The notes under the pieces were generated by a model. That model saw only the letters and a program-made list of their open reading frames with translations. It was not told where the DNA came from and ran no database searches. Made by a program: the position numbers and the translations under genes. Shown in pieces: positions 1 to 64,000 of a DNA stretch of 64,000 bases (within the stretch, counting starts at the first letter, position 1; each line of letters begins with the position of its first letter). The stretch lies in contig JAYWIR010000020.1 in assembly GCA_036172245.1 (NCBI GenBank), forward strand, positions 496,001-560,000, given 5' to 3'. This DNA comes from Raillietiella orientalis (lineage: Eukaryota).

Positions 1-129
1 TGGATGCTGATTGAGATGCAAACCAACCAAATGCCGCTCTTTCTGTCATTAGAAGCAACACAAAACTGTACATACTGTGAGAGTACTATCTATATGCTAC
101 GCAACACAATGCATGCATAGTGCATACAT

Positions 130-516
130 ATGGAGGTTGGAGATGGAAATGATCCAAGCTCTTTCATATTGAGGGGGAGGGGGGAAGAGATTTTTGATGC
201 ATGTCCAGATGCAAGGTTCTAATGGAGAAATCAAAAAAGAAGCAGTCTGCTTCATCATATTGGGGATGACTGAGTGAACATTCCACCGTTCTTGAGTGTA
301 AGGAGTCCCCATGAAGCTGTACTGAAAGCTGAAATCATCATCAGCACCGAGACCACAGTGGAAAAGCTACATCTCCCGAATGGATTCCTACTAGTTTCTT
401 CCTTTGCTAATGCTTCAGATGATTCATCTCTTGTCCACGAGGCATTCCTGGATGTGAGTGGTTATAATAACCGATGTCTGTAACAACTTTGAATCGATAA
501 TGACTCCACCACAGAC
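130..516 (-). pseudogene. Decayed trypsin-like serine protease (S1 family) fragment
   Basis: The minus strand gives VCGGVIIDSK (CGG at 505-513) and, after frameshifts and stops, SHPQYDEADCFFFDFSIRTL (HPQYD at 254-268). This follows the S1 order CGG-x-I ... HPxY ... D-I/F. No intact TAAHC or GDSGG is seen. Confidence 0.4.
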
Positions 517-527
517 TCATCAAAACA

Positions 528-561
528 AACATTGTCAATGGGCTTGCCCATTGACAATGTT
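528..561. repeat. Perfect 16-bp inverted repeat with 2-nt loop
   Basis: aacattgtcaatgggc-tt-gcccattgacaatgtt. Confidence 0.9.
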
Positions 562-2999
562 GAATAGACATTGACAATTAGAATTGAATAGAATTAGAAT
601 TATTTGAATCAGAATAAGAATACAAGAATAAAATAATGGAAGTTTCGTCGAGGAGTGAAGTACCAGTGCTGTTCTTTGGAGTCACAGAAATATGGCGAGA
701 ATTATGCCGCGAAAGACTGCCAATTTCTGTCGAAGTTGCATGATGCAGCATCAGCACGAATATGATGTGCTGTATAATCATGATAAATGGTGAATGAAAT
801 AGGAATAGAAAAACGAAATGAGCATTAAATAGAATGCATCGTTACAGTTCCTACATTTCTCCAGGAAAGCTCTGAAGAGTTGAGGACCTGATCAAATCTT
901 TGGGAAGGATAGAGGGTAGACTTGAGCTCAAAATCCATTCTCCTAGTGCATTTTTTCCCTTGTCACTTCGGTCCCTGTTTTATTCTTACGGGTCTCTACA
1001 GTTACTCTTCATCAACTCACTACTGTCTTCCACTCTGCTATATAGAATTTCAGTGGTAGACACAAGTTCTCCAAACCACATCATAATCATGTGGACATTT
1101 TAATTGGTCGACTCACGTTTCATCTTGTCTGAGAAGGGTGGCAAGTAATCCATTCTCAGAGATAAAAAACTGGATGGGTTCACCAGGAAGACCAGGGGAC
1201 GATGTGAAACTATGACGTGAAGGAGGATGCCGTGAGTATCGCGTGGTGCGACGAGATAAATCCTCGCTTATGCCAAAAGCTCACGATTCTCAAGGAGACT
1301 CAGGAAAATGGACGAAAGACCCAAGATGAAGGGAAAGAAAGCATGGCTCAAAGCAGGAACTGGCGGAAGAGCGCCCGTGTTCTCTGAGGGGGAAACTTTT
1401 CAGAACCCTGTGATCCAGAACGTTCCCGTAGGCACGCGAGCCTGGCGCGCTCGACAGCTTCTTCGATATGCCTTGAACGCCGCAGGTGCAAGGCAAAACG
1501 CCAGAGACCCGCTCCGTGTACGATAGAGAAAAACGCAGCTGATCGATCGAGCGGAGATCAGAAATTTGAAACATGTCATGGTGAGAGATCAAGATCAAAT
1601 CCTGGCTCAGTGATCCTCGAATCATCTTGAAAGCTGCAAGACCACGCCTGGCTCTCAAGTTGCCCATTAGAGGTTTGCTGCCCCTTTCCGCTTCAGAAAA
1701 ATCTGGCGGAGATTGCGGATTGCCCCTCACCCCAATAGCAGGTTCCACCTGGTATTTCCAGCTGAGAATATGTCATTAGGAGGAAAGAATCCGCTTGAAG
1801 AGTGGACGGTCTGCAGCGCTCTGGGATCTCGGTCGTTAGAAAGGCAAGGACGCAGCCACGCTCCCGATTCGCTAGACAGTCTTCCCAGAAAACCCTTGGA
1901 CGAAGTTGGAAACCCTCGATTCATCATCTCATGCTTCAGGTTCCCTCTAAGGTTCCTCCAAGAGCCAGTAAGTATCATATAGGCAAAGGCCTTTTTTCCT
2001 TTTCTTCTGTTCACTCTCACTTCGAAGTGCGAAGTAGGCACACGGACTCTAAAGCATTCATCAGAGAGCGTGAGTAGAGCAAGATGTGTAGAAGAATGCC
2101 AGAGGTGCCTCTTTTTACTGGAAGGTTCTTGGCTGGTTGCATGAAAGGAGGAAATCAGCCAATTGGATGTGAAGGACATGCCCATCATTGGAGCACCAGC
2201 TGTATAGTTGTCCGAATGCTCCTGTGGAAAAAGAGCTCTATGAGCTCAGAAGCGCTTCTGAGCTCATAGCGAAGATGCCAGGTAGAGATTTTTGATACAA
2301 GCATCTCTTCTTGGTAAGCATCTCTTCATAAGGAGGAAGGAAAGGGAATCTTCCTTTTGCAAGGAAAAATTCTCACTCCAGAAGAGTGAGGATCCTTCAT
2401 CCAGGAGGAGTGTCCTTTGAACTCATCGATCCGAATTTCCAACCTGAATTTCCAAAACAAGCGACGAGAATGGGATATCTTGACGGAGTTTAGAGGTCGA
2501 GATGACACATATGAAAATCAGGACCCAATAGAAGTGAATCAATCCCGGTATTTCTACAGGGAGCTCGATTCTAGTGCTGATTTTTTATTGAATGCCCTGT
2601 TTTCTGTCCTCGTGTTCTGGAAGTTCTGGTTTCCATCTGCCTCCCTCAGATTCATGAATTCTCCATTTCAAAATTCTCGATGTCATTAATAGACACTATA
2701 GAGGCAGTATACATACATGAAGTGAGATTATAGCCCAAAATTCAATACTGTCCATTAATGCCATTGGGATTACACATATGTATGTGTACATATCTTCTAG
2801 CCTTTCCGCGGTCGAGAATGTAAAATCAGGAACTCCACCGAATAGTGCACCGTTAAGACTTGGCGAAAGGCATGTGTAGCGCATGAGGTGCAGCATTTGT
2901 GGTGAAAAAAACGGAATCGAAAAATTCCAGCTGTACAATTTAAGCTACGAAAATTAAAAGCATAGAAAGAGTGTCCGTTAATTTTGGAGCTGAGTCGTC

Positions 3000-5600
3000 C
3001 CCTGTCTCCATCCTCACAGAATAGAAGGAACTGTGTTCCCCTTTAATCAGATGCCAGCTCGTTGTTGCAGAACGTCAGCTATGCAAGAACCGTCTCTAAA
3101 ACCGCGAGATCTCCATTCTTTCCCTGAACGAATCCTCTCTCTGAGAAATCGGACTTGGCAACATAAGGAAGTTAAAGAAGTTGGGAATAATGACAGAATT
3201 TCGACCAGCTCTGTGTCCAAACACCAATTCGGAGGAAAATATTGGAGATAAGACCAAACAACAAAATCTGATCTGAATTCCTTCCGAATGACTAAGGAAG
3301 TTTATGAAGGTTTCTAAAGAATTTTCCATTTCATCCATGAAACCGGTTGTGAGCAGCTTCGCTATTCAAAGGAGACTTGCCATCGATCAAGCTGGAACAC
3401 GGAAGTGATTACATTGATTTAAACTGAAACCCCAAAAAACACATTGAGATTTTTTCAAGATTCTTCACGTTAGGGGTTTATGAATTTATCTTTTATGATG
3501 GAAATTTTTGACAAAATTCAATCACCATTTTGAATGTTAGTCACAATGAGGCTTGGATCACGGACAAGGGATGCCATGACCGAAAGGATCAAACTGTTCT
3601 TAATGAAGAGAGAAGATGGAATAGGTATCCTATCATTCGTTCCATATCTCAGAGCTGAAATCTCCGAAGTCTTTGCTCCAGAGCACAAGAAAAGGTTCTT
3701 CAGACTCTATTCGAAGAAAACGACGGGCGGAGTCCAAGACGACAGACCTCAGAGCTTTACGTACGCTGACTTCTGAGAGAACCTTCCATCATTCTCATAC
3801 TGGGGGGAAAAGGGCATGTAAGCACGATAGGGATCACTTTGACGACCTCGACACACGCACCTTTCGGAAAAAACAACCGCCATCGTTTGATGAACTGAAA
3901 GTACTGAGATGAGCGCTCTACGTTTTCGTCACAAAACATTCCATGCCACCCAGGAAGGTATTTAGGAATTTCATTCTTCTCATGTGTAGAGGCGATTCCA
4001 CGATGAAAGGTGTCGATAAGAAGTGTACGATTTCAGAGGACAGAAAGAAACATCTCTTGTTTTCAGAGTATAATGGAATCCTTAGGGTTCCGTTCGTGGA
4101 GCTTAGCAACTGGAAGCGCCCCGATTCTCGCTGCCACAGGGAACACTCCTGGTTCCCAATATTTAGTCAGGGTTTCAACACAAGAAAAATAGAAACCTCA
4201 CTCTTTTGTTTCCCATAATTCATAAAATCTGAAAATTTCTCAATATGAAATGGATCGCCTCCTAGGATATCATCTTCTCCTTAGCAAGGGGATTGACCTT
4301 TGCTTTGCAGCTACTGGTAGAGGTGGTAGTCGGAAATCGTCAGTCATCTATCAGCTCTGTCATGTATTTTTTCTTGGGTGTCAAGTGCTCCTTTTCAGGG
4401 ACTCCATTGTGTGCAAAACAGTAGGGAAAATCACTGCAAACTGATGAGAGAGGCATCTGGATGCAGAAGGAGAATGTATTTGAGACTGCTGCTTGGGAAT
4501 TTCCCTAGGGATCGACACGATTTAATGAAAAGTTTGTTGAGACAGATTGAAGAAGCAGCCGATACGCAACAAACATGTAGAATCCACATTTGGAGGACGT
4601 GCGGGGCTTGTCGGATTAGCTGAGAGTGATGGAAATCTCCTGCCATTCTCAGGACGAGTCGTTGAAGAGAGATGTTTCTTAGACAACCCCAGTGACGGAA
4701 TTTACAGATGGGGGGGGGACAAAATTGCATTGAGAATCTCTATCTCCCTACTGACTCAGGTGGCAGCAATTGGTGGTTGCTGTCGAATTTCCCGGGGAGT
4801 ACCCAGTCTTGGAGTTTTCTCAAAGATAATGGCCATCTTCCTGTTTTATGATTAGGAGCGGCTTTTGCAGCTACTCCAGTGAAATGCTTCGCATGGCAAG
4901 ATGATATGGCCGGGATCAAAAATTGGATAGTTGGTGCAGTGGATCTACTGATCTTTCCGCAAATGAGGAATCATCAGATGACGGTGTTCTGTTCCCTTCA
5001 CGTGCATCCTGAAAATTTTTGCTTTTCTGCGCTCCCTAACCCCAAAGATGGATTTCTTATATCACATGACATCCACAGGCACGAATAGCTAATAAAAAGG
5101 GAAGAGAATGAGAGGAACTCGCAAAGATTCTGAAAAGAAAAACCTTTCTCGAAAAGGAATTGGGTTTTTCTAATTATAAATCCATCACATGTATTTGAGA
5201 CAAACATTGAAGGGGGAGGGAGATCCATTGGATTGCTAAGTTGAATTCGGTGACTTCATGAGAAAAGGCAAGATTCATTGCATTCGCATCTGGAGCAGGT
5301 TGGCGAAAATCTATGGATGCCACAGGCACTTCATTGGAACGCTGATGCCTTGTAAAAGGGAAAGCTGTCTTAGAAAACTGGCATGAAAAGATGCAGAATA
5401 CCAGAAGTTCGTGAGCCTATTTCGACTGTTTCCAGCCGCATTGGAGACACCCTCTTGTGGGCACGGTTCCTGCTCCACATGCTCCAACATCTAGTTGTTG
5501 CATCAAAGACAAATCAATTTCATGAAAGCGATGATTAAGTTTGGCGATAAACAGAATAAGGAAGTTCTCTGTTTTTTCATTTATTAGTAGCTATGGAAAC
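3000..5600 (+). mobile_element. Highly decayed RLE-type non-LTR retrotransposon (NeSL/Utopia/R2-like)
   Basis: Degenerate motifs occur in colinear order across frames: EFRPALC (~3200), IFSRFFTLGV (~3450), FTYADF (~3760, YADD-like), RYLGISF (~3955), GGRAGLVGLAESD (~4590), IFPQMRNH (~4950, like TLPHVLNHC). There are many stops and frameshifts. Confidence 0.45.
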
Positions 5601-6512
5601 GCGCACATATTTCGCTCTTCCTAGCGAACTGAACGAAAGATTCCTCATTCGCTACATCTCCACGGGAGGGAGCGCTCGGACTGTATCCCATAAAGAACTC
5701 CGAAATCCAGTTCATCAGATGTCTCGATGGTACATATGAGAAGGAGATTTGAAAGGTTTGGCTATCTCGTCATGGGACTGCGATGCATTCCCGAGTTCCA
5801 GTCTCTGGCCCCAACAGCACAATACGCTCGCAGCTTGCAAAAAATAAAAATGCAAGTGAGAAAGAAGCAGGAAGCGTGGTACTTTTTAGTGAGCAGTCAA
5901 GCCTCGGTCCATCCTTTGGCTCTTCCACTCGTTACAGAAATACAGATCACTGACTGAATAGTGCAACCACGAAGGTCCGACGAAACCAAAAGATGGATCC
6001 CGCACTTTGCATCTCCTTTCCACTGGGCAGCGAGAGATGTTACAGTATATGAAAAAGCTGGAATCGAAGCATCAGGAAGGGAAGTTGAGATGCGTCTGAT
6101 TGGATTTTCAGCGTCGTTCGAACGCCTTTGAGCTCAGCTGGTTATGACTGGCAGTTCTCAACACTTGAATCCCTTTGTGAACCAATCCTTAGGTGATTTG
6201 TAAGCTACAAACATGGAGAAGGGAGAAGAAAAACAAGAAGCAAACAGTTGAAGAGGACTGGGCCATTTGCTGAACTTCGAGCCGGGAATTCAGGCTGGAA
6301 CTCCACTGTAATTTGAAGTCCAGCGAGAGCTGCGCAAGGACGGAAGCAAACACATGGCTTCGGATCAACTCGTCTCAGCCACAGTGCGTCAGTGGAATTT
6401 ATTCGGTAGAGTGCAAGACATCTGAAGCCTCACTGAAGAGCTTGAACTATGAAAGAATAGGCATGCGATGCTTCATGATATCGAGAGGTAAATGGGATGA
6501 TGCTAGCTTCCG

Positions 6513-7119
6513 TTTCACACCCGGGTGCGCCGGGGCGTTTATTTTTTAGTAAAAACAAACAAACAAGTGTAGGGCTATGGCCCCTACAGCGTCCTAAAAA
6601 ATGTTCTTATGAAGAATCTGAACTTGCCGAGTAGCCAGCACGCAGGCTGGCGAGTTCGACTCGGCAGCGGGAGGGAAAAGGACAAATAAAAACAAAAAGA
6701 AAACACTATTCACAAAAGCAGGGAGGGGTTGGGGAAGGGATCACGTTCCGCTGGGGTCGTCCTCTACATCCTTTCCAGGATGCCGGCAAGTTCAGTCCGC
6801 ATACGTCCCAAATGGGACCATCTGGCTGCCGTCCTCAGGAAGCGCAGGGCGGAGCAGATGATGTCCCTGTCGTTCAGTCCACCATTGGCGATGCTCCAGG
6901 CCGCCACAATCCCTCGTAGGCAGCAGAGGGCTGCAAGGGCTGCGGCAGGCCGAAGGGCGTCACGCACAAAGAGGCGCGTCAGAACGTCTCTAGGGTTGAT
7001 CGTGGGTGCTCCTAGGGCCGTTGCGAAACGCAACCACAGGGGCCGGAGGGCAACACAGTCAAGAAGCAGGTGCGGGAGGGTTTCCCGTTCCCCGCACCTG
7101 ACACAATGCTAGCTTCACC
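6513..7119 (-). mobile_element. 5'-truncated L1/Tx1-clade LINE (ORF2 C-terminus + 3' UTR) with 12-bp target-site duplication
   Basis: The minus frame reads HCVRCGERETLPHLLLDC (CCHC knuckle) into ORF 6764-7033 ending RTELAGILERM, homologous to the end of ORF 26464-26805. A pyrimidine-rich 3' UTR follows, with AATAAA at 6543-6538. The direct repeat tgctagcttccg lies at 6501-6512 and 7120-7131. Confidence 0.9.
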
Positions 7120-7399
7120 TGCTAGCTTCCGGGTAACATCGTTGCGCACCCCTTAGGATAACGCCGCTTGAATAAGGATGATCATGATCACACGATGGGA
7201 GACAACTTCCATTCCTGGCGAAGATCTGCCGAGTAGACCCCGGATCACGAGAGCGTATCACCGAGCATCATAGGATGTTCTTATCTCCATTCAGTTATCC
7301 CTTTTCTCTTATCCTTCAAGCTGCTCCCGGAAACACATGGAGGGAGGATTTTGGGATGAGAAGCCACAGCAACTCCTGTATTCAGCCTCGATCCAACAT

Positions 7400-9800
7400 C
7401 TACCGTAAATAAAATGCCAGCACAATGGAAGACGAGAGCCGATGAACAGGAAGCACATGGAATGCTAAAGAAAGGTGAGCAAAGAGAAATGCAGGAGTGA
7501 AGGGCAAGATCAAGAAGGAAGCAAAAACTATTCTTTCTCTCTCCTGATTGTCCTCTGTAGACGCTCCAACGATGCAACCTCGTTCTCTTCCGCTCTTCCT
7601 CTTGCATCCCTTTGGTTCCATCCCTTATTCTCTTCCTCAGAGGAAAACCCATGGCTTCGATCACTCGAGACAAGAAAAATTTTCCAGAAATCATCCGTCC
7701 GCCGGGATATACTGAAGAAGCCAAGGAAAGTTCGAATTGCTGCGTTTCCCTCGGAACACAGCAAGTCGAGTTAGTGCTGTGAGGTGCCTGATTTTCGTGT
7801 TTGATGGAGCAAAGACCCACTCCACATCTACCTCGAGGGAGATGTGCGCACCTCCCTCGAGGCAACTTTGCATCGGCGGACCGAGATGAGTCGGAGACCA
7901 TCACCAGGAAACGCGAAGACAGGGGGAGATGTGAAAGGACCTCTGGAGCAAGCTGGAGCCGCGAGGCAAGGGTCGGGTTTGGTGATGAGTTTCTGCAACT
8001 CGTGGTACGGTGGAATTTCCGGTGGAAGACACCGCAAGAGCTGACTCGGGTGGCAGATACCGGGGGATGGAAGACTATTCTCACCCCTATCTTATTCACG
8101 ATCAGGCTGGAATTCTCAGGGAACTCTTTCAATCGAAGCAGCGCATTGCTCAGGTAACGCCTCAGCGGAAAAGTTGGAAGGCGTGAGTGGAGGAGGTGCA
8201 CGTCAGAAGTGACGCGGGCACAGGGGTCCTCCTCTTCAGGTCTCAGGGCAGACGCAGCCGTGGCAGAAACGAAGAGATTCTTGCGGCGGCACGCTCGGAA
8301 CTTCGAGAAATAAGCGAATATCTTGTTCCCCTTCGTGCTGGGTTGCTCCCGGCCCTCATTCCCTTTCTTCACGGTCCTTCGTATTAGTTCGAGGGGAGGG
8401 CTCGCAGGAAATAGCAGCTACACACAAGAGAATGCGCAGCTGCCATTTCCTGCGAGCCAGTGTCCAGTGCTCACTCCTTGTATGAAAGGCCCATGTACAA
8501 ATCTGTATATGCATTCATCTCGATCGACTGAGATCTTCCCTTGAAGCAAGGAAATTCATCTCGACTCCTCGGGGAGGGTCCCCAGGGAATGCACCTCCTG
8601 AGGAATACTGAAAACCCTCCTGAACGTGCTTCTGGAATGCTCCAGGCTTCAGCAAGAATGGGAACATATCGCTGGGGCACTGCATCCCTGCGACGGTGCC
8701 AGGATCCGCTCGGATGAATATTCACCTCTCCGGTCTTTGCAGTCTCAGTCTCCTCCTGCCGTGTGAGACTGACCTTGATGGTCAAACGGGAACAAAGGTG
8801 GGTATCCGACTAGGAGTTGGGAGCCATTCGTAGTCGCTGGGATCCTTTGCCTCAGTGGAAGGGAGAGGAGATCTGGGATGGAAATATAGGGATCTGAAAA
8901 CTGGTATGTGAAATACATGATGGCGTCAGGAAGATTGGGTTCGGGCTAGCTGGAGACCAGTGGCCTCGTTCCATCTCCTCTTTCTCGACCATCCCCGGAA
9001 AACACCCTCGAAATGAAAGTTCATGGCAGCAGGAATCGCAGCATTTCATAGCCAACAGCTCCTAGGAAAACCCAAGGAGAGTCATCCACTCTCAGTTACA
9101 TGGCAACATGCCGTCCACCTTCAGTAATGCAACGAGTCGGGAGGCAGCCTCATGTCTTGGACGTCCTGGCCCTATGTTCTTGTTCTTAAGCGACTATTTC
9201 GGACTCCATGTGACATTGAAACCGTATCGCCGCTCCATCCTGTCCCTTAGATTTATTTACTTACTGGTTCTCCCTCCACTGCCTCCAGTCTCCCATCCTA
9301 GATCCGTCTCCAGTGAGCCTTGGACCCTTCACTTCAGGTCAGGAGAATGACCCATCGTGCTGCAAAAATTCCATCTGTTTTCTGTAAGCGAATGGTCCAG
9401 CAACCCCGCTGAGTACACGAAAGCAGATGTGCAGCGCATTCCACTGACTCATCGCTACTTGACCGATCTCCGCGCCTGGAATTCCGTGCGACACTTCTGC
9501 TTCAGGGAGTCTGACCTGCCGACCTGCCGGTCCGAACTTCGCAGTGGTCCTCAGAAGAAACAGAGAAAGGATTAAGAGGGTCGTATGGTCTGGGGCAGCT
9601 CACGCGGAGAGCACTCAGCAGCCACTCGGCTTCCGGCGAGTCCAGTTCCACGAGGGACCCTTGCAGCAGGCCTGGGAGGAGGGTTCTCCCTGCTGTGGGG
9701 GGGACGAGGTCCGCGCACAGAATTTGCCTTTTCCCCACTTCCTTCCCCTCCTCTGACGACTGGGAAAGTGCTCAGCGACAAAGTACCCTCCACCCGTGCA
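7400..9800 (+). mobile_element. Possible decayed DIRS-like (tyrosine recombinase) retrotransposon
   Basis: Weak colinear motifs: MLKKG (~7462), LHIYLEG (~7820, YLDD-like), GLVMSFCNS (~7975), and WSSNPAEYTKADV (~9393) and PHFLP (~9735), which resemble the YR domain. Heavily degraded. Confidence 0.3.
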
Positions 9801-11249
9801 GTCAGCAGAGCACGCGACTCCTCCCATCCGCGAGCACAGCGACCGTAGGAGGAGAGGCGCTGCTAGCCGGGGCGCACCCGGAGGCGTGCGGTGAGAGGAT
9901 GAAGTTCTCCTCCTGATCTCTCTCTTCTTCCTCTCCTCTCCTTCCCTTACCCCTCATTTCGGAATCCGCGGAAGGGAGAGGGTCGGGATGCTTGCGTCCA
10001 CCTGTGCATAGGGAGACATGTCGTCGCGAGTCCTCCAATACAAAGCCCCGGAAGTTGAGGGAAACCCCAGAGAGGAAAACGAATGAGGGGGAGAGCAAAG
10101 AACTTTCTCTCTCCGAGGCGACCGATCTCTCTCTCGCTCTCGCGGAGGAGGAATAAATTGCGGGAGCTGCGGGAAGGGAGAAAGCAGACGGAGACGGAAA
10201 GGGAGGAACAGAAGGAGGAAGAAGCAGGGCTGAGTGCGCGTCCGAATCTCCACGGAAATCCATTCTTCCCCAGGCCATGATGGAGATTTCCAACTGTTCC
10301 AGGAGGATTGACGACGCATCAACCTGCCGTGACAGGGGAAGAACTCTGGTCCCAATCCAGTTAAGGCGACGACCCGCCTCCGAGAGGACCGGACGAAGAC
10401 GCTGCGTCCGGCAGTGACGCGAATTGGATTTGTCCCTGACAGCGGACGGAAGCGGACAGAGGGTACGCTGGAAATCTACTTTGGACACGGGAATTCCCGG
10501 GAAGAAAAAGGGTGAGGGGGGAAGAGAAAAAAGAAAGAGACATGGGAAGAAATGAGACGAATGAAGGAGGGGACTTTTGTTTCCCAGGGTGGAAGACGAG
10601 AACCGCGCAACCGTCTCTCCTCCTCCTCCAACCCTTGCCTTTGTTCCTCCCTGCAAGAGAGACGGAGGTGAGGAGAGGCTATCTGGAAAGGAGAGGAGGA
10701 GGCGACAAGGAGGGAGGAAAGGGGCACAAAGGCGGAAAACGGAGAAGAACGAGCAGAAAAAAAAAAAGGAGGAAGAAAAAAAGCGAAGGGAGCGTCCGCC
10801 ACCGTCTCCGGTATGCTTCCAGAGGGAATGCTGCCTCCTCCTCCTCCTCCTCCTCCCTTCCTTTTGCTCCTCCTCCTCTGCCGAAGCAGTAGCAGCAAGG
10901 CACGAAGCTCATCAGCAAATAAGAAGCTGCATTGGAAGGATCCTCTCGGCACGCGAGCAGGAGGAGGGGGGAGGGGGGAGGGCAATGAAGCCAGAGGAAC
11001 GGCGACACGCGATGAGAAAGGCGGTAGTCCCTGAAGCTCCCGCACCGCTGCGTATGGAGGAGCAAGCGCCGCTCGCTGCCGGCGGAGTCGTCTCGGGGAG
11101 CGAGACAAAGGGAGGAACTGGAAACTTCCCCGTTGTCCTTCCTTGCGCTGCCATGTCTCCGTGGTGCTCCGAGAGTGCGGAAGGACGCCGGGAAGAGGAA
11201 GGAGCAGAAGCTGCAGGCGAGGGGACGCAGCTCCCGCGGCTCCAAGTAA

Positions 11250-13250
11250 CGATCTCTTCAAAGAAGAGCAGGAAACGGGTGCTGATCCTCTTTCTGCTGC
11301 TCCCTTTCCCGAAATCAAATGGAAGGGGAGTTGGGGAAGGAGGACAGAAGAAGACCATCGTACGCACCTCCCTCAGACTGGAAACCTTCACGGGAAGGAC
11401 GTGCCAGGGGAGAGCTCTGAACCGTCCGGATGAGGCTTAAGGGCTGCTTAAGAAAGACATGAAGGAGGACGGCGGTGCGCAGGAATGAAAAAATCCTCTC
11501 TTCATCTCTGTGGACCAGGTCAAAGTCTTTTCCTTCTTCAAAGGTCACTCGGAGGAACGAGGGACGGAAAAGTCTGGGGGCATAAGGCTAACTGACACCT
11601 AGCTCCGAGAAAGAGAAGGGAAGAGTGCAGGGGGGCTCCTGAGCAGAGTACCTCCCTTTCTCGCATGCGAAGGAGCTTCCGGATGCGTCCTCTGGTAGCC
11701 GTCCCCCTCCGTTCCAGGATTCCCGAGGGACCCAGGGTTCTGCGCTCCTAGTGGAACTCTCAGTCCATATTTTGAAGGCTGGATGCTTTTAGCAACCCAG
11801 CTGCTGGACCAAAGACTCTAGCCTTGAAGGGGAGGAGCAGAAACATGCGGCCTCCTGAGAAAGACGCGAAACGGCATTCCCGGAGAATCGAACCCAACCC
11901 ATGCCGTCGGCGAAGACTGGAAGAGATGGACAGCAACAGTGTCCGGAATCCAAGAATCGTCGGCCACTCCGTGTCGTCCCTGACCCCTTCCCACGTTGTC
12001 GAGAGTCCTTCCAGCTGGATCTAGGAAGCGAGGATCTACGATGCCCATTCTGAGAGGAAGACGCCTTTCTCTCAAGACCCGAAGGATGGCAACCCTCAAG
12101 TGCCTCAAGTCAGCAGGGTGACCTCAGGAAGTGGATCCTGCCTCAACCGATGGAAGATGTCCTCCCCCTTCGGCCTGCTTCCTGTCGAAGGCCAACCCAC
12201 AGGAACTGAAGGAAGGGAGAGGGAGAGACAAGAAGTCTCTTCTGCTCCCTTAGTTCTCGAGTTTCCTGGAAGCAACCAGAAATCGCTCGAGGGTGCCAAG
12301 GGTGAGATCCGGGATCTAGATGCGAAAGCTAGACTTCCACCCCTCTGTCCCGTTCCGTCTCCCTCCCTCTCCTCCGGGTCCTTCGGTGCTCTTGAAGAAC
12401 AGAGCAGGGAGAGCAGGGGCAAGTTTCCAGTTTCTTTCCTTCCCTCTCTCTCCCTTTCCGAGGCGACCTCTATGACGATGAGAGGAGCTTACCCCTCTCT
12501 ATACAGCGGAATGGGAGACGAGTGGGAGAGGAAGGTAGAAAGGGGAAAGGAAGGAGGAACGAGCGGTTGATGCATTCCTCGCTATGAACTGCGGGGATCT
12601 CCAGCCCTTTCTCTGGAAGAGCGATCTCCCTCCTCCTCGCGCACTTTCACAAGGATTCTTCCTCTGACTCAGGATGCTCTCGTGGCCATGGTCTCCTGAA
12701 CATCAGCTGGGCAGGGGTCAGGTAGGTGGGAGGGGAAAGAAGGAAGTCCAGCCCACGCGAAAAGATGCTGCCAACGATCAGCACGACTTCGCTGAAGGAC
12801 GCTCGAAGGGGATCGTGGTCGTTCTCGCTCCTCCCATAAAAAAGGGTGCAAAGAAAAAAGATTAAGGGGCGATAAAGGGAAGGTGCTGTTGATTCCATCC
12901 TTCCCTCGTGCCCCTCTGGCTATTCTCGAAAGCAAAACTCTAAGAGGACCTCCTACGCGAGTCTTTTGTTTCGCAGGGACCCTCGTCGAACCCAAGTAAT
13001 CATCCTGTTACCTTCCCGCTTCCTTAGGAGAGTCGTTAGAGGTCCAGCGAGATCCCTGCGGGTAGCCTTGCACTCCCGTAGTAGTGCTTCGGCTGCACAC
13101 GTCCTAAAACTGGAACGGTACGATTCGCCTAACCCGTGCTCTTGTGAGAGGAAGAAGGCAGGAACAAAGAGTACGATTTCCAGAGGATCTAACTCTCAAC
13201 GTCCTCAAAGACTCGAGGCAGATTCGTTCGAGTGTCCCATCCGTAAAGGC
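11250..13250 (+). mobile_element. Decayed DIRS-like retrotransposon (RT/RNase H remnants)
   Basis: LFLLLPFPKSNG and SLRLET lie at the end of ORF 10577-11440 (DIRS RT FLVPKxxG / FxMET-like). Further on are RMRPL (~11680, RLHMRPLQ-like), TKDSSLEG (~11810, TDASxxGWG-like) and DAFLS (~12060). Confidence 0.4.
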
Positions 13251-13679
13251 TCCCGAACTGGCAACGAGCGCTCCCTACGTCACGAGAACCGGGAGATTCA
13301 GAAGTCAGAAACAGGAATGACTTCTCGATCGAGGAATTCTCCCTCCCCCACAGACCCCGATTTGCTTTCGCGAACGGATCCGGACTCTTCTACCTTTCCC
13401 ACACTCCCTCCCGACAAGGAAGTCCGGATTCATTCCCCCCAATTCCAGGAGCAGAGGTTTTCCCCGTGCAGTCGTGGCTTCCTGGGATGCAAGCGCAACG
13501 CGGGTGAGGAAGGGAGGGAGTGTGTGCGGTCTTGAAAGCAGAGGGCAACTAAGTCTCTCTCTTGTGGAGAAAAAGAAGGGAGATTCCTCCTCTTCATTTT
13601 TTCCCTTCCTTCTCTCTTTTCCGTTTCTCCCGATACCTGCCTCCATCAGGCACTAGACTTCAGGCATCTCTGGATCGAT

Positions 13680-13870
13680 TTTAATCCACCTCCTCCTCCT
13701 ATTCCTCTCATTATTATTATCTTCACCATCATGATCATTATCATCATAGTCATCCCTTCCCCCTTCTCCTTTTCCCTTACTTCTCCTCTTCATCTTCCAT
13801 TCTTTCTCTTCTCTCCTCATCCCTCTCTCCCCGTCCTCCTCCTCCTTCTCTTCATACATCTATTTTCTTC
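13680..13870. repeat. Low-complexity CT-rich / (ATC)n-like tract
   Basis: Runs of cct, tca and ttc trinucleotides; strongly purine-poor plus strand. Confidence 0.7.
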
Positions 13871-15549
13871 CTCAGAGAACAACGATCCCATTTCTACAGT
13901 ACCGAGGGAGGCCTCTCTCTCTCTACAGCCGTTAGGCGCAGCTACGTCTCCAGGGAAGGTTGCCCGTCACTCTAGCTGGAGGGTGCCTCGGATGTTCTCG
14001 CAATCACGACTGCAATTTCGGCAAAGAACAACAGCCAGCAGCTCTTCGAAAGGTATCCTTTCGCAGATAAAGAGTCTCTCCTGATCTTCTTACGCCTACT
14101 CTTTGCTAGTGTTCAGCTTCCCTCGTTTCTTTCTGGTGCATCTCCTTCCACTCAAGCTATGAGGAAACAGACTGAGCTGAGTCCCCGCCACCGGGACGTT
14201 TCCTAGCCGCTACACAGCACGCCGCACTGAGCCGCACTTCTTGTAGTAAGGCTTGGGGATCCGGGAATCAGGAGCGTGCAGTCACGATCCATCCGGAGAC
14301 AGGCAGCAGGAAGGAAGAGGACGAGTGCAAAGAGAGCCATGCGACGACCGGAAGAAAGGAAGGAGGGAGCGGAAGGGCAAGGAGAAGGAGGAGGAGGAGG
14401 AACGGAGAGATGCTTACAGACGAAGACGCTGTAAGAGGAGGAAGGAGGGACAGGCGCACGAGCGGAAAAGAGAAAGGACGACGCCCTCTAGCAAACAAAC
14501 GCGCTCTTGTCCCTGGAGGCCATTCCTGTGCGCAGAGCGCGCAGTCGGCCCGCAGAAGACAAAAATAGAGACCCTCAAAGGTGCGAGGGGAGCTGAAACG
14601 AAGGGAGCTGGAAAAGTTCACCGCGTGCGTTCCTACAGGATACTCGCGGAACAGAGTTGAACTTGAGGAGATCCTTGGACATAAGAGAGTGGGAAAAGAA
14701 AGGACAACGGACAGAAGAAGAGCTTAAAGCGTGTTCGAGGAGTAACTAGAGAAAAGGAAGAGAGGGTAAATCTCTTTCTCTCACATCCAGCATCACTGGA
14801 TGCTGCAGAGACGAACAACAGCTTCTCACCCCTGGGAGAGAATTTTTGCTCATCTTCGTTTCTCTTCCCCCTTCTCTCCTTGCAATAGAACAAGGGAGTC
14901 GGGGAACAGGATTCCCAGAAAAGGTAGCTTAGGAGGGGCCGCAGAGCCGAGGAGATGGGCGTGCAGGAAGTGTCTCGCAAGAAGGAGAGAGGATCGCAAC
15001 ACACAGAGACCCTTGGGATTGCAATGTGTGCGGAAGCGGAGACCTCGCCCGGCCGCCGCTTGTGGACGGTAGGTGCGCTCCACTATGAGATGGAACAGCC
15101 TCTGCGAGCAGCTTCCAATTCGTTCCCTGCGGGAGCAAAGGTAGCAGGGGTAAGGGGGCCCCCTTACTTCTGCCAAGGCCAAGCACTCCTTCCCACGGAA
15201 CAGAACGTGACGGAGGAAGCAAGAGCTATCACGCGTGCTGACCCTGCCTCGTCTCTGGGACTAGAATCCAGGATCGCATGGCGCCTCCGGAAGTCGGGCA
15301 TTCTTTCCTTGTGCGTATCGCGCATGGCCTCTTGTCCCGCCAGTAAGATCTCGGCGTCCCTAGTGAGCTCTTGCAGCCGTCAGGAGAAAGGAATTCGTTC
15401 CGTTTCCAGAAGTCCTTGAGCGGGAATGCTAAGCCTGATGGTCTGAACATGTGCACATGCGGGAGGGAGAAGGACGATCTTCGATCCCCTCCGGTTCTTT
15501 GCTTTCCTCCCACATGGACTAAAACACTAAGACAACGATGTTAGTTCCC

Positions 15550-16750
15550 GACGTGAGATAAAGAGGCCTTCCAGAATTGATTCGGAAAGTCTCCCGAAGC
15601 TTTCCACTTTCCATCTTCCATCTGTACCTCTCCTATGACCATCCCTCTTTCCCAGAGTCCAAGCTTCGGGAGGAAGCTCGCAAACAGAGACCCCTTGGGA
15701 CCACCCAGTGCCACCACCCCTACGTTGACCTTCATCGAGGCGCGGTCTTGAAACCCGAGAGTGATAGGAGAGTCGCTCTAAGACATGGGGCACGGCTATC
15801 CCTCTCACCATTTCTCCTATCTACCTCCCTTCTTCGTGCTGGACCACAGCTATGACTTCTCGTGCATTTGCAGCTGCCGTTTCAATCGGTCCTTTGCGCT
15901 CTCCCCAGAAAGATCCCGCGGAGAGCCATCGGGCACAAGAGAGTCCGGTACACCACTTCGTCTCCATTTTTGGAGTTCTCGGGTATATTCTGGATACGTA
16001 CGCTGGAGATCACGGTGCTAGGCGATTGGTCCGTTAGGAATTGAGCTGACACCAGAAGTAGTCAATCTCTGCAGAGGACAAGCTTTCTCTGTCTGAAGCT
16101 GAGGAGGCGCGCAGCACTGGTAGTGTTGATCGCAGAAGTCTCCAAGATTCCAAGATCATGAGAACGGTCTGGGTGCATGCTGTCAGAGCATCCTTCCCCT
16201 TCCCACTGAGCTTGCAAGCTGCGGGCGTTCGAGTTTCTCTCCAAACCCTATACTCCGTTGCATCTGAGTGCTTCCTTCGTTTGTTGCGTTATGAAGCCAG
16301 GAATCTTTAGAGAGAGGAGGCAGAGAGTGAGAGTGGTCTGAGACTCCGTACGCTAGGGAGTCTCAGACTCTCTAGCGGAGCAGGGCTTCGAAGCCCTACC
16401 GTACAGAATGGAATGAGGCAGCGCAAGTGCCTCTTGGCTTGGAATCGGTTCCCTGACCCAAAGGCTTCCAGCCTGTTCCTGGTCCCCGAATAGCCTCACA
16501 TCCTCCTACTGGCAGGGTAGAGAGCATCTTAGCTTCTTCCTTGGAGGAGAGGGACTCCTTGGAAACGGAAGAGGACACTGGTGGTTGTTTTTACACCACC
16601 AGCTGGTCTCACACGCCTTCGTCAGCCCTTCCTTTCAAAGTGCTCCCCACTCATCGTGCCCACCATCGCCATGAAAGTTCTTGGAACTGTCTTAGTAGAG
16701 GCCTGCAGCTTTTCCAGCACGCGGATAGGTTATAAGAGCTAAGTGAAGTG
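15550..16750 (-). mobile_element. Decayed DIRS-like tyrosine recombinase region
   Basis: The minus strand gives TTSAARLLS (~16110), TLLCPMALRGIFLGRAQR (15891-15944, matching the DIRS YR motif LCPVRALxxYLxRT) and GWSQGVSVCE (~15690, like SWAxxxGVSxxEI). Confidence 0.55.
16336..16368. repeat. Perfect 12-bp inverted repeat, 9-nt loop
   Basis: gtctgagactcc-gtacgctag-ggagtctcagac. Confidence 0.85.
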
Positions 16751-18235
16751 GAGAAATACAAAGTGAATCATCTGGTAGCCGCTTTCTTCCGGAATTCCTC
16801 TCAAGTTAGCTATCGTCCCTCGAAGCAAAAGGTGAAAAGTGAGTCTCATCCCGTAAGGTGGGTGACTAGGAAGACCTCATTCCAAAATTTTCATTCTTCT
16901 CATTCTTCGATTTCTAAAACTCGGAATCTCCGTTAGGAGGAACAGGAGCCGGTCGTTCCGAGGAGGCTGCTGACTAGCAAGAGGCAGCCAGCGCACGAGT
17001 GCGCTGAAATCAGTATCGAGACACTCGAGAATCCGCCTCAGCGTCTTTTTATCTCTTTTTTTTTCTTCCAAACTTATGAATCCAATTTATTGCACTGGAT
17101 CCATTACGGAACAATCCTTTTATTTGGGAAAAGTCTCTCTCTTCATTGGAGTGATGATAAGAAGCAGACCATCTTTTGTCAGTTTGTGAAGCTTCGCTAT
17201 CTGTCTTCCAGCAAAATGTCATCTTCCCCCTCCACAAAATACCATAATGATCAGAGCCATAAACAGAGATATGGATCTCCGTTCAGCTTCTGTCACCATA
17301 CCACGTAGTCAGCAGGCATTTACGGAAGGTTCGTCGGAATCGAAGCGACGCGTGCATGGAGCGTAACCCGAAGATGTTGCTGGAGGCGGGGTTCTCAGTC
17401 GTCAGTGGCGCTTTGAATCACCTGTGCCCCTTCGACTTTTTGATGACTCGCTTTGTGTCTCGACTCTTGATAGCTGTCTCAACAAAGAATGCAATCAACC
17501 GCTCGCGAGTGCTACCGTCATCTTAGTTGAAAAGGGATACTGGTGACCAACTGCCTCAGCTTCTCAACACAGCGGGGTTTGGCAGGCTGTTTGAAGATGG
17601 AAGATACTTTGGGTTGTCTCGATGCTCCCACTAGAACCGGTGCTCCAGGAAGACTGAAGAGGAGGGATCATGCACGGCACCTTCTCTTTCGAGAACGCAA
17701 CGGCAGCTCCGGGAGACCCGAGACGAAGGAACGGGAGCAAACTCCGAGGAATGGGCTCTCGACTTTGCCTGCAGAGAAGTATTGGTCTCAGTACAACAGT
17801 CCGAGATCCTGGAACCGAAGCAATGTCAAGAAGCTGAAGGTACTTCGACGTCCAGAGGCTGTTCTCCGGGAAGAGATGGTGACATTCATGATGTGACGTG
17901 TAGCTGCTAGATGTTCCAGGCTGTTTCGTGTGTTCTCTGCCTTCAAGAGCAACGCACACCAGGAACGGAGTCAATCTCATTAGGCGGGTGAAGTCGAAGG
18001 AGCTCCATGGCGCATCTTTTTTTGGAGAGCCCATTTTCCGCGTTGCCGGTCGTGTGGCTACAGCGGTCTCCGTGTGTGTTACTAAGCAGTGTGGGTTCGA
18101 ATATCCGTGAAGGATCGACGCCCGTGAAGGACGCACGCTCTTCGCGACGTTCCGCGAACTAGAACAAATGGTGCGTTTTTTCGAATTTGTGTGGTGGTTG
18201 TGGATGTGCCGGCAGAAATTGCAAACATCGTTGCT

Positions 18236-19750
18236 ATGGAGGGCAGAGGTGATGCGAAGACTTCACCATCAGCTCCGTTGGAGACGAAGGCTATCGCCTT
18301 CAAAAATGGAAGTTCTAGGAATACAAGGACGTGAAGCCAAGTTGTATAGGCCACAACGCCCGTCTTCCGGGCAGAAACGGAGGCCTATGCGGCCCAGAAT
18401 CACCAACCTGCCCTGCTCTACAAGGTAGATAGATTAGGTTTAGCTTATTGAGCGTGCTTTCGCCTAGGAGTTACGCAACGCGAACGTCGAGAAGGGAGAC
18501 CTCGAATGACTCTCTGTGGTGAGCAGGGTGAAGTCGTGGAGTTGACCTGCAAAGAGGCAGCTCTCGCTCAGAGACTGCTGAACAACCCCATAACCATCAG
18601 AGGCAAGAGGCTCTAACTAAAACCGCAGACCACTCAGTAGTGGTCCGCCTATGAGGTTTAGGGCTGCAGATGGACGAGAGTGAAGAACCTCCTTCAGCTC
18701 AAAGAATATGCGACGGTCCACGCGTTTGGTTGCCAGGAGGCCAATCTAGACTTGTTCCTCGGATATGAGGGACTGTTTAGCAGCCTGGCCGCAGCACGCG
18801 TGACTGTACACGAATGGAAGCAGCTTCCCTACAGTATGAAAATCGGGGAATTTTGCGTTGATCACTGGTTCCCCGGGAGAGCAAGATTATTTAGCCATTG
18901 CAATAAAGCCGGGCACCTGAAGAGAAGGTGCCCAAAATCACTTGCCATGCCTGCGGATTGAAGAGTCACATAAAAAAGACTCATCCGCGACGTTCCAGGA
19001 GCAAAACCAGAGAAGCAGCAGCTCGAGGCAAAGAATGGAAGCCAAGGGAGGAAGGAAAGATGTCCATCGCAGCAAAGCCAGTATTGTTCGGAACAAACTT
19101 TCAAAAGAGAGGAAGAAATGACTGATGAAGCAGGGTGGCAAGTAGCAACATCGAACAAGAAAGGTAAATAGCATCCCCAAAACGAAAAAAGTGGCGACAG
19201 CGCGAAAGCGATCGCTAAGCAGCCGCAAGACTGCAAGGCGACGCTTCTGCAGATTAGCGCTATCGAGGCCACGATCGCCCTGTGAACGCAACCATTGAAA
19301 GCGTGATCGACGAACCGATCGATAGCAACGAAGCTGCAATGCTTTGTAATGCTTCTTTTATCTCTTCCTCAATGGCTTCGAAAATAGAGACCTCAAAAAA
19401 ACAAGGCCGTGAGGCGTCCCATGGAGGACATCCTTAGCATGGCTTCCGGTTCCAACCTGCATAATGTAAGCACCAGCGGAGACGCAGAAGCAACCGAAAC
19501 CGCCTCAAAGAAGCCGAAGGTCCCAAGGAAGAATGAATTCCTACAAGGAAAAGATGCATACGCTCCGGAAGCTGAGATAATGCAGGTTGGTTCCCAGGAG
19601 TCCTTTCCAGAAAGGGTCCTTCGCTCCGGGAGAACAACAGTGAAGGAGGAGAATCAGAAGAGAGAGATCATCCCTCTGCCTCCTCCATCACTGATGACCG
19701 TCTCACCGAAGCAACAGGTGGGAATCGCAGCACCGACATGCCAGCAGTAA
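18236..19750 (+). pseudogene. L1/Tx1-clade ORF1 (gag-like, RRM + CCHC knuckles), disrupted
   Basis: Candidate ATG at 18236. An RRM-like segment VVELTCKEAALAQRLLNNPITIRGKRL is followed by HCNKAGHLKRRCPK and TCHACGLKSH (ORFs 18680-18961 and 18928-19125), then a K/E-rich tail. Multiple stops. Confidence 0.8.
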
Positions 19751-21595
19751 CTCGTATGCTCGACTCCTGCTGGCGACTACTTGTAGCCTGCTGGAATGTC
19801 AACCTTGCGCGACGGCTGCAAGGTTCGGGACGCAGCTCCTTGAGACCGTTCGATCTGATGCTCCTGCAAGGGATTCACAAGATCTCTGCGAGAGAAGTCC
19901 AAGAAACTGAACAGATAGCGGGTGGCAAGAAGCATTGGCGTTGCAATGCACCAAGAGGCCCTAACATGCTCGCTGCGTGGACCAGATTCTTCGAAACCCT
20001 GAAGTGTGAATGGTTGGTGAAAGAAGGCACGCGGAGAGTCCACCTGATAGCGGGAGATTTCAATCTCCCCAATGAGCTCAACAACCATTGGCTCGACATC
20101 TCTGGTCCCAGAGTGGCACACCTCGCTGCGAGAGACTTCAACGTCCACTTGCTTGCAGACGAGTACAGCAACCCGAGGGAGCAAACGCTGGCCGTTGAGG
20201 TGTGCGCGTCAGTGCACGCTTCCAACTTGCTGGCCAGCAAGGCTTGGATGAAAGGATTGCCGGACCACATCCTTCTCGATGAGCATCTGCATTGCCGAGC
20301 AGGGAGGAGAGCAAGAGTGCTCTCCGAACATATCAGGTTGGAGTTCGAGCTGCTCCCGCCCAGAAAGGGGTTTCCGATGAACGTTTGGAGAATGCCGGCG
20401 GACTGGCTAAGCCATCCGGAGGGTAGGAGAGATGAAGTAATGGTTTGAGAACATCGAAAGGCGGCGGAGCACCTTTCTCAGTATTTCCGCGGCTTCTCCA
20501 TTCGGAAGTTCGTGGAATGGGACGATCTGAAAAGATCTGTTTGCGAATTCTGCTGCCAGTTTCCTTTGTACCTGCTTCCGCACGGAGTGGCCAACAGCAG
20601 AGCGTTTCTTTGGGACAGAACTTTCTCCAGACGTGCAGGAGTCCGGCGCCTCGCCGAGCACAAGGCAAGAGCCTAGCGCCAGGTCTGGCAGCCTGGGGCG
20701 GCTTGTCTGCTCCACGACCATGACAAGGAAAGTTCGGCCCTCTCCGACGTTTGTCACCCGAATTTTCCGAGGCATTTATTATTGAAATTTTATAAAAAAT
20801 TCCATAATAGAGTCGTTTTTCTACAGTGTCGAGGTAGAACAGTTGGTTCTACCCCGCGCGAAAGACTTGCCAAAACCGATACGTAGACCGGTGAGGTCCT
20901 CTCCAGTGGCGAAGGGGGAGGGAAAACCAAACCAAAAAATAAACAAAGAGTGGAAGAAAGAAGGGAAGGGAATGTTTCTTGGGGAGAGGAGGGCGGGGAA
21001 GAGATCACTATTCGCTATGAGACGTCCTCTGCACCCTGTTCCGGATGCTGACAAGTTCTGCACCGACAGAGAGAGCTTTCTCGGAGCAACTCTTGCTGGT
21101 GGGCGCTTACACAATCAACGAAGAGAAACGCGCACATCTCGACCAGCCCTTCAAGATGGAACAAGTCACTTCCGCCATCGCGGGGCTCAGGAGATGAAAG
21201 GCACCAGGCGAGGACGGACTACTTGTGGAGCTCTTTCAATGCTTCGCGACGGAGCTCGCCCCCCTGGTGCTAAGCCTCTCGTTGCTGATGAGAGAAGCGA
21301 GAGATGTCCCGGATTCTTTCCGCTTAGCGAAGCTGCGTCTTCTGCCGAAAGGTGGAGACTTGCTCCGTCTAAACAAGTGGCGTCCGATCACCCTGGTGAA
21401 CTCGGACCTCAAGTTATTTTTGAAGCTGCGATTTGCGCGGCTGGGAGGAATTGCCGAGTCTTTGGTAAGTCCGGAGCATACATACGCTGTCCTCGGACGG
21501 CTCATGGACGCGAATCTCTTTTTCGCGCGCATCTGGTTGCAGCTGCAGGATTGCGTAGCGCAGCAAAGCTGGGCGGCGGAAAAAGCCGCTGCCAC
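19738..21595 (+). pseudogene. L1/Tx1-clade ORF2 (APE endonuclease + start of RT), disrupted and interrupted
   Basis: APE motifs: ACWNVN, LMLLQ, IAGDFN, DHILLD, LSEH. RT motifs: LDQPF, KAPGEDGL, LLPKGGDL, KWRPITLVNSDLKL, SPEHTYAV. Interrupted at 20752-21066 and truncated near 21595. Confidence 0.9.
20752..21066 (-). mobile_element. Short L1/Tx1 3'-end fragment inserted antisense into ORF2 of another copy
   Basis: The minus strand encodes AELVSIRNRVQRT (compare TELAGILNRLQRT near 26750). The 3' UTR aligns by eye with 26900-27030. AATAAA lies at 20780-20775, followed by the terminal hairpin. Confidence 0.85.
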
Positions 21596-23712
21596 ATGCA
21601 AGCGTAGTGGACGTAGACGGGGAAAGGGAGCTCCAGATGCATCCCATGACGAGAGGCGCCACCGTGTGGGGCTACTTCGCCCAGTTCGGCGAAATAGCGA
21701 CAATCCACGAGATGGGATACCATCAGGACACCTTTGGCAGAGAAGCAATCCTCAAGATCAGGATGCCGAAAGGGGCTCAACTTCCGAGCCTCGTTCGCAT
21801 CGATGAAAACTCGCCACACCTCCGCGTGGCATACTGTCAGCAGCCCGACTTTTGCCACACCTGCATGGTCTTCGGTCACAGGACGGCGGCCTGTCCCGAC
21901 AGGAGGTGCAGGCACTGCTGCAAGACCGGAAACTCCGACTCCGAGTGCGAACGCCCAAAGCGATGCTACTTTTGCAAAGCTGGGGGGCATGAGAGAAAGG
22001 ACTACCAGAAGCACAAAGACTGGCTAGCCTTCCAGGAAGAAAGGAGAAGACAGAAGGAAAACCCTCCCGATACACCGGAGGAGACGTCCACCCCACCTCC
22101 TCCTTCACCGGAGAAGAAAAGACCCGCGGAAGGCAAGAAGCCGACGACGAAAGACAGGAAGACCACGAGCCAAGAAGAGCCCGCGGCTGAGGTAGTCCCC
22201 GCTAACGAGACCCCCGAGAGGGAAAGCGGGCAGCAGACGACCATGAACGAGCTGCAGGCCAAGATCAACGACCTGCGCTCAACGATTGGCGAAGTCGCTA
22301 ATGAAGAGCAAAAAGGGCTGGCATTCCAGCAATGCAAGGATGTGCCGGAAAGCCTGAGGCAACAAGCGATTTCGCCTCAGGTGGCGATGCACTTGGAGGA
22401 GCAAGTGTACGTCAGCCTCACCCCCTGTCCTTCCGGAAGATAACCGGAAACAGGGGGAGGTAATGACACCGGCAAAAACGCCGAACAACGTCGAGGCGAC
22501 CTCAGCCCAAGAAGCGGAAGCCAATGCAGCCAGCAACTGCACCTCGGAAAAGGAGAATCCCGAGGTAGAAGCAGCAGCAGTCCAGGAAAACAGAGAGCAG
22601 ACCAAGAGAGACAGGCGCGTCCAGACAAGGGTGCCAGAGCAACTGTCGAAAATAAAAGTCAAATAGACCATCCCAGCCGTCCTTAAATGATCTAGTACCT
22701 CTCGTCAATGTGGAAGATCGGGTTCGTATCCTGGAATATCAACGGATGCACGCACCCGACGAAGAGAAGATACATGATGTTGCTCCTGCGACAGGAAGAC
22801 ATCACCTGCCTGCAAGAAACCCACTTCATGTCATCGGAAGTATGCGTAGAAACGATCTACAAGTCGATGTTCATATGAACCAGAGCTCGACCTGTCGCAA
22901 AGGTGTGGCCATCCTCGTGAAGAAGATCCTCGCACCGACCCTCCTGGAGGTGTTCCATGGACATGATGGCCGCGTCGTGAGTCTGAGGATGGAGTGGTCC
23001 GGAAGCGTACACCTCTTCGTGGTGAACGTGTACGGACCGCTGTTTAAGATGACTTTTGCAAACTCGCTTGCGCAGCTAATCAAGAACAAGGTCACTGTGA
23101 CGTGGTCGTGATCGCGGGCGACTTCAACGTTCGTCTGGATGGCACTCGCCACAACGAGACGGGAACCCATACCGTTTACCGACACCTGGTGGACGAATTC
23201 GCATTCCTCTGCACGGGGGCGAGCATGATTCGCATCGACCACGTCTTGCACTCGGAAGCTCTTGGTAATCGCATTCAGGGGATCCGAGAGATCAACACTG
23301 GATCTCGGATCATACCCTGTTGAAATGGAGAATGACAGCCAGGAATCCCAGGAAGGAAAACGTGGTACCCGGGCAGCACTCATCTGCACGCCCGAGTGGT
23401 ACGAACGTTTTCCTCCGTACCAGCGCGTCGTGGAAACCATCCTCGCCATGACCAACATCCTGGACGTGGACGACTGTGACATCCTGAAAGACACCATGCA
23501 CGTCTTCTCCAACCTTCAATATGGCGACAAGGATCTCTGCGAGGAAGCGTACAGGGTGATCCACCAACTCCATCGCTCCCACTTGTTGTCGCCCGTCCAT
23601 TATCCCTGCCGGTGAACCCTTCCTCTTGTTTTTTGCTGTCGTCGGTTGGGAACGTGCGTTTCCAACTGGTTCATTTTTCTATAAAATAAACGTCCCGGCG
23701 TGACCGGTTAAC
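21596..23712 (+). mobile_element. L1/Tx1-clade element: ORF1 3' half + APE domain joined to a 3' end (RT missing)
   Basis: ORF 21607-22443 has three knuckles (CHTCMVFGHRTAAC, CRHCCKTGNSDSEC, CYFCKAGGHERKD). APE starts near 22708: VSWNING, CLQETH, GVAILVK, VNVYGP, IAGDFN, RIDHV. The element ends with AATAAA (23685-23690) + hairpin. Confidence 0.9.
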
Positions 23713-25630
23713 AAATTTCAACATCATCCTACTTTGAGGAAGGGCTGGAGGCCAGCTCAACCTGGTTATTGAGCTGTAAGCAGCAATGCACATGTGCAAC
23801 TTGTTGACTGCGGTCATCGGCATGGAAGGCAGCATCGATCACGTCTTCCTAGATGACCACCTGCACTCGTGTGTCGTTTATCGTGGAACGGCGCTAATGG
23901 CGTTGTCGGACCACGACCAAATTGAGCTGGAAGTACTCGGGAGAGGTTCCCACGTGGCGCCTACCAAGGGATTGGCGCCATCTCCTGGAGACTGCGGAGC
24001 AGCTCCGCAACTTCCTGCGAGATGTTCGACCTGATGCTCCTGCAAGTGCAGCAACTCGAAGACTGGGAGGAGATTAAGTGCTCAGCTCGAGAGTTCTGCG
24101 CGAGCTTATCTGTAGACCGTCTCCCCTCCGGGTTTGGTGAAGGAATGCGCAACGAGAGCGTGTATCTCCAAGCTAGGTGTTTGTAGAAAAGGTCCGACGT
24201 TCGTCGTCTGGACGAGATGAAGGCCAGGGCTGAGTGACAAGCCTGGCTGTCTGGGAGGACCAGCTTAATGCACGACCAGGGCCAAATATTGTCGTCCCCA
24301 TCAGAAATATGGCGCATCGTGCGCCAATTTTACTCCTCCCTTTACTCGAGAACACCACGCAGCAGTTAATGCCTGGAGGCGCTACCACGATAAAGGAGGG
24401 TCGCGAGCTATCTTGAGAGAGCCGTTCACAATAAGAGATACCATCTCCGCCATCGGCAAGCTCAAGAAGGGGAAAGCATCAGGGGAGCACGACCTGCCGC
24501 CCGCATTTTACCAGTGTTTCGCAGCCGAGCTGCCCCCACTGGTGCATCGGATATACATGCTGATTCGGGAGACAGTCGAGCTTCCAGCCTCCTTCCGACC
24601 AGCAAGAGTACGTCTCCTTCTAAAGGGAGGAGACCTTCTCAATGTTAGCAACTGGCGTTCACCATGATCAACACGGACGCCAAGCTGCCCGCGAATCTAT
24701 GGACTGAGCGCCTGAGACGGTTGGCGGAAAAGTTTATCAGTCCGGAGCAAACGTACACTGTTCCAGGACGAAGCGTGGAAACGAACCTGTTTCTAGTCAG
24801 CTCCTGGATTCTGTTGCAATGAAGGATTGCACCAGTCGGCCAAAGGAATGACGAATTCGGGGGTGTCCAGGAATCGGTAGACCACCTTGAGTCGGAGGTG
24901 TTGGGAGCCCTTGCAGTCGCAATCGATTTGCAAAATACATTCGATACTGCGTCGACTAGGAGCTTATTTTGGAAGCTCTGGAACGCATGGGATTCCCAAA
25001 TGTACTTCTGGTCTACCTGTGCTCCTGCTGCCGCGCTCAGCGCTATCCACCAAAGTGAAAATGGAGATGAGCTTGCAAGATGGAAAGTATCCTGCGAGAT
25101 GGCGGGAAAGAAGAAGCAGCTGGGATCCTGTACGCTGCGTCAACTGGCCGAAGCTTGTAACCCCGCCATCCTCACCAGAGGGTGGCCCTTGTATGAAAGG
25201 AACATTCCCCTAGAAAAGGCAAACATTCCCTCATTGTTTGTGGACAGTTCCACGCTTTCCCTGGATTGGCAGGACTCGGCACTGTACACGCTTCGGCTGT
25301 ACATATACTAAAAAAGGAGGAAGTCGCCAACATCCTCAAGAGGACGCTGAGGACACCAGGAAGAAATCCGTGATCCCTCCCTTCCCTCCCCTCCAAAATT
25401 TGTAAACTGAACTTCTTTTCTTTTCTTTTTTCGTTTTTGTTTACCGACTCCTCCACTCTTCCTGTGCGGACCTCATCGGGGAGCTGCTCACTAGAAGCAG
25501 CGCCTCCGAGGCATCTCCGTTCGTAGTGGTGATGTGAAGCCACCACTTTTTATATTCATATGAGTGTTTTTTTTGTAAATATTTTTTTTTTTTTTTTTTA
25601 CCATGAACGCCTTGGCGTGACCGGTTGAAA
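23713..25630 (+). mobile_element. L1/Tx1-clade ORF2 fragment (APE end, RT N-half, internal deletion, 3' UTR)
   Basis: Motifs: IDHVFLD...LSDHDQI; EPFTIRD...KKGKASGEHDLP; KGGDLLNVSNWR; SPEQTYTVPGR; AIDLQNTFD (24919-24945). The frame then jumps to C-terminal ...ANILKRTLRTPG. Terminal motif at 25602-25627. Confidence 0.9.
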
Positions 25631-25649
25631 ATAAAGGATCGAGCTTAGA

Positions 25650-26125
25650 AATGGGTGTGTCGTGGGTTTCAGAGAAATTTGGAAGCGTCCCTATGGAGTT
25701 CTCTCCAGAAAAGTAACAAGGAACGATTCCCTTGCGAGTTCACTCCGGAGAAAAAATGAGGAGTGGCCTCATCTGGGGGCCCCTCTGGAGAGAATAAAAA
25801 AGTAGTTTCCTTCGGAGACAACCAAGCGAGGGTTCCCTTCGGGGCTCTCTACCAAGCGTAAGAGGAACGGACTCGTCCCTTCGGAATCTTTCCGGATTTA
25901 TAGGGTGGTCACTCCTGGGTTACCTCCTATAACTTGAAGAGTGATACGCGCCCTCAAGTGACATGGACAGTGTTCGGAAGCTTCGTGACCTACCCCCCCC
26001 TTCCCCCCCAGGGATGTGAACGGTTCTTCCGTACTTGGAGAACCCCCCAAAAAAAGGAAAAAAAAAAAGGAAAAGGAAAGCAGTGGAAACAAAAGAAACC
26101 AGAAGGATTTTTATCATCCTGACCT
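25650..26125 (+). repeat. GC-rich SINE-like / LINE-3'UTR repeat family, copy 1 (diverged, tail missing)
   Basis: Aligns by eye with the reverse complement of 32700-33230 (shared blocks ggaagcgtccct, gaggaacggactc, cttgaaga, atcat[c/t]c). Confidence 0.7.
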
Positions 26126-26129
26126 TCCC

Positions 26130-27035
26130 CCCCTGCCCAAATGCTGTCCTCTGTAACGGACGCAAGGGACAGCGTAATCCCGGCAGGGTGGGAAGTGACT
26201 TGCTACATAGCAGCAAAGTATTGGGGGTGTGGAAAACTCTGGAAGTGACGGGCGCTGCGATGCGAGTGTCCCACGCTGCACGCTGGGGAGAGCTGCTCGG
26301 CGTCCCTCCGGAGGAGGTGTAGTGGCCTCCAGAGTGCTGGAACAGTGGCTTCCTCCCCCTCAAATGGCAAAAGTTGGCACTTCTGGTGATGCATGAAGAG
26401 AATCACGTGCAAAACGCGCCTTCAACTCTAGACACGAGGGAGCGTTGGCGCTCAGTGCGATAGGTGTGGGAAGAAAGAGACCCTCTCGCACTTGCTGTCA
26501 GACTGTGCTGCCCTCCAATCCCTTTGGGATCACCTCCCGAGGATCCTAGGTATCCCAGGGACATTTGGAAACGCCTTTTCGCGCTTGCTGTTCTGCCTCC
26601 AGCCGCGTCCCTCGCAGTCCTCTGCCGCGTCTGCGAAAGCGTGGCAGCCTGGAACGCGGAAAGCGACCGGAATGGCAGAGACGCCATCTACTGGGCTCGG
26701 ATCTACCTGAAGACCACCTCGAGATGGCCTCATCTGGACGTTATACGGACGGAACTTGCCGGCATCCTGAACAGGCTGCAGAGGACGCCCGGCAGTATAC
26801 CGTGATCCCTTTCTCGGTCCTCTCCTCCCCGTATATAAATTTCCCCTCCCCTATTTCGTTTGTTTATTTTTTTTTTTGTTTTTGTTTTCCCTCCCTCACG
26901 CTGTTGAAGAGGACCTCTCCGGTCTGCGCACCGCTCTTAGGCAGGCTTATTGAGCGTGGTAAAACCCTTGGTTCTACCATGCCAATGTTATTTTATTACT
27001 TTATGTAATAAATGCCACGGCATACCCGGGTGATA
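26130..27035 (+). mobile_element. 5'-truncated L1/Tx1-clade LINE (ORF2 C-terminus + 3' UTR)
   Basis: A QCDRCGKKETLSHLLSDC knuckle lies near 26455-26505, and the C-terminus reads RTELAGILNRLQRTPG. AATAAA at 27007-27012 is followed by the hairpin at 27013-27032. Confidence 0.9.
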
Positions 27036-27149
27036 TCATCCTTTTCTCTTCTTTTTCATTGCCAGGCAACTTCAACTGGAGAATGGGAACCAGACTTTGG
27101 AGCCAAGCAAGTTCAACTGGAGACTTGGGGATCATGAAAACACTTCTCC

Positions 27150-28650
27150 TAGAGCATTTTGTAGCAGGTTCTGCCAGGTTCCTGTGACTTTTTTCAACTT
27201 TACTCGCCGCTCACTTCTTCGATCGCCACGCCTGCGCGTGCAGGATCATCTTCGTTCCTGCCTTTGAAGTCCAGATTCAGCAATTCTTGATCCTCAGGGA
27301 CTCAGTGGGGGTGTCGACGCCTCTGGAAGCTCTTGGAAGTAAACTGTTCTTAATGACTTGAGGAAGCTACCCGGATACCTTAAACATCCCGGTCCTTTGA
27401 GAGACTTCGGAATTCTCCAAGGTTGTCTTGGCACGAACAGACCATCTGTTCACGAATAAGAGAGGTAGTACTGAGACGGTAAGGAAAAGAGAAGGGAGAG
27501 ACACGGAACAGAAGGAGAAAGGATGGAGATTTTACAAAAACTGTTCTCGTCGACCATATGAGCTACCTCGAAGGTGATTCCCAGTTGCTTTTCACGAGTC
27601 CTTCTATGACAGAATTTCGAAGTAAAGGGATCATGGACTGAGAAATGGACATCAATGATGATCAGGATAGAACTCACTCTCGCTTGCAAAAAAATTCTGC
27701 ATAAGAATTCTTTATGCGTTAAGTGGTGCGAGGCACTTCATTGACCTCTGATCAGGAAAGCTTCATAGAAAATCAGATAGAAAATCAGGAACGCGTTTCA
27801 GGGAGAGGTTTCGATCAGAGAATTGTTTAGAAAGCTGAATGAGATTTGTGATTCCTACAAAGATAATGAAGACAGGAAACTGTGATGGAGTTGACAGGTA
27901 CAGGAAACGAGAGAGAGTGGAAGATTTGGATATCTCTCTCAAAGAATTGGATGCCTCAGGAAGGAAGCAGAAACCCATAGCAGACGAGATGACCACGAAA
28001 TTCCACTTTTCCGACCCGTCTGCTTCCCTGCTTATCTGGTCCTTCCTGTTTGTTTGTTTCTCCCTCGTCCTGAGAGGGGAGACCTAGGAGCGGAGGGACG
28101 TTTGCAGAAAATCCTATGGGGCTTCGCACAGTCCAACATCCTCCTGAAAGACCTTTCTTTGCACAGATGATGAGCCTGGTATCTTCAATCTGGAGAGACT
28201 GAAGCTACAGCTTCATCACATGATGGAGCTGATGAGGACAACATGGAGACGGCGTCGATGTCTCCCTGCTCGCCAGCATACTAAAGGCGAGTGCCAAGTT
28301 GCGAGAGACCCGTGTCCCTGCCGCCACGCAACCGGAAATGGATAAAACTCCTTCGGTTTTCCTTGAAGACGTTGGTCTCCTTGATGGCTATGAAAGACTA
28401 TTACCTGCCGTCCTGCCGTCCCTTGAACTTTAATGCCAGGCAGCAGGAAGCCTCTCACCTGATGAGCACCGGATTCCTTTTGCCCTCTCTATCGTTTTGG
28501 GAGGGTCTTCCTCAAGAAGATGATGCAAGGACCGGAGTAACGAACCCGTGCTTCCGTCACTGCCCTGGTTGCAGCTCTGTCTCTGCTTTGTTAGTCATAG
28601 ACTTGCGGTACGTATTATAGAAATGCATACGAGCAACTCTTGCACTGTCT
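27150..28650 (-). mobile_element. Possible decayed LINE reverse transcriptase (clade unresolved)
   Basis: Weak colinear motifs on the minus strand: QGSDG (~28560), MLDCAK (~28130), LPEASNSL (~27955), KQLGITF (~27580). Confidence 0.3.
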
Positions 28651-31199
28651 TTCCAATGTCTCCATCTAGCGATACTTGTGCTACTGGAGCCCTCATGCTC
28701 TTGTGACGACCGATCGTGTCACAGGCATAGTCTGGTGATCTGCGTTTCGTCATCACTTCCTTACGACCCGTGCCTTGCCGCCTACCTACAGCACTCCGCA
28801 TGACGACTGTTAAGACGATCATATGAAGAGCATCTGACTTGCGTTCTTTGCGGACTGCTTGCTGCTGTGCTTCCTGTTGTTCCAGACTTGGTGAAGTTCT
28901 GTTATTAGGCTTATGTAGTGTTGCTTGGAGTCAGTGAGGCAGAACGAGCCGTTCTCTTTAGCTTGAGGGGATGAATTTTTTACTGATACTTCAGGAAGAC
29001 CGAGGAACGAGATTGCAGATCAACACGAGCGTTCTTCATACTCTCGATTTAAAGTTCCAGAAATTTCACTGAGGACTGTACGTTCACCCGGGCGTCTCAG
29101 CATGTATCACTGTTTACAAAAGTAGGGCGCTATAGAGGCATTAGAAGATCAGAAGACCGTTTCCAACGGAGTAAGCGCTTGAGTTCTCATCGGAACCTCC
29201 AAGGTGCCTGACTGAGAGAAAAAGGCAGAAAGAGAGAGGAAGAGAGACAGAGAGAGAGAGACCAATGGAAAAGAAAATACTAGAGTTATTGAAGGGATGC
29301 AGTATAGCTGATGCTGAAAGTACTGAACAATGAATAATGGATATTCTTTAGTACATATTGGTGTGCTTATTTCAGCTAAATTTGAGGGTATATGGATTGT
29401 TCATACGTGGTAGTCATGATAGAATAAGAGATATGGAATAGCAGAATGCGGAAGTCGTGTGCATGGAATTCAAAGTGAAGACATTCAAGTGTATTGAAAT
29501 GAATTACGATTTTACTACTCAGATTGTAGAGCACAAATAGTACAAATGAGTGCAAAGATTCCAAGTGGTGTGGGACTTCCATTTAGTTAGAACGTTTTCA
29601 CAGTGAGAAGTAGCAAGTATTACAATAAGGAATATAAGTAATTATTTGGTGAGAAATAAGAAGGGTGAGTAGGAATCGGATGTTTAGGAACGCTTTGGTG
29701 AGCTATGTCAACGCACCTATCTCATCAATGTACAAAGAACACGTAGATCATAGCAGCAAGATCGCAGGAGTTGTACGACTGATTTCATCCAGAGATAGGG
29801 TTCCGCTTCCCAAGAAATGAAACTTTTCGCGCTTTACAGCTATATTCTTCAGCAACTCCATTCCTGAACAACAGATTCTTATTGCTTAGCAGGCGACATT
29901 TTTATGTAGTACAAATCGCATGATCTCTAGATTTGTCTTTAGCAGCCGTAAATCTCAATGCACCACTTCAGAAACTACACCGATGGTGTCGCAACTTGAA
30001 ATGTGATTTTCCAGGTGACCTTGTCATAAGGATGAATTCCGACAAGGTATCTTCTTCACACAGCACTCTATTATTATTTTTATAATATTTGATTTGCATG
30101 CATGAATATAAAAATTTAATCTCATCAAAACAAAATAGTTTATAAATTAATATGTATTATGGAATGTAGACACACTGAATCATTCGACCGTTATTTAACT
30201 GAATACATTTATGGGACTCCTGTAATTTTATTTAATATTTACATTTTTGAGAGAGGGAGGTGATTTGTGAATAGATAAATTTACAAGATTCCAATTATTA
30301 TATTTTACAATGTGGTATGGGCCGATAAGGATCTGTTCTTGTTGCCATTACTTTGCTTCTGATTCTGTTGAGTGGAGCAATGCAGGATCGAAATGGCACA
30401 TTCTTGAGGCTGGTTATAACAGATATTCCAGATTTGCTTCGAGCTCTTCAGAAAGCATCATCCAAGTCAAGGGATTATAAGAGCATCATCACTTTCTGTG
30501 GGGATCTAAGAACGCACGGACGGCTATCCTGGACAACTGCGATCGGCTCGTCGGTTGCCGTAAACGATCTTTTTTCATCATCTTCTGGTTTTCTTAGAGT
30601 GGGATGACCACTTACTCTAAGAAACGGGATGACCTCCTTTTTCGAGAAAGATATGCGTCCCCTCCTTTTCTCTAAGATTTGGTCCTCCATTTCCAGTTGC
30701 AATGCAACACTTCTGCTAGTGTGATGTTCATTCCGCTGATCTTCATTCCACTGGAGCATCTGCTTAGTGGATCAGCAGGAGGATGAAAGGGCCCAGGAAC
30801 CCGTAAAGCTTGTTTTTCCCGTTTCGTTGAAATGAGGCCTCTATTCCCAGAGTCGTAGGCTCAGGCGAGGACACCTCCAGGAGACGTCTACACGTTCAGG
30901 GCAGTCAACGAAATGTGTCTGTCCAGAACCAGCATCAAACGAGAAGCACTAGATGATGCGCATCTGTGTGTTTTTTCGTCTCCTTGGCATTCCATTTAGA
31001 ATGAACCGTTCGAGCTAGCTTTTCTTCAGCTGTCCTTCCTTGTCCTTTCTGGCCTCGGACCTGGGTTGTTGTCATGCAACCCGGATCACGACTTTCCATT
31101 TGTCATGTTCCAGAAGCAGGTCGGACAGATCTCATTTCAACACCTTGCTCACTTGATATGTGACATAGTGTTCGGCTCCGTGAATTCGCAGCCCCCTTT

Positions 31200-32450
31200 T
31201 CCAAGTTGCGGACGAGGTTGATGAGGCCTCGCAAAACCTCATTCCGAGAACGCCAGCTACAACAGCAGCGGAGGTACTGTCCAAGAGCGCATCTGGGATA
31301 CTCAAGAAAAAAACTCTTCATGATTTGATGGATGGACCCGGTATTCTGAAAATGGCAAACGTTGGAGAAATGGAGCTGCAGAGCATTTTGAAGAAGGTTG
31401 CTCAAATGGAAGTTATGCCAGACGTTGATCTCAAACCCATTTTAAAAAAGCGCAAGTTATGAAGACAAAGAATCCACCTAGCTGCGACCTATTTTGAAAA
31501 AAAAAAGGTGCCCACAGACCAAGAGCAGGAGGACCTTATCAGGTCGGAACTAAAGAAGCAACAATCCTTGGAAGCTTTGGAGTCCGGACTCTCCAATGAA
31601 TTCCATGCTCAGACAACATCCATCCAATCTTAAAGAAGAAATCTGAAGAACTCAGCATGAATGGTAGACCAAAATCTATCCTCAAAAACCGGTTGGGATA
31701 TGAAAGTTCTTGTTCTGTAACCGATGATTCGAAGGCAGGCAATATGTCGACTTCAGAGCAAATTCATACAGATAAGAAAATTGATTCATCTCAAGAAGAT
31801 AAGCAAGCATCTCCCCTTAAGCATACTCCATTGCTTGAAAATCCTGAATTCAACTAGGGCATAAACGATTCAAAAGGTTTCCAAGAAACACAAGAGGACA
31901 AATCTGGCATTCGGTAGAAAATCGAGATGTTCAAGTGGCTGAGGGCCGAGTCCTTCGTTTGCCCTTCCAGATGAACATGTGATGACAGCCAAAGGTTCGT
32001 CACGCAACCGGTCACCGTCTGCGAACTGTCTCAGCTGCTTCCTTGCTCTTTTCTGAAAGATCTCGACCGGTGATGGAGCAAAGGATCCCGACTGGGCGTG
32101 CTTTCCGATCCGGATGAAATCCTGACATCACTAAGCAAGGGTAAGATGCTCGTCAGCAAGGAAAGTGAGCTTGGCTCTCGTGACTACGATGTGACGACAG
32201 CTGATCCAGACCAGGCGACGTGCGATGGCCCCAGCAAGCAAGAGGAAAAGACTGTTTCAAACAACGAGTATGCTCGGCAAATCCTAGGATTATGAAACTC
32301 ATAGGGCATCAAACAACCAAAATGTCCATCGTGACCTCCATCGCAGGTAATGAACCTGACCCTCTCAACACCAAGAGTGACTTCAATGAAGGCGAAGAAC
32401 CGCTCCGTCGAAAAGTTGGAACGATGCAACGTGGCGCACGAGCTTTTATT
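31200..32450 (+). pseudogene. Decayed supervillin-like N-terminal fragment
   Basis: Repeated basic motifs SGILKK, QSILKK, KPILKK, RPILKK, HPILKKKSEE and PKSILKN lie at 31290-31690. QRFVTQPVTVCE at ~31990-32025 resembles the supervillin RY/FxTQPVTxxE motif (from recall). In-frame stops near 31855, 31914 and 31972. Confidence 0.55.
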
Positions 32451-32638
32451 CCTACTGGCGTGGATCTCAGGGGATTGCGGTCACACTAAAATTAGATAGC
32501 TCGTACCGGTCGGCAATTCCGAAGCAGCGATTTCAACTTCGGGTGCTTCATCAGCTGCTCCTCTCCTGGCCTCAAAACCTCTTTCTTGTCATCCGTGGTC
32601 TCACTGTCCGATCCCGGCTATGAAGACGTCGCTCCTCC

Positions 32639-33460
32639 TTTTTTTTTTTTTTTTTTTAAAAGGCCAGTAGCGTTCCCCCCACGAGGAGATCGTTACTATT
32701 GACCAAGGAATGATGGAAATCTTTTTGGGTTCTTCTCTGTCTCCGCTGTTTTTTCCTTTCCAGCTTTTTTTTGGGGGAGGGGTATTTTTTTTTGGTTTGC
32801 TAAGTACCTCAAGAGCCGGTCGCGTGCCTCGCGATGCACGTGGCTCTTTAACACTGTTCCACGCCACCCACGGAGGGTGCGTGTAATTCTTCAAGATAGG
32901 GGGGCACCCTGAAAGAGGGGGGGTCCGCCCTCGGAGTCCGTTCCTCTCACTCTTGAGGAGATATCCACCCTAGAGGAGGGGATCGCACCTCCCACCCTAG
33001 TTGTCTCCGAAAGGGAACCCCGAAGGAAATCTCCTTCGTCATTCTCTCCGGAGGAACACCCCCCCTAATGGGGAGTGGCTGTCCTCTCCATTTCATCTTC
33101 TGTGAAGGGAACCCGGAAAGGACCCACTAGTAGGAATTTCTTCTCCGGAGGGAACCCGCAAGGGAACCGCTCCTGCTCACTCCTCTGAAGAGAACCCCGA
33201 AGGGACGCTTCCGAAACTCAGAAGGGGCTCTGCAGCTTTCCGCAGAGGAATCGCTCTCGCTTGCTTCCTTGCACTCTTCTGAAGAAACGACGACTCAGAG
33301 CCCCCCCCCCGCAACAGGGGGGTTCCGCTCCTTTGAACAGTTGGAGAGGTGTCCGTGAGGGCTTCTGCTTCATCTTGAAAGCGGAGGGGTTCCCAGGTGA
33401 GGGGGGTCCGCTCTCCGTTGCACGACAGGAGGGGAAACTCTGCACTCCTTGATTCCTGGA
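32639..33460 (-). mobile_element. GC-rich poly(A) retroposon (SINE-like or long LINE 3' UTR), copy 2 (longest)
   Basis: Poly(T) at 32639-32657 is followed by aaaggccagtagcg...cacgaggagatcgttacta and ctaagtacctcaagagccggtcgcgtgcct, both shared with 60687-61089. Internal degenerate ggaaccc(c)gaagg repeats. The 5' boundary is uncertain. Confidence 0.8.
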
Positions 33461-34510
33461 AGGACCCGAAGATCGACTCCCATTGTTCCGACCTTCATCG
33501 GGGCTTCCGGATTAAACCATCACCGTTGCCATGGCCGAATGCCTCGGCCAACCAGCGCCATTGCGGGAGAAACTCGGAATCCAACGACGCAGTGGAACCA
33601 GTTTCTGACGGAGTATTCGAACTCGCAAGGCATGGTACCACACGCGGAAGCCGTAACCACAAAGCCTCCGACGCTGGCACCTTACTCACCTATTTCTCTG
33701 GAAGGAAAAAGAATATTCGCTCTCACGGCAAACGAAAGAGCATTCTCTGTCAAGTATGCTCTTTCTTTTTTTCCCGTCCTTGTGAGCAAATGAGAGCAAT
33801 GCCCTAACCAAAGCACAGATCAAGCGAATCACGCGAGAGTATTGAGATCCGTTTCCGTGACAGAGTTCGTGGGCACTGTGATCTTGACAGCAATATCCTT
33901 CCCGTATACCGATTTGCAGGAAACCAGGCCAATAGAGCGCTGGCGAAATATGCAGGGATCCATGTGGATGTAGCATAGCTAGGGCCAAAAGTTTCGGAGA
34001 GAAAAAGCGATTCCCTGCAGGCAGAGGCAGCCATAGGTAGCTGTCGTAAATCACCAGAGGCACGAGTTCATCCGATGCAGAACGAAATCTTCGCAAGGAA
34101 CGTATCCCTTAGATCGACCGGTCTACTCTTTTTAGACCTGTTTCCATCATCCGTGCACTACGATCGCACAAGAGGCAGTTGAGGGAAGGAGGACGAGGCG
34201 ACTTCCTGTACGATCGAGAGAAAACCACATCCTGTCTGCAAACGATGGGAAAGTCGTTTGATCAATTGATGCTGGTTCTGGACAACCATATTTCGTTAAC
34301 CGCTCTGAACGTGTAGGGACTTTGCTTTCTTGAAAAAGGAAGCCATCTTGTTTTGGAAGTTTTCCACTCTAGGAAAACCAGGGGATACTGAGAAAAGAGC
34401 CGACAGCTAATAGCCGACGAGCTAATTTAAGAACGTACGGGAGAGCCTCCCGTGCGTTCTTAAATCCTCAAGGAAAGTGGTGATGCCCTCTCAAGCCCTT
34501 GACTTGAATG

Positions 34511-34526
34511 ATGTTTTCTGAAACTA
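34511..34526 (-). terminator. Putative snRNA 3' box downstream of U2
   Basis: GTTTCAGAAAACA lies ~10 nt after the U2 3' end on the minus strand and resembles the GTTTN(0-3)AAA 3'-box consensus. Confidence 0.4.
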
Positions 34527-34533
34527 AGGGAAG

Positions 34534-34684
34534 GGTGGGCCGATCTCAGAGGCACTTCAATACCAGGTCAACTCATGCGACAGGAAAGGAACATACTCGA
34601 ACATCCTGACCACTTCAAAAAAATAGTTCAGTGTACCGGCCTCCAGGTAGGTGGCGTATCAGAAATCAAGCTGATAAGAACAGA
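34534..34684 (-). ncRNA. U2: U2 snRNA, 3' portion (from ~nt 39), disrupted by a retrotransposon insertion
   Basis: The minus strand reads TCTGTTCTTATCAGCTTGATTTCTGATACG (stem IIa region), an Sm site ATTTTTTTG, and stem-loop IV GTTGACCTGGTATTGAAGTGCCTCTGAGATCGGCCCACC. The 151-nt length matches U2 minus its first ~38 nt. Confidence 0.93.
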
Positions 34685-37600
34685 TTTTATTCAAAGCTAA
34701 ATCAAATACATAATACAATAAAGATGCCTCTAAACTCTTACTATTCCTTCGCTCTGCCATCATGGAACCGTCTCGTATGGATTCCTTATTGATGATGCTT
34801 TCGTTTCTCAGGGTCTTCTTGATTCAAGTCAGTGTCGTTTTCTGAATGGTACTGATCGATAACATTTTCCTGTAGGTATTGGAGGCATTATCAGATGGAT
34901 GTCCCAGGAAATGCGTCCAATAAATATCATGGCTGCATCGGATACACGGAGAAACCGTGAATTGTCCCATCTTTTCCGCATACAGTCGAGGAACACCTAA
35001 ATCACATAGAATCCGTTGTTTCGTGGATCCCGGATCCTCAAAGCTACAACGATGAATGTATGGATTTCGGTCTGTAAGCCTCTCAAAGACATTTCTTGAG
35101 CATGTCTCAGTATTTATCTTTTTCTTCCTTCTGGCAGTATTAAATGCCTCTTCCTCATTTTCAAATGAGCAGGCAACATCGAGTACCACCACCCGCACCA
35201 ATCTGGTCTCAGGACGAAATCCACGTTAGGGACACATCTCTTGGCTCACACTAGAGTCCTTCCAGCAGTATTGATTGAAAACTTTCTTAAGTTTTTCAAA
35301 TATAGCATCATGTTTCCAGGAGCGAGTGCCTCACGTCATGATTTAGGATGTGAGACAATTCCAGGCAACACAGCGTCGGTATAGCTGGATGTTGGATGGA
35401 GCCCGACTCAGCGTGTTTTTTTTGCTTGATCTGGCTGATTATTAACCGGAGATTGCCAGATTCCTGTTGGGCAGCACGTAAACTGAAAGCAAATTTTCTT
35501 CCCATCAGCGCTTCGAAAACGACTTCTCCAAATCAAACCCTTGTTGTGCCACCACCAAACTCCCAATTTGCTTCTGCACGGAAGGAAACAAGTCTCCCGG
35601 CCGCCCACACACTTTTAATGTCTTCACTGGCACTTGCAAATCTTCAAGTGCAGCCTCCGGACAGGAAACTGCCAAGGTCTCCATCCGAGAGTGCTGTCAA
35701 GGTGTTTTTTCAAATATCACCTCTCGTAAAGTTCCCCCAGCAAACCAGTTTACTGTGCCGTACGGAAAGATCAGCAGCTGGAAAGCAGCAGTCCATGAGG
35801 AAGGTGTCTGCTTCATCCGACAGTTGCATCAAACCCAGGCGGCCCTTTTAACTTCCACCATACAGATGTTTGTTGACTGCCCTGGTGGTGGATCATCTTT
35901 TTCCTTTTTCGCTGAATCTGCTGATCCATTGCCTTCCAGTCAGACTTTGGATGTGCTCCCAACCTCTCGTAGTAAACTAGGACATGGTAGAAGGAGGACT
36001 TAAAGTGTCTTAACTTCTGCCAGGAAAGAAGTTCACAATCAGTGATGGATTCAGCTCTGGCAATAATCCGTTCCTTAGTCGGCGTAGACTGGAAGGTTTC
36101 CATTCCCAAAGGCCTTCCTAAGTATTTGAAGGCCTCAGAGATGGAAATTTTCGGTATCATACCGACCCAAGCTTTTTTTCTTTTTTTTTTATCGACGGCA
36201 GACCTTTTAAAGTTTTTCCACTGTAGAGCAAGCAAGTGCGTCTTGAAAACTTAAAGGTGAGAAGCGAGCACCGAGCTGTCTCCAAACAGGCATAGTCTAT
36301 ACCGTGGTTGTCCCTCCGAGTCAGCGAAGGTAATTATGCCATCGGCAAACGGCAGCAGGAAATCTTCATTGAACTGATCTCTCACTGTTCTGAGCACCTC
36401 ATCAAAGGGGAGAATTTTTCTCTGCCGGAGCCAATAATGCCATTTTTTAGTATCCACTCGCTAAAGCTTCGAGGCAGGTATTTGGTGTATAGCCTGTGGA
36501 CACTGTTACTGATTGTTATGGACCTCCACTTGGGATATTCATGGAGGTTACTGAAGAACATTTTTCAGACCACCCTAAAAGTGTAAGGTCTCTCGGAAAG
36601 GTCCTCTTTTCACCTGCAACACTCGAATCGAGGCCCCCCTCTTGCTAACCAGGAAAAGCAAGCTTCTCGGGTGAACGAGGGACATTCTACAGAGCATTTC
36701 CGCTTGCCAGACGTTTTACCTCGGCGGATCCTAATGGAAGAAGAAGAAAAGGTTAGTAACAGAGGGCCGTCTTGTAAACTTTGGAAAATCCTACTCTGTT
36801 CTTTAACCTTTCTAAGATGAATCCGAAAGAAGAGAGTCTTTGTTTTCTTTCCTGAAACCACTCAAAAGAATCGTGGCCACTCTTTCCATTTCTTTCCTAT
36901 TCTAAAAGAATGGAGACCAAATATAACGAAACGAAGTGATAACAGTGGGTATTCCGGGATCTTGCCTCTTTCAGTGATATATTTCTTCCCAAATTTATAT
37001 ATCTTTCCATGGGAATTTTTTGTTCGCTGCGCAAAGAGGTTGTGACTTTGGAAGTTTCCTTTCAAATCACACGGAGTTTTTTTTTTGGTGATCACAGCAT
37101 TGAAAATTCCACTGAGAAATTCATGACATCGGGAATAATGCCTCGGTCTTTATATTATTCCTGCATCTCAGTAAAAGATTCAGCGAAACTTTCTCAACCG
37201 CGCATTGTGTCCTCATGTCCCAAGGCATGCTAACTGAAAAGTAAAACCATCTTGCCATCCACCAAAAGAATTTCTTATGAGAAAGAAAAGTCCTTTTTTC
37301 AAGAATGATCACTCGTCCACGCAATCCTGCTATATGCAGTTCCATAAAACTTTTCAAATCTCACTCCTCCCGTAGCTTTGTGCGTCCGTTTCCAAAGCAG
37401 CTCTCACTCTTTAATAAACACAGTACCAAGAAAGAGCTACGAACTGCATCTGCAGACTCTTGATGCAACTCCGGAATGTGGTAATCTAACTTGCCGACAG
37501 TGAGTTATTGGATGCATGCGATTCCCTGCTGCGTTTTCAATTGATGGAAACATGAAGCTTTATCTTCTAAGAATCTCTCTTGCATGGAAGGTGGATGGTT

Positions 37601-38800
37601 GTTTTCCAGAGAAAAAACGGCCAAAGAGAACCATTTCGTCTGAGGATCTCATTGATATACCGTCCGTTTGTTTGTATCATCTGGCTGATGTATGCATGTG
37701 AGGTGGCAGCAGAGGATGCAGTAAGAATGATGATTTTCAAAGATGCTACTGGTCGCTTCCGCAACGCAATGATTGGTCCGTGTTCAGGTAAAATTTGGAT
37801 GATACAGCCGGCATCGAGCCTTCCATGGAAGGATCTCGTACGGAGGCTAGAAGTTTTGTTTCAGACCACAAAGGTATTGTAGAAGCAGCAGCAGCAGCTT
37901 AGCGGCGAGTTCCCACGAAAATCGAGAGGATGACCAAGTGATTCTGCATCCCTTCGTCCGTAGAGTCTGCTGTGGCAACTCCGAGAACCCTCACTATCGA
38001 AATGAAGCTCTGTTCCTACACGACTGGAATCGAATGCTGAAAGATTCCCTTTCTGTTCAGCGCATACCGATCAAGGTGACTGTCGTCCGCGAGATGTGAC
38101 GCAGACGGGAGTTTTGAGTGAAATTCGCGCTGTTCCTGAGTTGCACCCGAGACTTCGATCTCTGTTTCCACGAGCTCCGCCATGAAAGTTCATGTTTTTC
38201 CTTCGTGATACATTCCGCATCGCAAAGCCCGGTACAGTCGCAGCCGAGAACGACACGACCAGTCCGCAGCATTTCTTAAAGATGTTCTGGAGCTGGGAAT
38301 TCACAATGCGCCCCACTCTCCCAGCGTTTGTTTGAAACAAAGGAAAAAAAAACTTACTCTTAGGCAAGAGGAATTTCTCCGTCGGCTCCTCATTGAGGCA
38401 CCGCTCTAACGGGATGCTTCTTACTTGATAAATAAGAATCTTCGTGAAAGTTTGGCACCCCTGTGGCAGTCCCCTCACTGAATGTGCTCTCCTACCGCTC
38501 AGCAAGAGCGGTCGCTTGTCAGCTCAGTCACAACAGTCGCATGGACTTTACGGGAAAAGTCGAATTCGAGGAAGTCTTGGATGAGGACCTTCGCAGGAGA
38601 AGATTACTTCTCTGAGCTCATCACTCGTCTCTTCGATGGTGGTCTTCTGCCGCATACGAGAGCGGCGATATTCAAGATAGAAGAACGGGGCCGCTTCCCA
38701 AAGGAGTCACTTTCAATTGCCTTCCTCCCTCATGAGGAGTGTAGCGAAGCGGTCCAGATCGGAATGTCCGACAAAAGGGCACCTTAGGGCAATAGTGGGC
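34685..38800 (-). mobile_element. Decayed Utopia (NeSL-group, RLE) non-LTR retrotransposon inserted in U2
   Basis: RLE region: LRPD / VVLDVACSFENEEEAFNTARRKK ... LGVPRLYAEKM ... IRCSHDIYWTH (34824-35215). Zinc-knuckle remnant LSHILNH..HS (~35340). RT C-terminal EAFKYLGRPLG...LLSWQKL (35813-36235) and LPFADGII (YADD-like, ~36340). Possible N-terminal C2H2 remnants at 38250-38500. The 3' end AATAAAA abuts U2. The 5' boundary is uncertain. Confidence 0.88.
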
Positions 38801-38899
38801 AGACTGGGTCGTAAGCAGTGACAGAGCCCCTTTGAGAATCGTGCTCACCAGCGTGATTCCAGTCCACCTCCCATCCCTGTTTGTTTATTTATTAGCATC

Positions 38900-39965
38900 C
38901 CCTTTCCCTTCCCCTTCCTCCTTAACTATACCTCTAGTGAGTTCCAGCTGACCCGCAGATGCTCACAGTCCTGCGAGGTGTCGCTAGGATCGTGGGACCC
39001 AGGCAACGATTAAACACTTTAAGATCCAGAATTCTACGCCAATCCCATGAGGGAACGCATAGTGTCTCACAATGTCAGTCACAGCAAAATCATCCATCGG
39101 ATGCACTGCCTGAAGCAAACCTCCTTTCTCACCACCCAAAGATCAGCTGGCAGTTCGATGGACAGAAATGCGAGAGCCACTCGACCGACAAAGGTGAGCC
39201 TGCGATACTCGCAACGCACGCCTACCGGCAAGGAGGAATGCTGTGGCGTCTGCGATGGAACCCGAAACCCCGAGTTCGGGACTTTATGTCGCTCTGCTCG
39301 CCTGAACGTCTGGGGCAGCTCGTTGGGGTTGAGGTTGAGTCCCTGGAATGCGGTGCGCCAGCGGAGGCTGCATGACGGCACACTTCGGGAACCGGACTCA
39401 GATCTCCCGCCTCAATGTCCTGAGCGAATTGTCCTTCCCAACCCTCTGGTATATGGAGAGTCGGACCGCATAGGTGCCGAAGAATCAGGGCCGAAGTCTG
39501 ATGGCAAGCCGCATCCTACTGAAGAAGGATGGAGGAAGTAACCACACAGTCGGCAGGGGTGTAACCTCGGGAAAGAGTTGAAAACATCCTCCTCCTCGTC
39601 CTTCCCACATTTCTTAAGCTTTCAAAAAAAAGAAAAATTCATGCTTTGATCTTTAATGCATGATGAGGATGCACACAGTGATCAGTAGAGCAACGAACCT
39701 TCCTCCGTACGCCACCAGGCATGATGGCTGCTTCTCACTTCTCATCGCGGACCTTTCCTGCTCACTGCTCATGTGGCAAGCCTGGCTGGAATCCGCAGGA
39801 TGACTCTCTTGAGTAGCAGTGCTTCTTGTAGTCTTAGAGCTACTTGACGACAAGATTCCCCTGGTCCATCGGCCCCACACAGCTCTGCGCATTAGGAATC
39901 GTTCTTTGGGTACGGTTTCGGTATAAGAGGCAGAAGAGTTCCATTAAATTATCCCCAGAATGTAT
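38900..39965 (-). mobile_element. Decayed L1/Tx1-clade ORF2 3' half
   Basis: The minus strand gives YILGII (~39955), GRWTRGILS, LVAYGGR, LPADLWVV and DCEHLRVSWNSL (compare DCSVFRESWRRL near 41650). Confidence 0.5.
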
Positions 39966-40000
39966 CCTTTTTTGTTAAATAAATGTCCTGGCATGACCTT

Positions 40001-41140
40001 GTCATCCCGAGCAGCCGGATCAGTTATTTAAAATAAATAAATAAAATGGACAGAAAGACATGGGCAGAAAAGGGCCGTCATCCGAACCCAAAGGGAATTC
40101 CCTCTCAGGGAACAGAACTATGAAGGAGAGAAGGGAAAACATTGAATAAGTAAATGAATAAGGAACTGGATGGATCGGCTTCATAGTGTTCCACTTGACT
40201 TCTGAGGGCCTGCATCGGGCAGGTGAAGGGTTGGAAGGAAGGGTGTTCTCACTGGTTTGGGCATAGTCTGTTCACAATCGTTTGAAGGCTCCTTCGTACC
40301 CCACTTACAGAATTGGGCCATTCCATCTCCCTTCGCATGTAGGCGATGGCGACTGCAAAGGCTCCCCAGCATGTCGGCGTACTCTTCCTGCATCTTGGCA
40401 GTTATCGTTGCTCTGAGTGACAAAGTGCCGTCAGCGACTAGACAATCGACAAGCCCGGAGACATCCGTCTAACTAGCTCTTCTGGGGCAGCACCGTAGAA
40501 CCGACGTGCTTCGGCGATTCCAACAGCATTCCAGCTGTATTTGAGAGAATTTTTCACTGTCCCGTTGCAGGGGCATTCCTTGGTCACTCTCCCCGCTGAT
40601 TGTGGTAACATTCCTCATTTTGAGGGAGTGCCAAGTATATCAGCAAGATGACACTCCGCTGGTATCGGAGAGGGGGAACGGAGGCGCAGAATCTCGGAGT
40701 TCTCTGAGGGAATCTTCAGAGATACAATCCTTCAGATACCCTGATCTGGAACTTTTGGAGTGATTTAGTTTTCTAGGTGAGAGGTGTTCCACTGACCAGT
40801 GGCTTGGTGACCCCGGAGATATGGTAGTCACTTCATGAGCTGCAGTAGTATACTCTTTCTCCCGATGCTAACGATGAAACAGTGGACATATGGTGTCCTG
40901 CTGAGATGTGGCCAGTAGAGCTAACATCTCCGAGTATCCCTCCAAAGGGAGTTTCTCCAGATGACTGATGGCGTTGCTGTTCGGGAAAGTTGGACTTTCC
41001 ACCCGCATCTACCAGGGATTCCTTCCGCCAAGCATTCCTGTTCAGTGGGAGAAAGGATGGCCACTCGTGTTCTTCGGTTCAGCGACTCAATCGGGTAAAG
41101 TGGGTGACCCAGAACTCGTCCTAGACAGAGCATGCGTGAT
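40001..41140 (-). mobile_element. Decayed 5'-truncated L1/Tx1-clade 3' fragment
   Basis: A degenerate knuckle KECPCNG...LEC lies at ~40520-40580 and a pyrimidine-rich 3' UTR at 40030-40170. AATAAC + hairpin at 40028-40003. Confidence 0.6.
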
Positions 41141-41143
41141 GTT

Positions 41144-43575
41144 GGAACCCGGTCATGCCAGGACGTTTATTCAGAGAACAAAATTGAAGGGATATGTATA
41201 ACCCCAAAACACAAGAAACGCCCATACAAAAAGTTCAACCCGGAGAAACCACCTGCACGCAGGCCGACTTCAAAAAGAAGGGAACGGCGGAAGGGGACAC
41301 AAACTAAACAAAAAAAACAACGGAAAGTGGGGACAAGGATCTTTAGTATCGTACGTTCCTCTTCTTCTAGAAGAGCCTCTTGACGATGGCGACTTCCCTA
41401 GCGACTTTTCTGGGAAGATGAGGCACCTTGCAGCTGCCTTCATAAGGTTGGCGGCTATCCTGGTGGCGTCCTTTCGCTATGAACTCTCTTCGAGCTTACG
41501 GCGGACCGTCACGATGGCGCGCATGCAACAGATTGTTGCGATCACAGCGCCCTTCTTTAGTCCGTCTCCGCTGAAGAAGCGTCGCAGCGGGTTGATGGAA
41601 GTGTCCTGGGGACTATGAAGTGCTGTAGAAAGTCTTCGCCATGACTCCCGAAAAACACTGCAATCCAGAAGTAGGTGCGGAAGCGATTTCATCGCCCTGC
41701 ACCTGCGACACTTTGGGGAGGCAACTCCCCCGGAAACCCGGTGTCTGCGCGGATTGCACTGGAAACCTCAGTGCAGGAATAGCAGAACATTCTGTTTCCA
41801 TCGAAGCGGGAACGCTGAGGTGTCCACACAGAGAGAAGGGACCACGAGTTCTTCGGGGTTCTTCGGGGGTACACTGAGAAGTTCACTCCACCGGAGTAGT
41901 CCCTTTGCCCGGTGACGAGTGGCAGCCTCCACCAACACGCTTGTTTTGCAGCCTCTCAGCAGTTTTTCGACTCCTGCAATTCTGCAGAACTCCTACCCTG
42001 CCGGTTGGCTACGGTCGTTGTGTGTCCTGAGGGCAGACAGCGCTGCGGCCAGGGATGAGGCGGCTACTCAGGACCAAAGCGACCAGTCTTGCAGGATAAC
42101 TCCAAGCGGTTTGCGTAGGAGACTCTGTAGAGGTCGCAGTTGCTCTTGACGCACATCCAAAGTGGAAGTCCAGCGCTCCAGAGCTTTCCGCCGCCAAGCA
42201 TTCGAGTTCGTGGCGAGGCAGGAGATCCAGGGATGGGCTAACAACAACGAGGACAGAAGCCTCAGAGGGTAGTCAAATCCAGTCCTCCGGAGTAGGTTGC
42301 GCGGCAGCAACGAAAAAAGTCCTGCACTGCCGATGCATCGCTGGAGGATACGTGAGCGCATGCGTAAGGGACTGGCTGCTCATCCTTCGCAGCTTCCTGC
42401 ATTCTTCAGGAGAATGCGCGAAAGAAGACACCAGTCATTGCTGCGCAGCCTCTCCGCCAAGGCCGACCTCCGGAACGATGCTCGCATCTGCATCCGTCCG
42501 CCGGAGATGTTCGATCCAGCGTCTTGGCGAGGGGGACCCGCGTCTTTCAGCCCATCCTTAGAACTGGTGCAGCCTTAGATTCGGGAAAAAGGAGCGGGAC
42601 AAAAATGCTCCATGTTGCTGCCCTCTCGGAAAGCAACGGTTCGCTGTCGCTAAAGGAAGCCAGGAAACTCGACTCCTTCTCCAATCACGCTGGACAGATC
42701 TCCCTTGAAGTGAGAGAAATCAGGAGGATGGCAACAGGAGGATGCAGTCATCTGTATGGCCAGCTCCACCAGGCGCGTTATGGGAGCTGGACCTGTGAAG
42801 GGCCGGAGCGTGCCGGCACGCGCTCAGTGTGTGCTCGGGCGGTCTCTTTGTCTGACTCCTCGTCTGACCCGGATGCCTTCGGTGAGTAGGCCGCTGAAAG
42901 AGATCGAAGTCACTGCTTTGAGCCAGAACATACGAGGTGGCTGAGGATGCTGGCTAGAAGCAGCTAGAGAAGATCCTGACTGGCGGCGCAAGCGAAAACC
43001 ATTTGGGGGTCGACTGCGAGGTCCGGTGTTGCTTTCCCGGGTGGAACCCCTCGTGGACCTCCCGCGTAGCTCGCGCTCTTTTTCAAAGTTGCCGCGTGCC
43101 TTCTTTCTGCAGCTTGAATCAGGCGTAGGCATAGAGCAGGTTTGCATCCAATGTTCGACCTGGGACCGCGTAAGTTCGCTTCGAGCTATGGATTCCGCCA
43201 CCTGCCCTATTCGCAAACTCCACATCCGGAGTGCAACTTGATCTCCATATTCACGGCTGTGATGGGACACCAGTTGGTGCATTCTTCCAGCACAGTTCTC
43301 TCCTTTGGATAGGAGATGGACCTGGTACCTGAAACCTGAAGAACGCAGGTACTTGGCCTGTATCCCTGATCAGCTGTGCTAATGGATGCTCCATGGGTGC
43401 TAGTTCTACCACAAAGAGTTTGTAAAACTCTGAGAGCAGTCCATCGGAGCAGGCTCCAATAGCTTAAGGATCTCGCTGATCGTGAAGGGTTCATCAAGTA
43501 GGCTACCAGCCTCATCCGCCATCCTGCACGTGGTCGATTCGATCAGTTTCGTAGCACCCAGCATGTAAGGATGAA
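41144..43575 (-). mobile_element. 5'-truncated L1/Tx1-clade LINE: RT, CCHC and 3' UTR
   Basis: Motifs: LDEPFTISEI; NWCPITAVNMEIKL; GRTLDANL; GIRVRRGVRQ; GHTDDCILL (YADD-like); KCRRCRAMKSLPHLLLDC. AATAAA at 41171-41166 is followed by the hairpin at 41165-41146. Confidence 0.92.
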
Positions 43576-44299
43576 AGTCAGATCTGTGCTTATTTTTGCA
43601 CGCCCTGGTGTCATCGGAAATTACAAAAACCGTGTCGTAATCCAGTGAAGTGTACATGCAAGCGTACCTATAGTGTGTATCGATGGTGCACCCAGAGAGG
43701 GACTCCGGACTGGTAGACAGGTACAACGGAATTTTGAAAGACATCTCTCGAAAAGTGACAACGGATGAACTGAGAGCAAAGCAGTTTGTAGAATTGCGAT
43801 AAAGAAATCCAAAAGTATAAGCACAAGCCGGAAACGGATCGCAACTAGGATGCTGACAGATGAAGGTGAAAGCGATATCAGCTACTTGCACTCACGATGT
43901 GTCCGGCAAAACAAGGAGTGGGAACGGCGAAAACGGCGAAAACCTCCCTGTCGAACTCTCATCTTCTGTAATGGGAATCAGAATTGCAGAAGTAGGCGCC
44001 ACCTGGCAGACAAGCACTCCTATTTAACACTTGTTTCCGCATGTGACATGAGAAGCTCATATCTTTGGGAAATGGTCTCTTTGCAGGAAGCTCTCTCCTT
44101 CACTTCCCTCCTTACCATCCTTTCTTGCTGGTTAGTTACACTGTTTCCATTGTTCCACTGCCAGTTTCAATATGCCGACATATTGAGTTTGCAATCCCTG
44201 GAGGTGCAATCCTCATCCCTATCCTTCTTTTCTGGTCGCAAAGCAGCCATTGTGCTGATTCCCTCCCTGCCGAATATGCTCCTAAAATACCCTTTTTTT

Positions 44300-47200
44300 T
44301 TTTCTTTTTTCACAGAAAGAAGTCTAAATTCAAAGTCGGAGAAAATTACCTAAAGGTTCCAAGCGGTCGAAGCGCTCTGCACCCTGGCTTCCTTTGCTAA
44401 AGTAAACCTTTTAGAGGCACAAGAAAAAGGATGGATGAAACTGGGGGTTTTGCTCCCAGTCTCTTTGAATTTAATCACGACTCTCCTAATGGCGGGTGAC
44501 GTAAAGAACGGAGTTTCCTAGAAGATTTCTATAGACTGCACCGAATCCAGAAAGTGCCCTTGAGGACCGACTCGTTCTGTTACGAGGCTTCCATTGGAGG
44601 TATCTTTATTAGAGATCTTTTTTGGTCTCTCTGAAGAAGTGTTATCACGAGTCTGCTGCATCCGTTGCGGTCTCGATATCCCCCTCCTCTCTCTTCTCGG
44701 CTCGTAGAATGCAACGGGATGGCATCTGAAATGGAAGAGCACCTTTGAGGATTTCCTACCCTCTTCGGAAAGAAAGCAGGTAGAAACAAGCAGACTGAGA
44801 TCCGACGTCTGGGAAGCTGAGGTCTTCGACTGAGCTTCATCAACTTAAAAAGAACCCGTGATTTGTGATCTTCGTACTAGCTCGTGAAATTCCGGTCATT
44901 TTCGGTTTCTAGCCTGTACTTTTGAAGGGGAACGAGAATCTCAGCGGTCTTTTCTCTCCACTGGCAGTGAAGCTGAAGCATTCTTTCAAGGAATCATTTC
45001 TCTTTCAAGGATAATGCTCTGCCTTTCGAATATCCAGAAGTATCTTCTTGCAATGAGTCCCCACAAAAAGCTCCTCAGCACGAAGGCACTGCTGAATCTG
45101 AAACTTCCAGTTCGTATTTATGCAGTTTTTGCAGCGTCGGCTATCCATTTCCTTTCTCCCCTTTCCCAACTACCCACCTTCCTTTTCGTTCAGGCTCTTA
45201 CTGCGACCCCGAAGCATCTCATTTGGAAAATCTTTACAGTGTAAGATTCCTGCTTTTGAAGACCAGTCCCAGCTAGACTACCAGGTTCCAGTGTGATCCG
45301 GACGACTCCAGAGGCTGATGCTCTTGAGATTTTTCGGATTAGCTGCGGTGTGCTCGACAGATACTGCTCGGCACATAAAGCATCCTCGTATTTCTTCTCT
45401 CTTCCCTGCTTGTTTGTTGATCCTTCCTGCCTGCATTTTTCTTCGATCCTCGCCTCCGTTCTTTGCATCTAGGAGGAGTGTAGAAATACATTTTCCTCGT
45501 CACGCTTCCAGCAACGTTAACCACCGGAGGGCTTAGTAGATCCGCTAAGAGATTCCCAGATTAGGCTTTGCTCCGCAGAGCGGGAAATACTACGGGAAAG
45601 CCTCTGAAAGGTGAGAACAACGCAAAAGAACCAAGAGAAAAGGGCGCTTCGTAGCTGGAAGTCTGCTCCAGAGTGAAATCTCGCATCATGTAACTTGTTT
45701 CAGAATGGTCAGATTCCCTGTTTCCTGAAAAGTCCTTCTCCTCCTAAGTGCTCTCATAGTCTCATTGATTCTCATTAAGACTATAAAAGAAGGAACAATC
45801 TAATTGAAGCCTGATAGTTTTCTTGATTCCCTTTTGGAAGGAGGAAGTCCCAGTTATTTGGAACCCTCTACCTATTTCTTCTTCAGCTGCCCCGACTGAA
45901 ATGGCAAAGCGAATGCTTTGCCTAGGTCCTTGGGAGCCCCATCTGCCAACAGTTCTCTTCTCCATTTGGATGTCTTTCCACGCCTTTCTGAGAGCTTTTC
46001 CTTCTCCAGGAGACGTTTGCCCAGAGATTACATCAGAAGCGAAGTCACTGTTACGCTCTTTCTTTCCTTTTGATAGAGAATTTCCTCCGAGCCCCGCACC
46101 GCCTCGTGTGCCACTCTGCGGGCATGAGGGCGCCGCTTCGGTCAACCCAAGGGAGGAGGCGAAATCCCAAAGTAATTAACCATGAATAGTTCTGAGCTGA
46201 CTGTGTTCTCTGAGTTCTGATGCTCTCTAAGGTGAGCATCTGGTACTGATGTGCAAGATGTACAGCACGCTTAACTCCTCGCAGTATCTTCATTTGAGAT
46301 CCTTCAGTGTGAGCTCGTTACCAGTCAGTCGGAAGAAGATTCCACAGGACCAGTAGAACTTCAGCAAGTTGAAGGAGACTCTGAAACTGTCTGAAAGCAC
46401 AACTTCTTACTCCGGGAAACGATACTTCTAGATGCACGGCATTAGAGCGGTGGCTGCAAACGTCACGAAACACATCTTGGGAGTGCAGGATGGGTGCGAA
46501 CCTTGCAGAGCTCGTGGTCTGACATACGCTTTGGGGGGGAGGTATTCCTTTCTTCTCAAGCCGAATTCTCGAAATGGACGACGCCTTTCTTCCGTATCTT
46601 TTAATTTCCATCTTTCTTCAGAGCAAAATAATGCGCACTTAGCCTCTGGTCTCGTAAAAGAAACCGGGTTATCCGTGGTTCTTTTAGATTCTCTTTTTCT
46701 TATGGCACCTGTGCGGAAGCCTTCCCGTTTGCGTGATCTCCTTTGCAGAGAGGAATATGGGTCAGTTTGAAGCTCCTGAAACAAAAGGCTTCTTCTGTTG
46801 CTTCTCTTCTAAAACTGAAGCTTGTCCTCTTCGCGTATTCTTTCCTCATGTTAGAACTTGTAGTCATCGAAGACTTCAGAACCAGAAGCTAAGAAAAATC
46901 CTAGCACCTTCTTTCGAGGATGAGGGTTCCTGGAAATGTCTCGTTGAGCACTCTGAGAGAATTGTCGTTGATGGATGCTCTAGAAGAACACCTTCTTGGA
47001 ACCAGAGCAGGCCGCAAACGACCAAAATCAACCTATCCTGGGAATGGACACAAAGCAAAAGCCATCCTCGTATTCTAGGAAAAAGGCAAAGCACTCATAG
47101 TGATGTTGCCTGCCTCCTACGATTAAACAGCAACGGTGCTAGAAGAAGCATAGCAAAAGAAAGGAAGCAAATACAGAGGATCGACTGTCCTCTTCTCCTC

Positions 47201-47400
47201 CAAAGGACAGTGAAAGCGATCTTCCTGGGATCTCCGAGGTCTTGCGATAGCCGTATCCCAAATAGTGAAATGTTGAGGGCATGAAACATCCCGAAGAAGT
47301 AGGCGGAGCAGAAGCGAAAGAAAACGCTGCGCTCAAACATCCTGTATTCTCGAGATATTTATTGGAAACGATCAATGGTGAATGAACCCTCAAGAGTCGC
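44300..47400 (-). mobile_element. Possible very decayed RLE-type (CRE-like) non-LTR remnant
   Basis: Only weak hints: SFASAPPTSSG..PQHF (~47290), ILRGVK (~46280), ELLADGAP (~45940), FGVAVRA (~45200). Confidence 0.2.
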
Positions 47401-50290
47401 AACTCCTCATGAGGACAGGAGTTGAAGAGGAGAGGCAGGAAAGATAGTGGAAATGTCTCCCATCGTTTGTTTGTATTTCCTCTCTTAGCAAGGATTTGAA
47501 CTGCAAAATACGGATGGATGTGCATGATGGGATGGCAATAACTCACGCACGGTGTTTTCGTGGGAGCGTGGGCACTATTGGAACACCGAGATGTTTTCGT
47601 GGCAAACCAACGGTCGAAAATCTCTAACTCTTCCAGAAAGCACTCGAATCTGAGAAAATAGACGTAGTCAGTCTGATTCTCAAGAAAGTATTCTGAATTG
47701 AAAACCTGGAACGGTTTCAAGAGAGGAACTTCCTTCCGCCTCCATGAGAAGGTGAAGCATTTGAACACCGCTTCGGAACGAAAGACCTGTCATCCATAAC
47801 ACGAAAATGGCGTCACTTGAGGTTCCATTGCAACTTACAGGTGACAAGCAGTCGTTACAGAGGTGTTGTGGCTATTTCCATTAAAAATGGAAATCGTAGG
47901 GAATAAACTTACGATGGAGAAACAAAGAAAGATGCCTTGCCAGAGAAGAGAAGTTCATATCCCTTGGTCAGTCCAGTAAAAATCGAAGAGCCAGCGTTGC
48001 TTTTGAAGCAAGATGCGTCCCTCATATTCATTCTTAGCAGGTGCGCTTTGACTTAGAAATTGGAGTCTGCCGCTCTTGTTCAGAGGACTCTGACAGAAAG
48101 TCTGAAAAAATGGATCCCTCAAATGATGTGCAAAGAGAGTGGATTCCGTTAAGGCAGCGACCATTTCACATCCACTGAAACAAAACGGACGCATGCCGTA
48201 ATTTCCATGCTTTAGTTTTCCGAAATTTGTTCAGTTACCACGGAAGGAAACTCACAGTTGCGTCTTGGGGGTTAGCGTGAATTCCTGTTCAGCACATGAC
48301 TACACTTCAAATAAGGGGATTCTGCAGTGAAGGATGTCATTCAAAATTTGTCATCTTCGGCAGGACAAGATTGGAATCGATAGCCCAAGCGCCTAGTGAC
48401 GAGAGATGAATTAGTAACGTTCAAGCCATCGGCTCTGCACGATGACATCGATTTGCATTTTCGATGGGTCCACTCATTGAGAAGAGGCAACCCCTGAACT
48501 AGTCCTTAGTACCCACGTTGAAAGCTCCAACATCAATACGAAGAAAGATTCATAAATCCAAATTCCCCCGGAAAGTTTCAGCATTTTTGACGGACGGTTT
48601 CCGATTGCGAGCTCGGAGAGGCAGACGTGGCGGAAAACGGGGATAGCTATAGGAATCAAATGAGGCAAATCTCAACTGTCGATAAGTGGTCGTGACAAAC
48701 CGACGGGGACGCCAGAAGTATCAACTGGTAACTGTAAAGAATTCAGCTTACTCAGAATCGAAAACTTTCCGATCTGTTGGATGTCCATCGACGACTCATC
48801 TTGTTAATGGGGTCGGACTTCTTTTGCATCCGGGGGGTTTCCTTACGATGCGTCCTCCAGTTCGGGAAAAATTGCAATCTGCACTCGTGCTCCAGCGCAG
48901 ATCAGGAACCCGGATTCATTGTGCATGAAACAGCACATAGCTAGTACGTTTTTGTTTCTGTCAATGGTCCCATCAGTCTCACCAATGCTTCAATCAAGAA
49001 GTCTTCAAATGAGTGCTTCTTTCCTTGTTGAAAACGCATGCATTTTTACCGAATACGATACTTCAAAAGATGTGCTGCTAGTGCTTTCGTTCTTGTTCTC
49101 TCATGCATCCGGCAGCAGTCACATAACTATCGAGAGATAGCTTCCTCTTTTTACTGGACAACCAACTATTTAGTAACCAAAAATCCACTGAAAGTTGGGT
49201 AGTTGATCTTCCATTGAATCTGAACAGGGACGTAGTCGTTTGCTTGCCGCTCACTTCTCCTTGTAGATGATTATACTAAAGGCCGCAGTTATCCATAACA
49301 CTGCATTAAAGCGTTCACGAGACTTCATCTTTTCCTTTGATCTCGAACATGCTTCTGTTTATCAGTCGGCGTTCAAAGATACAGGACAAAGTGCACTTCA
49401 GGAACGCCATTCTGCTTTGCTTCTTCGTGGGGATGAAGCGAAAACTCATGGAATAATAATGGATCGCTTTCGGGAATCGAGTTTGGCGCAGGAACCCCTT
49501 CACCCTCTAGGAAAACCCTTGCCAATCGATACGAACCAGGTTCTTCAGAAACAAGGTTACAAGATACTGGTTCCTTGCACCGCTCCACCTCCTCTTCTGT
49601 TGATCGATCTGATATCCCTTCCTCATCTGCTGAGTGAAACGACGAAGCCAGACCAGACACGAATCTCTTTGTATCGGCAACGGCATCGAGCAGATGGACA
49701 GCCTTCCATCCGGGCATAAGCTGTGAGAGACAAAGAGAGAACGGTAATTACTGAAATCACATCTAGCTTGGCAACAGCATCCGGAACACACTCCCCGGTT
49801 TCACCTGGACAGAATGGCTCGAGACAGCTAGGAGGCAATGGCGGAAGCTGCCATCTTCACCCAATATGAACATTTCAAAGAACCCAAGTGTACCGCCTCG
49901 ACGCTCTTATGGTAATGGCATGCACGTCTTATGGAATCTCGGCAGTACAAGATACCAAGACGAGAACATTCCCATGGAGAGTATCTGAGCCTTCTGCAGT
50001 ATCCTACTTTTACGATCGTGATTGCAGCTCCCATAACATCTACGATTACTTGATGCACAATAACCCTTAATTCCACTCCGATGGAATACGGCTACAAGAA
50101 ACACTGAGAGGGTTTGTGGACACTTTATCGACATCACTTCCATCCCTTCTCCAGGATATCCAGGTGGAAACGCGAATATGCGAATACACCTCTTCGAAGG
50201 TCTAATGATATGTATGCTGTGATAAAGCAAAAACAGTGGCAGCGAAAGGCCTGAGGAGCGAACGCTGGACGTCGAATCCCTAATCTTCCA

Positions 50291-50312
50291 GTGTGTGTGT
50301 GTGTGTGTGTGT
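50291..50312. repeat. (GT)11 microsatellite
   Basis: Direct reading. Confidence 0.95.
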
Positions 50313-50609
50313 GGGTTTTCGATCGCAATGGAAAGGACATTTCGGCACAACTGCCACTTACAAACGTGCTATCTGGCTGCAAATGTTTTGCGAAGCTCAC
50401 GAAATGATTCCCCCTTCCTCCGAGCAATAAACTGAGTGGGTTTAATGGAACAGTAACGTGACGACCTATCTCGGGTAGTACCACTACCTGCAAAGTCATT
50501 AATGAACTGACATTGTCAAATCGTTCTTAAATATATATACATGTGCACACAGAGATAGGAGCAAACACACGCCCGTATGAAGGTGATGGAAGGATTGGTC
50601 GTATAGGAT

Positions 50610-50955
50610 CTGTTCGGGATGATTCTGTCCTCCCGATTTCTGATGAACACAGATCCACCCAATCAATAGCCAAAGATCGGCGCTGTTGATTCGATTCTCT
50701 TTTGCTTTTTTGTTTTCTATGATGGAAGGTCGAGATGCGGCTCAAGAACCTTCAGTGGAGCAGCGAATTGAAAGGATGCCAAGATTCCAGGTACGGCAGG
50801 GGAGGAACCTGATGATCAGAAATAGGGAAAGGACGTCATAATGGGACGATTGCACGGAAAGCGCCAATAGGTGACCGAAGGATCGCCTACCCACAAGGAA
50901 TCTTGACTCGTGAGTGAGTCTGCAAGAATGTGATTGGAAATTCCTGCTGCTCTGA
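50610..50955 (-). repeat. Dispersed repeat, inverted copy of 57005-57340
   Basis: Shared blocks include ggcgctttccgtgcaatcgtcccattatgacgtcctttccctatttctgat. Both ORF-track peptides contain HLLALSVQSSHYDVLSLFLIIRFLP. Confidence 0.9.
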
Positions 50956-51959
50956 GTAGCTGGCAATGGACGAACTTGACAACTCCATTTATCTCAGTTT
51001 AACGTGTATCATGAGGGAATGAAGTGCAAACTGAGCTTGGCTTTATCCCGAAAATGGACGAACACTAATTTGGTGCATGCCAAAATCTCTGCCTTCCAAG
51101 TGAGGGTAAATAGTGGAAGGATCTATGGGAGTTGGTTTCTTTTTACCTCGAGCTTGATTACTCACTACAGGATCTCATGAATACGTATGGAAAAATCAAT
51201 ATCACTCACACAGAACACCCGGAGGGACCGAGACGCAAATTGCTCCTTCCTGGCCTCGAACGGGAAAAAAAGTTCAGTTTCGGAAAAAAAAGAAAAAAAA
51301 GTTGTGTATCACATCCACAAAGTGCGAGATTTCCTCGATTTCCGGCTATGATTTTTCTACGTTGATGACTCATTTTCCCTTCTTCTTTCCAAAGTATTCC
51401 GGGCTTTGGTTGGGATTTCGTCTGCTGAGACTCGGAGGCGATAGCAGGCGTGTTCTGATGATGAGACACGGGCGCTGTAGCTTCTCCGACACCTCCACGG
51501 TAGTTTCCAGCTAGTGGTTTCCCCAGCTGCCAGATATTGCATAAAAGAATTCGATAAAGCCGCCCGGCAAATTGCCTCGTGCGAAATTCCAGGCGTTTCT
51601 ACTTAAATCTGTGGTCTGACTGATGAGTGCCCAGCTGAAGGTGGCCGCTGAGCGGGCATTGCTCATCACGTGAGAAATCTGCATTCGTGCAGTCGGGATC
51701 TCGTCAGTTTTTGTCGCAGGCGAGCCGCAGCTTTTGATCCTCTGATCATCTCAAGGAGAAACAGTAACTTCGCAGAAATTCTTCTGGGCGATTTTCTCAT
51801 GCCAGGGGCATCCACTTCTAATCAATCACTTATCCATCTTCCAATCACTCCAATCATTTTCCTGCTTCTTTCAAGGAAAATGACGTTCCTTGTGCCTGTT
51901 TCCGTGTCTTTGGCATTTTTTTTACTGCGCATAGACGCTTCCGCAGTGTCAGGCGAGAA

Positions 51960-53600
51960 TAATAATCCTTGATTTTGCATGTGCTCCTCTTTGTGTCATT
52001 TTCCATTTCCCCAAGTCCGATAAGCTGTGGGAATGAATTTATTGACCAAAATTTTACATTTCACTGCTGTACTTCTGGTAGAAGATGCACCCCAAATTGC
52101 AAGTTCCTGATTTCTGGTGTGGTCGACGGGAAGGAGACTAGCGAGGATTACAGAGACTTCTTGTTCTTTTTCTGCCTGGAAGAAGTCCACCTTCTGTTCC
52201 TAGCAGATTTTTCCTTACTTGTGTTACCTCCCGACTCGGTAGAGTCTGTTGATTGTTCTTTTTCCTGCTTCTTTAGATATTTTGCCCTTTTTATTTTCCT
52301 CACCGCAGGCGGATTTGTTTTTACCGCCTCGAGAACTTGCTTCTCCTGTTTCTTGGTGAAGTACGGACAAACCGCTTCCTCATATTCAGCGTTTAGACAT
52401 TGCTTGTCTTCCTCTGTCAGCCGGTATTCGCCACGCTTGAACTTCGCGATCTTTTGCTTCCATTCCGCGGCTTTCCACTATCTCTACCGGGAGCGGAGGA
52501 AATTCTTCCACGGCCACCTGCTTCGTTTCCTTTTGGCGCTTCTTCCTCTACTGCTGCTGCTGTTCTAGGAGGGTTGTGTCGCTGACTCTGGATAGGGGAG
52601 GAGTTCCGCATGCTGCTCCGCCTGCCTCCTCTTCGCTTCCATTTCGGGGAGCAGTAGCATTCCTCGGGCCTCGAGCCAGTCGGAGTACTTCTCGCACTCC
52701 TTCTTCAGATGTTCCGACATTTTGTAGTGATAACACTGCGAGGACCTGGAACAGTCCTTTATAAATTGGCCGATTTGACCGCACGTAAAGCATCGCGCTT
52801 TGGGGCAGGCGTCCATACGGTGGCCGAACTCCTTGAACCCCGTGCAAAAGGTGGACCGCAGGCGGTACTGCATACCTGCACTTCCTGTGAGTGCTCGTCC
52901 ATGGCGACGATTCCAAGATCTTCGCACCGGGGAACAGCTTCATCGGCACCATGGCCTCGATGAGATTGCGGAATGCAACCTTCTTGACTTCACCGTATTG
53001 GGAAAAAGACTCTCACACGTCTTCCTAGTTGGTGCCGCAGTGTACATTGGTCAGGTAGAGTGGGGTGGTTGACAGTTTTGACAGTTCTGCCAGTGCATGC
53101 AGCTGCCTCCCGTTGAGGACGATGCCCTGCTCCATGAGGGCCTCCTGCAGCTCCTTGTCCACGGCGTACACGGTAAGACGGCTTGCCGACGGAGCAGTGG
53201 CTTTAATTTTTTGAAATTCGACGTTCTCTTTGTGAAATACCACGTAGATGTCTCGCACGTTGGCGAGTCGCAACATTCCCGTTCGGAACATGATTCCTTT
53301 GACTTTCTGTTCAAATTCCCATACGGGCTTCTTCACTCGTTCAGTTTCGAAGATGGCGGACTCCGTTGGTCTCTCCATTGTGGCGGCCTTCTTCATTGCT
53401 GGCCGCGGCGGCTGAGGCGGCGTCGTTGCCAACGAGGGCAAGGTTCCCCCATTGGAGACGTCCGGCTGGCAAACCTCCATGGACGCGGGGTCGTCTTGGG
53501 ACTCTCTCTCGAACTGACGCCACTGGTAGGTTTTCCGCACTTCTGGTCCGTCTCCTGGGGCAATCCAAAACATGAAATCCAAAAAAGAGACGCTTCTCGA
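51960..53600 (-). pseudogene. L1/Tx1-clade ORF1, disrupted
   Basis: An RRM-like segment (...LQEALMEQGIVLNGRQL...LYLTNV) is followed by three knuckles: FCTGFKEFGHRMDAC, RCFTCGQIGQFIKDC and QCYHYKMSEHLKKEC+KYSDWL (compare KHKDWL at 22010). A K/E-rich tail follows. Confidence 0.85.
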
Positions 53601-54699
53601 ACTACTTTCCCTGGTTTGTTTTGACCAACATCACCTCGAAGCCAGGTAAGTATAAGTTCCATAGTAGCGACGTCCATTGCCACCAGTTCATAGATTCCAT
53701 AAGCTGAGGAACACACGCAGAATGCTCAGCGGCATCTTATAGTGTCAGGTTTCATAGCTCTGAGGGATTCTCCAGCTGTTTTCGAAGCAGAGAACCTTGA
53801 GTGCATCACATAAGACAGAGGCATCTCTTTGACGCCGAGGGAAGTTTCTAGCTGGAATTATCCTCGAATAGGAATTCGCAGCAAATCTGAAATTAAAGGA
53901 TCACCTAGAAGAGACTGCCGTTTTATCTAGAAATTCACATTCATCTTCGGCGCAGAAGTTTTCCCAGAAAATTTCGAACCTCGGAATGCCCATTTATCAA
54001 ACGATCAACCAGTATGGGAAAGCAAATCGAAGTTTTAATGAGACTCGGAAAAAATCTGATGCCTCGTACGTGGAAATCTTTGGTGCATGATCGGCACCTG
54101 GTGATTGCGATCAAAACGAGAAGTTCAGGAAGCATTAAAACTCTTCGTCGCGGTTTCACTAGCGATTCTTTTGGGCTTGGGAGGCTCACTCATATCCTAG
54201 CAACTTCCGAGCTTCTCAACGTGAGAGCTCACTTTGTGGCTTCCTGACCGTAAGACGCGTGTGAAGCTGCGAGTCGTGCTGAAATTAGCGAAAAGGCATC
54301 CAGCAATTCTGAACTCTGAATTTTTTCGGAAGCCAATGAACCAATGTTGATGGCAAATTCTCACCTTCTCCGTTTCAGGAGAGAAAAAGAGAATAAAGGA
54401 GATTCTACTTGGCAAATTCATGGCGATCTCATCACGAAACGATGCAAGTTGCAAGGGAACGGAGTCGCATCGAAAGAGATGAGAGTTTGTTGGCATGCTA
54501 TAGACTTGAAGTGAAACTTCTGTTCTCCTGAAGGTGAGTGCAGACAACATGCACCCGCTTGGATGGCAGCATCATACAGAGATCTTCCCAATTTTTTCAT
54601 TGATACTGCAGAATCTAGTCTGCCATGTTCTGCTTTGAAGTCGTGATTCTCAGATCAAGAAGATACTCATGACAGTCGGCAAAGATTGCTTCGGTTCTG

Positions 54700-57450
54700 A
54701 GTTTCGATGGTGAAAACTGATGCGCCAGAAAATCTATTACATTCGATCTCCTTCGATCGAAAGATCGCTGCTAGCAGTCAGAGATGTTGAGGAAAAAACT
54801 TTAAGTGTCTTCAGTTTGTAGAGAACAGTTCTTTTGGAAAAGATGAGTAATCTTTTTTGTCTTCAAGAGCATCGCTAACGATGGAGGAATTCTGCTGCCA
54901 GAGGGAACATATGGAAGCTACAGGTCGTCTTCCTCAAGGAAGATGTCGATCAAACAATGTGCTCAGCTCTAGCTCACCGTTATTTGGCAAAAGTTGTTAC
55001 TGTACGCAACCATGAAGAAGAAGTTCGCATCGAGTATCCGGCGATCTTCAGCGTAGTCAGGCGTGAAATTCCCTGATGGAAAATCTCAGGGGCCATGGAA
55101 AAGCCATGTCAAGTGTCAGTTTTCAAAGGAGCTCGAGATATTTCCTCACTCCAGGGAAACACATCCTATTTTTAGATTACAGATTCACTCGTGCTTCCCG
55201 GTTAGCGTCTTCCCGGTCAGTGAGATTGTATTTCGGAAGCAAGATCGCAACTTGCGACATCGCAGAAGACGTCCAGCTTGGGATGAGACATTACCCTATG
55301 AGTTAAATCATTGCTTGGCACTGAGCAAGAAGGAAAAAGCGCTGGACTCATTCTGGAGCTTTGCTTTCCCTTTTCCTCAAGCATGCTGTCAGGAGTTCTT
55401 GAGAAAGAAAAAAGAGCAAACACAGTGTAAATGTCACCTTCTTATCGATTGCAGATGTTCAAGAGGCGGTCATGACACGCATAGTGGACACCAAAGAGAA
55501 GAGAAGTGATGGAGAACTAGAGATCCCGCAGCGTTGCTTGGATACCATGAGACACCCTCACGGTTTCCTCAAGCATCCAGCAGAGTCGCGATGTGTACTC
55601 GTATGTTGGAGCATTCTCCTGATGGAGGAATGGTGCAAAATTCGCATTCGCTTCGAAGAGTTAGTACCACCTGCCGCAGATGTGTACAAAGGATTTCTGG
55701 AAACGGTACAATGATTCCTTGAAGACTGCATACACATATCCTGGCGGACAGGATAAGAGAGTGTTTAAGAACACGAAGATAGGTCATGTAATCCTCCGAT
55801 CATCAAGTGAGAATCCTCCTCTTGTGCCTGTGGGCGAATATCTTTTACAGAGCTCGGCGATTACTGACCGGCATGTGGCAGGCGATGTCCATTATCGGAT
55901 CAGTGAAAGTCACCGAGCATTCCGCGCAAAGCAGTCTAGAGCATGTGAACCATCGGATACTTAGAAGGAAGCTGAAGTTTCTTCCTGGAAGATCTATGAT
56001 GGATATCCCAGAAGTCCGGGAAAATGCTGGAGAGAGCTCTCTAGCCAAATGTGTCAACAAGAGCAATAAGATCGTTTCACGCATACAAAGCAGACGGTAA
56101 AATTCTATAATGAAGAAGTGCACGTGAGGATGTTAAAAGATGAAAATTTAATATTGCGAAATACCACGTGCCTCCGTGATAAATCAGCAGCGGAGCAATC
56201 TTTGTAAATTAAATGTAATTTTCTGGAAACGCGTGGCACGGTTCCATTTTCCAGGCTATTTCACGTTTGTGAATGACCGGTTTCGTGTTTCTGGGCTGCG
56301 TGGTGATCTGAGTGTGGTCGAAGGATGCTCTCGATGCGCAGGCGCAAGATTCGTTTCTCTCTGTTCGAAAGGCAAGAGCGAAGGCAAGAAGAAATTTCTC
56401 CGCAGCTTCGCATTTTTCGAAGAACCTATGCATTTTCTCAGCGCTCTCGGACCATTTCATCTTCGCTGCCGTCAAAGTACGAGCAAAACTGCCCCGACTG
56501 TATTTGGTTGACCGTAGGACAGTCTTTGGGAGAGGATTTAATTAAGGTCCCTCGGCAATACAAGGCACATGTCCGGCGCCCGGCAAGTTATTAGGGCACG
56601 AAATACAGGGAACACCGCATTTTTGTTTGGCACGATTCGAGCTGTTTGTACGTTGTTTGTTTTTTAGCATCGGAACTTCGCTGTCTACTTCATCGGTTCA
56701 GCCAGTAATCGGAATGCTTTTGCCTTTCACGGAACAGGGAGGAAAGGGTGCAGAAAACAAGTCAGGAAGCTGGTTTGAAAGAATGATTCCCAGGCCTGGT
56801 TTGGGGGTTCACTAGAGAAGCCATGCAGCCTGCAAGGCTCCTTCGGCAAATGGCATTCGAAATTTTTCTCATTTTTCCGTTCCTCAGTGATCCTTCTTCC
56901 GAATAAAACCTCTTCCGCTGTGATGACCACATCCAATTCTGAGAGGAAAACTTCCACGAAAATGCAAAAATGTGGAAACACTGAATCGGCTTTTTGTAGA
57001 GGCCACTGGGCAGCAGGAATTCCAATCAAATTCTTGCAGTCATACCAGCGAGTCAAACCACTATGGTCTAGATCTTCTCGTCACTTACTGGCGCTTTCCG
57101 TGCAATCGTCCCATTATGACGTCCTTTCCCTATTTCTGATTATCAGGTTCCTCCCCGGCCGTACCTTTATTCTTAACATCCTTTCAATGCGCTGCTTCAC
57201 TGAAAGTTCTTGAGCCACATCTCGACCTTCCATCACAGAAAACAAAAAAGCAAAAGAAAATCAAATCACGAGTGCCGATCTTTGGTTATCAACTAGGTGA
57301 ATCTGTGTTCATCAGAGATGACAGAATCATCCTGAACATTTCCAACGAATGTTTGCTCATTTAAGGAATCTTCGACACGTCTGGGGAATCCGGAATTCAG
57401 TTCAGTGGAGACTTCCATGGAAGACCATTAGGTCGAGTGAATCCAAAATT
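54700..57450 (+). mobile_element. Decayed CRE-like RLE non-LTR retrotransposon
   Basis: Weak colinear motifs: KFPDGKSQGP (~55065), VQLGM (~55270), RCLDT (~55533, YLDD-like), FQAISRL..TGF (~56250) and VETS (~57405). The paralogous 50610-50955 copy reads EPHL...RSLAIDWV, which is RLE-like. Confidence 0.35.
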
Positions 57451-57619
57451 TCCTAATCATAATAAGTGATTAATAAGAGAAAAGGTAGAGTCATTTCATT
57501 AATCATTGCGCGGAAGAGAAGTGAAGAGTAATGATGTCGTCGCTCTTCTGCGACTGTTCTTTAAGCAATTTCGCAAGCACCTGCACACACTGAGCACGAT
57601 ACAAGTAGGTCTCTGGTGA

Positions 57620-57880
57620 TGCGGTGCCTCGCCCAGAGGGCGTGCGTGCAAAACCACCCGGAGCAGTGGCTGCAGCTGCCTCTGACTTTGGTGCACTGCT
57701 GGTTTCTGGCAACGGCGGCCTTCTATCCCGGAAACGTGGCCCTCCCTTGCATCCTGCAGCTCGGTTTTTGAGACGCGCCTTTCGTGCAGGTGCACTCGCC
57801 GGTGCCAGAGATGCCCTCGCACTTCCAGGAAAAGAAGCATCCAGTGGCCGAAAAACCAATCCAAACCGTGTACGAGCTTT
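57620..57880 (-). pseudogene. Possible decayed EGF/laminin-EGF repeat exon
   Basis: Frameshifted Cys/Gly-rich peptides: WFFGH, CEGISGTGECTCTKG, GIEGRRCQ, CTKVRGSCSHCSGWFC. Confidence 0.35.
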
Positions 57881-59149
57881 CGTGAAGGCAGTCAGAGGAA
57901 CGTCGGCCGTGAGCAGAAAGCCTCTCGCGCGCTCTCTGCCTTCGATTAAACAAAGCTATTAATCACGGGTGCACCTGAAGCGAGACCTCTTAAGGAACCC
58001 TAAAGAATGAAGTAAACGGCAAAACTGCCGACGGTGCTTCCCTGAAAGATGAAATTTTCATGAAGGACCTTTTCCCAGAGTGCCTGAAATGCAAAAGGGA
58101 ACACTCCCCACACCAAAGGGCTTGACTCGCAATGCCGGCGTAGCTTAGCATTCCTCTGGACGTAGAGAAGGAAAAGTGGAAAGCATCAGCAAGGCTTTAT
58201 AGATAAGCCAGATTTCGCTCTTCTCTCGACGTAGTGCGATGATTTTCAAATGCCAAGCGTCGAGGAAATTCCAATGCAATCACTCTAATCCATCGGTGAT
58301 CCCAAGGCATCGTCTATGGATCTCGGGAATCTGACTTTAGAACGGTACGTTAAATGGTGATTTGAATCAGAAAGAACGCCGCCTCCTCGGTCGCTTGCTT
58401 GATGGATGTCCAAACAGCAGTAGTTTCTGGAAATCAATAAGAGTTTTACGAGACCATCGTCAGCAGCGCATTCGCTGCGGAAGCTGGGACAACTACCAGC
58501 AGAGGGAGAGGGTGCCATCGCTGCTGCCAATACTGGGCGGCGCGGAAGGAACGCAGAGTCGCGTCAAGAGTTCAGCACCAGGACTTGGGATCATTGAGCG
58601 GTCCTTCCGACGAGGTTGGTTCACATTTGATAGCAACTCACACATTCACCACCTGGCCACGTCCTCCAGACTGCTGCTGCCGTTCCTTCCCGCAGCGGGC
58701 AGCTCCCACTACAGGACCACCGTCTCCGCATCTACCAGAAGGAAAATGTGACCGTCGTTTCCTCTTGTACCCACGGCTGAGTGGCAAGATGCTTTGCCTC
58801 TGGCGCCCCGGGCGAGCGGAGCGAGACATCGTTCCGGAGATTCCGCTCAAGCTGTTAGAATCATGTGCAAGATGAAGCCATCCTTTTGGTTGTCCGTTCG
58901 TTCCGGATTATCATGGGTCTGGGGCGATTCTTCTGAGATTGCTATTTTTTTTCTTTTCATCCTTTTCTTTTTTTTTTCTTGAAAGGGTGCTGAATTGTCC
59001 GCACCGTTCCGCAATTGTACGTTTTACGTCACGTTTGCATGTCACGGACATTGAGGATCAGGTTGAGGAGTTCAGCAAGTGTCTTCTCGAAAAATCCTCT
59101 CTCTTTTTCTTGACACACTTCTCCTGAACATGGACACGACTGCGCACAT

Positions 59150-59950
59150 TCTCCCAGAGTGCACGTGTCTGTTTCCGCGGGTACGTTGCGGTTCTTGTTG
59201 AAGGAAAATTGAATGCAGCTTCCGTTTCCAAGCCTCAGTACTCATCTGCCTTTTTTTTCGCTTCTTCCTATTTCCTTTGCCCCCCTTCTCTGTCTCGCTC
59301 TCTTCCCTCTTAGCAGAGATCTTTCTAGATTTCCGAGGTGTAAGCATCTATTTGTTCACGTACTTCAGCACAATCTTCATATCTTCCAAAGAGTTCTGCA
59401 GCTGCCAACCCCAGGACTTCAGTGAACGCCTCCACAGCCCAGCTTGACAGCCGAACTAGCCGAAGGTCCTTTGGGTGCCTCGAAAATCAAACCAAGCAAC
59501 CCGAGGACAAAACCACCGTGCCTTAACGGATCTGTGCTTGTTCGCCTGGTCAGTACATCACCATCACGGCTCCCAGTATGACCACGAGTGCCTCAGGAGT
59601 CTCTTCTGCCCGAAAACGGGCACAAGATGAAAGGGGGACCGCATTCGTGGCCCATAAAGCCAAGGGAACTTTTCGAAAGACGATTTCAAAACTCTGTAAT
59701 CAACAGGTGGAGAGGTGTTACTGAGTGACCTCCACGCACAGTCATGGGTGAACCAGCAAAGTGTCTCGTGAGCGGAACGGATTCAAAGCAAGCTGTGTGC
59801 TGTGTAGCGTGCACCTTGTATTACATTGTTGCACGTATCATGTCCCAGAAAATCAGGACTCTTCAGGGCAGATGACAGGAGTTTTTCGTATTGATTCCCA
59901 GAGTGCCTCCCGTCCGTTTGTGGCCACTTGCAACCGGAAGGAGCGCTTGC
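59150..59950 (-). mobile_element. Possible decayed LINE ORF1 (I/Jockey-type triple knuckle)
   Basis: The minus strand gives GFMGHEC, SSCARF and GCGGVH..GSC in the order expected for gag-like knuckles, followed by a K-rich tail. Confidence 0.3.
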
Positions 59951-60685
59951 TTTCGCTCTGCGATGAAGAATAGGGCAGCAACGGACTCCCACGATCCACT
60001 GTAATGTACTGTTGTCTATTTCGTGCGTATGGCGAGCTGAAGACTACTCACTGAACCTCTAGTTCTCCAATTCGGGTTACTCATGTAACACGATTCGTTT
60101 TTCCCGAATCGATTGCATCACTCTGGAAATCGCATGATTCAGGACCCAGTTAATAATGTGTATTTAACAAACAGAAGCACATCAGAGCATTAGAAGCGAA
60201 GTCATCTGTACACATGCCTGCCAGCGATCTGAAAAATGGTGTAATCAGCGATGATGGGATTATGAAATCACATTTTATAAAGCAAGCGATCTTGCGATAC
60301 CTGTATTTTCCTTGCGTTTTGGCTTTGATGTGGATGCAAATACAGTTGAATCCGTGCGTGATTCAAGACATGCAGTGCCTTTTCAGGATTCCCACTCCAC
60401 ATATGAGGCAGAATTGTGCCAAAATTTCCAATTGGAAACTCTCTCTCCCTCTAAAAGTGCCTCTTTTTTGGACCATAGTTCCAGATGAGCTCGTTTGCGC
60501 TTTTCAACCCTTCGTCCCTATGATGGTTTCCATTCATTTTTTTGTAATTTGCCAGCACCATTAATCGCATTACCATTTCAAATTTGTACAGTGCTTCTAC
60601 CATCCGCAAAAACATGCTCGATGGATATTAAGAAGATGTGGTTTCTTTGATGCTTTTCCACACATCGTGTACGGATTTCTGCGCG

Positions 60686-61089
60686 CTTTTTTTTTTTTTT
60701 TTTAAAGGCCAGTAGCGACCTCACGAGGAGATCGTTACTATAGGCCCAGGACGATGGAAATCCTTGGGTTCTTTTTTTTCTTGTCTTCGCTGTTTTCCCT
60801 CCAGCTTTTTTCTTTTTTTAGAGTTTTCTTTTTTTTGGTTCTCTAAGTACCTCAAGAGCCGGTCGCGTGCCTTGCGGAGCACGTGGCTCTTTAAACACAC
60901 TGTTTAATTTCCACGCCTCTCCCCTGCGATAACCCCGCAGGGGGGCCTGTAATCTTCAGTGTAATTCTTCAGGATAGGGGGCACCCCGGGATGGGTCCGC
61001 CCTATGAATCCAGGAAGAGCTCGGAGTCCGTTCTTCCCACGCTTGGGGAGGGATCCCCCCGGACGGGGAGGATCGCACCTCCCACATTC
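60686..61089 (-). mobile_element. GC-rich poly(A) retroposon, copy 3, 5'-truncated with TSD
   Basis: Poly(T) at 60687-60703. The body is homologous to 32639-33000. The flanking direct repeat ttctgcgcg lies at 60677-60685 and 61090-61098. Confidence 0.9.
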
Positions 61090-61882
61090 TTCTGCGCGTT
61101 TTCCGCACATTTTCATGAAATATTAAAATGCATTGAAATTTGTTTTTGTGGAGAACATCCACTGCTGTACGTACAAAAATTTCGAGAAAACTCACGAGGA
61201 ACACTCGGCATTACCTCAACTGTACTTAATTCCAAGCTGTTGAGAAGAGTATTGGAGGAACGTAATGAGCCTTTTGTAGTAGTAATTACATGATGTTTGA
61301 CAGCACACTTCTGAAAGGGACCAGCATGATACATGAGCAAATTTTTTTCAAATTGTTCCCTCTCGATCTGGAAAACAATTCCTAGGATACAATGGCAAAC
61401 GAGTGTGCAAGAAACGTATCACAGCTGGATCTTCTTAACGTGAGACTTCATTTAGATAGCAAATGCAGTGCTTAGATAACTGGATTGTGAAATTTAGCTC
61501 CTTGTTTACCAGATGGAAAAGCAGTGTTTTCATTTTTCAGAAATTTCCTGTGTGCCACTTTTTTTTTTTTTTCCAGCCTCTAAGTCGGTATAATCAAGGT
61601 CTTTAGTTGACTAGAGTCACGGAGAATGTGGTTACGAGTGCTTTTCACCGTCTATTATCCTCGGCATTAGCTTCGCTTTCCCGCTCTTCAACGTCTCCAG
61701 TTGAAAGAGCTCCTTTTGCAAAATGAAATTTAAAAAATATGAGGGTGCTCCAAAGTTACCCAGAGGTCTCGTTTAATCATTTATCAGCTAACATAGCCGA
61801 AACTTCAAATGACCGGTTGCAATCAAACCTGCATGTGTTTGATGGAAATCCTTCTTTTCTGTCTTCGCAGTTCTTCGGCATG

Positions 61883-62200
61883 GTTCCACGCCACCCGAGG
61901 GTGGGTAATTCCTCAAGATAGGGGGTACCCCGGGAGAGGTACGCCCTATGAATCCAGGAAGAGCTCGGAGTCCGTTCTTCTCACGCCTGGGGAGGAATCC
62001 CCGGAAATGGAGATCACCTCCACCCTGGTTGTCTTCGAAGGGGAATCCAGAAGGGAATCCTCCTTCCTTATTCTCTCTGGAGGACCCCCAGGGGGTCCGC
62101 TCCATTCTTCCTTCTCTGAAGGGAACCTGGAAAGGATCCTATCCTGGAATTTCTTCTCCGGAAGGATCCCCCGCAAGAAATCCGCTCCTGTTTTTACTCC
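61883..62200 (-). repeat. GC-rich retroposon family, copy 4 (internal fragment)
   Basis: ttccacgccaccc and ctcggagtccgttc are shared with copy 2; cgccctatgaatccaggaagagctcggagtccgttctt is shared with copy 3. Confidence 0.85.
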
Positions 62201-62671
62201 TCCAGCTCCTCCTTTAAGCAAGAAATTGGAGCGTATAAAGGGTGGAGTGAAAATTCCCCCTTGCTGAAACCACTCAGGATGTTCAGGATTCCGAAATTTC
62301 ACCACTGCTGTTTAGGAAGAAGAAAAAAAAATATGAGTTGCCAGGTGGATAGAAAAGGAAAATAGTGGGTTGATTTTTCCGTGCGGGTTTCGTACGTTAT
62401 TTCTGGTGGGAAGCTGCGCCGACTGCAACAAGCAATGCGATCTATTTGTAGAGTCACAAAACAACGAAACGGCAATTTCGAAAAGGCTTGCCACTTATGG
62501 ATTCTAAGAATGACGCTTCGTTTGAAACATGGCTTTGAAATCCTTTTCCAGTGCTTGTTCCATCTAAAGAAATTGGATCTGATTGAAAGGAAACTCTCCA
62601 AACTTCCATTAAGCTTTCAAGTTTCATCATTAAACGCCAGATGGCTCGATAAGACTACTCGGCTTCGACTT

Positions 62672-63032
62672 ATACGTACACTCCGATCGAATACCGTACA
62701 CATTATAGTAGAAGAGGGCACGACGTGTTCGTACATAACACCAGGGCATTGTGTAGAGCATTCGTGCAAAATGTGCACAATGATGCATGTGTATGCCACA
62801 TACAGTATACGTACACATATTACCATATGGTATATGGAGATAACGCATGTATATAATGTGTACGGTATTCGATCACTGGCGAATATAATATGCATAGCTT
62901 GATAGCACTTTTGCAGACGTGGAAAACAGGAACAAGAGCACAACTTGGCTCGTGAAAACAAGGAGCTTGATGAGTACACAAAGTACGCTTTGCTGGACGG
63001 CACAAAAGGGCATCATAGTGGAGTGTACGTAT
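62672..63032. repeat. Nested inverted repeats (MITE-like or small inversion)
   Basis: A perfect 23-bp IR pairs 62685-62707 with 62852-62874, and a 13-bp IR pairs 62672-62684 with 63020-63032. Confidence 0.7.
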
Positions 63033-64000
63033 CGCAATCACAAAAGTCAGCAGAATAATTGGATCGAAAGAGAACTATTGAAGAATAGAAACAACGGCAC
63101 TCTGTCTAAAATTCCGCCGCGGTTTCTAAGCGTTCTTTATGGGTCCGTTCAATTCCTCAATAATAACGGGAAGTAAATAAAACACTCGCAACGTCCATAG
63201 CACTCGTGAAATAAAGGTAATGGAGTTATCGCTCGCAAAATTTGTTTTTCGTGACAAGGAAACGAAACACTCTCTTTACAGTAAAGTAGCGATCATGGTG
63301 GTGAAGAAATTCCGAGCGTCATGTCTGGTGAATGCAAATTCTAGATTCGACAAGATATTACCCAGTAATCAGGTGAATTGCCTGGAGGAAAGGAATAGGA
63401 GCAGAAGGAACCAGTGGGATGTCTCAACCGAATACCTCCCGGAATCCGCAGGCCGAAAAAGTGATTCTGAACCAAGGAAATTATTTCTGTGAGGATGACA
63501 AGCGCTTTTCCTCCAGATTAGCACAAGGAATGCAGGATTACTTTCGTTGTGGAAAAAAAAAAAAAAAATATGAACTCCAGCAATTGACTTTATCTTGACT
63601 GGTGATTGACGATGACTGGTGATTCAGGAGAAGCAAATTCGATGATGGAATGTCGCAGTGCGTCGGAACGGTTCCAAGGGGAAGAACCACACGATTATGG
63701 TCCTACGAGGATGGCTTTGACTCAGAACATGTAAGCTGCTTGAGAATTTAAAGATACCGCCTCGATAGCTTCCCATTTTTGAGAGATTCTTGTCCCATCA
63801 AGAAATAATGGAGAAAGAAGATGCAAGGATGGATAGCATTCTCAAACTGGCTGCTAGGCGGCTGAGTCTTGTTGGAGCAGAAGTCGGATGGGAAATGAGG
63901 AGGCAGTACTAATGGTGGGTATTTGCGGAAAAGACCAGTGCTGTTAGCGAGCAGCTCCTTTTTAAAATGAATTGACCAGGTTCCAAACCAATCGAAAATC

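What the first reader, a model, noticed from the sequence alone, without database searches (positions are those of the whole stretch)
6516..41171. Conserved AATAAA + stem-loop terminus in place of a poly(A) tail, found 8 times at L1/Tx1 3' ends
Seen, in sense orientation: AATAAA-CGCCCCGGCGCACCCGGGTG (6543-6518, -); AATAAA-TGCCTCGGAAAATTCGGGTG (20780-20755, -); AATAAA-CGTCCCGGCGTGACCGGTT (23685-23709, +); CATGAA-CGCCTTGGCGTGACCGGTTG (25602-25627, +); AATAAA-TGCCACGGCATACCCGGGTG (27007-27032, +); AATAAA-TGTCCTGGCATGACC (39978-39998, +, cut short); AATAAC-TGATCCGGCTGCTCGGGATG (40028-40003, -); AATAAA-CGTCCTGGCATGACCGGGTT (41171-41146, -). The spacing is fixed. An approximate YYGG-N(4-5)-YCGG stem is kept, often through G-U pairs, while the loop and upstream UTRs vary. 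The first 10 nt are also semi-palindromic and covary (CGCC..GGCG vs TGCC..GGCA). No copy has more than a few A's afterwards. Established: mammalian L1 RT recognises poly(A), whereas conserved 3' stem-loops typify 'stringent' LINEs such as L2 (UnaL2, ZfL2). Inference: this L1/Tx1 lineage may use a structured 3' RNA signal for RT recognition or 3'-end formation.
Basis: partly seen in the sequence, partly recalled or inferred. Interest (0 to 1): 0.78.

Follow-up and report, generated by a model that had tools for sequence, protein, structure and literature searches.

The report
Conserved 3' end box of LINEs
Eight decayed copies of an L1-like jumping gene all end in the same 26-base signature (AATAAA plus a 20-base box) followed by a few A-rich bases instead of a long poly(A) tail, which points to an end-specific copying signal of a kind already known in other LINE families.

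Summary
All eight sites carry AATAAA (two are degenerate) directly followed by a 20-nt box. A 14-nt core pattern hits 7 times against 0.27 expected. A covariance model finds these eight and nothing else in the window.

The box is an island of conservation: 0.67 mean pairwise identity against 0.22-0.32 in flanking blocks. It sits 539-562 nt downstream of an ORF2 C-terminal CX2CX7HX4C knuckle in three copies. In copy s1 it lies inside a significant 12-nt target-site duplication. So it belongs to the element and is not a host target.

After the box come at most about 6 A-rich bases and never an A-run longer than 4.

The proposed stem-loop is not demonstrated. It is only 4-5 bp. Fold energies match shuffled sequence. 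Covariation is not above controls. The "covarying" CG..CG versus TG..CA pair is what CpG decay produces.

Most likely this is a stringent-type 3' terminal signal of an L1-superfamily LINE lineage. Conserved 3' ends in L1-clade LINEs are already described (PMC3472496), so this is a new member of a known kind. No genome, sequencing runs or related DNA could be obtained for a wider test.

The parts
6518..6543 (-). s1: AATAAA + 20-nt box
6513..6517 (-). s1 tail TGAAA, between the box and the TSD
6501..6512 (-). s1 3' copy of the 12-nt target-site duplication (CGGAAGCTAGCA)
   Evidence: local-alignment test p=0.004
7120..7131 (-). s1 5' copy of the same 12-nt duplication. The 5'-truncated element body starts about 7105-7119.
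7004..7105 (-). s1 ORF2 C-terminal zinc knuckle (CX2CX7HX4C), 562 nt upstream of AATAAA
20755..20780 (-). s2: AATAAA + box, at the edge of a short (about 283-310 nt) 5'-truncated copy nested in element A
23685..23709 (+). s3: AATAAA + box. It follows ORF1(CCHC)-APE-linker of element B. Element C starts at most 50 nt later.
25602..25627 (+). s4: degenerate hexamer CATGAA + box, preceded by a 19-T run. Probably a short nested copy.
27007..27032 (+). s5: AATAAA + box
26432..26557 (+). s5 ORF2 C-terminal zinc knuckle, 551 nt upstream of AATAAA
39978..39998 (+). s6: AATAAA + first 15 box bases, cut off by s7
40003..40028 (-). s7: AATAAC + box (loop 1 nt shorter), tail ACAA, abutting s6 tail-to-tail
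41146..41171 (-). s8: AATAAA + box
41603..41758 (-). s8 ORF2 C-terminal zinc knuckle, 539 nt upstream of AATAAA
43134..43445 (-). s8 element: weak RT N-terminal matches, collinear with the knuckle and the box
   Evidence: (E 0.17-0.19)
21138..21530 (+). Element A, RT N-terminal part (37% identity to P0001, E 2e-20)
24268..24969 (+). Element C, RT N-terminal part
23048..23320 (+). Element B, APE endonuclease (Pfam Exo_endo_phos, E 2.1e-5, 24.9 bits, cutoff 24.5)
21559..22440 (+). Element B, ORF1-like frame with three CCHC-type knuckles (two degenerate)
   Evidence: read from the translation. No Pfam hit and no database relative.
20829..20862 (-). s2 3'UTR hairpin, 11 bp, -16.8 kcal/mol
   Evidence: p=0.022 against genomic null
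23637..23670 (+). s3 3'UTR hairpin, 12 bp, -15.4 kcal/mol
   Evidence: p=0.05
26952..26985 (+). s5 3'UTR hairpin, -15.4 kcal/mol
   Evidence: p=0.05

Best explanation
The 26-nt signature is the conserved 3'-terminal cis-element of an L1-superfamily (APE + RT + C-terminal CCHC) LINE lineage. Several diverged, now dead subfamilies of this lineage are present here. The layout is: a U-rich tract, AAUAAA, the 20-nt box, then an A-rich tail of at most about 6 nt that ends 25-26 nt after the hexamer. That distance is the normal distance of a cleavage/polyadenylation site.

Shown: the box is inside the inserted unit, it is the only conserved block of the 3' UTR, and the copies carry no poly(A).

Inferred: the element's ORF2p (or ORF1p) recognises the box by sequence, possibly helped by a minimal hairpin and by larger variable hairpins upstream. 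Reverse transcription then starts at a fixed point at or just inside the start of the tail. This would be a 'stringent-type' LINE rather than one that primes anywhere on poly(A).
For: Motif enrichment: 7 hits against 0.27 expected. The covariance model finds only these 8 sites.

Conservation island: 0.67 identity in the box against 0.22-0.32 in ungapped neighbouring 26-nt blocks, and 0.40 in the block just upstream. Between copies, upstream similarity is at best about 70% over about 220 nt, and only for s1/s5 and s2/s5.

Element identity: the zinc knuckle is aligned with three L1-like references at 539-562 nt upstream in s1, s5 and s8. RT fragments are 37-42% identical to P0001. P0001 matches human L1 ORF2p at E 2e-81 over residues 3-860.

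Terminus: an exact 12-nt TSD begins 5 nt after the s1 box (p=0.004). The s2 box lies at the edge of about 283 extra nt in A relative to its paralog C.

Tail: 26 of 42 bases are A (p=7e-7) and the longest A-run is 4 or less.

Poly(A)-signal context: the 40 nt upstream of the hexamer are 49% T against 26% background.

Structure: the 140-nt 3' ends fold with z = -1.47, -2.84, -1.64, -0.81, -2.46, +1.35, -0.49, -0.13. The best upstream hairpins tested against a genomic null give Fisher p=0.011.
Against: There is no functional or RNA data. Only 8 copies from perhaps 4-5 subfamilies are available, all from one 35-kb stretch.

The box hairpin is not supported. z-scores are -0.9 to +0.4. The covariation term is -0.08. 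Shuffles reach the observed score 61/500 and 45/500 times.

The upstream hairpins cannot be aligned with one another, so their 'compensatory' nature is unproven.

TSD-like flanks are not significant for s2 (p=0.73), s4 (0.27), s3 (0.49) and s8 (0.49).

No SINE sharing the tail was seen: there are no tRNA-like heads and no further box copies.

The motif scan of metagenome contigs returned 8 hits with no LINE homology upstream, so the lineage could not be examined elsewhere.
Confidence: 0.55

Rival explanations
1. The box serves only 3'-end formation, as the spacer, cleavage-site context or auxiliary element of the element's own poly(A) signal. The RT has no sequence-specific contact with it. 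Short tails then reflect short or trimmed A tails on the RNA, or priming at the base of the tail for other reasons.
For: The geometry fits: a U-rich tract (49% T), AAUAAA, and an end 25-26 nt downstream at an A-rich, often CA-containing site. No structural signal is needed, which agrees with the weak hairpin statistics.
Against: As far as I recall, ordinary poly(A) sites do not need a conserved 20-nt sequence between the hexamer and the cleavage site. This model does not explain why the copies lack poly(A), since a relaxed RT priming on poly(A) should leave long A-rich tails. None is seen, and in s1 the TSD starts 5 nt after the box.
Confidence: 0.2
2. The box is conserved at the DNA level because it is a preferred entry site or microhomology for new insertions of the same elements. 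The CCGG and CCCGGG/ACCGGT palindromes would act as endonuclease or annealing sites, producing the nested, head-to-tail and tail-to-tail clusters seen here.
For: s7 cut the s6 box at GACC^GGG. The s1 target strand contains CCGGGT at the nick (my reading). Element C starts at most 50 nt after s3. The E7 5' end lies within 83 nt of the s8 end. Tandem insertion is reported for Tx1-mobilised SINEU in crocodilians (PMC4494074, Results).
Against: Selection acts on active masters, not on dead copies used as targets, so this cannot by itself maintain the box. The s2 and s4 target sites show no such palindrome. Only 2 of 4 readable nick sites fit. The adjacency can also be explained by ordinary nesting in a TE-rich patch.
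Confidence: 0.1
3. There is no function. The shared end reflects common descent or exchange of 3' ends between subfamilies by recombination or template switching, with too few copies to tell.
For: Only 4-5 independent subfamilies are present. s3/s4, s6/s8 and s1/s2/s5 share box variants. Discordant 5' and 3' trees are shown for fish L1/Tx1 families (PMC3381678, figure legend seen).
Against: The conservation drops to chance level immediately on both sides of the 26 nt. That pattern is hard to obtain by descent or exchange without constraint.
Confidence: 0.1
4. The box is host target sequence next to site-specific (Tx1-like) insertions, or a chance motif.
For: Tx1-group elements are often target-specific (PMC4494074 introduction). 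A short flank motif, ATCATCC, recurs after 3 of the 8 boxes.
Against: The s1 TSD lies outside box plus tail. Sequences beyond the tails are unrelated. Chance is excluded.
Confidence: 0.03

Closest known systems
Stringent-type L1-clade LINEs: monocot group around LINE1-1_ZM and Chlamydomonas L1-1_CR (Ohshima 2012, PMC3472496, text read)
   Same: They are L1-clade elements whose last few tens of nucleotides are far better conserved than the rest (0.144 against 0.570 divergence there; 0.67 against about 0.27 identity here). A 3' hairpin is proposed as the RT recognition signal.
   Different: Those families end in poly(A) and share their tails with SINEs, and compensatory changes were reported in the stem. 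Here there is no poly(A), no SINE partner in the window, the island is only 26 nt, and the hairpin is unsupported.
L2-clade stringent LINEs UnaL2 / ZfL2 (named as in PMC3472496 and PMC4176376; details recalled)
   Same: They have a conserved 3' terminal stem-loop plus a short non-poly(A) tail, and 5'-truncated copies.
   Different: They belong to a different clade. Their tail is a repeated unit such as (TGTAA)n. Their stem-loop has been shown by experiment to be required, and nothing of that kind is available here.
Green-algal L1-clade families without (A)n (Table 1 of PMC3472496: of 15 families, 8 have other repeats and 5 have none)
   Same: They are L1-clade LINEs that do not end in poly(A).
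   Different: Their tails are microsatellite-like, such as (CA)n, (CAA)n and (CATA)n. Here a unique 20-nt box is followed by at most about 6 A/C-rich bases.
Tx1 group (Tx1, Keno, Kibi, Koshi, Tx1-Mar; PMC4494074)
   Same: They are L1-related, insert in nested or tandem fashion into other repeats, and have 5'-truncated copies. My recollection that they have a CCHC-type ORF1 is not tested here.
   Different: They are defined by target-specific insertion, and the flanks here differ. SINEU elements mobilised by Tx1-Mar have poly(A) tails. RT phylogeny was not done here.
Mammalian L1
   Same: It has the APE-RT-CCHC ORF2 architecture (PDB match of the reference relative) and an AATAAA near the 3' end.
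   Different: Mammalian L1 ends in long poly(A) and is regarded as relaxed. A 3' UTR stem-loop has been proposed for it only computationally (PMC5135761, abstract).

Membership tests
Non-LTR retrotransposon (LINE) | APE endonuclease and reverse transcriptase coding remnants in the order APE-RT-C-terminal domain | tested here: met
   Exo_endo_phos at 23048-23320. RT N-terminal parts at 21138-21530 and 24268-24969. Collinear APE then RT in elements A and C. RT then knuckle then box in the s8 element. No Pfam RVT_1 hit in any of the 343 window ORFs of 75 aa or more, so the copies are badly decayed.
Non-LTR retrotransposon (LINE) | 5'-truncated copies flanked by target-site duplications | tested here: met
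   s1 is about 600 nt long with an exact 12-nt TSD (p=0.004). For s2, s3, s4 and s8 no significant TSD was found. For s5 the best match (p=0.022) is low-complexity.
L1 superclade (L1/Tx1) | ORF2 with an N-terminal APE, an RT, and a C-terminal CX2-3CX7HX4C cysteine-rich motif (Pfam zf-RVT in relatives) | tested here: met
   The knuckle aligns with P0001-P0003, with C, C, H, C and W invariant. The references carry RVT_1 + Exo_endo_phos + zf-RVT. P0001 matches human L1 ORF2p at E 2e-81. Pfam zf-RVT itself did not score on the window fragments.
L1 superclade (L1/Tx1) | Placement by RT phylogeny among named clade references | not tested
The window RT fragments are about 130 aa and decayed.
Tx1 group | Target-sequence-specific insertion (same flanking sequence at independent copies) | tested here: inconclusive
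   Flanks beyond the tails are unrelated, and the four readable nick sites differ. Against that, ATCATCC recurs within 25 nt after 3 of the 8 boxes. The window holds only 14 matches, so about 0.02 would be expected by my arithmetic.
Stringent-type LINE | 3' terminal sequence conserved among diverged family members | tested here: met
   0.67 against 0.22-0.32 mean pairwise identity; alignment A1.
Stringent-type LINE | 3' UTR or tail required for retrotransposition; RT binds it | not testable with these tools
   This needs an assay with a naturally intact element.
Stringent-type LINE | Partner SINE sharing the 3' tail | tested here: not met
   In this window there are no box copies other than the 8 LINE ends and no tRNA-like heads. 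The U2-like sequence at 34530-34700 has no box nearby. A 64-kb window is a weak test.
Structured RNA element (3' stem-loop) | Base pairs supported by covariation and by stability above background | tested here: inconclusive
   89% of cells are paired, but there is 1 double-sided change and 61/500 shuffles do as well. The alternative 3-bp helix gives 45/500. The alifold covariation term is -0.08. Fold z-scores are -0.9 to +0.4.

The most novel reading that the evidence does not exclude
An L1-superfamily lineage, of unknown host and possibly outside green plants, has placed a dedicated 20-nt RT-entry box between its own AAUAAA and the RNA 3' end. cDNA synthesis would then start at a fixed nucleotide and poly(A) would not be copied. 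On this reading the lineage also tends to insert at or next to the palindromic box of older copies, building self-nested arrays. That would be a stringent and partly self-targeting L1. It would bear on whether stringent 3' recognition is ancestral for the whole L1 clade.
Probability: 0.3. Interest if true: 0.55.

Novelty: new member of a known kind. Interest (0 to 1): 0.36.

Why it matters
How LINE reverse transcriptases choose their template is the basis of cis-preference and of SINE and pseudogene mobilisation. L1 is the textbook 'relaxed, poly(A)-recognising' case. Ohshima (PMC3472496) proposed that stringent recognition is ancestral in the L1 clade, on the evidence of plant and green-algal lineages. 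A further L1-like lineage with a sharply conserved terminal box and no poly(A) would add a data point to that question. It would also give annotators a practical 26-nt marker for the true 3' ends of these otherwise almost unrecognisable copies. As it stands this is an annotation-level result, not a mechanistic one.

Tried and rejected
Whole genome: none is held.

Sequencing runs for window 26001-36000: none was listed and no RNA holder was listed.

Earlier scan findings: nothing was found by place, by sequence or by words.

Motif scans with AATAAAYGYCNYGGCRYRMCCGG. Viral contigs gave 0 hits. Metagenome contigs gave 8 hits, with GC of 41-64%, no tblastn match to the L1-like references at E<=0.01, and no similarity around the motif. 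I judge these to be chance matches in unrelated DNA. My rough expectation for that collection was about 15.

Pfam on all 343 stop-to-stop ORFs of 75 aa or more (23 of them also): one family at or above its curated cutoff (Exo_endo_phos). No RVT_1 and no host-gene domain were found.

Protein searches. The APE frame against 1.84 billion representatives gave 1 hit at E 6e-6. The ORF1-like frame gave no hit. The ESM Atlas look-up of the RT fragment returned only unnamed eukaryotic clusters. The host taxon was not determined.

A very permissive tblastn was too noisy to prove that C (23718-25310) and D (25640-27038) are one element split by the s4 copy. That reading rests on motif order and remains an inference.

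TSD searches for s2, s3, s4 and s8 were not significant. My hand-aligned s2 and s4 'TSDs' should be regarded as unproven.

Rfam: no family matches the box. The only hit in the window is a U2-like sequence.

Literature. Four full-text searches found no description of this box or of an L1/Tx1 family with AATAAA plus a fixed 20-nt terminus. Repbase and Dfam consensus libraries are not searchable here, so the family may already be catalogued. 'Tx1' in PMC4176376 turned out to be a mutant-protein label and is irrelevant. The supplementary figures of PMC3472496 (3' end alignments) and of PMC4494074 were not opened.
Full report
**1. Observation**

All eight sites read as reported.
- Six have AATAAA. 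s7 has AATAAC and s4 has CATGAA.
- In every copy the hexamer is followed directly by a 20-nt box of the form YGNYNYGG-N5-YCGGKWK. Only s7 has one loop base fewer (alignment A1).
- s6 stops after 15 box bases, where the oppositely oriented s7 begins 4 nt away.
- The 14-nt core pattern with up to 1 mismatch occurs 7 times against 0.27 expected, and 0 of 100 shuffles reach 7. The seventh hit (34919) is not a box.
- A covariance model built from A1 and run with filters off at E<=10 finds the eight sites and nothing else in 64 kb.

**2. What the box is attached to**

The copies are badly decayed.
- Of 343 stop-to-stop ORFs of 75 aa or more, only one reaches a Pfam curated cutoff: Exo_endo_phos at 23048-23320.
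- A word-indexed search with an RT-like frame found three full-length relatives, P0001-P0003. They carry APE + RVT_1 + zf-RVT and are 32-42% identical.
- P0001 matches human L1 ORF2p at E 2e-81 over residues 3-860.

Using these relatives as probes gave the following.
- RT N-terminal parts lie at 21138-21530 and 24268-24969.
- The ORF2 C-terminal CX2CX7HX4C knuckle lies at 7004-7105(-), 26432-26557(+) and 41603-41758(-). The C, C, H, C and W positions are invariant against the references.
- These knuckles sit 562, 551 and 539 nt upstream of the hexamers of s1, s5 and s8. The s8 element also has weak RT matches further upstream at the right spacing.
- s2 and s4 share nucleotide similarity with the s5 3' region.
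- s7 has a degenerate knuckle-like string 464 nt upstream and one weak match to the s8 element.
- For s3 (which follows an ORF1-APE-linker unit) and for s6, I could not show LINE C-terminal homology.

**3. Is the box part of the element?**

- For s1 an exact 12-nt duplication (CGGAAGCTAGCA) begins 5 nt after the box and recurs 588 nt upstream, next to the truncated ORF2. A local-alignment test against shuffled flanks gives p=0.004.
- For s2, the protein-level collinearity of element A with its paralog C is interrupted by about 283 extra nt, and the box plus at most 6 nt forms the left edge of that insert.
- So the box plus a very short tail is the 3' terminus of the inserted unit, not host target sequence.
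- For s2, s3, s4 and s8 no significant TSD was found. For s5 the only match is low-complexity (p=0.022).

**4. Conservation and tail**

- Mean pairwise identity is 0.67 in the 26 nt. It is 0.40 in the AT-rich block just upstream and 0.22-0.32 in all other ungapped 26-nt blocks on either side.
- Upstream similarity between copies is at best about 70% over about 220 nt, and only for two pairs.
- The six bases after the box are 62% A (26 of 42, p=7e-7). The longest A-run in the next 30 nt is 1-4.
- The 40 nt before the hexamer are 49% T against 26% background.
- The layout is therefore U-rich tract, AAUAAA, box, short A-rich end. The end lies 25-26 nt after the hexamer, which is a normal cleavage distance (established knowledge, recalled).

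**5. The stem-loop**

Two mutually exclusive mini-hairpins are possible.
- One pairs CCGG with YCGG: 4-5 bp with a 5-nt loop.
- The other pairs the first 10 nt: 3 bp once a legal loop is allowed.

Their support is weak.
- The 46-nt segments fold no better than shuffles, with z from -0.9 to +0.4.
- The first helix is 89% paired, but it has one double-sided change and 61 of 500 partner shuffles do as well.
- The second helix scores 45 of 500.
- RNAalifold on seven 150-nt ends keeps only the first helix, at -4.52 kcal/mol with a covariation term of -0.08.
The 'G-U pairs' are C-to-T changes in CCGG. Window CpG o/e is 0.81.
- So the structure is permitted but not shown.

Larger hairpins (7-12 bp) with unrelated sequences lie 14-53 nt upstream of the hexamer in several copies. 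Measured against 600 random genomic segments their p-values are 0.20, 0.022, 0.05, 0.54, 0.05, 0.70, 0.11 and 0.31, giving Fisher p=0.011. They are closer to the 8-10 bp stem described for stringent LINEs (PMC5135761, abstract). However, they cannot be aligned with one another, so compensatory change is not proven.

**6. Mechanism**

The most likely reading (0.55) is a stringent-type terminal signal. The element's proteins recognise the box, and reverse transcription starts at a fixed point at or just inside the tail, so poly(A) is not copied.

The rivals are these.
- A pure 3'-end-formation element (0.2).
- A DNA-level palindromic entry site that favours self-nesting (0.1).
- Descent or exchange without function (0.1).
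- Host target or chance (0.03, contradicted by the s1 TSD and).

**7. Comparison with what is known**

- Ohshima 2012 (PMC3472496, read; review PMC3747384, passages) described L1-clade lineages in monocots and Chlamydomonas with conserved 3' ends, hairpins and SINE partners. The paper also lists green-algal L1 families without (A)n.
- The present case shares the principle. It differs in lacking poly(A), in the short 26-nt island, and in having no SINE partner in view.
- Membership in the Tx1 group proper is open. Target specificity is not evident, although ATCATCC recurs after 3 of the 8 boxes.
- Kojima 2015 (PMC4494074) shows tandem and nested insertion for Tx1-related elements. That resembles the clustering seen here.

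**8. Limits**

No genome, sequencing runs, related DNA or earlier notes were available. Everything rests on eight old copies within 35 kb. Repbase and Dfam could not be consulted.

**9. Verdict**

This is a real, element-borne conserved 3' terminus of an L1-like LINE lineage without poly(A). The RNA stem-loop and the RT-recognition role are plausible but unproven. It is a new member of a known kind and of moderate interest.

Noticed in passing
window 6495-6501(-), 23723-23729(+), 27035-27041(+): The 7-mer ATCATCC lies on the sense strand within 25 nt after the box in 3 of 8 copies. s8 has CATCAC and the s6/s7 junction has CATCC. The window holds only 14 matches on both strands, so about 0.02 would be expected. 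This may be a target-site preference. The flanks are otherwise unrelated.
   Followed up: partly
window 18600-27040 and 39970-43450: LINE fragments are packed end to end. Elements A, B, C and D lie head-to-tail on the + strand, with short copies (s2, s4) nested inside. Element C begins at most 50 nt after the s3 end. The s7 element's 5' end lies within 83 nt of the s8 end. s6 and s7 meet tail-to-tail 4 nt apart, with s7 cutting the s6 box at GACC^GGG. The cause could be nesting, tail-targeted insertion or template jumping. This is unresolved.
   Followed up: partly
window 34530-34700 (-): A U2 snRNA-like sequence (Rfam RF00004, 57.9 bits, gathering score 46) lacks about 22 nt near the 5' end, including the branch-point-binding stretch. 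It is probably a pseudogene or a retroposed copy. No box is nearby.
   Followed up: partly
window 21559-22440 (+) and 18662-18958 (+): ORF1-like frames with CCHC knuckles lie upstream of the APE domains of elements B and A. The 294-aa frame has no relative in the 5.8-billion-protein index and no Pfam hit. The shorter frame has a sub-threshold zf-CCHC match at E 0.019.
   Followed up: partly
window 9800-11440: A GC-rich, low-complexity purine/pyrimidine-biased stretch is open for 170-370 codons in several frames on both strands. It holds one 25-nt tandem repeat at 10170-10217. No domain hits were found.
   Followed up: no
window 25582-25600 (+): A run of 19 T lies directly upstream of the degenerate hexamer of s4. 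It looks like an expansion of the T-rich tract that precedes the hexamer in every copy.
   Followed up: no
window 6634-6651(-), about 41255-41268(-), about 26920-26935(+), about 20868-20885(-): A second, weaker shared block (CTGCGTGC-like, inside a short hairpin) lies about 85-100 nt upstream of the hexamer in s1, s8, s5 and s2. I read it by eye and did not test it statistically.
   Followed up: no
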